Below are positions 1 to 64,000 of a stretch of DNA of 64,000 nt, piece by piece. Source of the DNA: an uncultured virus (IMG/VR IMGVR_UViG_3300011008_000014). Its lineage: Duplodnaviria > Heunggongvirae > Uroviricota > Caudoviricetes. The position numbers were made by a program, and so were the translations under genes. Numbering within the stretch: the first letter of the stretch is position 1; each line of letters opens with the position of its first letter. The notes under the pieces are model-generated. The model had not been told where the DNA came from. It searched no databases and saw only the letters and a list, made by a program, of their open reading frames with translations. The DNA lies in IMG/VR virus record IMGVR_UViG_3300011008_000014; one strand, 5' to 3'.

Positions 1-8
1 GTGAAATT

Positions 9-48
9 AAAAATCCCTGCAAGTGTTTGACTTACAGGGATTTCTTTT
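9..48 (-). terminator. Intrinsic terminator downstream of the tRNA-His fragment (possibly bidirectional)
   Basis: Inverted repeat AAATCCCTG-C-AAGT / ACTT-A-CAGGGATTT flanked by A and T runs. Confidence 0.7.
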
Positions 49-51
49 GTT

Positions 52-100
52 GGGTGCCCGGACGGACTCGAACCGTCGACATTCAGAACCACAATCTGAA
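52..100 (-). mobile_element. 3' fragment of tRNA-His(GTG); probable phage attachment core
   Basis: Minus strand gives anticodon arm TCAGA-TTGTGGT-TCTGA, T arm GACGG-TTCGAGT-CCGTC and acceptor 3' strand CGGGCAC-C; D arm and 5' acceptor strand are absent; lies at the edge of the phage immunity region. Confidence 0.8.
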
Positions 101-171
101 TGGCAAAGTCGCTTACAATGCCAGTGCTTATCGGAGTTTTGATTGGTGCGGAATTTTCCATTTGCGGTGAA

Positions 172-507
172 TTAGTTACATTTGGGCGAATTTCGGTGGA
201 AAATGATGCCGTCGATTATCAGATTCGGGGTGTCGATGTCGGCCATATAAACCTGCATGGTGATGTCGCCGCCGCTGGTGGCCGCTGTCAGCGTTTGGCC
301 GTCGAGGTGGTACGGGTAAGCCTCGGTGTCTTTGCCGTCTGATGTGGCCGTCATTACGGAATCGGTGAAGGATATGTCAAAGGTGTGGCCTCCAGCAATG
401 GCAGACCAGCACCCCGTCGTTAGAAAGGACTGCGGAACGGTCAAGCGGTCACTATTCACTTGCTCGGCCATCCATTCCACCAGCAAGAGAAGATTCAACG
501 CCTGCAT
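172..507 (-). CDS. Hypothetical protein downstream of the repressor (start uncertain)
   Basis: Open frame co-oriented with and abutting the cI-like gene. Confidence 0.4.
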   Translation of the reverse strand: MQALNLLLLVEWMAEQVNSDRLTVPQSFLTTGCWSAIAGGHTFDISFTDSVMTATSDGKDTEAYPYHLDGQTLTAATSGGDITMQVYMADIDTPNLIIDGIIFHRNSPKCN

Positions 508-1433
508 TTCTGCTGTTTCAGAATGACGGAGAAAATCTGCTTGATGTCTGCAAGGTCGATGACCATATCATCGAAGATGGGATTGAACGAGTGGACGGTG
601 ATTTTGTGGTTCAGCACGTCGTGGTCGATGATGCGCTTGATGATTATTCCGTCGTTGTGGACTATCACGAAGTCCGTATGCTTGAAATTCATCTGTGCAT
701 CCCTATACATATCCATCTCTACCTCACGGCACAGAACGATGTCGCCCTGTGCGTATGATTGGCGTGTTCCGTCATCCATGCTGTCGCCGCGAACTTCAAA
801 GGCGATGTACCTACCCCTTGCATCCTGTTCTATAATGAAAGGTATCACAGGCAACTGGCGGAGGTATTCCTCATCGGCGAATCCCGAAAGGTAGCCGCCA
901 TGCGCATACTGGCTGACCAGCGGCACATAGATGACCCTTTCCGAATAGCTGCGCAGATTGTATTCAGACTGCATCTGCTCACTTTCAGACTGAATCATGT
1001 CGCCCTGCCCTGTTCTTAGCCAGTGCATGTTAAGCTGGGGGTAACGTGCAGAAATCTTCTGAAACGTCGCCTCCTGTGCATTGTCGGTAATCCTTGAAAC
1101 AAGCCCCTGCGCAAGCCCGCATGACCGCGCAAACTCGTTTTGGCTGACATTCAGACTTTCTATAAAGTCCATCAGCCTTTCCCGAAGCCCTGCGTTTATC
1201 AGTGCCGTCTCGGGCTCTTGGCCATCAATCAGCATTTCACCCGTACCCATAATAAGCCATTCAGTGCTTAATTGTGGATATTTTTCCTTAATCCGTCGGA
1301 TGGTGTCCGTTCTGACTCCATTCTTCGGCCTTTTGCTGAGAGTGCCGCTGGCCAAGCCAGCTTCAATCTCAAAATCGCGTTTCCCAATGTGCAGCGAATT
1401 GGCAAACTCCTCTAATCTGTCATTTATATCCAT
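495..1433 (-). CDS. CI/LexA-like repressor with two tandem HTH-like units and an S24 peptidase domain
   Basis: Two repeats ending YPQLxxxWLxxGxGxM; C-terminal FEVRGDSM (catalytic Ser) and IIIKRI (catalytic Lys); divergent from early genes. Confidence 0.9.
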   Translation of the reverse strand: MDINDRLEEFANSLHIGKRDFEIEAGLASGTLSKRPKNGVRTDTIRRIKEKYPQLSTEWLIMGTGEMLIDGQEPETALINAGLRERLMDFIESLNVSQNEFARSCGLAQGLVSRITDNAQEATFQKISARYPQLNMHWLRTGQGDMIQSESEQMQSEYNLRSYSERVIYVPLVSQYAHGGYLSGFADEEYLRQLPVIPFIIEQDARGRYIAFEVRGDSMDDGTRQSYAQGDIVLCREVEMDMYRDAQMNFKHTDFVIVHNDGIIIKRIIDHDVLNHKITVHSFNPIFDDMVIDLADIKQIFSVILKQQKCRR

Positions 1434-1456
1434 GACTTAAAAAATGTAAAAAGTCG

Positions 1457-1508
1457 GTGAAAATAAGCAGAAAGTTTTGCAAGTCTGAAAATAATCACTA
1501 ACTTTGCA
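1457..1508 (+). promoter_or_regulatory. Bacteroidota promoter (TTTG ... TAACTTTG) with two STGMAAATAAKCAS operator-like sites
   Basis: GTGAAAATAAGCAG 1457-1470 and CTGAAAATAATCAC 1485-1498, directly followed by -7 element TAACTTTG. Confidence 0.7.
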
Positions 1509-1614
1509 CCCGAAATCAATCTTGCACATTGATGACTGGCGCAACGATTTATGTTACTAACATATTTCCATCCCCGTTTCGTGGTGCAAGCACGACTCGG
1601 GGATTTTTATTTGA

Positions 1615-2403
1615 ATGAAGAGGTCTATACATGTATCAGTCAGCGAAGCCGCCCGTGCCGTCCGTTCCCAAGAAGCACTGGAGGGGCTGGCTTTCGCCGT
1701 GATGATAAAGATGGCCTTTCGTTCATCTCGCGTCAACAATCCTACAAACAGAAACCTTATGCACATCTTCCACATGGGCAGCGCGAAAACAGCCCGTGTG
1801 TTGAAGAATGCACTTGATAGCGGCTATGTCAGACGGGAGGGCAAGACCATTGTAGCCCGTCCGATAAAGGCCATTGGCGATTTCACATGCAGGTTCAGCT
1901 TCGACGTTCCGACGGATGGGGAATGCCCCATGCTCATCAAGGCTGTAATCAGCGGCATCCGCGCCGCCATTGTGCTGAATCACGTCAAGAAACAGAATAA
2001 ATGTGGGAATACATTTAATGCACTGTCTACGGGCAAAGACGAGGATGGCAACTACATCAGCTATCGCCGAATCAAGTCCGCGTACCGTAGGATGACCCGT
2101 ATGTCCTTAACACATTCATTCCACGACGGATTAAGCAATGGCCGCATTATGCAACTGACAAACACCAAGCGTTACACGGAGCGCAAGCTGTTGGGCTTGA
2201 TGCTGAAATCGGGAGTCATCCAGCGAAGGGAGTGCGTAGAAGAAACGGGCATCGACCCAGCGAACTTCTGCAAGCAGGCTTCCGAGTACATGCGGGAGAT
2301 TGGCTATGGCGGGTACTTCTTTCGTCGAGGCGGCAAAATCGTCTGCCAGCGTACCAACATCTACAAGTACAACTGCGACCTCATCAACCTGTATCACGCA
2401 TGA
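1615..2403 (+). CDS. Hypothetical basic protein with probable winged-HTH segments
   Basis: 262-aa ORF with its own promoter and structured leader; basic; xxLxxxGYV / xxSGVI motifs. Confidence 0.65.
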   Translation: MKRSIHVSVSEAARAVRSQEALEGLAFAVMIKMAFRSSRVNNPTNRNLMHIFHMGSAKTARVLKNALDSGYVRREGKTIVARPIKAIGDFTCRFSFDVPTDGECPMLIKAVISGIRAAIVLNHVKKQNKCGNTFNALSTGKDEDGNYISYRRIKSAYRRMTRMSLTHSFHDGLSNGRIMQLTNTKRYTERKLLGLMLKSGVIQRRECVEETGIDPANFCKQASEYMREIGYGGYFFRRGGKIVCQRTNIYKYNCDLINLYHA

Positions 2404-2727
2404 TTCCGACCATGTAACCAAAACCGCACACCAAAAGAATGCACAGGTTATAACACGCGAGGCTCGTCTCTGCGGGTGCATGAAACACCAAAAATGGGAT
2501 TTTAGGGTAAAAAGACCCCGAAAAACGCCCGAAAAATCAAAAGGCGGGCAAATATCGCCCAGCTATCAAAAAGGCCGTCTGTGTAGGCTCAAAATGTCAA
2601 AGACCGCCAATCAACGAATTTTCAACGCTTCATCACGTTTGCAACTTTATGGCTTTATATTTAGTAAAGAAATAAAGCACTTTAATTTCTTAAAATTGCT
2701 TTCATTCTGCTAAATTTTATTTATTAA

Positions 2728-2781
2728 GTGCAAATAATCAGAGAAATGTTTGGTTATTCTGAAAATAAGCACTATCTTTGC
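2728..2781 (+). promoter_or_regulatory. Early rightward promoter (TTTGG ... TATCTTTG) with two operator-like sites
   Basis: GTGCAAATAATCAG 2728-2741, CTGAAAATAAGCAC 2759-2772, then TATCTTTG. Confidence 0.75.
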
Positions 2782-2852
2782 AACAGAAAATCGTTAATAC
2801 AACTGCAAATATAGCGATTATTCTGCAAATAAACAAATTTAAGCAAGAAAAA

Positions 2853-3197
2853 ATGAAGAAGTTAGTCGAAATAATAAATAAGGTGAAAGCCGCCATCACT
2901 GAGGAGATTGCCAGTGAAAAGGCTGCTGGTTCTGACTATGCTCACGCAAATGTCAGAGATTTTGCCAACTGCGAGATTGAAGTCACCGTGTCGGCTGACC
3001 GTGTTACAGAAGTTATTATCTACCACTATGACGAAGATGGAACGCTCAACGAGCATCAGTCGCCATTGCTGGAGGATAAGATAGCATCAGAACTGCCCGA
3101 ATGGTACGATGTCGATTGTGAGGATGATGACCCACGCAACGACTTTGAGAAATGCCCTTCGCTGGCAAATGGCTGGTTCTTCAAGAATCAGTGGTGA
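2853..3197 (+). CDS. Hypothetical acidic protein
   Basis: ATG after A-rich leader; first gene of the early operon. Confidence 0.7.
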   Translation: MKKLVEIINKVKAAITEEIASEKAAGSDYAHANVRDFANCEIEVTVSADRVTEVIIYHYDEDGTLNEHQSPLLEDKIASELPEWYDVDCEDDDPRNDFEKCPSLANGWFFKNQW

Positions 3198-3487
3198 TGC
3201 GTAGCCGAAAGGCGGTGAGTTCTTTGACATAGTGGAACAAAAAGGCTAATCCTGCGAGTAGGTAGGCAGATGTAGCGGCGATGGCTGCGGTAATCATCGG
3301 CTGGGAACTGAAAGCGGGTCACTGGTGACGCGAACACATAAACGTCATACGGTGGGCTGTCAGAAATGGCATCTGTTTATTTGAATGAACTTTGATATAA
3401 GGGCTGGAACATCCTATTTTCGGATGTTTGTATCACCTTATATATAATATACTGAGGATGCCCGCACCTCAACAGAATGCGGGTACT

Positions 3488-3574
3488 GGAGGAGTGGCTG
3501 AGTGACTGAAAGCACCACACCGCTAACGTGGCATACGGAATCCCGTATCGCAGGTTTGAATCCTGCCTCCTCCG
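3488..3574 (+). tRNA. tRNA-Ser(GCT)
   Basis: Acceptor GGAGGAG/CTCCTCC, G73, anticodon loop CCGCTAA, long variable arm, T arm GCAGG-TTTGAAT-CCTGC. Confidence 0.9.
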
Positions 3575-3778
3575 CAAGTCTTGTATCAGCACACGCACCA
3601 CAAGCAAGTACATTTGGAAGCGTTAAGGGGCGCGACCTCTATAGAAAGCGAGCCTAAAGAATGTGGAAAGTATCGGCGTAATCCCCAAAAAGGCCGAGAG
3701 GGTAAGCATTTGGGTGGAATCCCCATAAAATCCTTGGGGCTGTTGCCTGTGACGACATGGCGGTGTGCGAGGTAAAAC

Positions 3779-3850
3779 GGGATGTTCGTCTATCGGTTAG
3801 GACTACAGGTTTTCAACCTGTCAAGAGGAGTTCGACTCTCCTACATCCTA
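3779..3850 (+). tRNA. tRNA-Glu(TTC)
   Basis: Acceptor GGGATGT/ACATCCT, anticodon arm ACAGG-TTTTCAA-CCTGT, T arm AGGAG-TTCGACT-CTCCT. Confidence 0.9.
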
Positions 3851-3958
3851 CAACTTATCCGTATCTGAACTGTAGGAAATTAGGCTCTGAGAAATGCTCG
3901 TCTGATAAGTGACGTGCTGGATGTCGCCCCTGTCAATTCGGGCAGGGGCATTTCAAAC

Positions 3959-4030
3959 TGGCTGCTGGTGTAATTGGTAACACTACAGATTTTGGTTCTG
4001 TCATTATGGGTTCGAGCCCCGTGCGGCTAA
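3959..4030 (+). tRNA. tRNA-Gln(TTG)
   Basis: Acceptor TGGCTGC/GCGGCTA, D arm GTGT-AATTGGTA-ACAC, anticodon arm ACAGA-TTTTGGT-TCTGT, T loop TTCGAGC. Confidence 0.88.
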
Positions 4031-4045
4031 CAAAAGGGAAAGAAG

Positions 4046-4261
4046 ATGAAGAAAAGAAGAAAGCAATACAAGAATGGTTTTCTTGAAAAGACGATTCGCA
4101 GTGTGGCCACTGGTGATATTCGGGAGTTCAACCTGTCGGATGTCAACGTGAAAAGTTTCAGAGCGAAAGCATCTGAAATCAACGGAAAGATAGGCCACAA
4201 ACGATATTCTATAACAAAAAACACTCCGCTCGGTCTAATGTGTATCATAAATAACGATTGA
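4046..4261 (+). CDS. Small basic hypothetical protein
   Basis: ORF tightly packed with the next gene. Confidence 0.65.
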   Translation: MKKRRKQYKNGFLEKTIRSVATGDIREFNLSDVNVKSFRAKASEINGKIGHKRYSITKNTPLGLMCIINND

Positions 4262-4262
4262 T

Positions 4263-4580
4263 ATGGAAACAGTAACTATTGGATTACAGACCTTGATGGA
4301 GTTGTGTTCGTCAGCCGTGGATGCTGGCGTACAGGAATATCGCAGAAGCATCGAACCCGAACAGGATGCAGTGAAGCGGTCGGAGTTGAAACGCTATGTC
4401 AGCCGCATGGGATTCAAGCCCTGCATCGTTGACAAATGGATAGCCGACGGGCTGCTGAAACAGAGACAGGACAACGGAAAAAACACGTCATGCCTGTTTT
4501 CTTTTGCAGACACGAAGAAACTGCTGATGTCTGTTAGGCTAAAGAATGTGATAAACGAAAATCTTGTAGTCATGGAATAA
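4263..4580 (+). CDS. Putative DNA-binding / excisionase-like protein
   Basis: VDKWIADGLL resembles the Xis/HTH_17 wing; early position. Confidence 0.55.
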   Translation: METVTIGLQTLMELCSSAVDAGVQEYRRSIEPEQDAVKRSELKRYVSRMGFKPCIVDKWIADGLLKQRQDNGKNTSCLFSFADTKKLLMSVRLKNVINENLVVME

Positions 4581-4664
4581 TCGGATGCGCCCCGTGGGAA
4601 TGGCTCACGGGGCATTTGGTGGTAAATTCGCCGTAAGGCAAAAAACAATAAAATTGAAGAAGTT

Positions 4665-5483
4665 ATGCGAAATGTAGAAATCAGAACCCTGCGGGCGGAG
4701 GAAATCCAGTGCAGGGTGTTGCAGACGGCAAAGAACAACGCATGGGCGCAACTGGCACTCTACAAGGATGCCCGCTGTGACCAAGCCGTTCTCGATGAGA
4801 CATTCGGCGTATTCGGCTGGAAACGAAGTCACCAGCTGATTGATACCGAATTATTCTGTACCGTCGAAATCTATGATGAAGTCACCAAACAATGGGTGGC
4901 AAAACAGGACGTTGGAAAGGAATCGTTCACGGCCAAGGAGAAAGGCGAGGCCAGCGACGCATTCAAACGTGCCTGTGTGAACATCGGCATTGGCCGCGAA
5001 CTCTACTCAGCACCAAAAGACCTGTTCATCAACCTTTGCCAAGACGATTTGACGAATGGAAAGGTTAGAAACAACTGGTTTTTCGTAAGCGAGATTAGCT
5101 ACAATGAAGCCCGAAAGATTAACAAGCTGGTGATTGTGGATGCCTTTAATCGTGAAAGATATAGATACCCCAATTCGCACACGCCCAAAACCATTCAGAA
5201 CCAAGAGCAGCCCGCACCGACATCGGAAGGTAGTCTGCCCGCACCAACTGGCACTCCACAGGTAGGCATCCCAGCACCGACGGCACAAGCCCCTCAGAAT
5301 GAAGAGCAGGCTTTGGTGACGAAAGCACTTAAAGAGGTTGAAGCGGCCACAACCATTAAGCGGTTGACGGAAATCTACAACAGTTACCAAGGTTCTGTAA
5401 GTCAAGGCGGCTTCGCAGTCATCAGCAATGCACTGACGGCAAGGCGCAAGGCACTCGGACAGAAGAAAAAAGGTGAAAAATAA
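4665..5483 (+). CDS. Rad52/Sak-like single-strand annealing protein
   Basis: LYKDAR..LDETFG..W and KGEASDAFKRACVNIGIGRELY motifs. Confidence 0.85.
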   Translation: MRNVEIRTLRAEEIQCRVLQTAKNNAWAQLALYKDARCDQAVLDETFGVFGWKRSHQLIDTELFCTVEIYDEVTKQWVAKQDVGKESFTAKEKGEASDAFKRACVNIGIGRELYSAPKDLFINLCQDDLTNGKVRNNWFFVSEISYNEARKINKLVIVDAFNRERYRYPNSHTPKTIQNQEQPAPTSEGSLPAPTGTPQVGIPAPTAQAPQNEEQALVTKALKEVEAATTIKRLTEIYNSYQGSVSQGGFAVISNALTARRKALGQKKKGEK

Positions 5484-5495
5484 ATCCGCACAATT

Positions 5496-6389
5496 ATGGC
5501 AAAGAAAACGAAACTAAAGAAATGTGGTGTCGAGTTCAATCAAGAAAAGCATGAGTACTGGCTGAACGGTAAGCAACTGCAAGGCATCACAGGCGTACTG
5601 GAACGCCGACTTTTCCCCGACAAATACAAGTTTGTGTCGAAGGAGTTGATGGAACGTGCCGCCGAGCGTGGCACGTTCATTCACGAACAGATTGAACTGG
5701 CTGATTCGCTGGGTGTCAAGCCCGATGTAACCGAAGTGCAGAACTATCTGAAGCTGAAAGAAGAGTACGGCTTGAAGATACTGGAAAACGAGTACACGGT
5801 CAGCGACCTCGAAAACTATGCAACGAATATTGATGGTGTCTATGATGTAGAGGAAAATGTTGTTGACATTGCCGACTACAAGACAACATCGAAGTTTGAC
5901 AAAGAATCTGTGTCATGGCAGCTTTCAATCTGTGCATATTTTCTTGAAAAGGATAATCCCAAGGTCAAGGTTCGCAAGCTGTTCGGAATTTGGCTGCGTG
6001 GCGAAATCGCCCGTCTTATCGAGGTAGAACGCAAGCCTGTGGAACTTGTCAAGGCACTGCTTCTTGCAGACAAGAATGACATGCCTTTTACATGGGCATC
6101 TGAAATCCCCGACTATATTTCTATCGAGGAGGAGTCGATTATCGCCCTGTCACAGCGCAAGGCCGAAATCGAAGAGGAACTGGAAACTATCAAGGCGCAG
6201 ATTATGGAGCGCATGGCCGCTGACGGCAAGAAGTCTATCGACACTGGCAAGGTGCTGATTACGCTGAAAGCTGCGTCAACACAGATGCGTTTCGACTCCA
6301 AGAAGTTGATGGCCGACAATGAGGAACTTTACAACCAGTACCTCAAGCAGACGGCTGTCAAAGAAAGTCTGACGCTGAAAGTCAGATAG
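5496..6389 (+). CDS. PD-(D/E)XK exonuclease (Cas4/YqaJ-like)
   Basis: RGTFIH, IDG, IADYKT, WQLSI motifs; next to the annealing protein and SSB. Confidence 0.8.
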   Translation: MAKKTKLKKCGVEFNQEKHEYWLNGKQLQGITGVLERRLFPDKYKFVSKELMERAAERGTFIHEQIELADSLGVKPDVTEVQNYLKLKEEYGLKILENEYTVSDLENYATNIDGVYDVEENVVDIADYKTTSKFDKESVSWQLSICAYFLEKDNPKVKVRKLFGIWLRGEIARLIEVERKPVELVKALLLADKNDMPFTWASEIPDYISIEEESIIALSQRKAEIEEELETIKAQIMERMAADGKKSIDTGKVLITLKAASTQMRFDSKKLMADNEELYNQYLKQTAVKESLTLKVR

Positions 6390-6496
6390 TATTTGTTTTA
6401 GGTGATGAATTTCTATAGCAATTTTGAGACTTTGTGGCAGTGATTTGTGAAAACCGCTGCCACTATCCTTTGAACATTCAAAAATCAAAAAATAAC

Positions 6497-7081
6497 ATGG
6501 CAAAATCAATCAATCAAATTATTCTGATGGGGCGTGTCGGCCAAGACCCAAGAGTCGTTGACATTCCGACCAACAGCCCCAATTCGCAGGAGCAGACGGT
6601 CAAGGCCGCACAGTTCAGCCTCGCCACATCCAAGGGCGGCTTCAAGCGGCAAGACGGTACGGAAGTTCCCGAGGTGACACAATGGCATAGCGTCGTTGCA
6701 TGGCGCAAACTGGCTGAAATCGTCGAGAAGTACGTCAAGAAAGGCGACCTTATCACGGTGATGGGCGAGATTCAGTATCGCACATATCAGCACAAGCAGC
6801 ACCAAGACGTGACGATGTACGCCACCGATATTGTTGCAACGGATATTGTACTGACTGGCAAGGGTGACGGTGGAACACAGCGGCCACCGCTGAATGCAAG
6901 CAACATCCCTAACAGCGGTGCAGCAGCGGGATATGGTCAAGGTCAATCCCCTGCCCCAGCAGCACGGCCAGCAGCCCAAACATCAAGTAATCCATTCCCA
7001 GCGCAACAGCCACAGGGCGAAGCACCATTCCCGCCGCCAGCAGACAGTTCGACTGGAGGCAACGATGACCTGCCATTTTAG
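6497..7081 (+). CDS. ssb: Single-stranded DNA-binding protein
   Basis: INQIILMGRVGQDP, TQWHSVVAW, C-terminal DDLPF. Confidence 0.95.
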   Translation: MAKSINQIILMGRVGQDPRVVDIPTNSPNSQEQTVKAAQFSLATSKGGFKRQDGTEVPEVTQWHSVVAWRKLAEIVEKYVKKGDLITVMGEIQYRTYQHKQHQDVTMYATDIVATDIVLTGKGDGGTQRPPLNASNIPNSGAAAGYGQGQSPAPAARPAAQTSSNPFPAQQPQGEAPFPPPADSSTGGNDDLPF

Positions 7082-7092
7082 CATGAGGCGAT

Positions 7093-7545
7093 ATGATATA
7101 CAGGCTTAATGATGACTTTCAGTTTGGAAAGTTCATTGATAAGGTTCAGAAGCTGATTGAACGGGTGAAGAAAGGTGAGACGGTAAACGTCGAACTGACG
7201 GAAAAGAAGCCCCAGCGCACACTTTCGCAGAACGCATACCTGCATGTGCTCTTGGGATTCTTCGCCTGTGAATACGGTTGCGGCATGGACGAGGCAAAGG
7301 TGCGTTTCTACAAAGAACGGTGCAATAAAGACATCTTTCTTTCCACGCATCAGAACCGCAAGGGTCAGACCGTCGAGTATCTCCGCAGTTCAGCCGATTT
7401 GTCAGTGGATGAAATGCGCCTGTCTATCGAGCGTTTCAAAAATTGGTCGGTTACAATCGGAATACCACTGCCCGACGCGGAGAATCATGAGTTTATGATT
7501 TACGCCCAGCAGCAAATAGAAGCGAATAAGGAATACATGTTTTAA
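7093..7545 (+). CDS. NinB/DUF1367-like recombination accessory protein
   Basis: RTLSQNAYLH and RSSADLSVDEM motifs. Confidence 0.7.
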   Translation: MIYRLNDDFQFGKFIDKVQKLIERVKKGETVNVELTEKKPQRTLSQNAYLHVLLGFFACEYGCGMDEAKVRFYKERCNKDIFLSTHQNRKGQTVEYLRSSADLSVDEMRLSIERFKNWSVTIGIPLPDAENHEFMIYAQQQIEANKEYMF

Positions 7546-7601
7546 CTTCTTCATTCAGACTGCCTCGCATCATCCAAAGGGTGCGGGGTGGTTTTCAATA
7601 A

Positions 7602-7704
7602 GGGGTGGAAAGCCGCACAGGGCGGCAACAGCTTTCTTTGTGTTGTGCCATAATGCAAAAATTGATACACCAAAAAGAGGGTTCAAATCCCTGCCATCCC
7701 ACCA
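7602..7704 (+). ncRNA. Atypical tRNA-like RNA with encoded CCA
   Basis: Acceptor GGGGTGG/CCATCCC + ACCA, T arm AGGG-TTCAAAT-CCCT, non-canonical central region. Confidence 0.55.
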
Positions 7705-7717
7705 AAACGAAACAAGT

Positions 7718-8260
7718 ATGCTATACAATTCTAAGCCAAAGAAAAAGACTGAAATCAAGAAGAAAGTGCCGCGCAAGCGCACACCCAGCATCAAGTCATT
7801 GCGTGACAAGCTGGATATTGTATTCAGCAAGTACATCAGACTGCGTGACAGTCGGAAATTCGGCTATCATCAGTTCGTGTGTATTTCATGCGGAGAGACT
7901 AAGCCGTTTGGTCAAATGGATTGCGGTCACTTTCACAGCCGACGGAACATGAATACCCGATGGGATGAAGAGAACTGCAACGGTCAGTGTCGCCATTGCA
8001 ATCGTTTTGAACAGGGGAATTTGCTCGGCTACCGTGACAACCTAATCAACAAGTTAGGCTATCAAGAATACCAGCGTTTAGGACTGGATATTGATGACAT
8101 CGAAAAGAAATACTATAAGATTCGGGAGTTAGGCACAGAAAAGGTGGAAGCCATCGGACGCAGGGCGAACACGGCAAAGAAGTGGTCAGCCCCCGAACTA
8201 CAGGAACTTATAAAATACTACGAATGCTTGGTAAAGGCATTTGAATTAGAAAGGTTTTAG
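7718..8260 (+). CDS. NinG/Rap-like junction endonuclease
   Basis: LDIVFSKYIRLRD, CISCG, DCGHFHSR, NCNGQCRHCN. Confidence 0.88.
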   Translation: MLYNSKPKKKTEIKKKVPRKRTPSIKSLRDKLDIVFSKYIRLRDSRKFGYHQFVCISCGETKPFGQMDCGHFHSRRNMNTRWDEENCNGQCRHCNRFEQGNLLGYRDNLINKLGYQEYQRLGLDIDDIEKKYYKIRELGTEKVEAIGRRANTAKKWSAPELQELIKYYECLVKAFELERF

Positions 8261-8262
8261 GC

Positions 8263-8502
8263 ATGGCAGGCAAATCGACGAAAGGCAAGACTACATCAGA
8301 GCCAAAGGTGGAACGTGCGGACAAATGCTATAACTGCAAACATGCGCACATTGTCAGATATGGGAATGACCCGCTGATTGCTGAATGCGATGCTGGAGAG
8401 GGTAAGCTGTGCGCCAGTTCTCGGGCATGTGGAAAGTCCGTAAAGCGGCATGGTGAACCCGAAATAGAAGATAGACCGAAAAAGTATTGGTTTGAAAGAT
8501 GA
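8263..8502 (+). CDS. Small Cys-rich hypothetical protein
   Basis: CxxCxH motif; overlaps the helicase start. Confidence 0.65.
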   Translation: MAGKSTKGKTTSEPKVERADKCYNCKHAHIVRYGNDPLIAECDAGEGKLCASSRACGKSVKRHGEPEIEDRPKKYWFER

Positions 8503-9677
8503 ATTACATATTAAGGGATTATCAACAGGAAGCCTCGGATGCAGCATATAAATTCTTCACCGACGCGCAAAAGTATAATGGCCTTATCGTTGCGCCGACA
8601 GGATGTGGAAAGTCGCTGATAATTGCAGACATCGCAAACAGGTTAGGCGGCAATGTGCTTGTGTTTCAGCCCAGCAAAGAAATACTTGAACAGAACTACA
8701 AGAAATATTGCTCCTATGGCATGACTGATTGCAGCATCTATTCTGCATCATTCAACAAGAAGGAAATATCGCGTGTCACGTTTGCCATGATTGGCAGCGT
8801 GAAAAGCCATCCCGAACTATTCAAGCGGTTCAAGTATATCATCGTGGATGAGTGTCACCGTGTAAATCCGAAGGAAGGGATGTATAAGGATTTCTTTCAT
8901 GCGCTCGGCGAGACAAAGATTCTTGGATTGACCGCCACCCCTTACAGGCTGGTGTCATATCAAGATTACGGCTCGATGCTGAAATTCATCACACGTTCAA
9001 ATCCGCGAGTGTTTGACAAGGTGATATACTTTGTTCAGATACAGGATTTGTTGCGGAAAGGCTTTCTTGCGCAGCTTGACTATTTCGACTGCCCGCCGAA
9101 AGGATGGGATTCAAACAAGCTGGTGGTGAACAGTACAGGTGCAGACTACACAGACAAATCGGTGCAAGCGGAATATGAGCGCGTTGACATCAAGGAGTGG
9201 CTTTATCAGATAGTACATAGATTGGTGTATAACAGCAAAGTACCACGGAAGGGAATCTTGGTGTTTACGCGGTTTATCTACGAGGCCGATTATCTTGTGA
9301 ACAGGCTGATGGCCGAAGGCGTGGATGCTGCATTGGTGACAGGCGAGACCAAATCGAAGGAGCGCAATCGCATCTTGGAAGAGTTCAAGGCTGGCAGAAT
9401 TAAAGTGGTGGCAAACGCCGCTGTCTTGACTACTGGTTTCGACTATCCCGAACTTGATACTGTCGTAATGGCTCGCCCCACCCGTTCACTGGCCATGTGG
9501 TATCAGATTGTAGGCCGTGCAATTCGCCAGTCAGAAGGAAAGAGGGGCTGGATTGTTGACCTCTGCAAGACTTACCCGATGTTTGGCAAGGTTGAGGACT
9601 TGTGGTTGCGTGACACTGGCCGAGGCAAATGGATTGTTGAATCAAAGGGCAGGCAACTGACCAACAAATTCTATTGA
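8499..9677 (+). CDS. SF2 DEAD/DEAH-box helicase
   Basis: APTGCGKS, DECH, TATP, LTTGFDYP, QIVGRAIR motifs. Confidence 0.95.
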   Translation: MNYILRDYQQEASDAAYKFFTDAQKYNGLIVAPTGCGKSLIIADIANRLGGNVLVFQPSKEILEQNYKKYCSYGMTDCSIYSASFNKKEISRVTFAMIGSVKSHPELFKRFKYIIVDECHRVNPKEGMYKDFFHALGETKILGLTATPYRLVSYQDYGSMLKFITRSNPRVFDKVIYFVQIQDLLRKGFLAQLDYFDCPPKGWDSNKLVVNSTGADYTDKSVQAEYERVDIKEWLYQIVHRLVYNSKVPRKGILVFTRFIYEADYLVNRLMAEGVDAALVTGETKSKERNRILEEFKAGRIKVVANAAVLTTGFDYPELDTVVMARPTRSLAMWYQIVGRAIRQSEGKRGWIVDLCKTYPMFGKVEDLWLRDTGRGKWIVESKGRQLTNKFY

Positions 9678-10360
9678 CTATGGTAATACTGGACGATGAA
9701 ATATTGGTCGTGCTGAATGGCAATGCCAACATGGAACATTTCTTCCTGTATCTTCTGCTGGAGTCAGAAGATGGCGTTATGATTAGGTCGTATGCCGATA
9801 TGTCGAATGACACAGGACTATCTCAGCAAGTTATTAGAAGCTGCCTCGCAAAGTTTAAGCAGGTTGGAATATGCTTAACCGATACCAACAAGCAGACGAG
9901 AAGGGGAATAACAAGGAACGTGTTGCAGATAACCGTCTGCAATATTGAAAATTACGTCACATCGAAAAAGCCCAAAAAACAGGGAAGAAACAAGGATGCT
10001 AACAATGACGAACAGCCTAAAACGCTGACCGTGGCCGACAAACAGGCCGACATGGAAAGGCGCAAAAAGGAGTTTGGAATGACATTGCAGCCTTATACTG
10101 AACAGTATGGCCGTCAGATGCTCAGTGACTTTTATCGCTACTGGACTGAACCCAACAAATCGGGTACGAAGATGAAGTTCGAGAAATGCGACACTTGGAG
10201 TTTAAGCGGCAGACTGGCGACATGGGCGGCAAATCAAAGAGTATTTAGTAATGGCAAGCAAACATACAATGGAAGCGGTACAACCACAGCAGAACGCCTT
10301 GATGGTGCAGCGAACCTCATTGCAAGGCTTAGAGAAGAAGGAACTGAAAGCGGCGATTAA
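9674..10360 (+). CDS. Replication initiator-like protein
   Basis: N-terminal wHTH-like region (ITVCN..Y), C-terminal FYRYWTEPN..MKFE..TW...RLATW. Confidence 0.7.
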   Translation: MTMVILDDEILVVLNGNANMEHFFLYLLLESEDGVMIRSYADMSNDTGLSQQVIRSCLAKFKQVGICLTDTNKQTRRGITRNVLQITVCNIENYVTSKKPKKQGRNKDANNDEQPKTLTVADKQADMERRKKEFGMTLQPYTEQYGRQMLSDFYRYWTEPNKSGTKMKFEKCDTWSLSGRLATWAANQRVFSNGKQTYNGSGTTTAERLDGAANLIARLREEGTESGD

Positions 10361-11099
10361 GAAAATGTTTGGCACAGACAAGCAGTTTCTACAGACTTTC
10401 AATCCCGATGCTCAGTATGAAGCCGCAAGGAATGATTTCTTCTGCTACTTCGGCAACGTGCCAACGCTGGCGCATCTTAATGCGGCCTATATGAGTAACA
10501 CGGCGCAACAGTGGCTCGTCGCACAGCTTTTCGACCTATCGGAATTTGCGGGCGCACGGGATAAACTGAATGAAAGTCAACTAAGGCAGCTTGCGCAAAT
10601 CATCGTGGTGCAATATTCGTACCTGCGTGTTACGGAATTGATGCTTTTCTTCTTCAACTTCAAGCTGGGTAAATATGCGGAGTTCTATGGCACTGTTGAC
10701 CCGCTGGCCATCACGAAATCCCTGCGTCAGTTTATGAAGGAACGGAACGATGCAATATACAAGTATGAGCGTGAAATTGAAAAGCAGAAGGAGGCAATGG
10801 ATAGGGCTAATGCCATTACATACAAGGAATACTGCAAGAAACACGGCATAGACCCCACGAAAAGGCTGACACAACGCCTTTTGCCGTCACCCGATGATGG
10901 CGGCAAAGAACAGGTGCAGGAGGCTTTCTTTAGCGCGAAGCCCAAGGAGGATGATGTAAAGGCCGTGCTGAAAAGCGCACATGGAACGGTTGATAACATC
11001 TTTGGGCTGGATAGTGATGCACACGGCAAGATGGTGGATGCCTTTATAAAAAGATACGGCATGTCGCCTCAAGAATACATCAAGAAGCATGAAACCTAA
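10251..11099 (+). CDS. Replication-associated protein, possible helicase loader (start uncertain)
   Basis: Follows the initiator-like gene; FKLGKYAEFYGTVDP motif. Confidence 0.6.
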   Translation: MASKHTMEAVQPQQNALMVQRTSLQGLEKKELKAAIKKMFGTDKQFLQTFNPDAQYEAARNDFFCYFGNVPTLAHLNAAYMSNTAQQWLVAQLFDLSEFAGARDKLNESQLRQLAQIIVVQYSYLRVTELMLFFFNFKLGKYAEFYGTVDPLAITKSLRQFMKERNDAIYKYEREIEKQKEAMDRANAITYKEYCKKHGIDPTKRLTQRLLPSPDDGGKEQVQEAFFSAKPKEDDVKAVLKSAHGTVDNIFGLDSDAHGKMVDAFIKRYGMSPQEYIKKHET

Positions 11100-11617
11100 G
11101 TGTTGCGGAAACTGCATCTTTCAACACCCTCCTATGAGTCTGCAATTCGTAAAAACAGACAAGATAATTGGTATCTGCGAAGTCAAAGGCATTGTAGAAC
11201 TGGATAATAAAGATGTCTGCTGGCACTACTTTGACGGAACAAAGGAAATGCAAGAGCGTGAGGTGCATCGGGCGTTATGCCCGCATCAGACCTATAATGA
11301 CTGCTGCGACTTGGATTATTCTTTGTGCATGGGTGACTGCAAGCGAATGAAAACCTACGACAAACAGCATGGAAACATCGAAGGAAAGAAGAAAACGGCT
11401 CGACCATGAAAGGTATATGAGAAACCGTGATAAGCGGCTGGCGAAACAGCATGAATACTATATCGCCAATCGTGACGACATACTGGTTAAAGTACATGAG
11501 CGTCGCAGTGCGGAAATGCTTGCGAAACCTCAGAAGGTCAAGTTTCAGTTTGATGACGAAAGACGAAGGGCGTATCATCGTGAATGGTACAGACGAAATC
11601 GAAGCAAGAAAAATTAA
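11089..11617 (+). other. Two small hypothetical CDSs (11089-11409 Cys-rich; 11369-11617 Arg-rich)
   Basis: Overlapping ORFs in the operon. Confidence 0.6.
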
Positions 11618-11628
11618 AATCAGCAGAA

Positions 11629-12701
11629 ATGATAAAACATAAATTCCCCTATTTGTGGAAACTTAAAGAATTACCCCCCCCACTTGCGGCAATGTGTTCT
11701 CATGCTTTGCATGTGGCGGCGGTAGTACAATGGGCTATAAGCTGGCAGGATTCAACGTGATAGGATGCAACGAGATTGACCCACGAATGAATAAATGCTA
11801 TGTGGAAAACCATAACCCACGGCTGAACTATCTTTGCGACATTCGGGATATGGTGACAATGGAATTACCCGAAGAGTTGTATCATTTGGATATACTGGAT
11901 GGCTCTCCACCATGCAGCACGTTCTCGTCTGCTGGCGACCGTGAAGATTCGTGGGGCAAGGAGAAAGTGTTCAAGGAAGGGCAGGCAAAACAGGTGTTAG
12001 ATACACTATTCTTTGATTTTATAGCACTGGCCAAGCGGTTACAGCCGAAAGTTGTAATCGCGGAAAATGTGAAAGGACTCATCCAAGGCAGCGCAAAGGA
12101 CTATGTGCGTCGGATATACACAGAGTTGGAAGATGCAGGGTACTATGTTCAGCATTTTCTATTGAATGCAGCAAGGATGGGTGTGCCGCAACAAAGAGAG
12201 CGTGTGTTTTTCGTCTGCCTGCGAATGGACTTGGCAGAGCCGTTTCTGTATAATGCAGACCTTTTCACGCAACGGCCAAAGATTGAGATGGAATTTAACG
12301 AGCCGCCGATTCTGTTTGGTGAGGTGGCTGACTACCAAGGCAGAATGTTCGGTGAAGAAACGACGATGTATCAGCTATGGAAGGAGGCTCGAGACGGTGA
12401 AAGAAGTTTTTCAGATGCAGCGATGCGGCTGCGTGGCAAAGCGTCTTTCTTTACCATGCGCCTGTTCTATGAAACAGAGGTGGCATGGACTATCGTACCC
12501 GACTACCATTGTACGATGATTCACAAGAAAAAACCGATGTACCTGTCAGACACGGAAATAATAAAATGCTCAACATTCCCCCAAGACTATAACTTTTTAG
12601 GCCAAAAGGCGGGCTATCTTTGTGGAATGTCTGTACCACCCGTAATGATGGCGCAGGTTGCTGGCAGAGTATGGGAACAGTGGTTATCAAAAATACTATA
12701 A
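11629..12701 (+). CDS. C5-cytosine DNA methyltransferase, frameshifted at a C8 tract (11674-11681)
   Basis: FACGGG, GSPPC, ENVKG, PQQRERVF motifs; ATG 11629 is out of frame with the body unless the tract is C9 or C6. Confidence 0.85.
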
Positions 12702-13042
12702 TGAAACGACGAATCAGAATCCGAAAACGGCCAAGGCTGATGACGCTCGACCTGTTCAGACGGTCAGCGGAATGGCAAAAGGCCATACCAAGGCCGACGG
12801 TCAGATATACAGTCACAGAACAGGCTTTGCCGTTTGAGGACATGGATTTCACGGTAAAGAAGAAAAGATGCCCCTATTGCGGAAAGATTCTGCCTTTCAA
12901 CCTGTTCAACCTTTCGCGTCATGCCAAGGATGGCAGACAGCCGTATTGCAGGGCGTGTCAGAAGCGGTATAAGGATGAACACCCCGACATAGAATATAAG
13001 TATAAGCACAATAACATTGGAACATTACAGATAAGATGGTAG
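12701..13042 (+). CDS. Zinc-finger hypothetical protein
   Basis: CPYC...DG.QPYCRAC. Confidence 0.65.
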   Translation: MKRRIRIRKRPRLMTLDLFRRSAEWQKAIPRPTVRYTVTEQALPFEDMDFTVKKKRCPYCGKILPFNLFNLSRHAKDGRQPYCRACQKRYKDEHPDIEYKYKHNNIGTLQIRW

Positions 13043-13719
13043 AAAATGAACCTATAAGTAAAGTTTTGAAGATGGACTGCTTGCAGTACATGAAAACTTT
13101 GCCCGACAAGCATTACAGCCTTACCATAGCTGACCCTCCTTATGGCATAGACATCAACTCCAGCGGGCGCATCTGCAAGGAGAAAGGCCGTGCCTATAAG
13201 GAATGGGATAAAACACCGCCGAAGAAGGAGTATTTTGACGAAATGCTCAGAGTCAGCAAGAATCTGATAGTATTTGGCGCGAATCATTTCATTTCGGAAA
13301 TACCCGTTGACTCAAAGGCATGGATAGTGTGGGATAAGGCACAGCCCGAAGGATTGTCATTCGCCATGTGTGAACTGGCATTAACCACCTTTACGGATAG
13401 GACGGCAAAGATTTTCAGATATTCGGCTACGAAGCAGAATAATGAAGAAATTCGGGTGCATCCTACGCAAAAGCCGATAGCCCTTTATGCTTGGATTCTG
13501 AAAAACTATGCCAGCGAGGGTGATGTGATATTCGACCCGTTTTTGGGCAGTGGCAGCAGTCGGATTGCGGCCTACAGGATGGGGTTCGATTTCTATGCTA
13601 CGGAAATAGACGATGAATATTACATCGCACAGGAGAAACGGTTCAATGAGATTTGCCACGGTATTGTTGAACTGAAAGATGGAAGGGTGGCAAAGCAGTT
13701 AGATATGTTTGAAATGTAA
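13036..13719 (+). CDS. N6-adenine/N4-cytosine DNA methyltransferase (beta class)
   Basis: DPPY, HPTQKP, DPFLGSGS. Confidence 0.92.
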   Translation: MVENEPISKVLKMDCLQYMKTLPDKHYSLTIADPPYGIDINSSGRICKEKGRAYKEWDKTPPKKEYFDEMLRVSKNLIVFGANHFISEIPVDSKAWIVWDKAQPEGLSFAMCELALTTFTDRTAKIFRYSATKQNNEEIRVHPTQKPIALYAWILKNYASEGDVIFDPFLGSGSSRIAAYRMGFDFYATEIDDEYYIAQEKRFNEICHGIVELKDGRVAKQLDMFEM

Positions 13720-13730
13720 ATCGTTATAAA

Positions 13731-14546
13731 ATGAAACGGATTGAATTATACAATGACTCCTTTCAGAATTTCAGAGGGTATCAGTTGCCAAAGGCACAGT
13801 TGATTATAGCGGATGTTCCCTACAACTTAGGAAACAACGCCTATGCCAGCAATCCAGCTTGGTACAATGACGGCGACAATGCAAATGGCGAGTCGGAGCT
13901 TGCTGGCAAGCAATTCTTCAATACCGACAGCAATTTCAGACCTGCGGAGTTCATGCACTTCTGCTCCCACATGCTACGCAAAGAGCCGAAAGTCGGAATC
14001 AGTGAAGAGGAACTGGAGAAAGCCCCGAAGGTGGGCGGCAAGTTGAAAAGCCAGTCGCCTTGCATGATTCTTTTCTGCGGATTCGACCAGCTTCATTATT
14101 TCATTGACCTTGGAAAGCGTTACGGGCTGGCGCGAAACATCCCGTTGGTGTTCAGAAAGAACTACAGCGCACAGGTGCTAAAGGCGAACATGAAGATTGT
14201 CGGAAACTGCGAGTACGGACTCCTTCTTTACCGTGACAGGTTGCCGAAATTCAACAATAACGGTAATATGGTGTTCAACTGCTTTGAATGGCCGCGTGAA
14301 AACAGGGTTGAAAAGATACATCCGACACAAAAGCCCATTGCACTGCTGGAGCGTCTGATAGAACTTTTCACAGACCCCGACGATGTGGTTATTGACCCCG
14401 TGGCGGGTTCGGGTTCTACCTTGCTTGCAGCCGCGAATCTTGGACGCAAGGCATACGGCTTTGAAATTGACAAGGGCTTTTATCGGAATGCCTGCAAGTT
14501 TATCGAGAATAACGTACAGCCGAATCTATTCAGTTCGGCAATTTAA
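13731..14546 (+). CDS. N6-adenine/N4-cytosine DNA methyltransferase (beta class, DVPY variant)
   Basis: ADVPY, HPTQKP, DPVAGSGST. Confidence 0.9.
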   Translation: MKRIELYNDSFQNFRGYQLPKAQLIIADVPYNLGNNAYASNPAWYNDGDNANGESELAGKQFFNTDSNFRPAEFMHFCSHMLRKEPKVGISEEELEKAPKVGGKLKSQSPCMILFCGFDQLHYFIDLGKRYGLARNIPLVFRKNYSAQVLKANMKIVGNCEYGLLLYRDRLPKFNNNGNMVFNCFEWPRENRVEKIHPTQKPIALLERLIELFTDPDDVVIDPVAGSGSTLLAAANLGRKAYGFEIDKGFYRNACKFIENNVQPNLFSSAI

Positions 14547-15058
14547 TAACTAAAAAACAATGTTTTGCTCATGAAAATGACTCTTTTGGTTGCGACAGCT
14601 TTTGCATGTCTGATGTTCACTGCCAATCCCAAGCCGTCAGAAACGGACGGAAAGGGAACGGTGGTAGTAGCAACGCCATTGCATTTCGATGCTGCTGAAA
14701 CGGCATGGGCGGCAAACTTACCGTGCCAGCGTGAAACCGTGCTGATGTTACCCGTCATTGGGTACGTTGTAATGACACTTCCCGATTTTGGAACTTTGGC
14801 GGGCTACAAGCAGAGACCGCCAGCCAAATGGGAGTGCAAGGGTTGAAGGGTGGGAAATGGTTAGCTTTGTTCATACGAATAATTTGAATTGATAAAAAAT
14901 TAAGTTAGGCGGTTAGGCATGGCCTATAGCGGTAAAACCTGCATTTGCAATACGTTTCAATTTACTGGAAAGAAGCACCTTGAACTTGAAGGTGTGTGAC
15001 TCCACCGTCATGCAGGGCGCGAGGGTTGGTAGCGCAGCCCGCCGCCATTTTTGAAAAC

Positions 15059-15181
15059 CGAAGGATGGTGTAATGGTAGCACACCCGTATATGGAACGGG
15101 AGGATAGCTGTGAATACGAGCGCAAGAATAACAGCTTCGCACATCGTTTGTGTGTTGTAGGTTCGACCCCTACTCCTTCGA
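15059..15181 (+). tRNA. tRNA-like RNA with a 56-nt variable region; identity uncertain (loop ATATGGA)
   Basis: Acceptor CGAAGGA/TCCTTCG, D arm GTGT-AATGGTA-GCAC, anticodon stem CCCGT/ACGGG, T arm GTAGG-TTCGACC-CCTAC. Confidence 0.75.
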
Positions 15182-15183
15182 CT

Positions 15184-15741
15184 ATGGAAAAGAAAGACAA
15201 ACGGTTTAAGGCTATCGTCGCTGTCGGCAATGACGGAGCGATGGCAGGCTACTTTGAAAAGATAATGGATGCCGTCAGAAAATACGGCTTCACGGCTGGC
15301 AAGTTGGGAGAGGCGATAAAGACTGGCAAGGTATATTATGGATTCAAGTGGATGCTCGATGATGACTATAAGAAACTGTGGCTGGAAGGGAAAACGCATG
15401 AGTTGGCCTTTGAACGCACGAAGTACAACAGGCCGATGACAAAAGGCACTACCCCATTTAAGCCAATGGCCGAATGGTCGGACGAAAGCAAGCGGAAATA
15501 CCGCGAGTCGCAAAGCAGGAAAGCGAAACGCCTGTGGCATGACCCGAATTGCAAGTTCGGGAAATGCGTTGTCAAGAAACCCATTGTCTGCGTGAATACT
15601 GGAGTCGAATACCCTTCGATAAAGCAGGCCGCGAGGGAATTGGGAATACAGAGCCATCAGATAACAGGTGCGATAAGCAGGCACGGCACAGTACACGGAT
15701 TGAAATTTGAACCACTAAACAATAAACAACATGGAGCGTAA
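15184..15741 (+). CDS. NUMOD-type DNA-binding protein (homing-endonuclease-associated domains; no nuclease motif seen)
   Basis: WSDESKRKYRES (NUMOD3-like) and KPIVCVNTGVEYPSIKQAARELGI (NUMOD1-like). Confidence 0.7.
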   Translation: MEKKDKRFKAIVAVGNDGAMAGYFEKIMDAVRKYGFTAGKLGEAIKTGKVYYGFKWMLDDDYKKLWLEGKTHELAFERTKYNRPMTKGTTPFKPMAEWSDESKRKYRESQSRKAKRLWHDPNCKFGKCVVKKPIVCVNTGVEYPSIKQAARELGIQSHQITGAISRHGTVHGLKFEPLNNKQHGA

Positions 15742-15939
15742 AATTGGCGAAATCTACAATGACCGCACAGACAGGAACAGACATGTTTCTTTGCAGGTCA
15801 CGGAGTCTGAGAATCGGGAGTGCGAGGGCTGTTTCTACAGGCATCAGCACTGCCAGCGTATGAATGTGTGGAACTACCACGGCGAATGCAAGGCTGACAA
15901 GCGAAGCGATGGCCGCAATGTCGTGTTTGTAAAGCAGAA

Positions 15940-16503
15940 GTGATGGAAACGAATCTTACCGTCAAGCAGATAGAGAATGCCTTGGTGTTTTCGGGCTGGT
16001 ACAACATTCGGAATGACATCATCATCCCTAACCTGTCATGGGGCTTGCTGAATCATGAGGCAGACCTCGCAATTCTGAATAAGACGGGTTATCTGACGGA
16101 AATAGAAATCAAGCGTTCTTTGGCAGACCTGCGGGCAGACTTCAAGAAAGACGTGTACCATTGCGACGAGCATGTTTACCGCTTTCAGTATTGTTTGCCG
16201 TTGGCCATCCGTGAAAAGGCTCTTGAACTGTTTGCGGAACATTGGGAGCAGATAGGCCAGCTTTACAACATCAGAACTGAATACTTAAACTCACAGAAGA
16301 TTATCACAGAACGCTATCCTTATGTGATATGGTACGATGATAATGCGCACTTCAAGATAGAGCCGCGAAAAAGCGATGTTCGCAGTGGGGCGCGTAAGCT
16401 GTTCCTTGAGGAAAGGCTCACCGTTGCACGGCTGGCATCGTGCAGGCTTTGGGATATGCGCCGGAAACAGATAATCGGCGAACAGCAAGAATTACAACTC
16501 TGA
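15940..16503 (+). CDS. PD-(D/E)XK-fold protein (MmcB-like)
   Basis: EADL...EIEIKRS..DLRAD..K. Confidence 0.7.
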   Translation: MMETNLTVKQIENALVFSGWYNIRNDIIIPNLSWGLLNHEADLAILNKTGYLTEIEIKRSLADLRADFKKDVYHCDEHVYRFQYCLPLAIREKALELFAEHWEQIGQLYNIRTEYLNSQKIITERYPYVIWYDDNAHFKIEPRKSDVRSGARKLFLEERLTVARLASCRLWDMRRKQIIGEQQELQL

Positions 16504-16504
16504 T

Positions 16505-17881
16505 ATGGAAGCAAAGGACATACCCGCTGAAATGATGGCGCAGATTCGCAATAAGTTTGAAGCCGACCCGAAGGTACAGGGTTTTAGGACGCAGCAGTAT
16601 CTTTTGCAGCAGAAGAAGGAGTTTGACGCTGCATTGATGATAGGAAAGATGATTGAAGTCCTGTTCGGTACGGTAGTGCAAGCCTATCTTGATGAGGTGA
16701 ATGCCGAATGCGAGGAGATAGACTTTAAGGACTTGGATATACCAGTAAAGGACAAAGAGGAAATAAGCATTCTGAATGTTACGATATTCATTGCCTTGGA
16801 TATTGTGGAGTCCTGTCTGATAGGCATTAACGATGTGCTGCACAGGACTGACAAGACGCTGAACTATGAAATGCACGATGACCTCAAGGAACTTTCGGAA
16901 ATGGTCAATACCAAGATGAAGTATTGGGGTGAAAACTCAGAATACCTAAACGACGCAGAATGGGGAAACAGGTGTGATGATATGTTTGAAATGATGAAGA
17001 ATAAGGCAAAGGCCATCATCAGAAAGCGTAAGTCAGACCAGTGGGGAAAGAATTTTGAAAAATATAAAAAATAAGATGGAGTTAGGGTTAAAAGCTATCA
17101 AGAATCATTATGCGGAGCGCAGGCTGGCAGAAAAGCGGAAAAGCGCAGAGTCAGAAGCCCAACGCGAGATTTACCCCGTCTGTAGGATGGGTGAACACGG
17201 CGAGTTAATCAACGAGATAGTGGTAAGTGGAATGCCGCTGTTTCAAGTTTCGGACGAAGATGGAAGGTGGAACGTCAAGGCTGATGATGTCGGGGATGTT
17301 GTCAAGCACCTGCGGGATGCCTACGTCACAAATGTAATGAAACAATGACTAAAGAACAACTTGAAGAAATATCGAAAGAGATACATGACCTAAATACAGG
17401 AATGTGGAATAAGGCCGACATTGGCGAGGGGCTGGTGCGTCTGCTTGATAAGCTGACGGCACTGAGAATGGCCGTTCACGGGCGCAAGGTTGCAGACCGT
17501 GGCAACTATGAAGCGTTGAACGTGAAGAGTGGGCTGTTCAAGAAGCCCGACACGGTTAAGAACTACAGGAAGTATATCCGCAGTTCAACGGAAGAGGGAT
17601 TTGCCGACATACTGCTGGCCATTGCCGACCTTGCAGCCGCAAAGGAGATGAACTTTGACGCATTGCAGCCCGAATTTAAGCGCAAGTTTGATGAGTTCAC
17701 GTTCAACAACAACTGCTTTTCCTTTGCCAAGCTGGTGATGTCCGTCGTGCCTATCAGAAAGCGTGTGATTATGATGATGGGCTTTATCATCAGTTGGGCG
17801 AAGGCCGAGAATGTCGATTTGGAGTTCTATGTAAAGGAACGAATCAGTTATATCAAACAAGTTAAACAAAACAAAAAGTAA
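16505..17881 (+). other. Three CDSs: 16505-17074, about 17076-17348, and 17345-17881 (degenerate MazG-like)
   Basis: Packed ORFs; EEGFADILLAIADL resembles the MazG helix motif. Confidence 0.6.
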
Positions 17882-17885
17882 AATT

Positions 17886-18371
17886 ATGGGAATGAGAAGC
17901 CGAACTGCCGAATGGTTCAACGTGAAAATTCGGTATGAAAAGACAATGGAAGATGGCCTACAGAAAAAGGTGTCTGAAAATTACGTTGTCGATGCCCTGT
18001 CTTTCACTGAGGGCGAAGGTCGAATGATTGATGAAATGTCCGCTTACATCAGCGGCGAGTTCACTGTCGATGACATGAAGAAATGCCCGTTCAAAGAGAT
18101 TTTCTTCAACGATTCGGAACTGGCCGACAAGTGGTATAAGTGCAAGCTGCAATTCATCACCATTGATGAAAAGTCCGAGAAGGAAAAGCGGTCGAATGTC
18201 TGCTATCTTGTGCAGGCTGGTACGCTGAATGCTGCTGTCAAGGCCATTGATGAGGTCATGGGCGGTACGATGATTGATTACGTCATCAAGACCGTCGATG
18301 AGACCTCAATATGCGATGTCTTTGAGTATCAGAAGAAGGAACAGGACGATAAGCCCGAATACGAGCAATAG
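17886..18371 (+). CDS. DUF4494-like Bacteroidota protein
   Basis: WFxVKIRYEKTMEDG.QKKV.E.YVVDALSFTE.E signature. Confidence 0.8.
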   Translation: MGMRSRTAEWFNVKIRYEKTMEDGLQKKVSENYVVDALSFTEGEGRMIDEMSAYISGEFTVDDMKKCPFKEIFFNDSELADKWYKCKLQFITIDEKSEKEKRSNVCYLVQAGTLNAAVKAIDEVMGGTMIDYVIKTVDETSICDVFEYQKKEQDDKPEYEQ

Positions 18372-18988
18372 TCATGGAACTGCATTACGACATCAAGTTT
18401 GACATTACAGAGCAAGAAAAGAAGGAAATCATTGTTAGCGCGATATACTCTGAGTTGCAGATTGTCGTGCTTCTGATGATAGTGGCTGGCTTTACTGGAG
18501 TCACGGTGGCCGTCTATTACGGATGGCTTCTTGGAATGGGCGCGTTCATGTTCGTTACCGCCGTGGTTCTGATGCTTCGTGGCTGGTTGCGGCGTATCTT
18601 TCTTAACGCTGAAATAAGCAAACTGGTGAAACAGAAACTTGCAAGGCAATGAGACTATTTGTAAGTGTCACAAGGGATGTGTACGATGCACTTGAAGAAG
18701 GTAGCATCGTGCGCATTCCGTTCAATGCGCACTGGATAAGGCGTTTGTGCTACAGTGCCAAAACAACGAATCAGACCGATAAATGCTGGGAGCATGACAA
18801 ACAGGAGTGCCGCCAGTGTTTTAGGAACAGTGGCGAGGATTGGTGTTGCTATCCGTTTGATACCGTGTTGATAAGAAACGGCGAAAGGCAAATGGAGTGG
18901 AATGTCGAATCTGTGTACTATGACCCGAAATCGTTCTGTGTGAAAATCAAGAATATCGTTAAACCAAAAACAACATCTATCTATCAAA

Positions 18989-19579
18989 ATGGAATTGAGT
19001 AGTATCGGAGTGTTTATCGTGGTTATCGTCCTGTTTGTGGTGATTGCCTTGTTTGTAATCCCTATGATTTGGAAACTGGATGAGTGGCGAAGCAGCCATG
19101 ACCAGCCCATCGTTGTAAAAATCAAGCTGCAAGAAGATGGTATCATGCCAGTAAGGGCGCACGGTGACGATGCCTGCTTTGACCTTTTCCTTCCGAAAAA
19201 GACGAAGCTGGAGTTAGGCCGTCAGCAGATACCGCTGGGATTCAGTATGCAGATACCCGAAGGATATTGTGCGTATATCCGTTCAAGAAGCGGCAACATG
19301 TCAAAGGGATTGGAAAATGTATGTGGTGAGAGGTTCGATGCCGAAGTCAAGACTGGCATTGTAGATGCTGGCTACCGTGGCATAGTCGGCTGCATCGTTC
19401 AGAACAACGTGCTTCCGCATGAAGGACTGAAAACCGAACTGAAAACTACGCTACCCGCTGGTTATAAGATTGCGCAGATGGCCATTCTTCCCGTTCCGCT
19501 GGTCAAGTTGCTGGAGGTCGATTCACTGGATGACAGTGAGCGAGGTGAAGGTGGATTCGGCAGCACAGGCACAATTTGA
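18989..19579 (+). CDS. dut: Trimeric dUTPase with an N-terminal hydrophobic extension
   Basis: ACFDL, RSG, GIVDAGYRG, KIAQ, RGEGGFGSTG. Confidence 0.92.
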   Translation: MELSSIGVFIVVIVLFVVIALFVIPMIWKLDEWRSSHDQPIVVKIKLQEDGIMPVRAHGDDACFDLFLPKKTKLELGRQQIPLGFSMQIPEGYCAYIRSRSGNMSKGLENVCGERFDAEVKTGIVDAGYRGIVGCIVQNNVLPHEGLKTELKTTLPAGYKIAQMAILPVPLVKLLEVDSLDDSERGEGGFGSTGTI

Positions 19580-19909
19580 ATGGCTATGGAAAAGGACAAC
19601 ATCAATACCACCGAGTTGAACATGTCTGATGCAGACCGCTTCAAGCGCATAACAGAATGGATGGCAGACACATTTAAGGCGAAAAACCATGATTACGGCA
19701 ATTCGTTTTCAAAACTGTTTGCCAAATACGGCATGAAGTACGCGATTATGCACCTTGAGGAAAAGCTGAACCGCATCGAGACCCTTTCAGAAAAGGAGGG
19801 GCAGGTCAAACAGGAAAGCATCAACGACTCGCTGATGGATGCAGCCAACTACTGCATTCTGACTTTGATTGAACTGGAGAAACAAAAACTTGGGCTATGT
19901 TCAAAATAA
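19580..19909 (+). CDS. DUF1599-like nucleotide-modification-associated protein
   Basis: KNHDYGNSF...KLNR...ESINDSLMDAANY. Confidence 0.8.
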   Translation: MAMEKDNINTTELNMSDADRFKRITEWMADTFKAKNHDYGNSFSKLFAKYGMKYAIMHLEEKLNRIETLSEKEGQVKQESINDSLMDAANYCILTLIELEKQKLGLCSK

Positions 19910-20754
19910 CGCGGATAAGGGTTGCAGACAACGGCGCGATTGTCAAGACCCGCCACTGTGACATTCTGACGGACAACTTAGAGCAGAAACGCTCTGAGTT
20001 GCGCCGCCAGTATGAAAAGGAATGTGGAAGGAAGATACAAATTCACCTTACCTATAGGGATGGTGACAGTGACGAACTAATGAATGAAGGTGAAGAGTAA
20101 AAAATGGGGGCGGTTACTTGCGTATTCCATCCCCCGAATTACTCGACGCTGCAAAATTAAGCAAAAAATGGCAAATATACAAGGAGATTTCGGGAAATGT
20201 TTGAAGCAGGGCAAAGTTTTTTGTGAACTTGAAGAAACTATTGCAAGAATGCGTCAGCACATGGCACATCCATTGCTGTCAGACACGAAGCTGATAGGCA
20301 GGCTCTATGAAATGTTCATTGCGAAAATGCGGGAGGCACATCCGCATGTTTCGGAACTGAACAATACCATCCAGCGGTCGAAGTTCATATTCATTACGAT
20401 GGCATTGTATTCACCGAGGACATTGTTTTTCGGGAATAAGATGCGCTGTGATGTGCGTGACAGGCTGGCAGATACGACAAGGTGCGCAAAGACCTTGATT
20501 TCTCATAATTGCAGGAACGTCACATTCTATTATACTGCGTACCGTGACTTTAGGGATGACGTGGATATGCTATATGCCTTGATTGTAAATGACTTGCGGA
20601 ATGAAGGGCTGCTGACAGATGACCATGCCAACCAGTCAAAAGGCGAGTCAAATGTATATCATTGGGCAAAAAATGTTAATATATTGACAAATCGCTTCTT
20701 GGATTTGGAAAAGTAAGCAAATAACTTTAACTTTGCAGAAAAATTCAACCGCAC

Positions 20755-21219
20755 ATGGAGAAATATTCAGAATACTACGAAGATGATGCCCGTAGCTTGG
20801 CAATGATGCTGGCAACGGAAGAGAACGGACGTATAGAGCCTTTTTACACCAGTAACAGCAAGGAGTACCCACAGCCGCCGAAAATCAGCTTTTTCCCGTC
20901 AATGAAGATGCCAGCCTACCGTGTCTTTAATGGTGATGGCGAGGTGATTGCGGAGGTCGCTTTCGTTTCCGAAGCCCGACAGGAAGGACAGGACATCGCG
21001 CTCAAAGATAGGATGGTGAAGCGCATCCGCTTGGGTCGCAAGATTGCCAACAAGCGCAAGCAGAGACACCTCACCGAGCAGCAACTGGCCGACATGATAG
21101 GCACGAAGCGGTCAAATATCTGTGGTGCGGAACGCGGCAAATACAAATCCGACTGCGATTTTCTCCTCAGTCTTGCACAGGCGTTAGACTGCACACTGGA
21201 TTTCAACGATATTCGTTAG
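20755..21219 (+). CDS. XRE-family HTH regulator (C-terminal HTH)
   Basis: RLGRKIANKRKQRHLTEQQLADMIG....I...ERG; own promoter TAACTTTG at about 20727. Confidence 0.8.
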   Translation: MEKYSEYYEDDARSLAMMLATEENGRIEPFYTSNSKEYPQPPKISFFPSMKMPAYRVFNGDGEVIAEVAFVSEARQEGQDIALKDRMVKRIRLGRKIANKRKQRHLTEQQLADMIGTKRSNICGAERGKYKSDCDFLLSLAQALDCTLDFNDIR

Positions 21220-21292
21220 ACCCCTTTATATATTAAAATGTATCGGGATGCAATGAAAATTGCACCCCTTGGCCTGTTTTTGGCCTTCTAAC

Positions 21293-21430
21293 TGTTAAAT
21301 AAAGCAAATAACTTTATTTTTCTGCTGAAAAATTTGGTAGTTTCAATTTATTTGCTTACCTTTGCAATACAGAAAACAACAAAACCGTTTAGAACAGAAG
21401 AGCCGACTGACCAAACAGGCACAGAAGATT
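21293..21430 (+). promoter_or_regulatory. Repeated expression unit: AATAAA-N9-TTTATT operator, promoter and pseudoknot leader (copy 1)
   Basis: Same unit recurs at about 24156-24292, 33181-33346, 40035-40157, 48032-48170, 54784-54920 and 63890-64000; leader alone at 21689-21738. Confidence 0.85.
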
Positions 21431-24400
21431 ATGACACATAGCGTACACATGGTGATGATGAGCCACCTTTCAGATGCACAGACAATCATGGTTGCAAACC
21501 CCACACTGGCAAAGACTCACATAAACTTTGTAAAGCGTCTGATTATGAAGTATGACAACACAGACGTTTATGTTGAAGAGGATGAACTGGATGCCATTTG
21601 GGAGGAGGAGTACAACAGACTGAACAAGCCCGAAGAATTGTAAAAGACCCATACAAGGCCGTGGGACTCGTTCTGCGGCCTTTTAATTAAAACCATTTAG
21701 AACTGCCGCCGACAGCTTAAAGACAGGCATTAAAAGCAATGACAGCAAGAGGTTATTTCTTAGATAATAGGGATTTCATCAAGAAAGGCGAATACAAGCC
21801 GACATCTTTGGATGAGCGCAAGAAGAATGCCGATTTCTTGATTACAGCCGTCTATGGCGAAAGATATGAGATACACAGCAACAGGACGAAGCGACCTGTG
21901 GAACTGAAACCCAGCCGTTCTATCAAGCGGATGAACAACTATATCTATATCGTCACTGAAAAGGCTCTTGAAATGCTTAAAAAGGACTATTCGTTTGAAT
22001 GTGATTTTTGAACCATAAGAATATGACAGCAACAGTATTAAAGGCAAACGGCGAATGCTTGCAGGTCAAGCCGAAGAATGGCACGGATTTCAGCCTTGAT
22101 GAAGCAAAGAAGGTTGTAGGCGGGTATATTGAGGTGATTCATCTTAGCAGTACCCAGCTGATGATTGTCAACGAAGAGGGCAGGCTCAGAAATTTGCCCT
22201 TCAACAAGCAAGCATCGCTGATAGCAAACATGGCGCGGAAAGCGGATATGATTGTCGGCGACGTGCTGGTATGTGACATTAAACAGTTCAAGTGATATGA
22301 AACAGACAGATAAAGAAGTTCTCAGCTTATGTAAAGAGTGGTTTGAGGAAATTGCAGACAGATGCAGCAGACTGACAAGTGGCAATGTGTCACATGACAG
22401 CAAAATGATTCGTGGATTAGCGCGTAATTCTGCCGAGTTCGTAAACTCACATCTTAAAGAAGGCTGAGATGGAAAACAATAATATGCACCAACATATCCC
22501 TATAAAGGATAGATATGCTATATTCTGTGAGAAATGTTTTGATGAAGGTATTATGCCGCCATCGTTTGAAGAATATCAAAAAAGACAATAATATGAAGAT
22601 AACAGGCAGAAAGATAATGCAGATTCGCCACCATTGGGAGTTTGAAGAAGTGAAAGGTGCTGCAAAGCAGCGCGGATTTCGCAGTCGGAAGATTGACCGC
22701 CTCAAGGGTATCAAGATGCGGCCATTTTTGAATCGTGTGGTGAACAGAATACTTGACGAAGATGAGTAAAAGACAACAGACCTATAAGGCCAACAAACAG
22801 GCAAAGGTAGGCGAAATGATAAAATGCCCCGTTTGCGGCGATGTGTTCAAGAAACGGCAATACTCGCAGGCGTTTTGCTGTGGCCAGTGTAAAGATACCT
22901 ATTGGAACGCGAAAGGCGACCGTCATTGTGCTGGCTATTATGAGGACTATGATGCAAAGCACCCCGAAAGGATGAAGCGCAGGAGGCTTTATGGAAGTCA
23001 AATTGTGGTATCTGTTGGCGGCGAACTGACTCCAAGGCAGCGTGACGAGATACACGAAAGGTTTTTGGAGAAAAAGCGTGAAATTGAAACTTACGGATAA
23101 AGGAGGTTGAATAATGAATGTTCAAGATGTAATGCTGGGCGATTGGTTGAATATAAGCCATCGCAAGAAAAATGGGATAGTACATAGAATAGACAAGGCA
23201 AACGGTGAAGGAAACGGCTTTGCGGCAGTCATAGATGGCGACTACCATGAAAGCCTGCTTGAGCCTATCGAACTGACCCCCGAAATCTTGAAGCGCAGCG
23301 GATTTGAATTGGAAGATGGATGGTGGTGCTGGCGCAAGCTGGGCGTATCTACAGGCAATCTATATATAGACGTTGCCTTTCGTGATGATGACGTGTCTGT
23401 GTACGACGTGCAAATGATGGGCTATCACAACGCATCAATGAATCACCATCTGAACTATGTGCATGAACTGCAACATGCCATGAGGATATTTGGAATAGAT
23501 TTGGAACTTAAAATAACACAAGACGATTGATTATGGAAGCTGCAATAATAACTGGCAGTAATAATTGCCCTTACTTTGACGAAAACCGCACGATTTGCGA
23601 TGACGGTGAATGTGAATCATGCAAGCATTACGGTGAAATCTTGAAGTGATAGTATGACACGGAAACCAAAATTGATGCAGTTTCTCCGCAAGTTGCAGGA
23701 GATACAGGCAAAGTATATCGACACCGTAGGCATCGAGATTCGCTCAAGGCGATACCTTGATGATGGCGTGTATGCTATAAATGCCAGTTTTATATCCCAA
23801 ACTCGGAAATGTGAAGATACTGACGCAGAGGATAATTCGCTGGTAGTAAATGCGACATTATACAGTTTTTGGACGAATAAGGAAAACAAAAAGGCATTTG
23901 ACGGTTTTGTCAAAGAGGTAAAGGTTGAAAGCCAGTTAGTAAAAGAAGGTAAGGTAATTGAATGATGGAATACGCAAGAGTGGCTGTCGTGCTGGATGAA
24001 CCAGTACAGGCCGATAAGAAAAAGACTGGAGATTGTGATTTCGACTGCACACCGTCTGATATTCAGAAGAGATACGAGTTGAAGTAGTCGGAACATGAGT
24101 ACTTGGATGACCTGTGTTTATTGGCAATCATCGTTTTGTGTGGTTGAAACTGCATTGTTAAATAAACTAAATTGCTTTATTTTCTTTGCAAAAAGTTTGG
24201 TAGTTCTGAAAATAATCACTATCTTTGCAACAGATTTAAGAACAAAACCATTTAGAGCCGCAGCCGACGGTCGAAACACAGGCAGACGAACAATGAAAGC
24301 AATTAAGTTATTTGAAGATGTGCTGGCATCGTGGAGAAACAATGATGTGGCCGACATCGAACTGGCAGAAAAGTATAGCGAAGTGTTCAGAGCCTACAAT

Positions 24401-26517
24401 GACTCTGTGAAGGGCGGAAACGACATTCTGACGTTTCGTGACATCTCGTATCTCAACTTTGAAACCAGCATGAACAACATTCATGAGTCGCTGTTGGAAC
24501 TTGGCATCAAGAAGATTGCCATTGCCGAAAGGAGCACAGCCCTTATGTCATATCTGTGGAGTCTGACAAACAAAGGGTGGCAGATTAAGGGCATGGCACT
24601 GGCCAACACCCCGCATGTTCATCTTGGTAATCCCAAACAGGAGCCAGCTATTATACTCACCTATAAAGGATAATGCCCATGAAACGGAATCCCGTCAAAA
24701 CCGAATATCTGATAACGGATAATTCTATGCCGCTGTCTATTGCGCCGACATCACATATAGCAGTCAAGCAAGTGGAGAATCTGATTGAATATATCTGCTG
24801 GAATGAATGTACGGAAGTTGACGTGAAGCATGATATGACCAAATACGGTGATATGTCTGTACTGTTCAAGAATGGCCATGACATCAAAGTTAGAGCCATT
24901 GAGCGTGTATCGACTGTCAAGGCTTTTGGATTAAAGTATGGATTAGCACCTAAAAATGACGAATAGCTATGCAACTGGATTTGCGAATAACAAATTTTGA
25001 TGAGTTTGACACGATGGTGCAGTCTGTCATCAGTAAGCCGTGGGCATCAAAAAACGGTGCGTATGGGCATGATAGAATACACGAAGCACTTGTTAGGCAG
25101 TGTGAATGGCAGCTTGGAATGGATGATAACTATTTCGATGAATCGCAAGACCCTAACCCGCATTGTCAAATACCTTTAGGAACTGAATACGACAAAGTTT
25201 ATTGCTTTAATTGTGTCAGCCACAAGATAGATGGAGCAAAGCATATCATCAGACTTGAATATGTCGGAACAATGAAATAGGATTATGTATTTAGTACGCG
25301 AACAAAATAATGACCTGCTTCTATTCTTGGGTGACGAAAAGCCATTCAAGCATAACGGAAGCTGGAAAACCAAGCATAACTGCCAGTCAGTGATGCTGGA
25401 TAGCAAGCAGCATCCCGAAGTGCAGTGGATAGACCGTGAGCCGACGGAATGCGAGATAGTGCCAGTTGGCAGGCAGAAGCAGGAGCCTCCGAAGTTTGAG
25501 CAGTTTGTCGTAAGGGCGAATACGCGGGTGGAGTGCCCGCGTCTGTCAGATGATGAACTTGGTGATATGAACAGACCGCTGATAGGCGGCTACTATTGTC
25601 GGAACTGCGAATATAACATGCAAACCAATACTGATGAAGAGACGGGCAATCTGCTTGTCAAATGTGGTAAGGAGGCAGAATAATGGGATATACAGCGAAA
25701 TATATTGAAGCACTGGAAGCGGCCTGTAAAAAGGCAATCTCAGATTATAATGGCGAAAAGGAATTTGAGACCGTGGTCGCAGATGCCTTTCGTGCAGGTA
25801 TGACTTTTCAGTATAAGAACGGCTATATCCTGTTTGCCAATGACATACTGGAAAGCGAACTGCCGAAGGATGGCCAGCTTTACATCGTCATTACGACATC
25901 AAACCAAGCGCACCTGTGCAGATGCGCGGTGACTACAGAAGAAAAAGGAAGGTACAATTTCTCCTACAACGGGCAAAGCGGAACAAAATACCACACCTTC
26001 AATATCGTTGGCGGCGGTATGCTGCTGGAGAATATCGGTGCATGGCAAAGATTCATTATAACGAAGTAAATATATGGAACAGAAAAGAAAACCCGTCGCA
26101 TTGACGGTTGAGCAGATGAAGATGCTCAAGGATTTGGGGTATGACACCAGCAAGGCAAGCATGGCCTATTACACCTATGGCAGCGGAAAGACTGTCTTAC
26201 GCGAAGCCAGCGACGATGCACAGGTGGCAAAGAAGTGTGTGCCAGCTTTCACGCTGGAGGATATTATTGCGATTCTGCCAGCCGTGGAACTGCCATTCGG
26301 AACTAATGGATTCATCTATCCAAGTGTTGTGAAGTTTACTGATGACCATTTCGCTTGTTGCTATCTGAATTTCGGCACAAGCGATGGCCGCGAGTTCTTT
26401 AGGACTACAGGCAGTAGCGGATTGGAAGCCGCATTGAAGATGTTGCTGGAGTGTCATGAAAACGGCTATTTCGGCAAGGTTACTGTACTTGAAAACGGAA
26501 CAAAGATATATGGATAG
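21431..26517 (+). other. Run of about 15 small accessory CDSs (e.g. 21431-21643, 21739-22011, 22023-22295 DUF3846-like, 23114-23530, 23654-23965, 24293-24673, 24673-24966, 24969-25280, 25285-25683, 25683-26069, 26074-26517)
   Basis: Abutting plus-strand ORFs; 22023 has VGGYIE...MIVNEEG.L..LP.N..A. Confidence 0.7.
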
Positions 26518-26953
26518 GACTATTCTTTTTCGTGGCAAGTCGATTCTCACAAGGGAATTGGTGTACGGCGATTTGCTGATGCACCGTGCGCCGATGGAGA
26601 TTTGTGTTGACAATAACCATGTCGTGCAGGTGGAACGCGGCTCGATATGCCAGTACACAGGATTTCGTGACAAAGAGGATTTCTTCATCTTTGACCGTGA
26701 CATCTTGGCCGTGGATGGTGAGAAAACGCCTTATCTGATAGAATATATCCAGCTATGGGGTGGCCATTACATCACACCGATAAATGAGGCTGGCATGATT
26801 GAGCGGAAAAGGCGCGTCACAGTTAAGACAGCCCTCAAAAACGGATTCGATTTCACTAAGACCCGCATTGTCGGCAGTAAGGATGATTTAGAAAACGCAA
26901 TGATTAAGTTCGACGTATGGCTGGGGAAACAGGGGATTACGGAATCCGAATAG
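26510..26953 (+). CDS. YopX-family protein
   Basis: RTILFRGK...VYGDL...ICQYTG..D....IFDRDI. Confidence 0.8.
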   Translation: MDRTILFRGKSILTRELVYGDLLMHRAPMEICVDNNHVVQVERGSICQYTGFRDKEDFFIFDRDILAVDGEKTPYLIEYIQLWGGHYITPINEAGMIERKRRVTVKTALKNGFDFTKTRIVGSKDDLENAMIKFDVWLGKQGITESE

Positions 26954-27033
26954 AAAGCGGCGTAACAAGTGGCAGACTGCTAAAGAAAGTATCAAACATC
27001 AAGAATATCACTAAATTAAAATTCAATTTCATT

Positions 27034-27699
27034 ATGACAGAACAGCAACAGTTGAGGTTAGACCTCTTTCGTGAGACAAAGGATTTGCAGAAAGCAAAGG
27101 ATGTCTTTAACTTTGTGATGGCCGACGGTGCAAAGCCCGCACCCGTGGCTGTCGCCCCTGCTGGCGGCATTGCCAATGGCCTGTACTACATCTTTACAGA
27201 TGGAAGCTATGCGCCGTTTGACGGCAAGAGCAAGCCCGAAAAGGAAGTGAAGTATTGTGGCATCTACCATGACGGCCATTCGTTTGCCGTGGCACTGAAT
27301 GACCTCGGAAAGTTTGCGCTTGTCAAGGATGTGGATTACTGCCCCGAAGAAAGTACGTTGTACTGCTCTGCTGAGTGCGATGCCCTGCATGAGTGGGATT
27401 GCGTGGAACGCACGAAGCATATTCAAGAGGTTGGCACAGACATCCCGCTGGCAGATGGTGAGTACATCCCTGCCCTGCCTATGGTGGTTCTGATGCGTTA
27501 CTACGCAAAGCGCGGCCTTAACGAAATGTTAAAATTGGCTGGTGGAACACCTTTTAACATGGATGAGGTCTACTGGTCTGTTACTGAGTACGGCAGCTAC
27601 GGTGCTTGGTACGTCCACTTCAATAGTGGCATCGTCTACAACGGCTTCTACAAGTCTCTCAGTTACGTAGTTCGCCCTGTGGCCGCATTTAACATTTAA
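27034..27699 (+). CDS. DGR target protein 1 (C-terminal CLec/DUF1566-like variable region)
   Basis: Ends YWSVTE....AW.V.F..G.V......K.....VRPVAAF; paralog of 51503-52147. Confidence 0.85.
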   Translation: MTEQQQLRLDLFRETKDLQKAKDVFNFVMADGAKPAPVAVAPAGGIANGLYYIFTDGSYAPFDGKSKPEKEVKYCGIYHDGHSFAVALNDLGKFALVKDVDYCPEESTLYCSAECDALHEWDCVERTKHIQEVGTDIPLADGEYIPALPMVVLMRYYAKRGLNEMLKLAGGTPFNMDEVYWSVTEYGSYGAWYVHFNSGIVYNGFYKSLSYVVRPVAAFNI

Positions 27700-27738
27700 C
27701 ATTTCACATTCGGCGAGGGCTGTTTCAACAGCCCCGCC
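27535..27738 (+). repeat. DGR variable repeat 1 with IMH-like end and hairpin (27712-27738)
   Basis: Matches 51986-52186 except at positions explicable by template adenines and one 3-nt indel. Confidence 0.88.
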
Positions 27739-28470
27739 TTTGTGTTTGGAAGCGTATGGTAAAGGTAATTAAACCGCCTAAGAATTATCGGATGCAGCCA
27801 GTGGCCGTAAGGCGTAAAACGTGCTACAAATGCGGTGCGGAACTGGAGTACACCGAATCAGAGTGTGAACGTCAGCAAAGCCACATGTATGAATGGCAGT
27901 ATTTCATAACATGCCCTTGCTGCGGAAACAAAATATGTGTGGATTGCAAAAACTGTTAATGATATGACAATAGCGATAACTTATATTACACTTGGCATCC
28001 TGTATTTGCTGGCATGTATAGCAGACGGGCAGGATGTAAAGCCACTGTGGAAACGGTGGCTCGGCTGCAAGCTGGAGGGTTGGGCTGACAACTTGAAGCC
28101 CATTGACTATTGCAACCGTTCTGAATGCAAGTATTGGCAAAGCTATCAGTTGAACGATTGTAGGACAAAGTACGAAATACCACAAGTGCGTTTCGATGCG
28201 GAAAAGATAGAAAGCCGTATGGTGCTCACCGAAAATGAATTGTTTCGTGCAAGAATGATTGAAGATGATGCAAGGCGGCATGGAATGCCCCTGCATCTTA
28301 TACCTCGCCGTGAAACCGTTGACGGCATGATTGATGATGTGAAAAAGCATTGTGTGAATGAGATTCTAAAGCTGGCACAAAGCCGTATTGACCTTGAAGT
28401 TCGGAAGGATGACTGTAGAGGCGAGATTGTCATTGATGGCGTGCTGTATGTAGGTAGAAACTGATTTGAT

Positions 28471-29103
28471 ATGGAACGTCAAATAATATTCAGAGGCAAA
28501 AGCATATCTGATGGCAAATGGGTATTCGGCTCACTTATTCTGTTTGCGGATGACTACCCGATGATTATGTCATATTCTGCCGACGCTCCTGTTTATACAA
28601 GAGTGACGGAAAAGACAATCGGGCAATATACTGGAGTCAAAGACAAGGATAAGAAACTTATCTTTGAAGGTGACATCGTTCACTGGCAGAATAACTATAA
28701 GCACGAATTTACCAAAAAGGTGACATTCGATAAGTCGTATGGCGGTTTTGCGCCTGTGGATATATACATGGGTTATGACTGCAACGTATTGGGTAATATC
28801 CATGACAATCCCGAACTATTGGAAGTAAAGAAGCCCGAACCTCCGAAAAACGGGTTGTTGCCGCATGAGTTTAGGATTCGTGCGCTGTATGATAACGGCT
28901 GCATGTCAGTGAAAGGCCATATCTATATAGCGGAACGGGTAAAGTTAAGACATAAGGATGTAATCCGTGTTTGGGATGAATCATCGAAACTGGATGATGA
29001 AGGTAAACGTAGATATGGAACATACTGCAATATGGATTTAAGCATTCTTGGTAATGACAGGGTTTACCCGAATTATGAAATTGTAGAAGAGAATAAAAAA
29101 TGA
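28471..29103 (+). CDS. YopX-family protein with C-terminal extension
   Basis: QIIFRGK, TIGQYTG.KD....IFEGDIV, VLGNIHDNPELL. Confidence 0.85.
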   Translation: MERQIIFRGKSISDGKWVFGSLILFADDYPMIMSYSADAPVYTRVTEKTIGQYTGVKDKDKKLIFEGDIVHWQNNYKHEFTKKVTFDKSYGGFAPVDIYMGYDCNVLGNIHDNPELLEVKKPEPPKNGLLPHEFRIRALYDNGCMSVKGHIYIAERVKLRHKDVIRVWDESSKLDDEGKRRYGTYCNMDLSILGNDRVYPNYEIVEENKK

Positions 29104-29380
29104 AAGTAGAATACGGAATAATGTCTAACAAGTGGGAAATAACCGCTAAAGACGAGAAACAGGCGATTGCGGCCATTGTCGTACTGCTGGGTACGAATGC
29201 TAAACTGGCAGTCATCTATACACCGCAGGAACTACGCGAAAAGGAATGGTCATTTAGTTTTGCCGAGAATCTTGAATCCCGCCTTGATGAAATATTCGGC
29301 GGCAAAGGCAAGTTTATGGCCTATCTTGACAGCCACGTCGAGGAAATGCGCGAAGTTGTCAGAACACAAAAGAAGTTGGT

Positions 29381-30133
29381 ATGAGTATGAATAAAAAGAA
29401 AGTCTTGATTGTGCTGACATATTTTAAGCACGGAGCACAGGGAAGGGAAATACAGTTAGCCCTTAAAGGATGGAGAAAATTCTGCCAGTTTGATTATCAT
29501 TTTGTGGTGATTGGAGTGTTTGACAATTTTTTGCGAGGAATGTTCCCTTGGGTGGAGTTTATCGAATGCCCGCAAGTACCATTGAAGAATGGCCAGTACA
29601 ATCCACATTTGGATATTCAGCACCGTATGAAGGTTGCACTGGAAAAGTTTGCTGGTGAATATGACGGGTTTGTATGGATGGCAGATGACTGGTATGCAAT
29701 AAAGCCATTTGAACTGGAGGATATTACCACTGTTCATTACAACGAGCCGAACTACGGCAAGGAAGATGCCCCATGTTCATACTGGAGCCATGACAAATGG
29801 AAAACACATCAACTGCTTGTCAGAGAAAACCTGCCGCAAGTCAATTACACCATACACTACCCATACTGGTATGAGGCCGCAAAGTTGAAAGAGATTTGGG
29901 AAAGATTCAATATGCTTGAAGAAAGCTATGTGCTTGAAGATGTGTATTTCAACTATTTCAGCCATTCAGAGCCAGTGCGTGAAAAAGAAGTAATGCTTGG
30001 TGTTTGGAACAAAGAAATATTTGAGAAAGACTTTCAGAACGCTGTGGATAATCCGAAGATAAAGTTTGTTGCAAACAGTGTTGAAGGATGGTCTCGAGAA
30101 CTGGAAAATGCTTTAGAAGGTATATATAAATGA
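29381..30133 (+). CDS. Putative GT-A-fold nucleotide-sugar transferase (Stealth-like)
   Basis: EIQLALKGW..F, FVWMADDWY (DD motif), HYPYWY; more AT-rich than neighbours. Confidence 0.5.
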   Translation: MSMNKKKVLIVLTYFKHGAQGREIQLALKGWRKFCQFDYHFVVIGVFDNFLRGMFPWVEFIECPQVPLKNGQYNPHLDIQHRMKVALEKFAGEYDGFVWMADDWYAIKPFELEDITTVHYNEPNYGKEDAPCSYWSHDKWKTHQLLVRENLPQVNYTIHYPYWYEAAKLKEIWERFNMLEESYVLEDVYFNYFSHSEPVREKEVMLGVWNKEIFEKDFQNAVDNPKIKFVANSVEGWSRELENALEGIYK

Positions 30134-31011
30134 ATAGATTATGAATGAGTTTTTTGTTGCAGTAGAATCCCATCCTATAACGGCTATTCTGTGCTGGCTG
30201 GGTGTTGTCATTATTGCACAGGCGATAAGGCCGACGATAAACTATTATACTGGCAAGTGTGACAAGAATGACGATTAAAACGAAATGATATGAAAACATT
30301 TGGAATATTTTTGTCTGTAGCATGTATCATCTATGGTATAGTCGGGGTGATACGTCAGAACGAATCGCGGAAGCGTAAGCGGAAGAAGATTGTTGCTATG
30401 CTGGTTGCGAACTTCATCATTGCAAAGGACGCGATGATAAGAGCCAATCTTGAACCGAAAGAACTGACAGACGGTTTGGAACATCTGATAGACAATACCC
30501 TCAACATCGTTATTGATGCTTGTGGCACAAAATATGTAGAAGAGGCAGACTGGATGCTTCACGGTTACGAAATCAAAAAGGAGGATTAGTCATGGAAATG
30601 TATCAAAGCTATCTTTTTAGAATCAGAGGCGATGGCATAGATTTTGACCCAAATAAACATTGTAAGAATGATGATGCCGCGCTTGCGCTGGCAAAAAAGT
30701 ATGTTCGTCAATATCCTGTTGGTACGACAATTAAAGTATTTCATATTACGGATGTGGATGGGCGCGAATGCAAAAACTATATTGGGAGTGTAAAACATTA
30801 AATATGTATTCAAATGGCAAAACTGACAGAGAAAAGTCTTAAACGGCGTAAACTTACAGATAAGATGACAGAATTGCTGGAAAAGTACAACTGGCTTAGA
30901 ATTTCTAACGAATTTGGATATGATACGGAAGAAGAACTTGATGCAGGGTGTGCTTTGCAGGATAGGCTTAGGTCTAAAATACGAAAGGCGTTGGATTTAT
31001 AATAAGACAAT

Positions 31012-31857
31012 ATGGAAATAATCTTTAGGGCGAAAGCAGAATGTGAAAACGTATGGGTTGAGGGGGATTTAATTCACTACACCCGCCCGCGTTGCGAGAA
31101 GGTAACTATAAAGGAACTTGATGGATTTCAGTTGGAGTCAGATGTCGTAGAGGAGACCGTCGGCCAGTATATCGGCAGAAAAGACAAGAACGGCAAGCGC
31201 ATCTTTGACGGTGATATTATCGCTATGGGGATGGAATACCCTAAGCTTATAGAATACCGTGATGACCGTGCCGCTTTCTGTACGGCCAACATTCGGGAAC
31301 TTAAATCGGAATGGCTATATCCGTGGGCTGTGCCAGCGGATAACTGGTGGCGCGATTTCGGCAAGGATTTTGAGGTGGTCGGCAACAAATACGACAATCC
31401 CGAAATGCTGGAATGGCAGTGGTGGAAGGAGCAGAAATGCACTCAGAAATACACGCGACTGGATGCGCTGAAGCTGGACTGCGGCGTTAGCTGCTGGGAA
31501 GATGGAACACTGAACGGCATGAGGGATGACCCGAATCGCCCGAAGATGCCATGCTCAGTAAAGGCTGGTGACGAGTACCGCTGGCGACCAATCATCAACA
31601 TCAAGACTGGAACTATTGAAAATTGGGAGAAAGGTATCATTGCGGATATTCACTATAAAGTCTGCGATGAATGCTGCATAGACGTGATAGACGCTGACGG
31701 AAAGCTGGCAAAGGAATACAGCGGCTATGTACCCGAAATCCTGTGCCGTGCTGGTGAGAGCGATGGCGACTACATCATTATGCACATTGACGCTTTCGGT
31801 GTCATTGACAACTGGAAGCAAGATGACTACCTGTTACATGAAATAATGAAGCAATGA
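31012..31857 (+). CDS. YopX domain fused to an unknown C-terminal domain
   Basis: IIFRAK, TVGQYIG.KD.NG..IFDGDI, EVVGN.YDNPE. Confidence 0.8.
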   Translation: MEIIFRAKAECENVWVEGDLIHYTRPRCEKVTIKELDGFQLESDVVEETVGQYIGRKDKNGKRIFDGDIIAMGMEYPKLIEYRDDRAAFCTANIRELKSEWLYPWAVPADNWWRDFGKDFEVVGNKYDNPEMLEWQWWKEQKCTQKYTRLDALKLDCGVSCWEDGTLNGMRDDPNRPKMPCSVKAGDEYRWRPIINIKTGTIENWEKGIIADIHYKVCDECCIDVIDADGKLAKEYSGYVPEILCRAGESDGDYIIMHIDAFGVIDNWKQDDYLLHEIMKQ

Positions 31858-32174
31858 AAGGCAGAACGAAGAAAGAACGGCGGGCTATCGGAAAGTTAGT
31901 CCGCTGGATTCGCAAACAGCAGAAAAGGGGCTATGACCGATTCTTGTATAACAAATTCAGTCAAAGAGTAATAGCCGCCAAGTCAAAGGATGTTCCGACG
32001 ATGGGCGAGTTAAGGATGATGCCTTACACGCCCGAACATGATGACTCTGTGATGGCATTTGCCACGATGATGTATGCTGATAAGATTATTGCGGAAAGCA
32101 AGGAGTCGGCTTATGCCATACCTGTAATTAGCAACGTAGACCAAATATATACGCTTCATGTGAATGGTGAATAA
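31854..32174 (+). CDS. Small protein ending in a copy of the major capsid protein C-terminus
   Basis: AYAIPVISNVDQIYTL versus capsid AMAVPVVHNVDQIYTL. Confidence 0.7.
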   Translation: MKGRTKKERRAIGKLVRWIRKQQKRGYDRFLYNKFSQRVIAAKSKDVPTMGELRMMPYTPEHDDSVMAFATMMYADKIIAESKESAYAIPVISNVDQIYTLHVNGE

Positions 32175-32183
32175 AAAGACGGT

Positions 32184-32801
32184 ATGATGTATAAGACTAT
32201 CAAAGACAGATTGCTGCTGGGTGATACAGGCCAATCGGAATATGTTGGCATCAATATTGCCATGCTGCCAAGGCATGATAACTATTTGCTTACTCCGCTT
32301 GATGCGTCCGTATGGATGACGGAAGAAGAAATGGCAAAGCAAGAATGGCTGGAGAAAGGCAATGTCACCTGTACGGATAAGACTATCGAAGAATTGTTGC
32401 TGGAAAGTGCATCGGAGGCGGTGAGCAACTATTATCGCGGCCTGCTATGCGTATTTGAATATTCTGATGCAGAAAGCATTCTGTATCTGCCGTTGAAAGA
32501 GCAATGGTACAGGATGATTGAAAGCGGAATCAAGACCGAGGAATATCGGGAAATCAACAAGCACTGGTGCAAGCGGCTGGTTCGCTATATGTATCTGCCC
32601 GACAGGATGGAATTTGCACCTATGGCCTTTATGAAGTCATATACGCATGTCGAGTTTTCCTTGGGTTATCCGAAGCGGGATGACTGGTCGCGGCGAATGC
32701 GGTTTGAAATATCCAATATCTCAATGGGCAGGGGTGAATCCGAATGGGGAGCACCCGATAAGGATGTGTTCAAGATAGAATTAGGCGAAAGGATAAAATA
32801 G
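32184..32801 (+). CDS. ASCH/PUA-like domain protein
   Basis: LYLPLK.QWY.MI.SG.KTEEYRE....W..RL...V.F..GY. Confidence 0.75.
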   Translation: MMYKTIKDRLLLGDTGQSEYVGINIAMLPRHDNYLLTPLDASVWMTEEEMAKQEWLEKGNVTCTDKTIEELLLESASEAVSNYYRGLLCVFEYSDAESILYLPLKEQWYRMIESGIKTEEYREINKHWCKRLVRYMYLPDRMEFAPMAFMKSYTHVEFSLGYPKRDDWSRRMRFEISNISMGRGESEWGAPDKDVFKIELGERIK

Positions 32802-32823
32802 GGAGTGTGCGGAAGTGTACTCC

Positions 32824-33132
32824 CTATTTTGCAAGTTCGACTTTCACGGTTGAATCATCAGCCTTGACGAGTCGCAGTTGTTCATTACAGGCGGGACATT
32901 TCACAAGGCTGGAATCTTTCTCCTTGTAGTCGGCGAAAAGTTCTGCCATCGTAACGCCCAAGGCATCGGCAAGTTCTTTCAGCTTATCAAGAGAAACGCT
33001 GCCGCGTTCACTTACAATACCGTTGATGTATTGCGGTGTGACGGGTTCGCCCTTTGAATTTTTGATGCGCTTTGCCAGTTCTACGCCTGTAAGCCCTTTT
33101 TCTTTCAAAATTTCTTTGATTCTAAAGTACAT
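32824..33132 (-). CDS. XRE-family HTH regulator with C-terminal Zn-ribbon-like motif
   Basis: RIKEILKEKGLT..ELA...SLDKL..LADALGV...ELF, CPAC; minus-strand promoter TATCTTTG at about 33160-33167. Confidence 0.88.
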   Translation of the reverse strand: MYFRIKEILKEKGLTGVELAKRIKNSKGEPVTPQYINGIVSERGSVSLDKLKELADALGVTMAELFADYKEKDSSLVKCPACNEQLRLVKADDSTVKVELAK

Positions 33133-33346
33133 AACCTATTCCGTTTTACTAATTTTGTGCAAAGATACTACCTTTTTATTGAATAAAGCAATTTAATTTA
33201 TTAAATAATCTTAAAACAAGTGTTTCGGTTGAAAATACTCACGAAAATATTTGGTAGTTCTGAAAATAATCACTATCTTTGCAACAGATTTAAGAACAAA
33301 ACCATTTAGAACAGAAGAGCCGACTGGTCAAACAGGCACAGAGAAT

Positions 33347-36300
33347 ATGGATAAGCAGCAAGTTAAGGCAATAGCCAACGAAATGATGAATCAGTTAGGT
33401 GGTAGCAAGTTTCGCTTCATGGTAGGCGTTAAGATGGCCGTATATGACTGCAAGGGCGGTAATGTTATTCTTTCTATGAATATAGGCAGAAACAAGACCT
33501 CTGCCAACTTCTTCAAGTTGATTTATGACTCGGCAATGGATTCATACGTCATGCAGCTGGTTCGCAGAACTACAAGCCGCAAGACCTTTGAGACCGTCGA
33601 GAAACTGGTCGATGAGCGTAAGGGCGTTTATTGCGACATGGTGCGCAGCACGTTCACTGAAATGACAGGATTATATACCCGCTTGTAATATGGCACAGAC
33701 AAGACCAAACAGGATGCACTACAGGCAGAATAAGGGGATGGGGCGAAATACCCCCCCCCAATTCTGTAAAGTTCGACGTGATGCTGGGTGACAGGTTCGT
33801 GTGTACGATGACGATGGCACTTGGGCTGGAACATTTGAAAGGCTATGACGGCGACAAGCCGATATTTGAAATGCCATTCAGTTCGCTCCTTGAGTATGTA
33901 GAACAGAAAAGGCCGTCGCTGGCTGGTAAGAAATATCATATAGAGTTTGTGACAAAAGAAACGAAAGAGCTATGGCGACAATAGGAATAACCGATGCGGA
34001 ACTTAGGGAGATTGTCAGAAGGAGTCAGTCTGAACGCTACGACTACCCCGACATCTTCAATGATGACTGCGGGCTGGATTTGACGGGATATAATGGCCTG
34101 TTTCATGCTGTGCCTTCATGGGGTCATCGTAAGACCAACACCCTGCGGCGTATAACGCTGGAAATAACGACGTACAGGGGTATTTCTGCAAATGCCATTC
34201 ACTTTTACGGTAAACTGGAGGTGCAGGGCGTTTCGATGGCATACAACAAAGAGACGTATGACTACGACAGGAAAGCAGAATCGGAATGGGAGCGCAAAAA
34301 CCCCAATTCACAATATTTTTATAGGCTGAATCTGATGCGGCCAGTGACACAGGCAGACCTCGATGCAGACAAGAATGCACGATGCCCTGCCGATGTTCAT
34401 TTTGAATGGGCAGAAGTCGGCGATTTGACAGGCCGATGGAACACCATAGACGAACTGGTCGGATTTGCGACAAAGGTAGTCAAGGCTCGTTTCAAGGGCA
34501 AATGGGCTTTCTATGTCAAGAAGGTATGGCAAACAGGGCTTGAACGAATTATAATCTGACAATGGCGAATATAAAGAAACTGGCAAGGGGCGTGGAATAC
34601 TACCCCGACACAGATAGATTGCTTCTGATTATCTGCCCGAAATGCGGGCGCGAGAATTGGGGCGTACAGGTAGCCAGCGGCGTTTGCGCGTGGTGTGGCT
34701 ACAACGGAAGGGAACTTTTAAGCAATGAACAATCAAATAAAGAAAACAATGAGACAGACATTAGATGAGGCCGCAAAGCTGTATGCAGATGCCCATCCGA
34801 CATGCGGACTGGCCGAAACGACATTCAAGGAGGGCGCAATGTGGGAACGTAAGAACAGATGGGTCGATGCTACGAAGGAGCAGCCCGAATCGGATATTGT
34901 GCTGGCGCGTGTCATGCCTAAAGACGAGGTGCGCGTGGTGCAGGTTGTTGACGGACTCGATTTCAACAACGGCACGGAAAGCCGCAAGTTTATCATTGAA
35001 GGCGGCGAGATGGTTACTCACTGGATGGATATACCAACTTTTTGAAATATGAAGCGAAGAATCTATAAATGCGAGGTCATCTTGAATGATGATGGCACTA
35101 TCAAAGTTACCAGCTATGCAAACAGGCTTTTGCATTATGGTGTGCTGGCTGCGCTGAATAAGGCCGTGCATGAAGCAGCCGATGAACTGAACGGGAAAGC
35201 CCCGTGGCGCAAGAAGTACATCAGATTCACCCATGACGGCAAGACCTACCAGCAGACCGAGCGGAAGGGTAAGATGTGCTGCGATGGATGTTGCTTTCGT
35301 AAGGGTAGAGACTGCAAGCACCCTTACTATGGCCAAGGAACGGACTATTCAAAGGGCAGTTGTGACAACATGATATACAGACGTGTGAAATGATGAAGAG
35401 AATCTATATATCGGGCAAAATCAATGGCCTGCCGCCCATGTATTCGCAGATGCTTTTTGAACGTGCAGAAAAGCAGCTGGAGGCACAGGGATATATACCA
35501 GTGAATCCGTGGAAGCTGCCAAAGGACGGCTGCAAGGCATTCGACGATTACATGATGGTTGACTTGGATGAGTTGCGCAAGTGTGATGGCATCTACATGC
35601 TGGCAAACTGGCTTGAAAGCAACGGCGCACATGTAGAATACTATTTCGCAAGGGGCATGGAAGCGGAAGGCAATGATTTTGAAATCCTGTTTGAGCCGTC
35701 GTGTGAAAGCTGCATACACTGTGAAGGTAAGAAATGTAAACTGCGCAACTTTTTATTTGTCGGCAAACTGGATAGCTGTGAGCAACATGAATGTAGAACT
35801 AAATCAAAATAATTATGGTAGAATATGGAAGCAATGAACCCGTAAAGGGGCAGGTAGAAATCGACGGTGCGAAGATTGAGACCTTTGCACAGGAGATAGT
35901 AAGTGCGAATATTATCACGGTGGAAGTCGGCACGACTGGCCATTGTGGTGGTGACAGCGGACATGGTGGCAGAACCTACCTCCGCATCAAGGATGAAGCC
36001 AGTACCGATATGAGGGTAAAGACTGAGGGCTTTTCAGTTGACGAGCAGCTTTATAATGAAGTGGAAATCAACGATGCCAAATATGTTGAAATTGTATTTG
36101 GCGGTGATTGTGAACTTGATACCTTCATTGCAGCACTGGAGTTTGCAGCCGAAACGCTGAAAAAGCAGACTGGAGGCACATACACGATGAGCAACAAGGA
36201 AAAGAAGCAAGACAATTTCAGAAATTATCTGAATGAAGTCGTTAGGCTTTATGCCAAGAATGGCAATCTGAACGGAATGAGCGCGATTCAGAAACGTCAT

Positions 36301-39105
36301 CATGTATCGGCTATCACCAAGACGCAGTTCTTTGAGTGCGGACTGGATGAAGCCGCCAAGCGGAATGCCTATCTTGACCAAGATTTCTGTAACAAGGTGT
36401 ATGACTATGTGCTGAACCGTGCAAAGGGCATACCAGCACCGAAATACAAGGCAGAATGAAAACGATTCTGAAATACGAACTCAAGGCACAGAGTAATGTC
36501 GTGCAGAAAGTGACGATGCCGAAGGGTTATAGAATCCTGTCGGTGGAAAACCTTCTGCCAACAATCTGCATCTTTGCCGAAATAGAATTAGGCGAGGATG
36601 ACTTTGAAGATGCCAAATTCATCATGTATGAGGAGCGTCAGATGATGCGCGGCCAACTTGAATACATCGGTACGGTGCGGACGTTGGATAACAGGTGGTT
36701 TCATGTCTATCAAAAACTGGATTAAGTATGGAAACAATAACAATGAATAACAGAAACGGCGTTTGCCTGTCTGTATATGAACTTTACAACAAAGACCAAA
36801 TGAAGGTTGCCCGTGTCATTCTGACTGGCGACGGCTATTTCTTTGTATGGTCGGAATGGGGGAACTATGCCTATTACTGGCCGAAATGCGGCGACATAAG
36901 AAATTTCATCATGGGGATTGGCAAGGATTACTTCGCAAACAAGATGATGCACAGCGTGGCTGACATCTATGACTTTGAAAAGGCAAAGATGATGACCAGC
37001 CTGTTTGCTGAAAACGTGTTGCCGTTGCTACAGGAGGCCGTCAGAATCGAAATGCGGAACGAGGAACTGAACGGCAAGCGTCTGAATGAACTTGAGCCTG
37101 TCTTTGTGGAGTTTGTACCGCATCAACTGGAAGCTGGGAAACTGTATATTTCGGAGCGGTTTCAAACGACATCCCATCTTTGCCCCTGCGGGTGTCAAGA
37201 TTTGGTGGTGATGCCGATTAACAAGAAACACGGCTGGAACATGACAAAGAAGGATGGCAAGGTTACTATGCGCCCGTCGGTGGGTAACTTTCAATATCCC
37301 TGCAAGTCGCATTACTATATAACTGAAAATAAAATTGAATGGCTATGAATGTAGATAGTGTCAATGTAAGAGAGAAGGTAACGATTGGGGAACTGAACCC
37401 GTTCAATATGGGTGTGCCAGTGCTGGTTATTGGCAATCGCGGTTTCTTCAATGAATGGCAACCAACTAATTTAATAGACGAGTAGATTATGGAAACGAAA
37501 AGAACTCAAGAAGAAATTGATGACCTGTTCGACCGCTGCGTTGAATCAGAGAACAGAAACGAAAGTGCTTATGGTGGGATGACCTATGAGCAAGGTGTCA
37601 AGGCAACTCTTGACTGGTTGTTTAACGACATGGAACATCCATTGGACGATGAATAAGAATGCGAGTAAAACGTCGGGGGCTGCATCTGTTTATTTCTATG
37701 GTGCATACTACAGTCAAAGAAACGATGCTTCGCCTTTTGACAGTAAGGCGATGGCCGATAAGATAATCGAATCGGTAAGGAAGATAACAGATAAAATGTG
37801 TAACTATGGCAAAAAGTAAAGACTGTGTACTGGATGGCTATGTCGTAAGACAGCCGAATGGTGATTTGTATGTGTTTTCAGAAGAGCCGTATTATAATGG
37901 TGAACTGGAAAACTGGGGAACGGCAATAGACGAGTATATTGAATTGGACTGCTGCGATAAGTCGATGTTTGCAGGGTTGAGTTTTGCCGACGAACCTGTA
38001 GAAGTGCAGATTGTGATAAAAAAGAAGTATGCCAAGGCTGGCAATGATGCTGAGAATGGCATTGAACTTATTGCAGCGGAGCGAAAGCGTCAGATTGAAG
38101 AAGAAGGATTCGACGCAAAGCATGACCACGAACACAGGAAGGATGCCCTCGCTATCGCTGGAGGTATTTACGCTATGCCCGAAAAGGCAAGGCTGTTTAC
38201 AAGCTACGGAAAAGACGGTGACAAAGAGAACTATTACCCGCTTCTTTGGCCGTTTGACCCCAAGACGTATAAGCCCGCACCCGATGACCGTAAACGGGAA
38301 CTTGTAAAGGCTGGTGCATTGATAGCGGCTGAAATAGACCGTCTGATTGAAGAAGAGAATTTTGAAAAGTGGAAAGCAGAACAAAAAGAGGAGGACTGAT
38401 TATGTGTGACTGTGTAGCAAAGATTAAAGCCGAACTGTGCCAGCAATATGGCGTTGGCGGCGTTGAGAAAGTAACGCATGATGGCCGTATATATGTGACT
38501 GGATGGTTCAAGCCGAAAACGAAAAGCGGGAACTATTCAAAGCATCACAGGTATATCAGTTTGGATGACAAAGTGAAATTCTGCCCGTTCTGTGGGAAGC
38601 CTTACGATAAAGAATAGAAGATTATGAGAAAAAGTATTGGGTTGATGGCGGCAATGATGATGGCCGCTGCTGCTGGTAATCCGTATTTTGCCACTGGAGC
38701 ACCACGGCGAAGCTATGGCGGTGGCAGACGCGAACTGACCGAAGAGGAAAAGGCGCGGAATCATCAGATGTACGGTGTGAACATGACCGAGCATGAGTTT
38801 GTAATCCACGGTGAGAAGATTATGGCGCGTAACAAGAAAACGGCCATGAAAATCTATGCCAACCGCCACAAAAAGAAATAAGTATGGAAAGACCTGTCGG
38901 AAGCAAGTTTGTCTGTGACGGCATCAATCTGAAAGTGGTTGAAGCCGAATCATTCTGCCGTGGATGCTACTTTCACGGAAAGTTTATCAAGCGCAAGATG
39001 CAGTGTGGCATTGCCAGCACAAAGGCCGTCATCGGCGAGTGTGGAGGTGGACGTACTGACGGAAAGCGCGTAGTGTTCAGAAGGGATTTATCTAAATTTG
39101 AATAG
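33347..39105 (+). other. Run of accessory CDSs including 33347-33688, frameshifted 33690-33984, 33972-34559, 35390-35812 (DUF4406-like), 35815-36459, 36456-36725, 36728-37348 (C-terminal DUF6527-like), 37806-38399, 38624-38881, 38884-39105
   Basis: Abutting ORFs; RIYISG.I.G..NP..CDGIYML..W..S.GA..E; HLCPCGC...PSVGN...C.SHY.I. Confidence 0.7.
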
Positions 39106-39107
39106 TT

Positions 39108-40040
39108 ATGGGAAAAATAATTTATCAACCATCGGGAGCGGCACGGGAATACGCTCCTTGGGCGGCAAACATCTTTGTCGGGTGTTCAAACGATTGCGTG
39201 TACTGCTATTGCAAGAAAGGTGTTTTGGGGCATGGCATGGGGCAGGCCATACCGCAGTTGAAGAAACCGTTTCAAGTGGATTCAGACCCTGTTTATGGTG
39301 GAACGGCGCATAGCAGGATGATGGATTTCATCGTGGGATGTAACAAGGCCGTGATTGTCTATAAGCGTGAACTGGAACGCTATCGGCAGAAGATTCTCGC
39401 CGATGGCAGGGGTATTTTCTTCACGTTCAGCAGTGACCCGTGCTTGCAGAAGCCCGTAGATACCTTTGAGACGTTCATGCGCTGTGCGCTGTATGCCTTG
39501 GGATGCGACGAGAAAGGCGAGCGGTTCAATGACTTAGACCCCATACCCGTAACCATACTGACGAAGCGCACGGAATGGACGAAGGGGATTGGCGGCTATC
39601 GTCTGATGAAGGCTGGCGGCAGAAACCTGTGTGTGGGATTCACCTTGACAGGCAGGGATGACCTTGAGCCGAATGCCAGCCCGAACATGGAGCGTGTGGA
39701 AGCCATGCGGAAGTGCCATGAGTTCGGTGTACGCACATTCGCGTCGGTTGAGCCTGTGATAGACTTGGATGAGTCGCTGGAGATGATAAAGGCCACCTTG
39801 GGATTCTGCGATGAATACAAGATAGGTTTGGAAAGCGGCACGAAGCATAACAAGAAGCCCATCACGCTTGACGGTATCGTGCAGTTCGTCGATGACGTTC
39901 AGAAGGTCGTTGCAGAGAAAGCACCCAAAGCGAAGATATACTGGAAGGACAGCATCACAAAGAAGGTCGATGGCCTTGTGAAGTACTCCGAGCAGGTGGT
40001 GGATGCCAGTTATAACATCTTTGCGGAAGGAGTAAAATAA
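39108..40040 (+). CDS. Radical SAM protein
   Basis: GCSNDCVYCY (CxxxCxxC), ILTK, ASVEPVID. Confidence 0.9.
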   Translation: MGKIIYQPSGAAREYAPWAANIFVGCSNDCVYCYCKKGVLGHGMGQAIPQLKKPFQVDSDPVYGGTAHSRMMDFIVGCNKAVIVYKRELERYRQKILADGRGIFFTFSSDPCLQKPVDTFETFMRCALYALGCDEKGERFNDLDPIPVTILTKRTEWTKGIGGYRLMKAGGRNLCVGFTLTGRDDLEPNASPNMERVEAMRKCHEFGVRTFASVEPVIDLDESLEMIKATLGFCDEYKIGLESGTKHNKKPITLDGIVQFVDDVQKVVAEKAPKAKIYWKDSITKKVDGLVKYSEQVVDASYNIFAEGVK

Positions 40041-40157
40041 ATTTATTTGCTTTATTTTTCTGCAAAAAGTTTGGTAGTTTCAGATATTTTACGTACCTTT
40101 GCATCAACAGAATCATTTAGACCTGCAACCGACAGGATAAAGACTGGTGCAGTGCTT

Positions 40158-40364
40158 ATGTACTATGTATTAAGAAACGAAGAATGGGGATGTATTTGTG
40201 ACTGCCCGACATTTGACAACAGGCAGGATGCAGAAAACGAGGCCGATGGCAAATGCCGGAGGCACAGTGTCGTTGAAACAAACCGTGCAGACCCTTGCAG
40301 ACCGATGAAGCCGATAGACCAATGCAGGCGATGCCCGCGATGGGTGAAGTATAAAGCAAGATAA
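40158..40364 (+). CDS. Small Cys-rich protein behind leader copy 5
   Basis: ATG 9 nt after the leader motif. Confidence 0.6.
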   Translation: MYYVLRNEEWGCICDCPTFDNRQDAENEADGKCRRHSVVETNRADPCRPMKPIDQCRRCPRWVKYKAR

Positions 40365-40494
40365 TTGCATTACGGAAGCAAAAAGGCTGCAAAAACAGCG
40401 CGAATCTTTCACAAAAAGCAAATGTGAAACATAAAGACGGCCAAAAGAAAGATTACCGTCTGATTATGCCTAACTTTGCCGATGAAGTGAAAAT

Positions 40495-40568
40495 CGCGGG
40501 TTGTTAGCAGTTGGTAGCTTGCCACTTTGACTTGGTGGAGGTCGCTGGTTCGAGCCCAGCACCCGCAA
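40495..40568 (+). tRNA. Initiator-type (fMet-body) tRNA with GAC (Val) anticodon
   Basis: C1xA72 mismatch, G2-C71, C3-G70, A11-U24, A73, variable loop AGGTC, T arm GCTGG-TTCGAGC-CCAGC; anticodon arm CCACT-TTGACTT-GGTGG; promoter TAACTTTG at 40471-40478. Confidence 0.85.
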
Positions 40569-40603
40569 CAATAGAATTAGTAACAATCAAATCGAAAAGA
40601 AAG

Positions 40604-40996
40604 ATGAATTTAGAAGGATTGGAAGTATTGACGCTGCAAATCAAGCGCGACAGCTTCAAGGAAATCTTAAAGGGCAGACAGAAAACGGAGCACCGCTTCG
40701 TCTACCCGCGTAACGCCAAACAGTATTTGGTGGAAAAGGACAACGGTGACGGCACATGCGATGTCGAGGTTGTGGGCTATGATGCCCTACAGCTTATCAA
40801 TGGCCGTCAGAAGGATGCACCCCGTCTGCTGGTGAAGGTCGAAGGTATCAATGTCATTCAGATGGATAACGATGAGACTGGAGAGCCGCTGACCTTCGTA
40901 GACAACGGCGAGACCTACTATGTCACGCAGATGGAATACCAACTCGGCGAAATCTTGCAGAAAGAAAACTGCGAAAGGTTCGACAACGAGGATTAG
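40604..40996 (+). CDS. ASCH/PUA-like domain protein
   Basis: LTLQIKR..F.EILKG.QKTEHR...YDALQL.NG...DAPRLLV. Confidence 0.75.
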   Translation: MNLEGLEVLTLQIKRDSFKEILKGRQKTEHRFVYPRNAKQYLVEKDNGDGTCDVEVVGYDALQLINGRQKDAPRLLVKVEGINVIQMDNDETGEPLTFVDNGETYYVTQMEYQLGEILQKENCERFDNED

Positions 40997-41051
40997 CAAG
41001 CCCATTCAGACAAGTTCACAATATGTTCAACTTCAAAAAACGATTAGCTGA

Positions 41052-41306
41052 GTCAGAAACAGAATCAATCGAATCACTGGTGTCACGTCTAACGTGAACG
41101 GTGCAGGGAACAGACGACTGGCAAACGGTGGCCGCTATGAGGCTGGCCGTGCAGGTTTCGGAACCCGTGAACAGCGTCGCCAAGACCTTCGTGTGACGTT
41201 TGCACGACAGGCTCGTCAGAACGTAGCCGCCATGCGTGCCCGTGGTGTGCGTGGCGCAGCACTCCGAAGTGCAGCCCTTCGTGCTGCCGCAGGCTCTGAG
41301 GGTTAA
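41052..41306 (+). CDS. Small Arg-rich protein, proposed GTC start (84 aa)
   Basis: Frame opens right after TGA at 41049 with GTC; no early in-frame ATG; context TAGCTGA-GTC-AG. Confidence 0.65.
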   Translation, partial: VRNRINRITGVTSNVNGAGNRRLANGGRYEAGRAGFGTREQRRQDLRVTFARQARQNVAAMRARGVRGAALRSAALRAAAGSEG

Positions 41307-41478
41307 TCCCAAAGACCGACGAACAGGCACAGGCCATCACCGTCAACATCTGATGGTGGTGGCCGTTCTGTTTAACGGAAGAGTTAAATAAAGTGAGTAA
41401 CAAGAAAATAACCCGAAAAATATTTGGTAAATCAATTTATTTGCTTTATCTTTGCACAATAAAATAGTAACAAGCGAT

Positions 41479-41676
41479 ATGGCATATACGAAACAGGAGA
41501 TAGATGACTTTCGTAGCAAGTTCTATGATGCTTTGCTGGCTGTGAAAAGCAATGGAAAGCCCTTTCTTACAGAGAAGGAGGCGCATCATATTGTAGACGG
41601 ATATACTAATGAGTCGCTGGCACAGGATATGAGGTTCAACACCCCCGAGTCGCTGGCACAAATTTTCACGATGTAG
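41479..41676 (+). CDS. Small hypothetical protein with its own promoter
   Basis: TTTGG...TATCTTTG upstream; internal ESLAQ duplication. Confidence 0.7.
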   Translation: MAYTKQEIDDFRSKFYDALLAVKSNGKPFLTEKEAHHIVDGYTNESLAQDMRFNTPESLAQIFTM

Positions 41677-41680
41677 CCGA

Positions 41681-42340
41681 GTCAGTTTACAGAAAGCAAA
41701 TCAACAGGTAGAACGCGCACTGACGCGAAAGGGTATAACCCATTCATCAACGCCGATGGAACACGCATCCCGTCGTGCGTTCAAACGTGCTCTCCGTGCT
41801 TCAAAGAGTGCCATGCGCTCAAAAGGCCGCAATCCTAACTATTGGATGGTCGATGTTCATTCTAAACGTGAATATCAAGGAATGCGGATGTATCTAACGC
41901 CCGACAAGAAATCGGGTGTCGCAATAACCAAGGATGGCAATATCACATCCTTATTCAGCAATTCTACAGAAGGAGGCCGTATGGCCAAGCTGCTGACTTT
42001 TGCCGTTGCAATGGGAGGTAGGAAACTGGACTGCTTCGGCGGCGGTCTACAGAACATGTACGCCCGATTCGGCGCAAAGGCCGTGGCACAGACTCCCTTT
42101 GATGAACAATATGCACCGAAGGGATGGGATGGACGGCATCTGCCAGTGGTGGCAATGGTGCTGCCTAAGTCTGTAGGGGCGATGATGCGGGCATACGACA
42201 GGAACAGGCGCGTGGACTTGAACAAAGTACGCGAATATCCCGATTATGATTCAATGATTGCAGCCCGTGACAGGTCTATGAACAGGGGAAGTAACACCGT
42301 GGCCGCTGCCTTGCGAACAGCATTGGGCGGCTCAAACTAA
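41681..42340 (+). CDS. GNAT-like-fold basic protein, proposed GTC start (alternative ATG at 41756)
   Basis: ITSLFS...G....LL..AV..GG.KLDCF...L..MY..FG motif; GTC is in frame 4 nt after the upstream stop, context TAGCCGA-GTC-AG. Confidence 0.65.
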   Translation, partial: VSLQKANQQVERALTRKGITHSSTPMEHASRRAFKRALRASKSAMRSKGRNPNYWMVDVHSKREYQGMRMYLTPDKKSGVAITKDGNITSLFSNSTEGGRMAKLLTFAVAMGGRKLDCFGGGLQNMYARFGAKAVAQTPFDEQYAPKGWDGRHLPVVAMVLPKSVGAMMRAYDRNRRVDLNKVREYPDYDSMIAARDRSMNRGSNTVAAALRTALGGSN

Positions 42341-42351
42341 TATATGGAACT

Positions 42352-43128
42352 ATGAGCAAGTATTCAGAGACAATGGCCATCATCAAGGGCATCCGCGAAA
42401 AGACAGACACAGCCGTACTGTTCTATTCGGCTGGTGGAAAGGACGGCATCGCCCTGCTGGAGATGCTGGCAACGACATTCAAGAAAGTTATATGCTATTA
42501 CATGTACCTTGTGAATGACTGCGACCATGTGCAGCCTTACATTGATTGGGCTGAGAAGCACTATGGGAATGTCGAGGTACGGAAAATCCTGCATTTTCAG
42601 CACGATGCTTTCAAGGCTGGCGGTTTTTTCTGCGACCCCGACCCACGATACTTGCTCCCGAAGAAAGACCCGAACCACCTGCGTATGCGCACCATCGGGC
42701 AGATAGAGGAACAGGTAAGGCAGGAAACTGGAATACCCTATGCCTTTAGCGGCATGAAGGGCGTTGACGGATATATGAAGCGGATGCGCCTGCTGATGTT
42801 CAAGAAGCAGAACGGCACATACATGACCAAGAAGGGCATGGTGTACCCGCTGGCCGTTTGGACGAATGGCGAGGTGTTGCAGTACATCAAGGCCAAGTCG
42901 CTGATTCGTCCGCTGGAATACGTGAATGGCAAAGTGTCGCAAGGGCTGGCGATAGACCTCGACCATCTGCTGTTTCTCAGAAAGAACTACCCGCGTGACT
43001 ACCAAAGGTGCTTGCAGGAGTTCCCATATTGCGAAAAACTTATCTTCGACTACGAGCACGGCATCAAGACAAAGACGGAAATGCCCGAAAACTTGCAGTC
43101 GGATGACATAGAACTGGAGGAGGAGTAA
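42352..43128 (+). CDS. PAPS-reductase-like PP-loop protein
   Basis: FYSAGGKDG PP-loop, GMK..D...R, YPLA.WT..EV..YI. Confidence 0.8.
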   Translation: MSKYSETMAIIKGIREKTDTAVLFYSAGGKDGIALLEMLATTFKKVICYYMYLVNDCDHVQPYIDWAEKHYGNVEVRKILHFQHDAFKAGGFFCDPDPRYLLPKKDPNHLRMRTIGQIEEQVRQETGIPYAFSGMKGVDGYMKRMRLLMFKKQNGTYMTKKGMVYPLAVWTNGEVLQYIKAKSLIRPLEYVNGKVSQGLAIDLDHLLFLRKNYPRDYQRCLQEFPYCEKLIFDYEHGIKTKTEMPENLQSDDIELEEE

Positions 43129-43132
43129 GATT

Positions 43133-43975
43133 ATGGCAGTGAAGAAAAGCAAGATTCAGCAAGCGGAATGCAGGGTAATCCTGCGCAGTCAAATTAACTT
43201 CGCATCATACAACCCAAGGCGCATTTCAGAGGATGCCCGCAAAGCACTAAAGGCGAATCTGAAACGGCTGGGATTGATGGGTGGCATAGTATGGAATGAA
43301 GAAAGCGGCAACCTTGTGGGCGGTCATCAGAAGGTGTCAATCATTGACGAGGTAAACCGATACAATTCTGAAACGCATGATAATGACTATGAAATCCGCG
43401 TGGAGGTAGTCCGTCTGTCTGAAAAGGAGGAGATGGAACAGAACATGTTTCTTAACAACAAGGCCGTGCAGGGCGACTTCGACGATGACCTGCTAAGAAA
43501 CGTACTGAGGAAGATAGACCACACGGCGGCTGGCTTCAACGACTTCGACTTGGATATGCTTGGCATAACCCCCATTGACGATGAGGAGTTTCGGAACATC
43601 ACAGACATACCCGAAGAGACTGACCCCAATGACGGCTGGCGAAAGGGTAATCTGACAGAAGATAACGAGCATCTTGCACAGGTGGATGCCAACACCCACG
43701 GCAGCGAGGAAAACACGAAGATTGACAGGAGCGTTGACTTCTACAACGACACACCCGAAAATCAGATAGCGCGTCACAACGAGATTCAGAAGGTCAAAGA
43801 CCGCATAAACAAGAAATCCGACACGAACAATGACGGCGGCATGTTGTCGTACTTCATCGTGTCATTCCCCAACCCGCAAGAGACGCAGGGCGCATTGATT
43901 CAGCTTGGATTCGACCCGAACAGCAAATTCGTGGACGGGCGCGAACTGATGGATAAAATCGACATACTGGAGTAA
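43133..43975 (+). CDS. ParB/Srx-like N-terminal domain protein
   Basis: YNPRRIS......L..NL...G....IVWN...GNLVGGHQ. Confidence 0.85.
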   Translation: MAVKKSKIQQAECRVILRSQINFASYNPRRISEDARKALKANLKRLGLMGGIVWNEESGNLVGGHQKVSIIDEVNRYNSETHDNDYEIRVEVVRLSEKEEMEQNMFLNNKAVQGDFDDDLLRNVLRKIDHTAAGFNDFDLDMLGITPIDDEEFRNITDIPEETDPNDGWRKGNLTEDNEHLAQVDANTHGSEENTKIDRSVDFYNDTPENQIARHNEIQKVKDRINKKSDTNNDGGMLSYFIVSFPNPQETQGALIQLGFDPNSKFVDGRELMDKIDILE

Positions 43976-43981
43976 ACCGAA

Positions 43982-44722
43982 ATGGCAGAGCGCAAGAAAA
44001 AGACTACAACCGCAGAGGCCAAGCCGAAAAAAGCCACAAAGCGGAAGGCAGCGACGAAAACCAAGCGTCGCAAGTCAACCGCTCCCAGCATCAAGCTACC
44101 CAATACCAAGGCCAAATACGACTATGCCGACGAGCAAGGTATGTTCTACAAGAAAATAGACCAGCTTGCAGGGCAAGGTATGACGGATGGGGAGATTGCC
44201 GCACAGCTGGATATAAACCGCGATGTGTTCAGCCGAATGAAAAACGGGCATTACGAAGGATGGAACAAGACGGAAAACGCAAAATACTCCTCTCTTATTT
44301 CTCATATCTTAGCCCGTGCGCGGGAAAAAGCACTCGGTGTTGCAAGGGCGGCATACTACCGTGCAGCCATCGGTGGAAGGAAGATAAAATCGGTTACTAC
44401 GCGGTATGTGCAGGCGCGTTGCATCTGTAACGGAAACGATGCCAAGTGTCCGCATTGCGGTGGAACGGGCATAATAGTGCTGACCGATAAGGCTGTTGTG
44501 CAGGAAACGGAATCTGAACTTGCTCCGAACATGCAGGCACTTTCGACGTTTATGTACCACCATGACCCGAACTGGCGTAAAATCCAGCGCGGAATCGAGG
44601 ATGAAGAAGAGTTGCCGCAGAATGTCAAGACTGGTATCCCTGTCTCTCACTGGATAGACTCGGAAATGACGGACGATTGGGATAGCCTTGAAGAAAGTGT
44701 ATTGAGTGAAAAGGAATCATAG
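43982..44722 (+). CDS. Terminase small subunit (HTH plus Zn-finger-like insert)
   Basis: GMTDGEIA..LDI HTH, CIC...CPHCGGTG, APNMQA...W; directly upstream of the large subunit. Confidence 0.75.
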   Translation: MAERKKKTTTAEAKPKKATKRKAATKTKRRKSTAPSIKLPNTKAKYDYADEQGMFYKKIDQLAGQGMTDGEIAAQLDINRDVFSRMKNGHYEGWNKTENAKYSSLISHILARAREKALGVARAAYYRAAIGGRKIKSVTTRYVQARCICNGNDAKCPHCGGTGIIVLTDKAVVQETESELAPNMQALSTFMYHHDPNWRKIQRGIEDEEELPQNVKTGIPVSHWIDSEMTDDWDSLEESVLSEKES

Positions 44723-44724
44723 AT

Positions 44725-46080
44725 ATGGCAGTTAGGAAGATAGACAGACGTAGGGCTTTACGGCGACGGGTGCGCAAGGGAATAAAGGTGCAGCCCGTCT
44801 ATTACCCTCTCTATCGGAATAACGGCAAGAAAATGATTGTCTTGGTGACTGGTGGGAGAGGTAGCGGCAAGTCGTTCAACGTAGAGACTTTCTTGGAAAG
44901 ACTTACCTTTGAAGCCGTACCAAGCCCCCGTGATGAATCAAAGCTGCTGGCTCATCAGATACTTTGCGCCCGCTATACGATGGTATCTGCCGATATTTCG
45001 GTTATACCCGAATTTTTCGAGAAAATCGAACTGGAGGGTACGCAGAAATACTTCCGTGCCACAAAGAAGGATGTCATCAACAAGCAGACGGGCTCGCATA
45101 TCATGTTCCGTGGCATCAAGACTTCATCGGGCAATCAGACCGCGAAGCTGAAATCAATCCACGGCCTTACGGTGTTTGTCTGTGATGAAGCGGAGGAGTG
45201 GACTTCGTTTGATGACTTTGAGAAGATAATGCTTTCCATCCGTACATTGGGCATTCAGAACATTATCATCATTGTGATGAACCCGACGGACAGCAACCAC
45301 TTCATCTACCAGCACTACATAAAGGACACCCACAGGATAGAATACTTCGACGGTGTGCCTGTTCAGATTTCCACGCATCCCGACGTTCTGCATATCCATA
45401 CCACCTATCTTGACAACAAAGAAAACCTGTCACCGCAATTCATAGAGAATGTGGAACGCATGAAGGAAACAGACCCCGACAGGTATGCCCATGTTGTTAT
45501 GGGGCAGTGGGCTGACGTTGCGGAAGGTGCGGTGTTCAAGAAATGGGGTGTCGTAAACCAGTTCCCGACGGAATGCAAGCATGTGGCCATCGGTATAGAC
45601 TTCGGTTATTCAAACGATGTCACGGCCATTGTGATGTGCGGAATTTGGGATAACAGGCTCTACATGAAAGAACTGTGCTACAGGACGCACATGCTCTCCA
45701 GCGACATCATCAATTTCTTGAAGCCATACAGCGGTCTGTTTGTCTATGCCGATTGTGCAGACCCGCGACTCATTGACGAAATAGCCCTTGGTGGAATCAT
45801 CATATATCCAGTATCGAAGCCGCAAGGCTCTATAGAGGCTGGCTTGGATAAGATGCAGACCTATGAATTGTATGTGACGAAAGACTCATACAACCTGCAA
45901 GAGGAACTGCGGAACTATGTTTGGGATAAGGATAAGGATGACAACTACATCAACGTACCCGTTGACAAGTGGAATCACGCCATCGACGCTGGCCGCTACT
46001 ATACGTTAGGTAAGCTGCTGGGTAAGATAGTGAAGAAAATCAAGGTGACAAAGAAGAATAGTAAGATTGCAATCAAATAA
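44725..46080 (+). CDS. Terminase large subunit (PBSX family)
   Basis: GGRGSGKS, DEAEE, MNP, IGIDFGYSND, NHAIDAGRY. Confidence 0.95.
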   Translation: MAVRKIDRRRALRRRVRKGIKVQPVYYPLYRNNGKKMIVLVTGGRGSGKSFNVETFLERLTFEAVPSPRDESKLLAHQILCARYTMVSADISVIPEFFEKIELEGTQKYFRATKKDVINKQTGSHIMFRGIKTSSGNQTAKLKSIHGLTVFVCDEAEEWTSFDDFEKIMLSIRTLGIQNIIIIVMNPTDSNHFIYQHYIKDTHRIEYFDGVPVQISTHPDVLHIHTTYLDNKENLSPQFIENVERMKETDPDRYAHVVMGQWADVAEGAVFKKWGVVNQFPTECKHVAIGIDFGYSNDVTAIVMCGIWDNRLYMKELCYRTHMLSSDIINFLKPYSGLFVYADCADPRLIDEIALGGIIIYPVSKPQGSIEAGLDKMQTYELYVTKDSYNLQEELRNYVWDKDKDDNYINVPVDKWNHAIDAGRYYTLGKLLGKIVKKIKVTKKNSKIAIK

Positions 46081-46091
46081 TAAGAACGACT

Positions 46092-47510
46092 ATGCCAATA
46101 TTGGACGATTATCAGTTACAGGTGCTGACGCAGTTTCGCGGAAAGACACTCACCAGTGGAGGTGTCATCCGTGAACTGTACCAGTACATTCTTGGGAATG
46201 ACGTGTCTCGCGCAATTTCATTGATGCAAGACCACGAATTAGCCGTGACGAATGCCATCCGTGAATACAACTGGCAGACGCACGATGTGATGAACCGCCC
46301 CAACAAGTACAGGGAAGGGCAAGAGCCTTATCAGACTGAGAAGTTGCCGCGAACACGGCAAAAGTACATCAACGAGATGGAACTCTTCTTCCTGTTGGCC
46401 AATCCTCCCGTGTGGGAAAGAAAGGATGGGACGGACAGGGCTTTTCAGTTGTATAAGGACATGCTGGACGATGACCGCTTTCATGCCAAGTGGAGGCAGT
46501 GCAAGCGGCTTGCTGGCTCGGAACTTGAATCAGCCCTCGTCTATCACCTGTATCAAGAGAACGGCGAACTGCGATACCATAATTTCGTGGCCGCATATTC
46601 CAAGGGCTACAGGCTGCATCCACTGATTGACCAGTATGAGAACATGGTGGCTTTCGCCTTGGGATATACCTTGAAGGAGAACGGCAACCATATCCAGCAC
46701 TATGACATTTGGACTGTTGACTACTATTTCCAGTGCCAAAGGAGTGCCGTAGGCTGGCAGGTCATGGTCTATGACAACATCCTCGGCAAGATTCCAGTAA
46801 TCTACTTCAACCAAAACAAGGCATGGGATGGTGCTGAACGCCGAATCAGTCGTGAGGAGATGAACGATTCCAAACATGCAGACAACAACAACTATTTCGC
46901 CGACCCGCTGGCAGAGGCAACAGCCGATGTGCTCCAGTACCTAAAGAACGGCGAGACCGTTGGCCGCATGATTCAGCTGACAGGCGAAAAGTCGAAATTC
47001 GGATATGTCAACCCGCCTTCCGACAGCGAATCGCGCAGGGATGAACACGATAACCTGCATGATTCCATCCTGTTCGATACCTTCACCCCCGATTTCTCGT
47101 TTGAAAAGATGAAGGGGCTGGGTACGATTTCGGGCGAGGCACTCCGAAGGGCATTGGCACTTGGATATATCAAGCGCGACAACATCAAGGAAACATACGA
47201 GCCGCTGCTCGACCGTGACAAGAATCTAAGGCTTGTGCTGCTGAAGCTGCTGCATCCCGAAATGGCTACGGAAATCGACGCATTGAAGCTGAAAGGCACA
47301 TTCGCAGAGCCGTTTGCCGAGGATAAGCAAAGCCAGTGGAACACTATCGGTACTCTTTATGCGCGTGGCCTTGTGTCGCTTGAAACTGCTGTTACGATGC
47401 TGGCCATCACCGATGCTCCCGAAAAGGAGGTTGAGAAGATACTGGCAGATGCGGAACGCAAGGCGGCACTTACTAAGCCCGAAGATGAACTGACTGAACC
47501 AACAGAATAA
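46092..47510 (+). CDS. Portal protein (SPP1-like)
   Basis: Position and size; GKIPVIY, SGEALR, VSLETAV. Confidence 0.88.
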   Translation: MPILDDYQLQVLTQFRGKTLTSGGVIRELYQYILGNDVSRAISLMQDHELAVTNAIREYNWQTHDVMNRPNKYREGQEPYQTEKLPRTRQKYINEMELFFLLANPPVWERKDGTDRAFQLYKDMLDDDRFHAKWRQCKRLAGSELESALVYHLYQENGELRYHNFVAAYSKGYRLHPLIDQYENMVAFALGYTLKENGNHIQHYDIWTVDYYFQCQRSAVGWQVMVYDNILGKIPVIYFNQNKAWDGAERRISREEMNDSKHADNNNYFADPLAEATADVLQYLKNGETVGRMIQLTGEKSKFGYVNPPSDSESRRDEHDNLHDSILFDTFTPDFSFEKMKGLGTISGEALRRALALGYIKRDNIKETYEPLLDRDKNLRLVLLKLLHPEMATEIDALKLKGTFAEPFAEDKQSQWNTIGTLYARGLVSLETAVTMLAITDAPEKEVEKILADAERKAALTKPEDELTEPTE

Positions 47511-47926
47511 TGAAGATATACGAATTTTCACAACCCTTCTATCCGTTCCGACTCATGGCCTGTGTCGGAGCGGATGCCATCCGTGGCTTCTTTGAAGTGG
47601 ACTGTGACACGCTGGAGGATAACTGCCCAGCGATGACGGCTTGCAGGGTCACTGTGAAAGGCGGCGAGAATGCCGTGCTTTTCCGCTTCCGAAATGCCGA
47701 TGCCATAGAGTTTGTGAATGTCGCCCACGAATGCGGCCACATGGGTATTGATGTCTTTGAATATATCGACTCGCCGATAAACGTATCATCTTCCGAGGCG
47801 TTCTGCTACCTTATCGGGTGGGCTGGCGGCTGCTTGGGCTGGCTGAAAGAGAAACTCAGCGGCAAGGGCAGAAAATACGGGCAGTATGCTGGCAAGGTCA
47901 TATATGATACCGACATTCCGAAGTAG
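47510..47926 (+). CDS. Putative HExxH metallopeptidase-like protein
   Basis: VAHECGH...EAFCYLIGW. Confidence 0.7.
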   Translation: MKIYEFSQPFYPFRLMACVGADAIRGFFEVDCDTLEDNCPAMTACRVTVKGGENAVLFRFRNADAIEFVNVAHECGHMGIDVFEYIDSPINVSSSEAFCYLIGWAGGCLGWLKEKLSGKGRKYGQYAGKVIYDTDIPK

Positions 47927-48170
47927 GCTTCTTGCTTTCTTGTTTTTCATAATCGGAGGGTGCATGGTGAACAGAAAAAGGCACTGTGCGCCCTTTTATA
48001 TATATTATAAGGTATAGTTATTATCTGTTAGAGTTAAAATAAACTAAATTGCTTTATTTTCTTTCAAAATATTTGGCAGAATGAATTTATTTGCTTATCT
48101 TTGCATCAGTTATTACAGACAAAACCATTTAGAGCAGATGAGCCGACTGTAGAAAACTGGCATTTGGATT

Positions 48171-48821
48171 ATGAATACATATTATAAGTTTGTACCAAAC
48201 GTATTTTTGGCAAAGTGTTCAGAACAGCATGAGAAGGGCGAGGTTATCGACGTAACGACGAAGTACGGCAAGGATAACGAAAGCATCGTGCATAATCTGA
48301 TATTTACCCGTGACGGCTTCTATTTCTATTCTATCACCCGTGCAGACGGCTACAACATGCAGGAGCGGGCAAGGCGCAAGGCAGAACGCTATGAACAGGC
48401 AGCGGCCAATGCCGACAGGCGCAGCACCGAATATTTCAACAAGTCACAGAAGGATGCAGACTTTCTTTCGCTTGGCGAGCCTATCAAGGTGGGTCATCAC
48501 AGCGAACGCAGACACCGCAAGATGATTGATGACGCTTGGCGCAACACTGGCAAGATGGCTGCTGAAATGGATAAAGCGGAAGCCTACCGTGACAAGGCAG
48601 AGGGCTGGTCAAGGCATACCGATGACATCAACCTGTCAATGCCCGAAAGCATAGACTACTACGCTAAGAAGCTGGAGGAGGCCACTGAATACCATCAAGG
48701 CGTTAAGAGCGGCAAGTACCCGCGTGAACATGCCTATACGCTGACCTACGCGAAGAAAGCCGTCAACGAGGCACAGAAGAATTATGACCTTGCAAAGAGA
48801 TTGTGGGGCGATAACAGATAA
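48171..48821 (+). CDS. DUF3560-like protein
   Basis: LGEPIKVGHHSERRHR motif. Confidence 0.8.
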   Translation: MNTYYKFVPNVFLAKCSEQHEKGEVIDVTTKYGKDNESIVHNLIFTRDGFYFYSITRADGYNMQERARRKAERYEQAAANADRRSTEYFNKSQKDADFLSLGEPIKVGHHSERRHRKMIDDAWRNTGKMAAEMDKAEAYRDKAEGWSRHTDDINLSMPESIDYYAKKLEEATEYHQGVKSGKYPREHAYTLTYAKKAVNEAQKNYDLAKRLWGDNR

Positions 48822-49246
48822 AGGGCTATGGCAAAGATTTTCGGAATAAACTTTGAAACAAAGGACGAGTTAATCGTCGAGGCCATGAAGTATAGCGGGC
48901 GTTTCTCGGTGATTGCAAAGGTCATCGTCGAGCACAGGCGCGAAAACGACCTATATACAGACGGCGGCTTTGATGAAGTGTTGAAGGTGTTGAACTACAA
49001 CCGCAACAACATCGAGCGCGTGAGCATACCCGATGGCGCATACAAGGGCTTGTGGGGCTATCATGGCGACGGATTCGCCGTGGTGTTCATGGAAGAGAAC
49101 GAAGGATGCGGCAGTAACGTGTTCATTCGCAAGCACTATAATCTTGAATACGGTGTATTCTTGGATGTCAGCACCTACGGCATCAACTGGATGAACGGAA
49201 AGCGTGAACTGGCAGAGGCGACAATCAAACGAAATATGTATATCAA

Positions 49247-50191
49247 ATGAAAGGTAACGGCAGAATGATTTCAAGACAGGATGCGGCAGAGATACTACGC
49301 ACAGACCCTCAGACGGTATCAAACTGGATTGAGAAGGGCGTATTGCGCGGAAAGATGATTGGCCGCATTCAGATGGTGGATGGTAATACCATCGAGGCAC
49401 TGTTTGACACGCTGAAAGACTTGGATGAGTCGAAGAAGATAATCGGTCGGTTGCAGCAGGAGAATTACGAAAAGGCATGTGAGTTAAGAAAGACCCGTGA
49501 CGAATGGCTGTTAGACCTTGCAATGGTCAACGGACTGGAAAAGCCGACAAAACTGCTGCGGATGATAACGTCTATGATAGACAGCGTTAGCGATGACATC
49601 ATGGCAGACCGTGAGCGAAACATACTGAAATACTACTTGGACGGTTCGGAATTTGAGGCCATCGGTGACGAGTACGGGCTGACCCGCGAAAGGGTAAGGC
49701 AGATAATCGAGAAGGCCATGCGCAAGCTGGGAAGCCTTGAGCCCTATGGTGATGTGCTGAACAGGTGCAGTGAACTTGAAAACGAGAACTTGATGCTGAA
49801 AGCCACGTTAAAGCGGCAGGAGGCAGAACTTGATGCGTTGCGCGGCAAGAAGGATGAAGCAGAGGATAGCACGTTGTCAGAACAGGACAGGCAAGTGCTG
49901 GAACTGCTGAACACAAGGCTCGTTGACATGAATCTGACCGTTAGGGCGTTGAACTGCCTAAAGGCGGCTGACTTGGAGACTTTCGCCGACTTAGTGAAGT
50001 GCCAAAAGACAGACCTTCTGAAATTTCGGAATTTCGGCAGGAAGTCATTGGGTGAACTTGATGACCTGCTGGAGAATGAAAGTGAAAGGACGGGCGTTAG
50101 GTTTTCGTTCGGAATGGACGTGTCGCCCTTCTATGAGCGTTATACGAAGAGTCTAATCAATAAAGGTGTGATAGATGCTGAAACTGAATGA
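49247..50191 (+). CDS. Transcription factor: N-terminal HTH, sigma70 region 4 and RNA polymerase alpha-CTD-like domain
   Basis: DAAEIL....[38 protein letters not shown].......LV......[14 protein letters not shown]. Confidence 0.85.
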
Positions 50192-51502
50192 TATTCGTGT
50201 CGGTGACTGGTTCGTGCATGTGCATGGGCGCGGCATGTTGAAAGTGTTCACCGTTGAATCGTACTGCAAATGCGTGGTGCTGGGTGATGACATCGCGGAG
50301 GTTGACTACCGCGAAATGATGCCCGTCGGCTTGTCAAAGGCCGTGCTGGAACACAGCGGATTCAAGGAGCAGTGCGGCATGTATTATCTTGATGATAATA
50401 TCATATATAATCCGCTGGCAAAACAAGTCGCATACTTTGACGGCAATGGATTTCACGGCGTACCGTGGCGTGTTGAACACCTGCATCAGCTACAGCACAT
50501 CATCTATGAAATGACTGGCACAGAACTGGAGTGTGACATGTTCGGATTGTCGAAGGAAATAATGGAAAGGATGGCGGTATGAAGCAGCAAGTAGTTGAAC
50601 TTTTCGGAAAGAGGCTAAGAGTCGTGAAAGGTGATGGTGTGCTTGACTGCGAGTTATGTGCCATCAAGGATTTCTGTGAAAAGGTCAATTTCATGGCAGA
50701 GGCTCATCCCGAATGGAACTATCCGACGGTATGCCAAGACGCTAAAGGCAGGCAACACAGGTTTTTTGTAGAAGAAGAATAGATATGGCAACACATCTGA
50801 AATCTGAATACCCGACAGCCCGCAAGGAGCACAGGTGCTCTTTCTGCAATGGCACGATAGGCAAAGGCGAAAAGTACGCACACCATGTATTTGCCGACGG
50901 TGGAATACAAGACCAGCATCTTCATATTTATTGTGATGATGCCATAACCGAATTTACAGACCCATTCGATGACGAGTATTCTGTTGGCGGTGTAATGGAA
51001 GGTGTCAATGACGAACTGCGCGAAGCTGGGATAAAACCATCCCAATTCGTACAGGATGCCGTTCAGCAGTGGGCGAAACTACGTGAAAAGAATAACGGAA
51101 CAAAATAGGAACATTATGAACAACAGAGGCGATGAACTGCATGAGATGTTGTCGGCCAATAATGCTGACGATGTGGATAAACTTGCGGAGGCGGCAAAAG
51201 CCGACATGAAGGTAAAGGGATGTTCGTTCTGTGCAACGGAACATCCGAAAGTCTATAAGTTCTGCATGAACATCAAAAGACGGGCTGAAAAGCTGCATAA
51301 GCGTGTACCGTCTGTATGTGGAGGCGAAACTTGGGGGCGTGGCTTGAACAATACCCCGCCAAAAAAGAAACATAAAAAGCGGAAATAACATGAACAGTAT
51401 CTATCAAAGGCGTAGAGAAAAGCAGCTTGAAAGGAAGCGCGAACCGTGGAACGCCCCACAATTCTGCAATCAGAAGTATTACGAACAAATAAACAAGAAA
51501 CT

Positions 51503-52147
51503 ATGACAGAGAATCAGAAACTACGTCTTGACCTCTTTCGCGAGTTCAAGGGTGAAGCACAGAAAGCCTATGATTTTATCATGGCAGGTGAAAAGAGCCA
51601 ACCTATGCAGACGGAAAAGAAAGCAGAGGATGGCCTGTATTATGTCTATGCTGATGACAGCTATTCTCCATGCGACGGCAAAAAGCCCGAAAAGGAGGTC
51701 AAGTACATCGGAATCATCCATGAGGGTCATCCGTTCAGTGTCGGCCTTAAAGACCTTGGCAGTTACCAGCTTCTAAAGGATGGTGTAAAGTGTGAGAAAA
51801 CCAGCGACTTCTATAAGCCGCGTGAGTGCGATGCGCTTAACGATTGGGAGTATGTGGAACGCACGAAACGCATACAACGCCTTGGAACTGACATACCGCT
51901 TTCTGATGGTGAGTACATCCCTGCCCTGCCTATGGTGGTCGCTATGTGCTATTGGGCTGACAAGGGATTGAATGAAGCCTTGGAGTTGGCTGGTGGAACA
52001 CCTTTTAACATGGATGAATGCTACTGGTCTGTTACTGAGAACTACAGCAACTATGCTTGGCTCGTCTTCTTCAATAATGGCGTCGTCAACTACTACGGCA
52101 AGTATATCAGTATCGTAGTTCGCCCTGTGGCCGCATTTAACATTTAA
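51503..52147 (+). CDS. DGR target protein 2 (C-terminal CLec/DUF1566-like variable region)
   Basis: Paralog of 27034-27699; ends YWSVTE....AW.V.F..G.V.....K.....VRPVAAF. Confidence 0.85.
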   Translation: MTENQKLRLDLFREFKGEAQKAYDFIMAGEKSQPMQTEKKAEDGLYYVYADDSYSPCDGKKPEKEVKYIGIIHEGHPFSVGLKDLGSYQLLKDGVKCEKTSDFYKPRECDALNDWEYVERTKRIQRLGTDIPLSDGEYIPALPMVVAMCYWADKGLNEALELAGGTPFNMDECYWSVTENYSNYAWLVFFNNGVVNYYGKYISIVVRPVAAFNI

Positions 52148-52186
52148 CATTTCACATTCGGCGAGGGCTGTTTCAACAGCCCCGCC
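51986..52186 (+). repeat. DGR variable repeat 2 with IMH-like end and hairpin (52160-52186)
   Basis: Counterpart of 27535-27738. Confidence 0.88.
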
Positions 52187-54920
52187 ATCAACTGTATGGA
52201 AGATTATCAGAGTTTTACTACACGGGAGCAGGAGGCAAGGCTGATTGAATTGGGCATAAAGCCCGAAACGGCAGACATGAACCGCATCCCGAAGGTCGGC
52301 GGCTACAGGATTACGTCGGAAAAGTCGGTGAACGCTACGCCTTGCTGGTCACTGGCTGGATTGCTGAATATATTGCCACGACAGATAAAGGACAAAGACG
52401 ATTGCCTCGTCTATGACCGCTTTGTCTGTGGCGACGTGGTGGATTACCGCTGCATCGACTATGAACTGTGGGGTGACTGTTTCAGTGACGGAACGCTGTT
52501 TGAGAATATCATCGCCTGTATTGCTGATTTCATCAAGAAGGGCTATATCAATAAAAAGTATCTGAAGGATGGAAAGAAAGATTGACGGCACGTTTCTGTA
52601 TGACCTTGGTATGCTTGGCAACAGGATTACGGAAGCAAAGAAGAATCTTGGCATTGTCGAGCAACTGACGGCGACTACCGATGTGCGGAAGCAGGCATTC
52701 AAGCAGAAGAATCCGCACATAACCAATCCCGCCAGCATTGACAGGATGTTTGATGACGAAATCAGAAAGTACCTTGATTTTGCAAAGACAAGCTACATGG
52801 AGGCTGAATCATCTGCAATAACTATCGGCGTGGAACTGCCGAAGCTGGATTTTGAAGGCTATCTGAAAGACTGCAAGGCAGCACCGCAAAGGGGATTCAA
52901 TCACGTCTGACTATGAAATGTTCGGGATGCAGATTCTATGAGAAGAGCAAGGTGTATGGAAACCATTGCGTATGCTTGGGTGCAAAGCCCTGTGATATGG
53001 ATTATCGTACAAAGAAGATTAAGAAACTGAAATCAAAAAGAAACGAGAAATGGAACAGAAGAAAATCAAATTGACAGGCCGCGACCTACACGCTGGCGAT
53101 GTCGTGCTTTCATACGGTGAACTGCACATTATCGGAACAATCGGACACACAGACGCATTCGATGATAGGATGGTGCATGTCATCCACCTACAGGATGCCG
53201 AGCCAGTGCCTTTGAATGACTTGGAACTGATGCAGCGCGTCGGTGCGAAGGTCAACGGCAATAATGTAGTGATTGGCGGCAATGGCGTGTCAGTGCAGTA
53301 TTACGTTGCTGGTGACGTTGTGAACATGACTGTCTGCTATGACAAGCGGCAGCATACGGAAGTGATGGAAGTCGGCAGAAACGCCTATCTGCATGTTGTT
53401 CAGCAGATGGCATGGAAGTACGGTCACGGTGAACTGAAAATAAAGATTAAGAACCAAAAGAAACAGAAGAAAGATGAAGGAACTGGCAATTAGAGACCTC
53501 CACATCGGGGATGTCGTAAGACTGAAAGCTGGTGTGCCTGTCAGCGGAAGCCGTATCGGGCGCGTCATGGAACTTTCGGATGGTAGCGTGTATATCGACG
53601 AGAAAGGCTACTATCAGCCTAATCAGCTGGAGGGCATTCATCTTGCGGAAGCACAGTTGCTTGTCAAGATGGGATTTGAGCATGACCAAACACAGAACTG
53701 CTTGAACTATGGAGGCCGTGTGCGTGTGTTCTACGACATGGCGCATAATGTTGACAGTGTGTTTGGGAAGAATGAGCGCGGCGAATGGAAGAGCCTGCAA
53801 TGTTTCTTTAAGGTCGAGTACCTGCATGAACTCCAGCAGATTTGCCACAAGCTGAACGGAATGGCTTTCGACATCAAACTGAAACGGTAGCATGATATAT
53901 AATCCAATGTTCGGCAAAAGGCAGGATTGCATCGACAGGAAAGAGAAGCATGGCAAGTGCAGGTATGACAGCAACAAGCCCACTGGCCGATTCTGCGACT
54001 ACTGGAAGAAGCGCATCAAGGATGCCGACTGTAAGAAGTGCAAGAAATGTGGCAAGATATGAAGCATTTCAGTCTGAATACTCTGCGGAAGCTGCAACGC
54101 CCTACGACTGAGACATCCGCGTATCGGAAAACGCGGATGATTCTCGGTTGCGGGCTGACTGTTGCCTACTGTTCATGGTCGGCAGCGGAGGATTTCCGTC
54201 GGCTGGTTGCCGCTGGCGTGAAACAGGCCAATGCGATGTCGTTTCAGCAGAATATGCTTGCAAGGGGATTCCACGACTTGCATCAAGAAGTGCTGACATC
54301 CGATGAAATGTGTGACAAGTACATCGACCTTCATGCGAATTTCCGAAAAATCGTCGAAGCCATCCAGTCGTATGGGATATTCCCCTTTGAACTGAAAGAC
54401 TATGAGGATTTCTGCAAGTCCGTCTATGACGGTTTCAGACTGGTAAGATACAAGCAGGGTGCAGCAGGTCATTATCCAGTTTACTCCAGTGCCGTGCTGA
54501 ACTATTCCGAAGGGTCGATTTCCGAGACTGAACTTGTGAATAACTTTGTGGTAGTCGATTTCGTTCATGGCAGAAAACGGCCTATCCTACCCTGTGAATT
54601 TCGGCAGTTTCTTTGTGATTTGTCGCTGGCAGTTGATGAAATGTGGCTGATATACGGTATTAGAACTGGTGCAAATGAAACATTATAACTTTATTCAATG
54701 ACAATAAAGAAACGAATAAAAAGCGGCTGAAAACCACATTATTTATATAATAAGGTGTATATAAGTACAAAAACCGCTTGAAATGTTAAATAAAGCAAAT
54801 AACTTTATTTTTCTTGCAAAAAGTTTTGGTAGTTCAAAAATTATTCGTAACTTTGCCAACAGAAAACAACAACAACCATTTAGAACAGCCGCCGACTGGT
54901 AAAACACAGGCACAGAGATT

Positions 54921-55841
54921 ATGGCAACAACGAAGTCACTTTCAGAGCAGGTAAACGAAGTAAAGAACAGCCGCATGGGTAAGGCCGCAAAGGTTCAAGA
55001 ACTGATTAAGCTGGGCATCACCCGTGACGAGATTACTATCATTCTTGGCAATGATGCTGGTGCATACATCCCTGCCACATCAAAGAAGTTTGTGGTCACT
55101 TTCGGAGTCGAAATGGAGACCTACAATGTCAACCGTGAGCAGATTCAGCAGATAGCCTTACAGAATGGCCTCCCTATTGAATATCAAGACTACAACCACC
55201 ATGACAGCCACAGCGTTTTCAAGTTCGTGACTGACGGTTCAATAGAAAACGCGAGAGGTTATCGTGACGATACTTGCATAGAGTGTGTAACACCTGTATT
55301 GAAGGGCAGAAATGGCTTGGCATCGCTGAAAAAGGCTTGTGCAACACTTAATGCCGCTGGTGCAAAGGTAAACAAGACCACAGGCTTGCACGTTCATATC
55401 GGTGCAAAGGACTTATCGGGTGAGCAGTATGCCAGCGTTTTTCAGAACTATCAGATGATGGAGTTGCTTATCGACAGCTTCATGGCAGAAAGCCGCCGTG
55501 CAAACAATGGATTCTACTGCAAGTCACTGAGAGGTAAGTATCTTTCAAGTTGTCATACACAGGAGGCCGTGAAAATCGCCCTTGGATGCAGCAGATACTT
55601 TAAAGTAAATCCCTGTAGCTGGTCACGTCATCAGACCATCGAGTTTCGCCAGCATCAAGGCAGCACCGATTTTGAAAAGATTTCAAACTGGGTGTCATTC
55701 TGTGCAAAGCTGGTTGTTTGGTCACGCGATAACCGTCTGACGAGCCCGATTTCAAGCATCGACGATATACCTTTCTTGACAAATGACGAAAAGGCATTTT
55801 TCAAGCGTCGCCAGCGGGCTTTTGCACGTCAGAGCAGATAA
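54921..55841 (+). CDS. Putative amidoligase (COOH-NH2 ligase type 2)
   Basis: TFGVEME, VTDGSI, ECVTPVL, TGLHVHIG, RY.KVN, TIEFRQH. Confidence 0.88.
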   Translation: MATTKSLSEQVNEVKNSRMGKAAKVQELIKLGITRDEITIILGNDAGAYIPATSKKFVVTFGVEMETYNVNREQIQQIALQNGLPIEYQDYNHHDSHSVFKFVTDGSIENARGYRDDTCIECVTPVLKGRNGLASLKKACATLNAAGAKVNKTTGLHVHIGAKDLSGEQYASVFQNYQMMELLIDSFMAESRRANNGFYCKSLRGKYLSSCHTQEAVKIALGCSRYFKVNPCSWSRHQTIEFRQHQGSTDFEKISNWVSFCAKLVVWSRDNRLTSPISSIDDIPFLTNDEKAFFKRRQRAFARQSR

Positions 55842-55935
55842 CTACAGGCCAGCGGGGTGAAAGCCCCGCACAGGCCGCGAAAACGGTCAAAATTCAAACA
55901 TTTCATTATCATCAACAAATTAAATTCAGAATATT

Positions 55936-56598
55936 ATGTGTGTTATTATCATAAAGCCAGCAGGCAAGCAGTTACCGACAGATTATGAACTCAGACAGGC
56001 TCACGCCCGTAATCCCCACGGATGCGGATTCGTATCAAAGACCTGCAACTATAAGGGCATGAACTTTGAGACCTTCTTGGAGAAGATTCACGAAGTACCC
56101 GTAAACGAGAACTGCATTATTCATTTCAGACTGGCAACGCACGGGAGCAAGTGCAAGGCCAACTGCCATCCCTTCAATCGCGGAACGATTTGGTTTGCCC
56201 ACAACGGCATTCTCAGCATCAGACCCGAAGGGGATATGACAGACAGCGAGACCGCTTTTCAGAATATCATCTACCCTGCCATACAGAAGTACGGATTCAA
56301 GTCGGCTTATGTGTCGAGGGTGGTAAACAAGATAATCGGCTGTTCAAAGTTCGCCATGATGGACGAATACGGCAACATCAGAACTTTTGGCCAGTACATC
56401 AGCTATCAAGGCCGAATGTATTCTAACCTGCATCACATCGACAGATGGGGCTACGGTCAAGTTCTGCCAATGCAGACGGCACTTATGCCTACGATGGATG
56501 ATGACACGGAACGGGATGAGTGGCCGAGTTTCGATGACTGGTACAGGTCAAGAAGGATGAACAGGGATGGCCGAAGGGTACGACGTGCCATAGTCTGA
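55936..56598 (+). CDS. Class II glutamine amidotransferase (Ntn hydrolase)
   Basis: Met-Cys start, NPHGCG, HFRLATHG, NCHPF, AHNGIL, TDSE. Confidence 0.9.
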   Translation: MCVIIIKPAGKQLPTDYELRQAHARNPHGCGFVSKTCNYKGMNFETFLEKIHEVPVNENCIIHFRLATHGSKCKANCHPFNRGTIWFAHNGILSIRPEGDMTDSETAFQNIIYPAIQKYGFKSAYVSRVVNKIIGCSKFAMMDEYGNIRTFGQYISYQGRMYSNLHHIDRWGYGQVLPMQTALMPTMDDDTERDEWPSFDDWYRSRRMNRDGRRVRRAIV

Positions 56599-56622
56599 CA
56601 CGTTCTAAATGGTTAGTTGTTT

Positions 56623-56657
56623 GGGGTGCATCTGCAAGGGTGCGCCCTTTTTTTTTG
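56623..56657 (+). terminator. Intrinsic terminator
   Basis: GGGTGCATC-TGCAAG-GGTGCGCCC followed by a long T run. Confidence 0.8.
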
Positions 56658-56998
56658 TGCCAGCGAGAGAGTACTCCAGCTTGAAAATATCATGGTTGCG
56701 GAAAGGAGAGATAACTCACCGAAATCGGTGTGTTTTACCAGCATTGCAGGATAGCCGTCTGAACCATCAAGAAAGACACATTGGATTTGCCCGTTTTCGT
56801 GGCCTGTGACTGCATTTCGCCGTTTGGTGTGATAAGTGTATCATCTGCCAGCACGAAACGGCCAAAATCGGCTTAAAAATGAATGTTATACGGTTTATTT
56901 TGTCACAAAAATAAATGGTGAAACAAGCCTTTTGAATAATCTGTGAAACATGAAAATACCTCTGTAACTTTGCGGTTGAATCAAATTTCAGAGACAAT

Positions 56999-57778
56999 AT
57001 GAACGAATTACAGAACAGAATTTTTGCCATGCTAAAACAAGCGTATTCGTCGCTTGGGTTAGGTGATGATGTCCTCAAACAACATGCCATCATGCTTGAG
57101 CAATCGGGCTTGGTGACTGCCGAGAACGTGGAAACGGTTGTAAAGTCGGATGCTCAGAAATCCTACTTGGAGAAGATGCAAAGCCAGTTAGACACTGTGC
57201 GCACGTCTGCCACCGAAAAAGGCCGCAAGAAAGCCGAGGAGGAGTACAACAAGAAGGAAGAAGAGCGTAAGGCCGCAGAAGAAGCCGCACGGAAGAAGAA
57301 GGAAGAGGAGGAGGCTGCTGCCGCCGCCGCTGCCGAAGAGGAAAGGCGCAAGAAGGAACTGGAGGGCAAGTCTGAATGGGAAAAGGCTCTCTCTGACCTC
57401 AAGGCTGAACAGGCCAAGCGCGAAAAGGAATGGGAAAAGAAGATGCAGGAAATGCTTAACGCAAGCAAGACATCTGAATCCACCATTGCCGACCTCAAAA
57501 AGCAGCTTTCTGACCGTGATGCTGCCGAAGCAGCCCGTGTCCGCATGGACGGAATCATCAAACAGGCAAAGGAATTGGGCGTACCGCAGTCCATGATTGA
57601 TTTGGGGCTTAACATCCCTGCCGATTGGGATGCTGACAAGACAACAAACTATCTGACCGCTATGGCGAACAACTGGAAGACATCTCACCTGCCTAACGAG
57701 CAGCAGAATCCTTTGGCAAACATCGGTGAGCCTAAGAAGGAAGATGTTGACGCTATCGCAGCTGAGTTGGTTCGTTAG
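56999..57778 (+). CDS. Capsid scaffolding protein
   Basis: Charged coiled-coil protein upstream of capsid genes; promoter TAACTTTG at about 56965. Confidence 0.75.
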   Translation: MNELQNRIFAMLKQAYSSLGLGDDVLKQHAIMLEQSGLVTAENVETVVKSDAQKSYLEKMQSQLDTVRTSATEKGRKKAEEEYNKKEEERKAAEEAARKKKEEEEAAAAAAAEEERRKKELEGKSEWEKALSDLKAEQAKREKEWEKKMQEMLNASKTSESTIADLKKQLSDRDAAEAARVRMDGIIKQAKELGVPQSMIDLGLNIPADWDADKTTNYLTAMANNWKTSHLPNEQQNPLANIGEPKKEDVDAIAAELVR

Positions 57779-57812
57779 TCCGTGAGTGTTTAACAATCAA
57801 TCAAGTAACAAA

Positions 57813-58568
57813 ATGGGAAAACAGATTGAATTAGCAAATCAGAATCGGGAACAAATCGTTTTCGGCTTGGACTCCATCATTATCCAAAAGTACATTTCGG
57901 GTTTCAAGGGTGGTCGTTCGCTGGACGTACCCGATGACTTCCCGCTGGAGGTGATTCATGCAGGCCATGTCATCATCACCGACGGCAACGGAAACTACAA
58001 GCCCATGCCCATTGTAGCCAAGACCCAAACCACAGGCGAAAGCAGCTACACCTATACGGAAGTAAGCGGTGACAGCCTGTATGCGGAGGTTGCAAGTCCT
58101 ACTGGCAATCCTTCCACAAGCGGCTACTATGAGAAGAGTGGCAGCGTCTACAGCCTTTCCGAGGATACATCTGTAGATGGAGAAAAGACGTATTACACCG
58201 CCAAGAACCCCAAGACCGAGGGCTGGTACACCAAGGCTGGCAGCGTATATTCTGCCACCAACGACACCACCCAGCAGGTCGGTACAACGTACTATGTGCG
58301 CTCGGGCTCTGAATCCGCTGGAACTTCCACGCTGGTAAAGGACGAGAACGGAAACCAAGTTTACGTTTACGGCTCTCTGCCCGCTGGTTACAGCTACGCT
58401 GGTGTACTGTACCGTTCCGTGAAGAAGTCAAAGCCGCTGGCATCCATTATGACCAACGGTGAAGTTAATAGTGAGGCACTGGTTGTCGCCATTGATAACA
58501 TCAAGTCGGCATTCCAAACGGCCTGCCCTCACGTAGTATTCATCAAAGACGAAGCAGAGGAGGAGTAA
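57813..58568 (+). CDS. Head decoration/structural protein with internal tandem repeat
   Basis: Between scaffold and capsid genes; two NP...G[YW]Y.K.GSVYS...DT......TYY units. Confidence 0.7.
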   Translation: MGKQIELANQNREQIVFGLDSIIIQKYISGFKGGRSLDVPDDFPLEVIHAGHVIITDGNGNYKPMPIVAKTQTTGESSYTYTEVSGDSLYAEVASPTGNPSTSGYYEKSGSVYSLSEDTSVDGEKTYYTAKNPKTEGWYTKAGSVYSATNDTTQQVGTTYYVRSGSESAGTSTLVKDENGNQVYVYGSLPAGYSYAGVLYRSVKKSKPLASIMTNGEVNSEALVVAIDNIKSAFQTACPHVVFIKDEAEEE

Positions 58569-58571
58569 ACT

Positions 58572-59654
58572 ATGCAACAGTCACTTTATTTCCAATACAC
58601 TGAGAAGTATTTTCCGCTGTTGGTTCTTTCCATCGTGGAAAAGCTGAACGAGAAGCGTCAGCAGTCACTTCCTTATCTGTATAAGGACATGCTTACCCCG
58701 CAGTACTCGTCTGATGGCATGTGGGCTTCCGTGCTTGCACAGTACACCCGCGTTGCCGCTGACGTTGTGGCCTTGGATGCCGAACTGCCGTTGAAGAGCC
58801 TTGACACCATCGAGGTCGCCCACGGTGAGATTCCCAAGCTGGGTATGAAGCTGTACCTTACGGAAAAGCAGATGAAGGACATCGAGAACATGATTGCAAA
58901 ACAGATGCCCATCCAGCAGATTATCGGCAAGATTTTCGTGAATCTGCGCCGCTGCATCGAGGGTATCTTCGAGCGTCTTGAGGACATGTTCCTTTCTGAA
59001 CTCTCTACTGGTGTCGGCCTCAGTTCGCGCAATGCCGGAACAGGCGTTCGCGTCACTGTCGGCTACCTTGACGCTAACCAGTTCGTTGCCAAGGCTAAGA
59101 CATGGGCAGACAATGCCGATGCGCTGGCCGTCGATGACATCGAGCAGATTTTCGACAAGGCACTGGAAGACCAAAACACCATTACCGATGTGTTCACCGA
59201 CGATTTCGCGCTCCGCGCCCTGTATAAGAACACGCAGTTCAAGCAGCTGTTCGCGTTCAATCAGAACTTTGTCGGCAGCAACATCCCGAACCTTGACTTC
59301 GACCAGCTTTCCGCTGTGTTCCTGCGCAAGTGGGGCGTGACCCTGCACCGCGTCAACCGTTCCATCAAGACCGAGGTCAACGGTATCAAGAAGAATCACA
59401 AGCCTTGGGCAGAGGGTCGCCTTGTGTTCACTTGTGATGCAGTAGTGGGTGATTTGGTATATACCAACACCGCCGAGCAGTCGCATCCCGTCGCTGGTGT
59501 GACGTATTCCACTGTCGAGGGCTACATCCTTTGCAGCCAGTATTCCAAGAATGACCCCCTGCGCGAGTTCACCTCGTCACAGGCAATGGCCGTTCCCGTA
59601 GTTCACAACGTAGACCAAATCTACACCCTTGACCCCAAGACGGTAGAGGGCTAA
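58572..59654 (+). CDS. Major capsid protein
   Basis: 360 aa, position in the head module, strong codon bias. Confidence 0.85.
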   Translation: MQQSLYFQYTEKYFPLLVLSIVEKLNEKRQQSLPYLYKDMLTPQYSSDGMWASVLAQYTRVAADVVALDAELPLKSLDTIEVAHGEIPKLGMKLYLTEKQMKDIENMIAKQMPIQQIIGKIFVNLRRCIEGIFERLEDMFLSELSTGVGLSSRNAGTGVRVTVGYLDANQFVAKAKTWADNADALAVDDIEQIFDKALEDQNTITDVFTDDFALRALYKNTQFKQLFAFNQNFVGSNIPNLDFDQLSAVFLRKWGVTLHRVNRSIKTEVNGIKKNHKPWAEGRLVFTCDAVVGDLVYTNTAEQSHPVAGVTYSTVEGYILCSQYSKNDPLREFTSSQAMAVPVVHNVDQIYTLDPKTVEG

Positions 59655-59674
59655 TCTGACGAAAGGAACTGGAT

Positions 59675-60163
59675 ATGGCAAAGATTAAGGTTATCACCCG
59701 TTTCCGCAACAAGTTCAACATCACTGAGTTCTTCAACGTCGGCGATGTGCTTGACTTCGACGCGGAACGTGCGAAGGATGTCATCAGCCGTGGCCTTGCC
59801 GTGGCTGTAGAAGAGAATCCAGCCGATGATGCCGAAGCTAAGGCCAAGGCCGAAGCGGAAGCCGCTGCAAAGGCAGAGGCCGAAGCCAAGGCGAAAGCCG
59901 AGGCAGAAGCAGCCAAGGCCGCTGAAAAGAAGGCCAAGGCCATCGAGAAGGCAGAGACGAAGGTTAAGAACTTGACGGAAAAGGCCGAAGCAGCCAAGGG
60001 CAAGGCCGATGAAGCTGCAAAGGCTGTCGGTGAAGCCGCTGACGAAGCAGCCAAGGCCAAGGCACAGAAAGCCGCTGACAAGGCAGCTGACGCGCTGAAA
60101 AAGGCCGAGGAAGCCCTCGCCAATGCCAAGAAGGAACTCGACGGACTGAAAGGTGACGAATAG
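59675..60163 (+). CDS. Ala/Lys/Glu-rich head-associated protein
   Basis: Short N-terminal domain plus AEAKAKAE low-complexity repeats. Confidence 0.75.
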   Translation: MAKIKVITRFRNKFNITEFFNVGDVLDFDAERAKDVISRGLAVAVEENPADDAEAKAKAEAEAAAKAEAEAKAKAEAEAAKAAEKKAKAIEKAETKVKNLTEKAEAAKGKADEAAKAVGEAADEAAKAKAQKAADKAADALKKAEEALANAKKELDGLKGDE

Positions 60164-60174
60164 CATCTGACGCT

Positions 60175-61532
60175 ATGACGATAAGAGAATACATATCCCA
60201 AAAACTGCCCTCCTTCAATCTGACGGAGGCGCAGTTTGCAGATATTTACGCAGACTACGGGCTGGATGTCAACCAAGACTATTCCATCGAAAACCAGTTG
60301 GCCGCTAACAAGGCCATCGTCGGCATCATCGAGGAGCAGGTGCTTGCACCGCGTCTTGCATCGGTCAATGAGGGCGGGTTCTCTATGTCGTGGAACTATT
60401 CGGACTTGGGTAAGCTGTATATGTACCTGTGTAACAAGTACGGGCTGACCCCGAAATCCGACGTGGTATCTCTTTTGGGAATCAACATGATAAAGGACGC
60501 TTCATCGAAATGGTAGGCTGATGTATTACGAACCACACATATTGCAGGTATGGCAGAACGAGCAGACGGAACATGACGAGTTCGGTCGAATCGTGAAGGT
60601 GTCAGATGGCGGCTGGGTGGATGTGTGCGGATGCCGATGCGACGACAACCATTCCAAGGAACTGAAAACCGAGACTGGCGAGACCTATCACTCCAGCTAC
60701 AGAATCGCATGTGACAAGACCACGGCGGTCAAGATGGGTGACAAGGTGCGCTGTCTGAACATGGATGATTTGTCGGAGCGCGGAAGCGGAATTGTCGGTG
60801 ATTTGGTCAAGACGAACTATCTGAACTACATGCAGATTTGGCTATGAGCGTTGTGGACTTCGACTTTTCCGACGTGGATGCTTTCATCCAGCAGGGCAAG
60901 AAGGAGGTCATGCAGAAGGAGGCTGAAATCGGTGCGGAAGCCGTGGAGTACAACGTCCGCGAGGGTGACTACAAGAATCACACCTTCAACCTGCGGCGGT
61001 CTAACGGCTTCGATGTGGATGAAGAGGGATTGGCGATAAAGAATACCGCAGACTACGCGAGTTATGTGGAATCAAAAGGCTACTTGGTGGCTGGTGCTGG
61101 TGCTATCTATGCCGAGAAAAGACTAAGGGAAGAAATCCAATGATAACAGCAAGCAATGTAGGTGACATCCTGCTTAGGGATTGCGGGGAGTTCGGAATCA
61201 GCGTTTACCGCAAGGGGAACGAGAAGATAGACCCCCAAGCCGAAAGGGTTGTCATCAGACCGCAAAGGCAGCAGGGCGAGACGGTGTGGCGCAAGGGATT
61301 CGTTGACGTGAACCTGTGCGTGCCCGACATCAGCGGCGAGGCGAATACGCCGAGGCTGGAGGAACTGGAACGCCTTGCATGGCAGCTGTTGGATAAGGGC
61401 GATGTCTCTGAGTTCGACGGCACGAAGTACACCTATCACATATCTTCCGTAGAGTCCGAGATAGCAGACGAACAGACGAAATGTCACTATGCGAATGTTA
61501 AGCTATTGTTTCAAGTATTTAATATCAACTGA
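60175..61532 (+). other. Four head-tail joining CDSs: 60175-60516 (adaptor), 60521-60847 (closure), 60844-61143 (HK97 gp10-like), 61140-61532 (tail terminator)
   Basis: Canonical order and sizes; NTADYASYVE motif in the third. Confidence 0.75.
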
Positions 61533-61534
61533 TT

Positions 61535-61951
61535 ATGGTATATGTAGGCATTAGAAGTGTGACGATTGGCAGCAACACGTTTACCAACGTCCACAATGAA
61601 ACGTGGAACTTCCACGAGGATGAGCCCGAGCGCGTTGAACTAATCAACCAAGTGACGGGCAAGCCCTATTATGTCGTACTGAAGCAGGGGTACAAGAAAA
61701 TCATCGAGTTCTCTGTCGGTGACTATACCGCTGCACAGCTGGCCGCATTGCAGGGTACTGACGGCAATCCTGTTTTCGCACAGGTTTCCGCAGTCTTGAA
61801 GAACGGTGAAATCGCTGCTTACCAAGCAATGATTATCGCCACCCGCGAGACGCAGGACACTGCCATTCTGATGAAGGTGCAGTGTATCGAGTGCGACTAC
61901 ACACCCGATGTTGTCAACGGTGGCAGCGGAAGCGGAAGTCAAGCAGGCTAA
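61535..61951 (+). CDS. Probable tail tube protein
   Basis: Position before a terminator and the chaperone genes; beta-rich. Confidence 0.65.
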   Translation: MVYVGIRSVTIGSNTFTNVHNETWNFHEDEPERVELINQVTGKPYYVVLKQGYKKIIEFSVGDYTAAQLAALQGTDGNPVFAQVSAVLKNGEIAAYQAMIIATRETQDTAILMKVQCIECDYTPDVVNGGSGSGSQAG

Positions 61952-61974
61952 AACCGTGTATCAATAACCAACAA

Positions 61975-62013
61975 TGGGGAGGATGTGCTGTTATCCCGCA
62001 TCCTCCCCTGTTT
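61975..62013 (+). terminator. Intrinsic terminator
   Basis: GGGGAGGATG / CATCCTCCCC followed by TGTTT. Confidence 0.75.
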
Positions 62014-62027
62014 AATTAAATAGTAGT

Positions 62028-62704
62028 ATGGAAGAAGAGAACATTCAGATACCCAATGCGGCCAAGACCGTAAGCAGCGCGCTTCTCGGAATGGATATAA
62101 AGGTTGTGCTGGTGAACGATAAAAGGTATGTGTTGAAGCCGCCGACGATAGATAAGTTAGCTGGAGGCGGCTACTGGCTGTCAACATTCGACCGCGAAGG
62201 AAAGAACACCATCGACGAAATCATCATGGCAATGACCGACATCGTGCCAGTCTGCAAGGCTTTGTCGTGGATGATACAGGGTGACGAGTCGCTGGAGGAG
62301 GAGTTGCGCAAGGGAACACTGGAAGAGAATCTTGTTGCCCTGTGTACTGCCTTTAGCTTGGTGAATACCAAAAATTTTCAGATGCTATCAGCTTTAGCAA
62401 GGAACGTCGGAAGACTGATAGCAAAACCAAAACGACAACAGTAGGCAATGAGTGTCTGCTGGGTCAGATAGCGACGTTCATGGAGAACCTGCACCTGTCA
62501 TACGAAGATGTGGTGTATAGGATTCCGTACAGGAACTTGCAGATTATGATGAAGGATAAACTGCATACCATCTATGGCGAGGTTGACCACGAAGTCGATA
62601 GTCTTGATGAATACTACAGGCTCATGGGGCGTGAGAACCCGTTCAAGAAGCCGTCGGAAGGTGCGGATGATTCACAATCCGAAATGGTGAAAACAAGCGA
62701 ATAA
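62028..62704 (+). CDS. Tail assembly chaperone G (62028-62444) and G-T fusion via -1 frameshift (to 62704)
   Basis: In-frame slippery heptamer A AAT TTT at 62372-62378; the -1 frame is open from 62357 to 62704. Confidence 0.75.
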
Positions 62705-62856
62705 ATTTACATTGTGCCTCAGAAATAAAGCGGTATATTTGCATCAGAAATGAATGATGTGCTGCCGCACGGCACGGAATGACATAGGAAAAGTTTTAGG
62801 GGTGGATTCGGGAAGTGCGGTCTCGTTTCTGCCCCGCTTTCGTAAAAAGAAGTAGT

Positions 62857-63729
62857 ATGGAAGGAAAGAATGAAATTGTGTTGTCAAAAGACAGCAGTAG
62901 CGATGAACTAAGGCAGTATTTCAGCAAAATACTGGAACTGGCACGAAGTGGTAAGGATTATCCCGTGAATCTTGATGAGGTTTGGATGCTTGTGTACTCG
63001 GAGCGTGGAAAGGCAGTACGCGCATTGAAGGAGAATTTCATTGAAGGTGAAGATTATACCAGCTTTGCCCAAAATGGCAAAACTGCTACAGGTGGCTACA
63101 AATACACGGTTTACATGCTTTCCACGTCATGCCTTGAATACTTTATCGCCCGTAAGATTCGGGCAATATTTGAGGTGTACCGTACTGTGTTCCATAAGGT
63201 AGCCAGCCGTGAACTATCACGCAAAGAACTTGCTCAAATGGTGCTGGAGGCCGAGGAAGAAAAGGAACGTCTGATGCTGGAGAACAAACAGCAGAATGAA
63301 ACCATCCAGCAGCAGAATATTCAGATTGCGGCCATGTCCGAGGAGATTGTGGAAATGAAGCAAAAGACCGACTATCTTGAAATCATCCTGTCAAGTGTCG
63401 GCTCTGTCACAACGACTCAGATAGCACAGGACTATGGAATGTCGGCAGTTGCATTCAATAAGCAACTGGAGGCGATGCGTATTCAGCGCAAGGTAAACGG
63501 CCAGTGGATTCTCTATGCCCCATACATTTCCGAAGGGTTCATTCTTAGCAAGACAATCAACATTACCCGCTCCGATGGCAGACCCGATACAGTCATGCAC
63601 ACCGAATGGCGACAGAAAGGCCGTCTGTTCCTTTACAATAAATTGAAGGAGATTGGCATCCTGCCTTTGATAGAAAGGATGGCAATTCAGCAAGTTCAGA
63701 ACAGTCAAGAAACAATCGACCAACAATGA
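62857..63729 (+). CDS. Phage antirepressor (AntA-like N-terminus, KilA-C/ANT C-terminus)
   Basis: YPVNLDEVW.LVY, TTTQIAQDYGMSA..FN..L...IQRKVNGQWILY, TEW.QKGRLFLY. Confidence 0.9.
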   Translation: MEGKNEIVLSKDSSSDELRQYFSKILELARSGKDYPVNLDEVWMLVYSERGKAVRALKENFIEGEDYTSFAQNGKTATGGYKYTVYMLSTSCLEYFIARKIRAIFEVYRTVFHKVASRELSRKELAQMVLEAEEEKERLMLENKQQNETIQQQNIQIAAMSEEIVEMKQKTDYLEIILSSVGSVTTTQIAQDYGMSAVAFNKQLEAMRIQRKVNGQWILYAPYISEGFILSKTINITRSDGRPDTVMHTEWRQKGRLFLYNKLKEIGILPLIERMAIQQVQNSQETIDQQ

Positions 63730-64000
63730 AGGAGCAGGGTTAATAATTTGTGTTCCAACGACTTGCAGACGCTTAAAAATGGCAAATAACAAGGTAGCAA
63801 CATCAAAACAATAAAGAAACAACAGCGAATCCCCACACCTTATTATATAGGGTGAGGGGTAGTTGAAAACCAGTTTACTTTGGCCTATCTGTTAAAATAA
63901 ACTAAATGACTTTATTTTCTTTGCAAAATGTTTGGCGGTTTCAATTTATTTGCTTACCTTTGCAGTATCAAAACCATTTAGAACAGACGAGCCGACTGAA

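What the first reader, a model, noticed from the sequence alone, without database searches (positions are those of the whole stretch)
21381..64000. Eight copies of a covarying H-type pseudoknot leader 9-10 nt upstream of start codons
Seen at about 21381, 21689, 24244, 33298, 40111, 48121, 54874 and 63970 (truncated by the window). Consensus: AA(C/T)C(A/G)TTTAGA-N-[CNG]-N2-4-[RCC]-GA-[CNG]-A-rich loop ending ACW-[GGY]-N9-10-ATG. Stem 1 covaries (CAG/CTG in five copies, CTG/CAG in two, CCG/CGG in one) and stem 2 covaries (GCC/GGC, but ACC/GGT at 40128/40146). The stems interleave as a pseudoknot. Spacing to the ATG in the seven complete copies is 10, 10, 9, 9, 9, 9, 9 nt. Seven copies follow a promoter; one (21689) follows a terminator-like hairpin. 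Inference: a cis-acting RNA element that works as a translation enhancer replacing SD, a regulator-binding site, or a 5' stabiliser for the first genes of accessory operons.
Basis: seen in the sequence. Interest (0 to 1): 0.82.

Follow-up and report, generated by a model that had tools for sequence, protein, structure and literature searches.

The report
Phage RNA knot before start codons
Several gut-type Bacteroidales phages put a tiny knotted RNA fold exactly 9-10 bases in front of the start codons of many unrelated accessory genes, most likely to control how host ribosomes, which do not use the usual ribosome-binding signal, load onto these messages; the role is untested.

Summary
Observation confirmed: 8 copies, 0 expected in 100 shuffles. 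The window is a Bacteroidales siphophage. The same 33-nt H-type pseudoknot occurs in at least three phage groups that share few proteins. In 66 distinct copies all 396 stem cells pair; 4 of 6 pairs show double changes. It precedes about 30 unrelated proteins. Its distance to the ATG is fixed (9-10 nt in 60 of 67; SD 0.9 per gene cluster), whereas its distance from the promoter varies (SD 6). It also follows a hairpin, an upstream stop codon or a hammerhead ribozyme, so it is tied to the start codon. No Rfam model matches it, but it has the architecture of the catalogued, function-unknown Bacteroidota leader DUF805b (same GCC/GGC second stem). It differs in its loops, a 5' UUUAGA and a closer position that covers the A(-12/-13) initiation determinants. 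Best reading: a cis element that recruits the host 30S/bS1 without a Shine-Dalgarno (0.45). Main rival: a repressor operator (0.25). Nothing functional was tested. Verdict: real, an uncatalogued variant of a known kind.

The parts
21388..21420 (+). Pseudoknot leader copy 1 (S1 21395-97/21407-09, S2 21402-04/21418-20); ATG at 21431, 70-aa unknown protein
   Evidence: 55.0 bits
21696..21728 (+). Copy 2, no promoter, follows a hairpin; ATG at 21739, 90-aa unknown protein
24251..24283 (+). Copy 3 (S1 CCG/CGG); ATG at 24293, DUF7698 protein
33305..33337 (+). Copy 4; ATG at 33347, 113-aa protein (phrog_9437)
40116..40148 (+). Copy 5 (S2 ACC/GGT); ATG at 40158, 68-aa ORF, then tRNA-Val at 40495-40569
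48128..48161 (+). Copy 6; ATG at 48171, DUF3560 protein; unit inserted after the portal gene
54879..54911 (+). Copy 7; ATG at 54921, amidoligase (PF12224) followed by a GATase gene
   Evidence: 65.8 bits
63977..64000 (+). Copy 8, cut by the window end after stem 1
21333..21364 (+). Bacteroidota-type promoter (-33 TTTG, -7 TAnnTTTG) before copy 1
24196..24227 (+). Promoter before copy 3
33250..33281 (+). Promoter before copy 4
40070..40101 (+). Promoter before copy 5
48072..48103 (+). Promoter before copy 6
54825..54855 (+). Promoter before copy 7
63931..63962 (+). Promoter before copy 8
21655..21684 (+). GC hairpin with a short T run before copy 2 (terminator-like; the T run is weak in orthologues)

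Best explanation
The element is a compact H-type mRNA pseudoknot: stem 1 of 3-5 bp, loop 1 of 2 or 4 nt, stem 2 of 3-5 bp, a GA linker, and an A-rich loop 3 ending AC(A/U). It acts on translation initiation of the gene just downstream. Bacteroidia ribosomes cannot use a Shine-Dalgarno (SD) sequence, so the phage puts at the head of its accessory and counter-defence units a structured docking element for the host 30S, most likely through bS1 and/or the platform. It ends 9-10 nt before AUG, just outside the mRNA channel, and takes the place of the usual A(-12/-13) signal. Shown: sequence, covariation, fixed spacing, independence from promoter and gene identity. Inferred: folding in vivo, the binding partner, and a positive sign of the effect.
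For: Both stems covary: 396 of 396 cells paired in 66 distinct copies, 4 of 6 pairs with double changes, 0 of 500 shuffles reach the paired percentage or the covariation score, slid controls 9-39% paired. At the stem-1 middle pair, left free in the search pattern, 13 of 13 viral and 45 of 45 family metagenome matches pair, against 6 of 16 non-family rows. Orthologous amidoligase and WYL_2 genes in distant phage G007 keep a pseudoknot at the same place with entirely different, longer stems. Spacer: 9 nt x38, 10 x22, 8 x1, 11 x2, 12 x4 of 67. Per gene cluster the spacer SD is 0.9 nt (30 clusters) against 6.0 nt for promoter-to-stem distance (21 clusters), with spacer identity only 0.36. The element also occurs after a hairpin, after an upstream stop codon inside its own TTTAGA (7 rows, one of them crossing a promoter), and directly after a type I hammerhead (L235). 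The 104 other window ORFs follow the Bacteroidia rule (A at -13 in 0.67, at -12 in 0.55); the 7 motif genes have G at -12 in 7 of 7 and no SD-like tetramer. Literature passages: S1 binds H-type pseudoknots and a pseudoknot can be required for translation (PMC7708055; loop sizes L1 1-3, L3 7-10 for SELEX, tmRNA and preQ1, supplement Fig. S1); ACA occurs in the loops of the S1 SELEX pseudoknots (PMC3879156); Bacteroidia sequester the anti-SD and use A at -3, -6, -12, -13 (PMC9976891). No shared phage RNA-binding protein was found to serve as cognate, which points to a host partner.
Against: No functional data. PMC9976891 lists reduced structure as a Bacteroidia initiation determinant, so a GC stem at -10 to -12 could equally inhibit. 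The capsid, portal and terminase genes, which need high output, lack it. In three copies the ORF after it is only 7-15 codons (L209, L359, L396). Stem stacking is weak (-4.2 to -5.7 and -5.0 to -6.7 kcal/mol), and RNAalifold keeps only stem 2, so a partner or tertiary contacts are needed; the SELEX S1 ligand has longer stems. Not found in host chromosomes: 0 of 151 Bacteroidota genomes at E<=0.1, only the best 39 candidates scored in each. In 151 genomes of one family 11 had weak hits and none showed both stems. Copies are related by descent and by exchange between leaders, so cell counts overstate independent events; at least 7 pair-type switches are needed. Most copies were selected with patterns or descriptors that fix part of the stems.
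Confidence: 0.45

Rival explanations
1. Translational operator: a phage or host RNA-binding protein binds or stabilises the weak pseudoknot next to the initiation site and shuts a regulon of early or accessory genes off together (as S15 does on rpsO, or gp32 on T4 gene 32).
For: Weak 3-bp stems suit induced folding. The knot covers the A(-12/-13) determinants. It marks one gene class: SAM-lyase-like, WYL_2, DUF3560, DUF3846, amidoligase, not structural genes. One target is an Sm-like WYL_2 protein. S15 traps the rpsO pseudoknot on the platform (PMC3858243, passages).
Against: WYL_2 was found in 3 of 5 records and not in complete G006, which has 7 copies. Proteins shared between the phage groups gave no RNA-binding family. 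Stem sequences vary freely. The T4 gene 32 knot lies 67 nt upstream and controls only its own gene (PMC3014915, passages).
Confidence: 0.25
2. mRNA stabiliser: the knot, alone or with a bound protein, blocks 5'-end-dependent decay or RNase E scanning just outside the ribosome footprint.
For: It lies near 5' ends made by promoters and, once, by a hammerhead that would leave a 5'-OH end 7 nt before TTTAGA.
Against: It sits 14-37 nt from the -7 box rather than at the very 5' end. A roadblock would not need 9-10-nt spacing. RNase J (TIGR00649) was over cut-off in 0 of 151 Bacteroidota genomes and in 8 of 14 controls.
Confidence: 0.12
3. Small-ligand riboswitch of the preQ1-I size class, folding on binding a signal of infection or lysogeny.
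For: Small H-type knot with conserved loop nucleotides (A at -3 of loop 3 in 66 of 67) and marginal stability.
Against: No Rfam riboswitch match. About 30 unrelated downstream proteins with no metabolic theme. No SD to sequester and no visible alternative structure.
Confidence: 0.07
4. Transcription antiterminator of the HK022 put or lambda nut kind (UUUAGA as a boxA-like part, the knot as boxB-like). Family features are recalled, not from a call.
For: Mostly found just downstream of phage promoters (50 of 67 had a TAnnTTTG match).
Against: Also placed immediately after terminator-like hairpins and inside operons. Spacing is locked to the ATG, not to the promoter.
Confidence: 0.05
5. Only a duplicated promoter-leader cassette or DNA recombination hotspot; the stems are incidental.
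For: Copies within a genome are similar, and gene units are visibly inserted between leaders (L137, L189).
Against: No broken stem in 66 distinct copies despite 7 extra pair types. Fully different stems in orthologous positions. The promoter occurs without the knot (41423, 20704) and the knot without the promoter (21696).
Confidence: 0.04

Closest known systems
DUF805b RNA (Rfam RF02914, clan CL00115 with DUF805 RF03081)
   Same: Small Bacteroidota leader: a short stem 1 whose loop holds GCC complementary to a 3' GGC(A), a 4-nt loop 1 ending in A, a linker starting GA, an A-rich loop 3 of about 10 nt, and a start codon downstream (consensus and 5 alignments). That Rfam draws this second pairing as a pseudoknot, that the motif comes from the Weinberg 2017 survey and that its function is unknown are recalled or taken from earlier scan notes; the main text of PMC5737381 does not name it.
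   Different: Linker GA (57 of 67) instead of GAAAA; loop 3 ends ACA/ACU instead of GAGUA; stem 1 usually 3 bp; conserved 5' UUUAGA; 9-10 nt to ATG instead of 14-21 nt (5 of 6 DUF805b loci). Found here in phages only, while DUF805b was over cut-off in 2 of 2 bacterial genomes and 0 of 3 of these phages. Neither model detects the other.
S1-binding H-type pseudoknots (SELEX ligand, tmRNA pk1, rpsO, tisB standby element)
   Same: H-type topology, short loop 1, A/C-rich loop 3 of 7-10 nt, ACA in the loop (PMC7708055 passages and supplement Fig. S1; PMC3879156 passage).
   Different: Those are from E. coli, have longer stems and work with an SD; the tisB knot is about 100 nt from the RBS. S1 binding was not tested here.
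T4/T2 gene 32 pseudoknot and E. coli rpsO (S15) translational operators
   Same: Pseudoknot in an mRNA leader acting on initiation.
   Different: One cognate gene each; the gene 32 knot is 67 nt upstream; the rpsO knot includes coding sequence. Here about 11 copies per genome precede unrelated genes at a fixed 9-10 nt.

Membership tests
DUF805b RNA (RF02914) | Score at or above the gathering threshold (35.6 bits) | tested here: not met
   No hit at any copy at E<=5 in the window, at E<=10 in a 401-nt stretch with two copies, or in G002, G006, G007 (best 13.9 bits, elsewhere).
DUF805b RNA (RF02914) | Hairpin loop GCC complementary to a 3' GGC | tested here: met
   GCC/GGC in 60 of 66 aligned copies, other pairs in the rest; DUF805b consensus.
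DUF805b RNA (RF02914) | GAAAA linker and GAGUA before the 3' GGC | tested here: not met
   Linker is 2 nt (GA 57, AA 6, other 4 of 67); loop 3 ends with A at -3 in 66 of 67 and C at -2 in 59 of 67.
DUF805b RNA (RF02914) | Upstream of start codons of unrelated Bacteroidota genes | tested here: met
   30-32 protein clusters; spacing differs, 9-10 against 14-21 nt.
DUF805 RNA (RF03081) | Score at or above 51.1 bits | tested here: not met
   0 of 5 phage records; best 16.8 bits, not at a copy.
S1-binding pseudoknot enhancers | H-type topology with short loop 1 and A/C-rich loop 3 of 7-10 nt | tested here: met
   Loop 1 of 2 or 4 nt; loop 3 of 8-10 nt in 64 of 67; compare.
S1-binding pseudoknot enhancers | Binds S1/30S and is needed for initiation | not testable with these tools
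   Needs binding and toeprint assays.
Autogenous translational operators (T4 gene 32, rpsO) | Lies before the gene of its own RNA-binding repressor, present wherever the operator is | tested here: not met
   Many unrelated genes; WYL_2 candidate in 3 of 5 records, not in complete G006.
Known riboswitches (preQ1-I size class) | Rfam match and a metabolically coherent gene set | tested here: not met
Exoribonuclease-resistant RNAs (xrRNA; features recalled) | Host 5'-to-3' exoribonuclease to block | tested here: inconclusive
   RNase J over cut-off in 0 of 151 sampled Bacteroidota genomes; the actual host was not identified.

The most novel reading that the evidence does not exclude
The knot is a natural structural ribosome-binding site: a minimal, IRES-like module that docks on bS1 or the anti-SD-less platform of Bacteroidota 30S subunits and sets the start codon by a 9-10-nt ruler. 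This family, DUF805b and the second GGTGAG-type knot would then be versions of one phylum-specific, SD-independent initiation device that phages use to express counter-defence genes first.
Probability: 0.3. Interest if true: 0.85.

Novelty: new variant of a known kind. Interest (0 to 1): 0.6.

Why it matters
How Bacteroidota ribosomes choose start codons without a Shine-Dalgarno sequence is only partly explained (upstream adenines, low structure). A 33-nt fold with natural compensatory variants and a fixed distance to AUG is a ready-made probe: break, restore and shift it in a reporter, then solve it on the ribosome. A positive result would give a function to the orphan DUF805b class and a portable expression part for Bacteroides and Prevotella. 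A negative sign would reveal a phage-wide translational regulon.

Tried and rejected
A core-only pattern was swamped by a coding sequence of unrelated phages: of 119 loci a handful were new members (L236, L244, L276), and the rest of the collection was not reached. 2) The strict pattern in one genome per prokaryote species gave 8 matches, none with an ATG 9-11 nt downstream and none in Bacteroidales. 3) A pattern for the long-stem G007 variant found 0. 4) Prophages with related capsids in 4 of 401 genomes carried no convincing copy. A Porphyromonas prophage and two other records with the amidoligase had none. The G010 hit (27.7 bits) lacks the canonical stem 1 and looks like coding sequence; dropped. 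One coding-region hit at window 12406 was dropped before the 67-copy counts. 5) Extension of stem 1 by a fourth pair (22 of 67 paired, shuffle mean 16) and of stem 2 (18 of 67, mean 14.6) is optional, not conserved. 6) RNA runs: only Logan contigs with small shares; three of eight X1 pieces begin in or at a leader (21393, 24251, 33346). Contigs cannot show starts, strand or level, and repeats break them, so this is not used as support. 7) A candidate ninth copy at 3626 lacks the 5' motif and precedes a 6-codon ORF; rejected. 8) RF02913 was queried by mistake for DUF805; it is pemK, no hit. 9) Literature: nine answered searches listed no description of this motif; literal-sequence and DUF805 searches gave nothing relevant. 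Papers seen as passages: PMC5737381 (its supplement, which holds most motifs, was unreadable), PMC10690425 (supplement files 1, 2 and 4 not searched, no hit in the rest), bioRxiv 10.64898/2026.09.22.753630 (unrelated), PMC7708055, PMC3858243, PMC3879156, PMC9976891, PMC3014915. The motif could be listed in the unseen supplements. Ringquist 1995 was seen only as cited by others. R-scape was not available.
Full report
Context. The window is part of a tailed phage: terminase at 44725, portal at 46092, major capsid at 58572, recombination and methylase genes, a CI-like repressor at 495-1433 and an antirepressor at 62815. The host is inferred to be Bacteroidales from TTTG...TAnnTTTG promoters (consensus recalled) and from adenine peaks at -13 and -12 before start codons. 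No whole genome is held. Two close relatives of 116 and 119 kb (G001, G002; capsid 95% identical) stand in; neither gave a tyrosine integrase over cut-off.

Observation. All eight copies, stems and spacers are as described. The core pattern matches 8 times against 0 in 100 shuffles. Promoter and knot are separable: 41423 and 20704 have the promoter without the knot, and 21696 has the knot without the promoter.

Family. The strict pattern gave 13 viral loci, 50 metagenome loci of which 42 (45 matches) are family members, and 8 chance matches in species genomes. The middle pair of stem 1 was left free in that pattern. It is complementary in 13 of 13 and 45 of 45 family matches and in 6 of 16 other rows; many rows are the same contigs filed twice. 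Whole-record scans gave 11 copies each in G001 and G002, 5 in G003, 3 in G008, 7 in G006 and 4 in G007. Groups A (window, G001, G002) and B (G003, G006, G008) share only 1-11 BLASTP hits per pair, against about 180-400 within group A. A model built from 66 copies found 44 sites at E<0.01 in 543 kb; the next two hits are real variants and background stays under 19 bits.

Structure. On alignment A1 (66 distinct copies) 396 of 396 cells pair. Pair types: stem 1 CG63/GC3, AU26/UA22/CG11/GC7, GC66; stem 2 GC63/AU2/UA1, CG63/GC3, CG66. Shuffles reaching the observed value: 0 of 500 for cells paired and covariation score, 2 of 500 for pairs with double changes, 76 of 500 for further pair types. Slid registers pair 9-39%. 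The set is related and was partly selected on stems, so the safer number is at least 7 independent pair switches with no mismatch seen. A scan that allowed two broken pairs returned 68 distinct hits: 67 fully paired and one coding-region hit, dropped. The strongest evidence is orthology. The amidoligase and WYL_2 genes of distant phage G007 keep a pseudoknot 8-9 nt before ATG with different, longer stems (GGCC/GGCC with GCGC/GCGC; AACC/GGTT with a 6-bp stem holding one mismatch), and a third G007 gene has two 5-bp stems. Against: stacking is only -4.2 to -5.7 and -5.0 to -6.7 kcal/mol, and RNAalifold, which cannot draw pseudoknots, keeps stem 2 alone.

What it is tied to. The spacer is 9 or 10 nt in 60 of 67 copies. 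By downstream protein cluster, spacer SD is 0.9 nt (30 clusters) and promoter-to-stem SD is 6.0 nt (21 clusters); spacers are only 36% identical. The knot also follows hairpins, upstream genes whose stop codon is the TAG inside TTTAGA, and in L235 a type I hammerhead (27.4 bits, E 0.013, below the gathering score). Downstream proteins form 32 clusters among 73, mostly small unknowns, plus amidoligase, DUF3560, DUF7698, WYL_2, DUF3846, Kyano_Gp96 and a SAM-lyase-like protein just under cut-off: an accessory and counter-defence set, not virion genes. Three copies precede ORFs of only 7-15 codons. The 104 other window ORFs have A at -13 (0.67) and -12 (0.55); the seven motif genes have stem-2 G at -12 and no SD-like tetramer.

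Mechanism. Bacteroidia ribosomes sequester the anti-SD and rely on A at -3, -6, -12 and -13 and on low structure (PMC9976891, passages). S1 binds H-type pseudoknots, and in tisB one is required for translation (PMC7708055, passages and supplement figure). ACA occurs in the loops of the S1 SELEX knots (PMC3879156, passage). The rpsO knot docks on the platform and can be trapped there by S15 (PMC3858243, passages). A knot that ends at the channel exit and displaces the normal determinant must interact with initiation in one direction or the other. I favour recruitment (0.45): it heads genes a phage wants made at once, it persists across phages with no shared RNA-binding protein found (WYL_2 in 3 of 5 records; other shared proteins without such a family), and a chromosomal cousin exists. 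Repression (0.25) stays open because structure normally hinders initiation in this phylum. Stabiliser (0.12; RNase J over cut-off in 0 of 151 genomes), riboswitch (0.07), antiterminator (0.05) and neutral cassette (0.04) fit less well.

Comparison with known families. Rfam 15 does not match any copy. An earlier scan note pointed to DUF805b. Its consensus shares the GCC/GGC second stem, a 4-nt loop 1, a linker starting GA and an A-rich loop 3. It differs in the GAAAA linker, the GAGUA end, the lack of UUUAGA and a 14-21-nt spacer (5 of 6 loci). Neither model finds the other. So this works like DUF805b in layout but fails membership. It was not found in 151 sampled Bacteroidota genomes at E<=0.1 (model validated on phage records), and 11 weak hits in 151 genomes of one family lacked the stems. 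No paper in nine searches described it; two key supplements could not be read in full.

A second knot. A related human-faecal phage record (MT835576, capsid 57% identical) has before its amidoligase an intermediate form (GGTG/CACC, AGA loop, GA linker, 10-nt spacer). It also has a near-invariant GGTGAGACACACC type, seen in four more such records and two bacterial genomes, often 7-11 nt before a start codon; its stem 2 is weaker. Rfam has no match. A generic knot scan over 7574 candidate starts in 16 records peaked at spacers 8-10 (38 of 70 hits, registers counted separately, known copies included).

Verdict. Real, strongly covarying, uncatalogued, and a new variant of the small Bacteroidota leader-pseudoknot kind. 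Function is inferred, not shown. Interest 0.6; 0.85 if it proves to be a structural ribosome-binding site.

Noticed in passing
L442 (MT835576) 20795 and 14873 minus; L453-L456; L446; L448: Second uncatalogued leader knot, GGTGAGACACACC then an A-rich loop ending AC-TG, multi-copy in human-faecal Bacteroidales phage records and in prophage-like regions of two genomes, usually after a promoter and often 7-11 nt before a start codon; no Rfam match.
   Followed up: partly
L235:873-926 minus: Type I hammerhead ribozyme directly 5' of a pseudoknot copy; cleavage would create the leader's 5' end.
   Followed up: partly
L187, L203, L230, L357 intergenic regions: A repeated GC-rich hairpin with a GGATCG core precedes several small genes in group B phages, sometimes before the knot; no Rfam match.
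   Followed up: no
window 21290-21365, 33170-33280, 41400-41455, 63900-63962: A repeated TTATTTGCTT / AATAAAGCAA element lies upstream of and inside the motif-class promoters; a possible operator for the HTH proteins at 20755 or 32824.
   Followed up: no
window 3575-3780: Stretch between tRNA-Ser and tRNA-Glu, conserved in G001 and G002, with pseudoknot-like pairing at 3626-3660; possibly another non-coding RNA.
   Followed up: no
window 15059-15181: tRNA-like element with a 50-nt insertion, scored by Rfam (46.8 bits) but not by ARAGORN; the tRNA-Val at 40495 is called by ARAGORN only.
   Followed up: no
window 49247-50191: Phage protein with HTH, sigma-70 region 4 and RNA polymerase alpha-CTD domains, in a unit headed by the knot.
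   Followed up: no
L203:2401-2754 minus: SAM-lyase-like protein (PF23780, 27 bits, cut-off 28), first gene of a knot-led cluster next to an integrase in group B phages.
   Followed up: no

Follow-up and report, generated by a model that had tools for sequence, protein, structure and literature searches.

A putative alternative initiator tRNA with a GAC anticodon and candidate GTC-started genes in phages of gut Bacteroidota

A phage of gut Bacteroidota probably encodes a dedicated alternative initiator tRNA(GAC), derived from a host-type tRNA-fMet, by which translation of two genes, SP1 and ORF2, would be started at GTC. The tRNA and both genes lie within the 64,000-nucleotide stretch of DNA analysed here (IMG/VR record IMGVR_UViG_3300011008_000014), referred to below as the window, and their coordinates are compiled in Table 1. 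An initial interpretation made from the letters of the window alone (the sequence-only reading) had proposed that the phage supplies a natural formyl-valine (fVal) initiator, and this interpretation is supported by the comparison of related loci.

Table 1. Features of the tRNA locus and of the two GTC-opened frames in the window
Feature	Position	Strand	Basis
Promoter-like element TAACTTTG	40471..40478	+	Match to TAnnTTTG, 16 nt upstream of the tRNA
Initiator-derived tRNA, GAC anticodon	40495..40568	+	ARAGORN, Rfam score, alignment, pair counts, host initiators
Anticodon GAC	40529..40531	+	ARAGORN and direct reading of the letters; first-codon statistics
Canonical ATG gene between the tRNA and SP1, phrog_625	40604..40996	+	BS-TP2 homologue annotated as ASCH domain protein
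Start-site motif 1, TAGCTGA-GTC-AG	41045..41056	+	Motif search against shuffles
SP1, 84-codon arginine-rich small protein, GTC directly after TGA	41052..41306	+	Homologues, codon variation
Terminator-like hairpin after SP1, 14 pairs followed by a T-rich tail	41332..41364	+	Sequence fold
65-codon ORF, canonical ATG, TAG stop part of motif 2	41479..41676	+	ORF list
Start-site motif 2, TAGCCGA-GTC-AG	41674..41685	+	Motif search against shuffles
ORF2, 219 codons from the GTC, phrog_2563, weak GNAT-like fold	41681..42340	+	Homologue alignment, phrog match

An initiator-type tRNA with a valine anticodon

The presence of an initiator-type tRNA with a GAC anticodon at this site, as claimed by the sequence-only reading, was confirmed by direct reading of the letters and by ARAGORN, which called a tRNA-Val(gac) at 40495-40569. 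Each of the initiator features that it had listed was likewise read in the window: the 1-72 mismatch is C40495 x A40567, the pairs G2-C71 and C3-G70 are both in place, A11-U24 corresponds to A40506-T40519, the discriminator A73 is A40568 and the variable loop is AGGTC. The roles it had assigned to these features agree with the accessible text of two papers, which names G2-C71, C3-G70 and R11:Y24 as formyltransferase determinants (PMC5389676; PMC9976931), the combination of a 1-72 mismatch with R11:Y24 as a formyltransferase requirement (PMC9976931) and A73, A35 and C36 as the bacterial valine identity elements (PMC9976931). All three valine elements are present in the window tRNA; the minor valine acceptor elements G3-C70 and U4-A69 are absent, these positions being occupied by C3-G70 and G4-C69. 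A GAC anticodon decodes GUC and, via wobble, GUU as well.

The anticodon arm of the window tRNA has a UUGACUU loop, i.e. U37/U38, and its stem contains a U31.G39 pair and is devoid of the three G-C pairs (29-41, 30-40 and 31-39) that the accessible text of PMC5389676 gives as the hallmark of initiators. The D arm is irregular, with an additional base ahead of the D stem and U.U as the first D-stem pair. The score of the window copy against the Rfam tRNA model (RF00005) was 26.5 bits (E 0.0014), which is below the gathering score of 29, and the minimum free energy (MFE) fold of the single sequence was not a cloverleaf (z -1.5).

The molecule was then viewed in an alignment of 48 sequences, made up of 46 distinct phage or prophage variants and two host initiators. 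Across the alignment 94.7% of the cloverleaf cells pair, 13 of the 21 cloverleaf pairs are altered on both sides, and the 46 phage variants show compensatory changes in each of the four stems. Every acceptor pair except 1-72 is maintained through compensatory change, and a standard pair at 1-72 is found in none of the 48 sequences, in which C1 faces A, U or C at position 72, or U1 faces C. G2-C71 and A11-U24 are invariant (48/48 each), and C3-G70 occurs in 47 sequences, with one U.G. Elongator tRNAs in general have a paired 1-72 and usually a purine at position 37; U was found at 37 in all 46 phage variants. The phage anticodon stem consists of A-U or G-C at 29-41, C-G at 30-40 and U.G at 31-39, the three G-C pairs being missing, and the canonical D and T loops are no longer present in some variants.

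The two host initiators (L356 and L357) come from one Bacteroides and one Dysgonomonas genome, both of which also carry the phage tRNA. These canonical tRNA-fMet copies share with the phage tRNA the acceptor stem (C1xA72, G2-C71, C3-G70), the D arm including A11-U24, the AGGTC loop and A73. The difference lies in the anticodon arm, where the host copies have three G-C pairs and a CAU anticodon, whereas the phage tRNA has GAC within the loop described above. A pattern search for host tRNA-Val in the two genomes, which covered part of the host tRNAs, matched only tRNA-Val(UAC). Comparison at the level of sequence establishes the phage tRNA as a conserved, structured, initiator-type molecule. A search of viral contigs for the exact 27-nt T-arm of the window copy returned no match. 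Viral contigs also contained initiator-body tRNAs bearing UAC, UAU or other anticodons.

Upstream of the tRNA, TAACTTTG matches the consensus TAnnTTTG of the Bacteroidota -7 promoter element; of 75 distinct upstream contexts, 59 have a TAnnTTTG match at a distance of 8-16 nt from the tRNA.

Putative GTC start sites of SP1 and ORF2

The sequence-only reading had noted a GTC context common to two ORFs. This was borne out by the exact motif TAGCYGAGTCAG, which occurs twice in the window, at 41045 and 41674, against an expectation of 0.01 from 100 shuffles; with up to two mismatches allowed, the motif was not enriched (5 found, 5.72 expected). As it had also described, GTC 41052 stands directly after an in-frame TGA and GTC 41681 lies 4 nt past the TAG at 41674-41676. 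The former is in frame with GTG 41094, the first canonical start of SP1 (codon 15), and the latter with ATG 41756 (codon 26 of ORF2); at neither site does a canonical start occur between the upstream stop and the GTC. The pattern G[CT]NGAGT[CT] has 16 matches on the + strand of the window, of which only those at 41052 and 41681 open frames of at least 45 codons. A looser test, which asked for GAGTC with an ORF of 40 codons or more and a stop no further than 20 codons upstream, and for the lack of a canonical start upstream, is unspecific when used alone, being passed by 2 of 32 sites on the + strand and 8 of 27 on the - strand of the window.

Among 49 distinct sites the consensus is G(-5) C(-4) N G(-2) A(-1) GTC R(+4), with A at -1 in 48, G at -2 in 48 and a purine at +4 in all 49. 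A Shine-Dalgarno (SD)-like 4-mer precedes 14 of these sites and neither of the two in the window. In most contexts, counting G.U pairs, the mRNA from -5 to -1 is complementary to tRNA positions 37-41; the sole informative covariation for pairing of -3 to -5 with 39-41 is that of -4 with position 40, which was found in 2 of the 6 contexts with C40 tRNAs. We also tallied 109 distinct small basic ORFs of GAC phages, three of which are truncated or have an upstream in-frame canonical start. Their first codon is GTC in 90 cases and GTT in 19, and never GTA or GTG; their internal valine codons are GTA (115), GTT (82), GTG (36) and GTC (26). In the long ORFs of the window, GTC accounts for 23% of the valine codons. 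Broader counts were less sharp: on the tRNA strand, GTC heads the list of first sense codons that follow a stop (62 of 1074 distinct contexts versus 15 of 1502 on the opposite strand), a noisy measure; an AGGAGG-anchored tally gave GTC 10 and ATG 5, which are small numbers; and a tally of the opening codons of ORFs within 12 codons of a stop did not discriminate.

Conservation was found to extend to the GTC, beyond GTG 41094 and ATG 41756, as evidenced by homologue alignment and by the third-position variation upstream of these codons. Codons 2-13 of SP1 vary chiefly in the third base (1.96 at position 1, 1.19 at position 2 and 3.31 at position 3), and their pairwise codon differences comprise 4579 synonymous versus 3779 nonsynonymous ones. 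One SP1 relative of 51 codons (L018) contains no canonical start whatsoever. Over its first 25 residues ORF2 shows homology to the N-terminal ends of relatives whose start codon is ATG, GTC or GTT, and in the closest relatives ORF2 opens with TGA-GTC, the first canonical start being codon 53, within the conserved domain. Some homologues of the flagged ORFs have ATG at the position of the GTC, and in a relative known as protein alone (P0002) an ATG precedes the valine by four codons. Comparison with relatives establishes, at the level of predicted reading frames, that both flagged ORFs are coding from the GTC. That gene callers would truncate such genes had been anticipated, and examples were found in P0001, P0003, gp53 of phage BS-TP2 and an Atlas record beginning at residue 26.

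SP1 and ORF2 belong to a block just before the terminase genes. No match was obtained in a Pfam search with SP1, ORF2 and an SP2-type protein, in a comparison of the ORF2 profile with PDB sequences, or in the search for a family of the 65-codon ORF. The two metatranscriptome runs consist of contigs, which do not cover the tRNA and from which starts, ends and strand are not readable. In RNA libraries, the contigs of relatives stop at 41328 and 41335, a weak hint for the hairpin after SP1.

Covariation of anticodon and start codon

The relationship between tRNA and start codon was evaluated in 80 loci chosen by the SP1 protein alone. A GAC tRNA with a GTC start was found in 58 of them, an AAC tRNA with a GTT start in 12 and an ATG start without such a tRNA in 4; 6 loci had upstream sequence too short to classify and none was discordant, a pattern that derives from few evolutionary events, with one AAC/GTT lineage (phages of approximately 100 kb) and one ATG lineage. 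Two expectations of the sequence-only reading thus held, namely that tRNAs with an fMet body and a non-CAU anticodon co-occur with GTC starts and that anticodon and start codon covary. The AAC anticodon is carried by the same type of tRNA in a sister lineage, and the ORF2 family switches likewise, its first codon being GTC in 3 GAC phages and GTT on 8 of 8 AAC-tRNA contigs with ORF2. When all loci were pooled, 158 GAC/GTC and 21 AAC/GTT loci represented 71 distinct haplotypes. A covariance-model search detected no such tRNA in four ATG-type records, two of them at least 90% complete, and exactly one in a 119-kb relative of the window. On this comparative sequence evidence, the start codon covaries with the anticodon in two gene families. 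The relation is not one-to-one; the 19 GTT first codons among the 109 small ORFs of GAC phages would require third-position wobble in the P site.

Two sets of candidates were rejected. Apparent GAC/GTT pairs of SP1 resulted from a script artefact, the homologous codon being GTC, and GTC-opened frames in AAC-tRNA loci were off-frame artefacts within other genes.

Proposed mechanism, alternatives and related systems

We infer valylation, formylation, P-site initiation and a regulatory purpose for the phage tRNA, in the following steps: (i) its own promoter just upstream would drive transcription; (ii) host ValRS would add valine by way of A35, C36 and A73, and the host formyltransferase would formylate the product; (iii) the 1-72 mismatch would prevent engagement by EF-Tu; (iv) the tRNA would enter the 30S P site at GUC start codons, or at GUU by G.U wobble, where the conserved context G-C-N-G-A/GUC/R offers A(-1) and G(-2) as possible pairing partners for U37 and U38; and (v) the genes started in the window would be the arginine-rich SP1 (41052) and the GNAT-like ORF2 (41681), the translation of which would depend on the phage tRNA. 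A scan of 79 window ORFs revealed no gene for Fmt, a deformylase or an initiation factor, and all of these functions would be supplied by the host. A wider generalization is finely balanced in our judgement: that Bacteroidota phages, and possibly others, run a natural orthogonal initiation, in which an initiator tRNA with a reassigned anticodon starts private genes at sense codons unusable by the host, A-1:U37/G-2.U38 pairing replaces the 3-GC/IF3 checkpoint, and the N-termini are (formyl-)valine.

It is highly improbable that the molecule is an ordinary elongator tRNA-Val(GAC) that adds GUC decoding or substitutes for a nuclease-cut host tRNA, with the GTC motif as an unrelated signal. ARAGORN does type it as tRNA-Val, phage tRNAs with altered loops have been proposed to escape tRNA-targeting defences (PMC10264068, accessible text), and with only tRNA-Val(UAC) matched by pattern in the two host genomes a GAC species could extend decoding. 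However, it shares its body with the host initiator and not with host tRNA-Val, and the 1-72 mismatch persists in 48 of 48 sequences although the other acceptor pairs are compensated. Elongators usually have a purine where the phage tRNAs have U37. The GTC share in the long ORFs indicates no special demand, GTC is the rarest internal valine codon of the small ORFs, and the first-codon covariation in two gene families would be left unexplained. That covariation, with GTC only alongside GAC, GTT alongside AAC and ATG in loci without the tRNA, also speaks against GTC and GTT being weak near-cognate starts for the host fMet initiator while the phage tRNA serves a different role, a reading to which we attach similarly little probability. 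GUC is two positions away from AUG, and no drift to GTG has taken place (0/109), though it would be a synonymous single-base route to a canonical start. The precedent for such starts is sigR of Streptomyces, which in the accessible text of PMC5472188 is a natural GTC-start gene under translational control, like the present genes, and is repressed by IF3; sigR has no dedicated tRNA, whereas in the phages a matching tRNA adjoins the genes and covaries with them.

A tRNA-shaped riboregulator, the anticodon loop of which (possibly with positions 37-41) pairs with GCNGAGUCR to open or mark the site while initiation proceeds otherwise, is very unlikely. The whole 7-nt loop is complementary to the mRNA motif, the complementarity of -5 to -1 with 37-41 in most contexts (G.U counted) points the same way, and so does the loss of canonical D and T loops in some variants; but conservation is seen for formyltransferase and ValRS determinants that would be of no use to a pure antisense RNA, several ORFs have no alternative start in the conserved 5' part of the coding sequence, and -4 covaries with position 40 in only those 2 of 6 contexts. 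We regard as extremely unlikely, and as already contradicted by the comparative data at hand, that the tRNA is a decaying copy of tRNA-fMet, that GTG 41094 and ATG 41756 are the true starts and that the motif arose by chance or is transcriptional. The compensatory changes in all four stems of the 46 phage variants, the two exact motifs against 0.01 expected, the coding signature and the homology that precede the canonical starts, and the relatives in which the first canonical start is codon 53 or is missing all disagree with decay, for which one could cite the sub-threshold Rfam score, the single-sequence MFE fold and the use of the canonical starts in public gene calls.

To our knowledge, AUG-family initiation through a CAU initiator tRNA is regarded as universal. 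The Schulman and RajBhandary laboratories are said to have worked with tRNA-fMet mutants bearing a GAC anticodon. According to the accessible text of Hutvagner et al. (2021; 10.1101/2021.05.25.445580), an engineered E. coli initiator carrying an AAC anticodon initiates at GUU, the resulting N-termini being Val and formyl-Val, and further engineered E. coli initiators with non-CAU anticodons are described in 10.64898/2025.12.21.695813 (accessible text). The favoured phage initiator would resemble these tools in combining an initiator body with a valine anticodon, a complementary non-AUG start and, presumably, (formyl-)valine N-termini; the putative phage start codon is complementary to the tRNA anticodon and covaries with it, and the two anticodons, GAC and AAC, are the same. 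The engineered molecules keep the three G-C pairs and a native A37 loop, as far as the accessible texts describe them, whereas the phage tRNAs have U37/U38 and U31.G39 and lack the 3-GC stem. Unlike the engineered tRNAs, those of the phages are natural and have a conserved start-site context and a target gene set of their own. The sequence-only reading knew of no described natural example, and our literature search likewise found non-CAU initiators as engineered tools only.

Gut-phage suppressor tRNAs with stop-codon recoding were reportedly the subject of work by Borges et al. and Peters et al. in 2022. There, as here, a viral tRNA alters the reading of a subset of genes and standard callers mis-annotate them; suppression acts in elongation at stop codons, whereas the present case would be initiation at a sense codon. 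The nuclease-evading phage tRNAs (PMC10264068) share the unusual anticodon loop but, in the accessible text, retain the identity and function of the replaced host tRNA, whereas the present tRNA joins an initiator body to a valine anticodon.

If correct, the proposal would amount to a deviation from the genetic code of a new kind, one that concerns the start and not the stop, and to a natural private start-codon system of a sort so far only engineered in the laboratory. Gating of translation by a phage tRNA would add a layer of phage gene control, synthetic biology in Bacteroides would gain an orthogonal initiation part that is ready for use, and the system would offer a direct test of the initiator features that are truly required, e.g. 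the three G-C pairs and A37. For gene calling there would be a systematic blind spot, such genes being missed or truncated in public records. The SP1 family is common, with relatives present in 340 IMG/VR stretches. The cultured Bacteroides phage BS-TP2, which has the accession PQ571275 and is available in culture together with B. salyersiae BG8, carries the same system unannotated; the accessible text of the paper on it (PMC12694917) mentions neither 'tRNA' nor 'start codon', and reports detection of BS-TP2 in 33.5% of 930 gut viromes.

The phage tRNA and its relation to initiators

The window is phage DNA with nearly every gene on the + strand, and the tRNA/SP1/ORF2 block lies directly upstream of the terminase genes. 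SP1 is a small arginine-rich gene and ORF2 a 219-codon, weakly GNAT-like gene.

Features of the window and of the tRNA/SP1/ORF2 block
Feature	Position	Strand	Remark
S24-type repressor	498-1433	-	
SSB, NinG, helicase, methyltransferases, dUTPase			before the terminase genes
Promoter-like TAACTTTG	40471-40478	+	first element of block
tRNA	40495-40568	+	ARAGORN tRNA-Val(gac)
ATG-start gene	40604-40996	+	between tRNA and SP1
SP1	41052-41306	+	GTC-start
Terminator-like hairpin	41332-41364	+	after SP1
65-codon ORF	41479-41676	+	upstream of ORF2
ORF2	41681-42340	+	GTC-start
PAPS-reductase-like and ParB-like genes		+	last in block, after ORF2
Small terminase subunit	43982	+	
Large terminase subunit	44725	+	
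Portal	46092	+	
Major capsid protein	58572	+	

The sequence-only reading had described an initiator-body tRNA with a GAC anticodon, and this was borne out by ARAGORN and by alignment A4, in which the window copy was read against 46 distinct variants from phages or prophages plus two host initiators; the Rfam tRNA model gave 26.5 bits, below its gathering score of 29. The window tRNA has C1xA72, G2-C71, C3-G70, A11-U24, an AGGTC variable loop and A73. Its anticodon loop, UUGACUU, places U at 37 and 38, a U31.G39 pair closes the anticodon stem, and the D arm has one additional base before a stem whose first pair is U.U. This D-arm form recurs in a Dysgonomonas macrotermitis genome (L347) and at locus L087, in copies that differ from the window tRNA in the T-stem and 7-66 pairs. 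Among the pair cells of A4, 94.7% hold a pair, versus 76.9% in shuffles and 39–50% with partners slid 1–3 columns, and 13 of the 21 pairs show change on both sides. Positions 1-72 form a standard pair in 0 of the 48 sequences, C1 being faced by A, U or C and the single U1 by C. Taken together, the conserved pairs and the never-standard 1-72 indicate selection that maintains the cloverleaf while keeping the top pair open.

The initiators of a Bacteroides genome (L356) and a Dysgonomonas genome (L357) have the acceptor stem type, D arm, AGGTC loop and A73 in common with the phage tRNA, but they carry CAU and three G-C pairs, whereas the phage tRNA carries GAC and lacks these pairs; the tRNA-Val found in those genomes has a UAC anticodon and an unrelated body. 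The common body and the different anticodon arm mark the phage tRNA as derived from an initiator whose anticodon arm was rebuilt; it falls outside canonical tRNA-fMet (no CAU, no three G-C pairs) and outside the elongator tRNA-Val class (open 1-72, U37). Four loci hold divergent GAC initiator-type copies (L225 969-1041, L232 410-482, L254 982-1054, L277 979-1053), which keep the acceptor stem (C1xA72) and anticodon arm and have lost the D-loop GG and T-loop TTCGA; the SP1 genes there still start with GTC.

The determinants for ValRS (A35, C36, A73) and formyltransferase (1-72 mismatch, 2-71, 3-70, R11:Y24) are all conserved in the phage tRNAs, through which the tRNA would be charged by ValRS and formylated. 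The accessible part of PMC9976931 gives A35, C36 and A73 for bacterial Val identity and the 1-72 mismatch and R11:Y24 for the formyltransferase, and in E. coli an initiator engineered to carry AAC as its anticodon yielded Val and formyl-Val N-termini at GUU (10.1101/2021.05.25.445580, accessible part). The absent three G-C pairs are the chief objection to an initiator role. No phage Fmt, deformylase or initiation-factor genes were found among the 79 window ORFs. A literature search with little subscription-journal coverage turned up no natural case of an initiator tRNA whose anticodon is reassigned; non-CAU initiators there were engineered only, and the natural GTC start of Streptomyces sigR has no dedicated tRNA (PMC5472188, accessible part), whereas the window genes have a tRNA(GAC) encoded alongside.

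Anticodon and first codon across loci

Loci were chosen by the SP1 protein alone, hence independently of the tRNA, and the best 80 of 340 stretches encoding an SP1 relative were taken. A tRNA(GAC) about 0.5 kb upstream accompanied a GTC first codon at 58 loci (51 tRNAs called by ARAGORN and seven divergent copies found by pattern), and a tRNA(AAC) accompanied GTT at 12. Four loci had an ATG start, a longer N-terminus and no such tRNA within about 1.46 kb, six had <500 nt of upstream DNA, too short to judge, and none was discordant; the earlier proposal that a non-CAU anticodon and the start codon co-occur and covary is thus upheld. A covariance model built on A4 had no match in the four ATG-type records (estimated completeness 58%, 63%, 90% and 100%) and one match in G007, a viral record of 119,237 bp, complete and bearing terminal repeats, that is the closest relative found for the window.

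Over all loci, with some contigs counted more than once, there were 158 GAC/GTC, 21 AAC/GTT and no discordant cases, and the 71 distinct tRNA+SP1 haplotypes comprised 64 GAC/GTC and 7 AAC/GTT. The first codon of ORF2 is GTC in the window and its two closest phages (L362, L363), and the gene opens TAG-CGA-GTT on 8/8 contigs carrying the AAC tRNA, matched by contig name. The switches in SP1 and ORF2 indicate that, in one lineage of ~100-kb phages, two unrelated genes changed their first codons in step with the anticodon, in what appear to be few independent events. A 'tRNA-???' whose anticodon has two bases (ca) is also called by ARAGORN 3' of ORF2 in AAC-tRNA phages (L365 4065-4135, L367/L368 4214-4284, L372 1606-1676).

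GAC phages carry additional small basic ORFs of 50–80 codons with the same kind of start site, often ending in a G-L-S-N-G-like motif. The first codon in 109 distinct ORFs of GAC phages was GTC in 90 and GTT in 19, never GTA or GTG, versus 115 GTA, 82 GTT, 36 GTG and 26 GTC among their internal valine codons (Fisher p ~3e-32, kinship among ORFs ignored); in AAC phages it was GTT in 6/6. A tRNA with G34 can read C or U, and one with A34 reads U. Replacing GTC by GTG would leave the amino acid unchanged and provide a canonical start, yet GTG stands first in 0/109. Three of the 109 are exceptions, two with an in-frame canonical start upstream and one truncated.

Coding from the GTC and site context

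Across 52 distinct 5' regions, SP1 codons 2–13, upstream of the first canonical start (codon 15), varied by 1.96/1.19/3.31 at codon positions 1/2/3; Gly10 varied at position 3 only, and pairwise codon differences were 4579 synonymous vs 3779 nonsynonymous. SP1 is thus conserved back to its GTC, as had been predicted, and not merely from GTG 41094. The cultured Bacteroides phage BS-TP2 carries the identical TTAGCTGA-GTC site, which shares the frame of its annotated ATG, and the intervening codons differ from the window synonymously; in the SP1 relative P0002 an ATG precedes the valine by four codons. For ORF2, window residues 1–25 align with the N-termini of six homologues that have ATG starts. 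In L362 and L363, ORF2 opens TGA-GTC and its first canonical start is codon 53, within the conserved domain; conservation with L362 extends to about residue 5 of the window ORF, so ORF2 too is conserved back towards the GTC. The suspicion that gene callers truncate such genes was correct: public calls start the protein relative P0001 and BS-TP2 gp53 at an internal Met, and the ESM Atlas ORF2 protein begins at residue 26, read as M.

The predicted ORF2 fold is weakly GNAT-like (TM 0.51–0.54), and the homologous domain also lies within proteins of 1,300–1,870 residues and Mu-F-type head proteins, which hints that ORF2-type proteins may be virion-associated. A G-L/M-S/T-N/G-G-like C-terminus is common to the small basic GTC-start proteins (L003-L298) and the unrelated ORF2 family (alignment A1), and occurs also in ATG-start homologues; it may be a targeting or processing signal.

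Among 49 distinct GTC sites, A stands at -1 and G at -2 in 48 each, G at -5 in 47, C at -4 in 40 and a purine at +4 in all 49; a 4-mer resembling an SD sequence occurs between -18 and -5 in 14 of them, and at neither window site. A(-1) and G(-2) could pair with tRNA U37 and U38. In most contexts (L001-L298) the G-C-N-G-A ahead of GTC is complementary to tRNA 37-41, G.U counted, and such pairing would reach the 3' strand of the anticodon stem; for 39-41, complementarity is present and covariation ambiguous, insufficient to establish pairing. According to the title of PMC10018350, in E. coli initiator tRNA engages in quadruplet pairing with transcripts.

Distribution, expression and neighbourhood

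A 21-nt anticodon-arm pattern matched more than 106 IMG/VR loci. In genome contigs, GAC initiator-type tRNAs made up 22 of 57 matches, plus one doubtful (L305), the remainder being fortuitous matches outside tRNA sequence. Going by record titles, 21 of the 22 carriers are Bacteroidota (Bacteroides 11, Parabacteroides 3, Prevotella 2, and single Hallella, Dysgonomonas, Chryseobacterium, Bacteroidales MAG and Porphyromonadaceae MAG records) and one is a Lachnospira-labelled MAG. Two of 50,697 phage records carry the tRNA, namely BS-TP2 and a fecal fragment of 5 kb; the remaining 22 matches there are in Vibrio, Roseobacter and Ruegeria phages, the annotated ones being tRNA-Met. The BS-TP2 record has no annotated feature under the tRNA, and the accessible part of its paper (PMC12694917) mentions neither tRNA nor start codons.

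Further viral tRNAs with an initiator-type body, a 1-72 mismatch and a non-CAU anticodon were seen (L138, L118, L131, L137, L205), L138 having UAC and the full three G-C stem. A UAU family of 18 loci (e.g. L144, L150, L156) has A1xA72 and U37, and a few of its ORFs open with ATA, with an SD-like sequence ahead and A at -1. ACU and AAC anticodons likewise occur among viral initiator-type tRNAs.

TAnnTTTG, which we take to be the Bacteroidota -7 promoter element consensus, is found 8–16 nt ahead of the tRNA in 59 of the 75 distinct upstream contexts. The RNA evidence comes as contigs, taken from two metatranscriptome runs in a single study, which show neither strand nor transcript ends. They span the ATG gene and SP1 at a word depth of 21–76 and reach as far as 41328 and 41335, where the terminator-like hairpin lies (contig ends, not transcript ends); the depth over ORF2 was 2.5–5. 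Among the base differences listed, none falls at the motif or the GTC; a further 93 differences lie outside that list.

Elsewhere on the + strand, 3488-4031 holds a cluster of three tRNAs of ordinary type, for Ser(GCU), Glu(UUC) and Gln(UUG), each of which passes the Rfam threshold. A 46.8-bit Rfam tRNA match at 15059-15181, whose variable region holds a 52-nt insertion and whose anticodon loop is AUAUGGA, has no ARAGORN call and lies inside an ORF (15073-15741). One protein (49247-50191) joins sigma-70 region 4 (E 2.4e-11) to an RNA polymerase alpha C-terminal domain (E 1.1e-18), a fusion unusual for a phage regulator.

Follow-up and report, generated by a model that had tools for sequence, protein, structure and literature searches.

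The locus analyzed here raises the question of whether a phage-encoded tRNA with the anticodon GAC selects the start sites of two nearby genes and, if so, how far its pairing with the mRNA extends beyond the codon. The window, a 64,000-nt stretch of DNA from an uncultured Caudoviricetes virus (IMG/VR record IMGVR_UViG_3300011008_000014), encodes on its + strand an initiator-type tRNA detected by ARAGORN (40495..40569), in which the anticodon (40529-40531) lies in the loop UUGACUU of the anticodon arm (40522-40538). An earlier note on this DNA had claimed that tRNA positions 32-41 (TTGACTTGGT, 40527-40536, also given as UUGACUUGGU) are complementary to GCTGAGTCAG at 41047-41056 and GCCGAGTCAG at 41676-41685, and that extended tRNA-mRNA pairing may guide start-site choice. 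Read antiparallel with G-U allowed, all ten positions indeed paired at both sites, with G-U accounting for four of the pairs at site 1 and three of those at site 2, and the lone U/C difference between the two sites was located opposite G39. The account of the anticodon stem was also accurate; in CCACT/GGTGG, the pairs at 29:41, 30:40, and 31:39 are A-U, C-G, and U-G, respectively, and position 37 is U.

Statistically, pairing over ten bases is in itself unremarkable; it is the two sites that are special. The G-U-tolerant pattern RYYRRGTCRR was observed 8 times on both strands of the window against 11.3 expected, with at least 8 in 88 of 100 shuffles, so complementarity of this type is not rare. 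No enrichment was observed in the window for GCYGAGTCAG with up to one mismatch (8 matches versus 5.6 expected) or for the 12-mer with up to two (5 versus 5.7), and the case therefore rests on ORF context and relatives. The free-duplex energies at the two sites were -10.3 and -13.2 kcal/mol, compared with -4.6 kcal/mol for the anticodon hairpin, and placed them second and sixth among the 631 GUC sites of the + strand; the non-start GUC sites at 31982 and 42897 scored equally well. The exact motif TAGCYGAGTCAG matched the window only at the two start contexts, and of the 32 GAGTC sequences on the + strand, only these 2 head an ORF of at least 40 codons without an upstream canonical start.

The surrounding genes are all on the + strand. 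The tRNA is separated from the first GTC-start ORF by an ASCH-like gene with an ATG start (40604..40996), whose counterpart in phage BS-TP2 is annotated as an ASCH domain protein; its product matched phrog_625, a family of unknown function, and no match was obtained in a Pfam search. Start context 1, GCTGA-GTC-AG (41047..41056), which is also found in BS-TP2 and in the related loci L003 and L004, opens ORF 1 (41052..41306; 84 codons, Arg-rich). An in-frame TGA directly precedes its GTC, the first canonical start is a GTG at codon 15, and a conserved N-terminal motif, RINR(I/V)(T/A)G, is encoded 5' of any canonical start. Start context 2, GCCGA-GTC-AG (41676..41685), overlaps by its first base the TAG stop of a 65-codon ATG-start ORF (41479..41676) that had no family match in PHROGs or Pfam. 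It opens ORF 2 (41681..42340; 219 codons, first ATG at codon 26), which matched phrog_2563, also of unknown function. The ORF 2 homologues in L250 and L253 open with GCTGA-GTC-AG, span 222 codons, and reach their first ATG at codon 54; the motif KAN..VE.ALTRKGI.HS, encoded 5' of the first ATG of the window's ORF, is conserved among the homologues. Pfam and PHROGs assigned no function to either GTC-start protein. Taken with the relatives described below, the GTC codons at 41052 and 41681 are very probably starts that the neighboring initiator-like tRNA(GAC) decodes.

The tRNA is a member of a conserved family in Bacteroidales phages, and the window itself derives from a gut phage. With the Rfam tRNA model, the window tRNA scored 26.5 bits, under the gathering score of 29. 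In an alignment of 27 distinct family sequences, 99.3% of the cells were paired, and compensatory changes were found in 11 of 20 pairs, a result matched by none of 500 shuffles. All 27 sequences contain A11:U24 in the D stem (alignment columns 12:27), which is listed among bacterial initiator tRNA features, as well as the acceptor pairs from G2:C71 to G6:C67, which include the formylation determinants G2:C71, C3:G70, and G4:C69. The discriminator A is also present in 27 of 27 (A73 at 40568 in the window). Positions 1 and 72 never form a Watson-Crick pair; the combination is mostly C-A, as in the window (C1xA72), and otherwise C-U (L226, L229, and L471) or A-A (G134). In an elongator tRNA-Val(GAC), positions 1 and 72 would pair and position 37 would be a purine, whereas the mismatch and U37 are found in all 27 sequences. 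The anticodon is GAC in every member, the loop UUGACUU is invariant except for C32 in L004, and positions 39-41 read GGU, ACU, AGU, or GGA.

Three consecutive G:C pairs at 29-31:39-41 are absent from the family, which has A-U, C-G (or G-C), and U-G (or U-A) there. In E. coli, at most one G-C pair at these positions would weaken P-site selection. Pairing with the mRNA had been offered as the cause of this loss, but three G-C pairs are found in only 8 of 53 phage CAU initiators as well, and the explanation is not supported. Scans for family variants in which position 37 or 38 is not U, or in which G39 is followed by a base other than G at position 40, found none and returned mostly chance matches or other tRNAs. 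Two loci proved unusable as variants: L339 (GAC, G37 A38, C1xC72) comes from a source of only 659 nt, and L242, whose loop (UUGACUUC) has 8 nt, lacks GAGTC in the 2.5 kb that follow. In a pattern scan of genome contigs, chance matches likewise dominated, with 2 true family members among the 120 loci listed.

These features bear on the suggestion of the earlier note that the RNA might act as a guide or antisense regulator, binding both mRNA sites by base pairing away from the ribosome, without decoding. The 10-nt complementarity and its favorable free-duplex energy would fit such a role. By contrast, the cloverleaf covaries in full, the T-loop, D-loop, and discriminator are conserved, half of the complementary stretch is taken up by a stem whose two strands covary with each other, and variant lineages no longer show complementarity at -4 or -5. 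We therefore consider a guide or antisense function extremely unlikely.

GUC-start decoding in these phages is strongly supported by the relatives. All 61 sources that extend 1,142 nt or more past the tRNA contain GAGTC 400-481 nt 3' of it, with further copies in many, and the ASCH gene retained its position between the tRNA and the first GTC ORF in 61 of 61. In all 61 related sources, small Arg-rich ORFs start at RYNGA-GTC-R with no upstream canonical start. The 54 distinct contexts gave the consensus R-5 Y-4 N-3 G-2 A-1 GTC R+4, in which -2 and -1 are fixed by the GAGTC anchor and were re-examined without it; the start signal of the GTC genes is GCNGAGUC, and the commonest context is GCAGAGTCGC. 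In the unanchored scan, GA preceded 37 of 47 ORF-heading GTC codons on the sense strand compared with 1 of 59 antisense. Three GTC candidates not preceded by GA (L008@1871, L025@1482, and L074@1536) lacked the features of the family and resemble frames open by chance. For 48 distinct contexts, the reading frame set by GTC continues for 51-219 codons, the interval from the preceding stop to GTC is free of canonical starts, and in 34 of the 48 the GA before GTC lies in an in-frame TGA; the GTC sites share common ancestors, so these counts overstate independent support.

Furthermore, a profile search with the small protein matched 3 of 401 Bacteroidales genomes, and all three start the ORF at GCYGA-GTC-AGA and carry the tRNA. 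Phage BS-TP2 of Bacteroides salyersiae has the same tRNA and motif as the window; there, gp53 is annotated from an internal ATG, 11 codons short, and the tRNA is missing from the listed features. An SD-like AGGAG or GGAGG was located 8 nt upstream of 12 of 19 later GTC sites versus 7 of 174 ATG starts. The system is no simple SD replacement.

Could the GTC codons not be starts at all, with translation beginning at canonical codons downstream, GAGTC serving as a transcriptional, processing, or DNA signal, and the tRNA being a remnant or an unusual tRNA-Val that works in elongation? A later ATG, GTG, or TTG is present in 45 of the 48 ORFs, the gp53 annotation of BS-TP2 begins at such an ATG, the PHROG profile alignment of ORF 2 begins at residue 29, and CTGAGTCAG is a near-palindrome. 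However, 3 of the 48 contexts, all distinct ORFs, contain no ATG, GTG, or TTG and so cannot be called by gene callers; the first canonical start lies at least 10 codons in for 39 of 48, and as far in as codon 48 of 78 or 62 of 68. Different subfamilies share conserved protein motifs encoded 5' of the first canonical start. Substitutions before that start numbered 12/11/17 and 21/17/19 at the three codon positions, a spread that favors neither reading. The motif is always in the ORF frame and on the sense strand only, the SD-like sequence stands at start-codon distance from GTC, and the 1x72 mismatch is kept via three different base combinations, all of which make this reading very unlikely. 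A hairpin or palindrome was also considered as the reason for G-5 and C-4, and was rejected because the symmetry of CTGAGTCAG is absent from the commonest context GCAGAGTCGC.

With GUC starts thus supported, the extent of the pairing could be judged from the relatives. The idea that the lower anticodon stem (39-41) opens and joins loop positions 32-38 in a ten-base helix that selects the start draws on the pairing at both window sites and on duplex energies that exceed that of the anticodon hairpin. Among sites served by GGU (39-41) tRNAs, -5 is a purine in 43 of 43, -4 a pyrimidine in 43 of 43, and -3 a pyrimidine in 35 of 43, as the helix would have it. The covariation expected between tRNA positions 39-41 and mRNA positions -3 to -5 nevertheless failed across the relatives. 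Five distinct ACU tRNAs, including those of L003 and L004, whose ASCH protein is 85% identical to that of the window, keep G-5 and C-4 at 7 of 7 sites, so that C-4 faces C40 in a C-C mismatch. One genome combines a GGA tRNA (A41) with G at -5. Changes in the stem are instead compensated within the tRNA, where 30:40 is CG in 22 and GC in 5 family sequences. Even in the GGU class, 8 of 43 sites have A at -3 facing G39 and 11 of 43 have C at +5 facing U32, both mismatches, and three or four of the ten window pairs are G-U. U33, which would have to pair, makes the U-turn in tRNAs. ATG starts carry a purine at +4 just as often (158 of 174), and this feature is hence not specific to the GAC tRNA. 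The ten-base helix is not supported and appears highly unlikely. Of the extended pairing proposed for start choice, the stem part (-3 to -5) and the +4/+5 part thus fall away, and a pair between A at -1 and U37 remains plausible.

A at -1 is found in 48 of 48 distinct ORF-qualified sites, which follows by construction from their GAGTC anchor, and also at L067@2044, a site found without it. At ATG starts in the same loci, -1 is T in 107, A in 42, G in 11, and C in 14 (n = 174), and in the window T precedes 47 of 91 ATG starts; correspondingly, 49 of 53 phage CAU initiators have A37. This contrast between GTC and ATG starts is a two-state comparison with a statistic that ignores kinship, and positions 37 and 38 are invariant within the family, so the A(-1):U37 pair is suggested by the difference between the CAU/A37 and GAC/U37 types. 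A study of tRNAfMet describes position 37 variants that favor mRNAs with a complementary base at -1, including A37U, which favors A (PMC10018350). If the pairing holds, it would explain the odd U37. At -2, the mRNA base is G and not A, the Watson-Crick partner of U38, and T is found in L067, a bona fide family member. The extended pairing is limited to -1, perhaps with -2 as well, and a component other than the tRNA might recognize the GA.

The latter thought leads to an alternative in which the tRNA reads the anticodon alone and the RYNGA...R flank is read by 16S rRNA, IF3, or a phage protein such as ASCH, while U37 and U38 serve, for example, exclusion from elongation, avoidance of modification enzymes, or evasion of anticodon nucleases. 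Conservation of G-5 and C-4 does not follow the tRNA stem, and some non-tRNA reader of the flank must therefore exist. G stands at -2, where pairing with U38 would select A, and the ASCH gene is strictly syntenic. Phage tRNAs have also been reported to alter their anticodon loops and thereby escape host nucleases (PMC10264068). What weighs against this alternative is that A(-1) with U37 at GTC starts is opposed, in the same phages, to a preference for U(-1) with A37 at ATG starts, and that experiments show that initiator position 37 reads -1 (PMC10018350). Anticodon-only reading accordingly seems rather unlikely, with an appreciable chance nonetheless.

We favor, with moderate confidence, the interpretation that each decamer is the start context of a GUC-start phage gene and that the RNA at 40495-40569 is a GAC initiator reading these start codons in the P site, with pairing outside the codon confined to its immediate neighbor bases. 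From work on an engineered GAC initiator in E. coli, we infer that host ValRS would charge the tRNA with valine via A35, C36, and A73, and that the charged tRNA would be formylated and then used by IF2, as the retained initiator acceptor stem suggests. At the start codon, A(-1) would pair with U37 and G(-2) might wobble with U38, giving a start helix of 4-5 bp in which U37:A(-1) would be the A37:U(-1) quadruplet pairing of normal tRNAfMet with its bases exchanged. Positions -3 to -5 and +4/+5 would form no pairs with 39-41 and U33/U32; G-5 and C/U-4 would be a conserved mRNA signal read by some other component, and the purine at +4 would be a general start-context feature.

The closest counterpart is an engineered E. 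coli tRNAfMet with the anticodon GAC (the G34C36 mutant), which initiates at GUC with formyl-valine (PMC2268962). It shares with the phage tRNA the 1x72 mismatch, the formylation determinants of the acceptor, GAC, and the GUC start, and its charging by ValRS is likewise to be expected for the phage tRNA (PMC2268962). Unlike it, the phage tRNA occurs naturally, is conserved across many phages, has the loop UUGACUU (U32, U37, U38) rather than one of the CUGACAA type, lacks the three G-C anticodon-stem pairs, and serves genes with a fixed RYNGA-GUC-R context. The published quadruplet effect is a modest modulation in a normal AUG system (PMC10018350). There, as in the phages, the nucleotide that follows the anticodon is complementary to the one that precedes the start codon; in the phages, the pair would be swapped to U37:A-1, and the mRNA base is fixed. 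No precedent for initiator pairing beyond -1 was found in the literature searched. A natural GTC start codon occurs in Streptomyces sigR, where the normal initiator tRNA reads GTC poorly, IF3 represses it, and no dedicated tRNA is involved (PMC5472188). Phage-encoded CAU initiators share the CGCGGG...CCCGCA-A acceptor stem and general architecture with the GAC tRNA, and differ in the CAU anticodon, the predominant A37, a CUCAUAA-type loop, and normal AUG starts. Phage suppressor tRNAs accompany stop-codon recoding of late genes; in both cases a phage tRNA would alter the decoding of a subset of genes and make their expression tRNA dependent, but suppressors act on stop codons in elongation or termination, whereas the GAC tRNA would act on a sense codon at initiation.

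To our knowledge, all natural initiator tRNAs read AUG-type codons via CAU, and we know of non-AUG initiators only as engineered tools; a literature search, covering few subscription journals, found no natural non-CAU initiator tRNA. It is tentatively conceivable, at somewhat less than an even chance, that Bacteroidales phages possess a natural orthogonal initiation system in which tRNA(GAC), probably carrying formyl-valine, reads (G)A-GUC via U37/U38 and the anticodon, that a small basic-protein regulon depends on expression of this phage tRNA, and that it is the first natural non-CAU initiator. If so, the conserved GAC initiator and its GUC genes would represent a natural start-codon reassignment and a new way for a phage to couple the expression of some genes to its own tRNA. 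The change from A37:U-1 to U37:A-1 would then be a natural compensatory swap demonstrating quadruplet reading of the start codon. Extended codon-anticodon pairing at initiation is debated, and the phages, with their fixed A(-1) facing U37, are a natural setting in which to examine it; the initiator and its start context would form an orthogonal pair ready for synthetic biology in Bacteroides. The GTC-start ORFs also matter for annotation, since gene callers miss or shorten them.

As to expression of the locus, the ASCH-ORF1 stretch was present in two RNA libraries; their contigs, which are uninformative on transcript ends, strand, and translation, give only a hint that it is expressed. These contigs stop at 41328 and 41335. 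The tRNA-ASCH-ORF1 unit ends in a terminator-like hairpin on the + strand (41332..41364), consisting of a 14-pair stem followed by a T-rich tail, with a folding energy of -42 kcal/mol (z = -7.2).

A tRNA with the anticodon GAC was predicted by ARAGORN at 40495-40569 on the plus strand and scored 26.5 bits against the Rfam tRNA model, slightly below the gathering score of 29. As read off the sequence, its acceptor stem is CGCGGGT/ACCCGCA, with C1 facing A72 and A73 as the discriminator. The anticodon stem is CCACT/GGTGG, so the 29:41, 30:40, and 31:39 pairs are A-U, C-G, and U-G, and the loop is TTGACTT, which places U at position 37. Three further tRNA genes (Ser-GCU, Glu-UUC, and Gln-UUG) were found on the same strand at 3488-4031. 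Bacteroides phage BS-TP2 carries the same GAC tRNA, as does a phage clone of human faecal origin. When viral contigs were scanned by pattern, at least 107 stretches matched, and the complete tRNA was present in at least 84 sources, counting BS-TP2, the clone, and the window. The hosts, where named, were all Bacteroidales: B. salyersiae, one Parabacteroides isolate, and one Prevotellaceae MAG.

In an alignment of 27 distinct family sequences, 99.3% of the cloverleaf cells were paired, and compensatory changes were observed at 11 of the 20 pairs, a number equalled by none of 500 shuffles. The initiator hallmarks were fixed in this alignment, with A11:U24, G2:C71 through G6:C67, and the discriminator A in 27/27. 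The 1x72 position stays unpaired in the family: it is mostly C-A, with C-U at three loci (L226, L229, and L471) and A-A in a single Bacteroidales genome. When tRNAs were sought by an initiator-like acceptor stem of any kind, 53 distinct ones had the anticodon CAU, and the only other recurrent anticodon was the GAC of this family. We class the phage tRNA among the initiator tRNAs, as one whose anticodon has been reassigned and which has a start signal of its own, and we infer its charging, formylation, and use in the P site. In E. coli, an initiator engineered to carry the anticodon GAC starts at GUC with formyl-valine (PMC2268962); it shares anticodon and start codon with the phage tRNA, but only the latter is natural. 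No report of a natural GAC-anticodon initiator tRNA was found in the literature surveyed.

Some relatives depart from the common arrangement. At 2050-2201 (-) of L577, from Bacteroidales genome G134, a family tRNA with A1xA72 is followed directly by tRNA-Asn(GUU) and then by the ASCH gene. The family-like initiator tRNA at another locus (L242, 2486-2559, -) carries UUGACUUC as an anticodon loop of 8 nt, in which ARAGORN reads the four-base anticodon GACU, and its lower stem contains three G-C/C-G pairs; no GAGTC was present in the 2.5 kb downstream. A GAC initiator-like tRNA of a second kind (L339, 301-373, on a locus of 659 nt) combines a C1xC72 mismatch with the loop UUGACGA (G37, A38) and two stem G-C pairs.

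GAGTC was located 400-481 nt after the tRNA, directly beyond an ASCH-like gene (phrog_625; 40604-40996 in the window), in every one of the 61 listed sources whose downstream sequence reached 1,142 nt or more, the remaining 23 of the at least 84 sources having at most 420 nt; in 61/61, this gene separates the tRNA from the first GTC-start ORF. Second and third copies of GAGTC lay farther downstream in many sources. The frame set by GTC was open for 51-219 codons in 48 distinct contexts, in which the other two frames soon closed. No canonical start was found upstream of GTC in these contexts, where the preceding in-frame codon was TGA (34), AGA (8), or CGA (6). In 39 contexts, the first in-frame ATG, GTG, or TTG after GTC lay 10 or more codons in; it lay fewer than 10 in for 6 and was absent from 3. 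In a scan without the GA requirement, GA preceded the ORF-heading GTC in 37/47 cases on the sense strand versus 1/59 on the antisense strand.

The GTC-start proteins are small and Arg-rich, with common Gly-rich C-termini, and their shared N-terminal motifs, such as V-x-R-R-I-N-R-V/I-A/T-G, precede any canonical start. A profile of the small protein gave 3 matches in 401 Bacteroidales genomes, all starting at GCYGA-GTC-AGA, and all three genomes carry the tRNA, in one case on a different contig. The homologue of ORF 2 (41681-42340, +) at loci L250/L253 starts at GCTGA-GTC-AG and is 222 codons long, its first ATG being codon 54, and KAN..VE.ALTRKGI.HS is kept upstream of the ATG in the window's ORF 2. 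All GTC-start proteins begin V-R/A/G-R/K-R and have a short Gly-rich tail at the C-terminus (GLSGG, GLSNG, GMSGG, LGGSN, or GSEG), which ORF 2 (219 aa) shares with the small proteins, including ORF 1 (41052-41306, +); this tail could serve all of them as a signal for targeting, processing, or packaging. The BS-TP2 record (PQ571275) annotates gp53 (3526-3720) from an internal ATG 11 codons 3' of the conserved GTC and lists no tRNA feature at 3003-3075, the position of the family tRNA.

The ten-base complementarity described in the earlier note was reproduced: tRNA positions 32-41 (40527-40536) are antiparallel to GCTGAGTCAG (41047-41056, site 1) and GCCGAGTCAG (41676-41685, site 2), pairing at 10/10 positions with G-U allowed. 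This bare complementarity is no more than chance. The G-U-tolerant pattern RYYRRGTCRR occurred 8 times in the window versus 11.3 expected, and by duplex energy the two start contexts ranked 2 and 6 among 631 plus-strand GUC sites, equalled by ordinary internal sites. Sites 1 and 2 are special by ORF position, not by complementarity: only these, of 32 plus-strand GAGTC sites in the window, head an ORF of at least 40 codons with the interval from the upstream stop to GTC free of canonical starts. GAGTC copies outside a start position also occur in repeats, GAGTCGCTGGCACA twice within ORF 41479-41676 (41611-41624 and 41647-41660; peptide ESLAQ) and GAGTCGCTGGAG again in two other genes (39771 and 62286).

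Over 54 distinct contexts, the flanks of GTC were G 47, A 6, T 1 at -5; C 37, T 17 at -4; T 34, A 11, C 9 at -3; A 35, G 19 at +4; and G 36, C 12, A 5, T 1 at +5. These agree with pairing to the majority tRNA (39-41, GGU), except for A at -3 and C at +5. Because the stem varies within the family, covariation, the check proposed by the earlier note, can be tested, and it was not observed. Five distinct tRNAs carry AGU/ACU at 29-31/39-41, among them those of L003 and L004, two loci with an ASCH protein that shares 85% identity with that of the window. All 7 start contexts of this class still read GC(T/C)GA-GTC, which sets C-4 opposite C40, and site 1 of L003 equals that of the window from -5 to +20 despite the flipped stem. 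One genome has the stem UCUCU/GGAGG (A41), yet its mRNA retains G at -5. Compensation occurs instead inside the tRNA, 30:40 being CG in 22 and GC in 5 of the 27 sequences, and 31:39 UG in 21 and UA in 6. The stem is therefore selected to pair with itself and not with the mRNA, and G-5 and C-4 are conserved for a reader other than the tRNA stem. The purine at +4 was equally common in ATG starts of the same loci (158/174) and is therefore uninformative on U33.

Thus, neither the stem positions nor the +4/U33 part of the extended pairing was upheld, and A(-1) opposite U37 survives. A was at -1 in every ORF-qualified GTC site, including one bona fide member with T at -2, whereas T was at -1 in 107/174 ATG starts of the same loci and 47/91 in the window. 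A37 was present in 49/53 phage CAU initiators; U37 occurred in three and G37 in one. E. coli tRNAfMet A37 variants prefer mRNAs with a complementary -1 base (PMC10018350), and the swap from A37/T(-1) at ATG starts to U37/A(-1) at GTC starts matches those experiments, the contrast being a two-state one with no variation at position 37 inside the family. Pairing of -2 with U38 is at best a wobble, since the mRNA base is G instead of A. The absence of the three anticodon-stem G-C pairs is true but less distinctive than claimed, because just 8/53 phage CAU initiators possess three. The proposal that the mechanism substitutes for Shine-Dalgarno pairing did not hold: AGGAG or GGAGG was found ~8 nt upstream in 12/19 later GTC contexts versus 7/174 ATG starts, although the window's two sites do not share this enrichment.

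ASCH domains are predicted RNA binders, which makes the ASCH-like protein a candidate partner for either the tRNA or the GCNGAGUC signal. In two metatranscriptome libraries, contigs extend across the ASCH gene and ORF 1, which is only a hint of expression. They come from a single study and end at 41328 and 41335, coinciding with the onset of a strong terminator-like hairpin of 14 bp (41332-41364) directly after ORF 1 (-42 kcal/mol for 41300-41400, z = -7.2). Ahead of the ATG at 41479, TATCTTTG (within 41440-41478) is similar to the Bacteroides -7 promoter motif TAnnTTTG, and the second GTC gene may be transcribed together with ORF 41479-41676 as a unit of their own. The start codon of ORF 2, GTC, lies 5 nt past the TAG of ORF 41479-41676, so that re-initiation there is possible.
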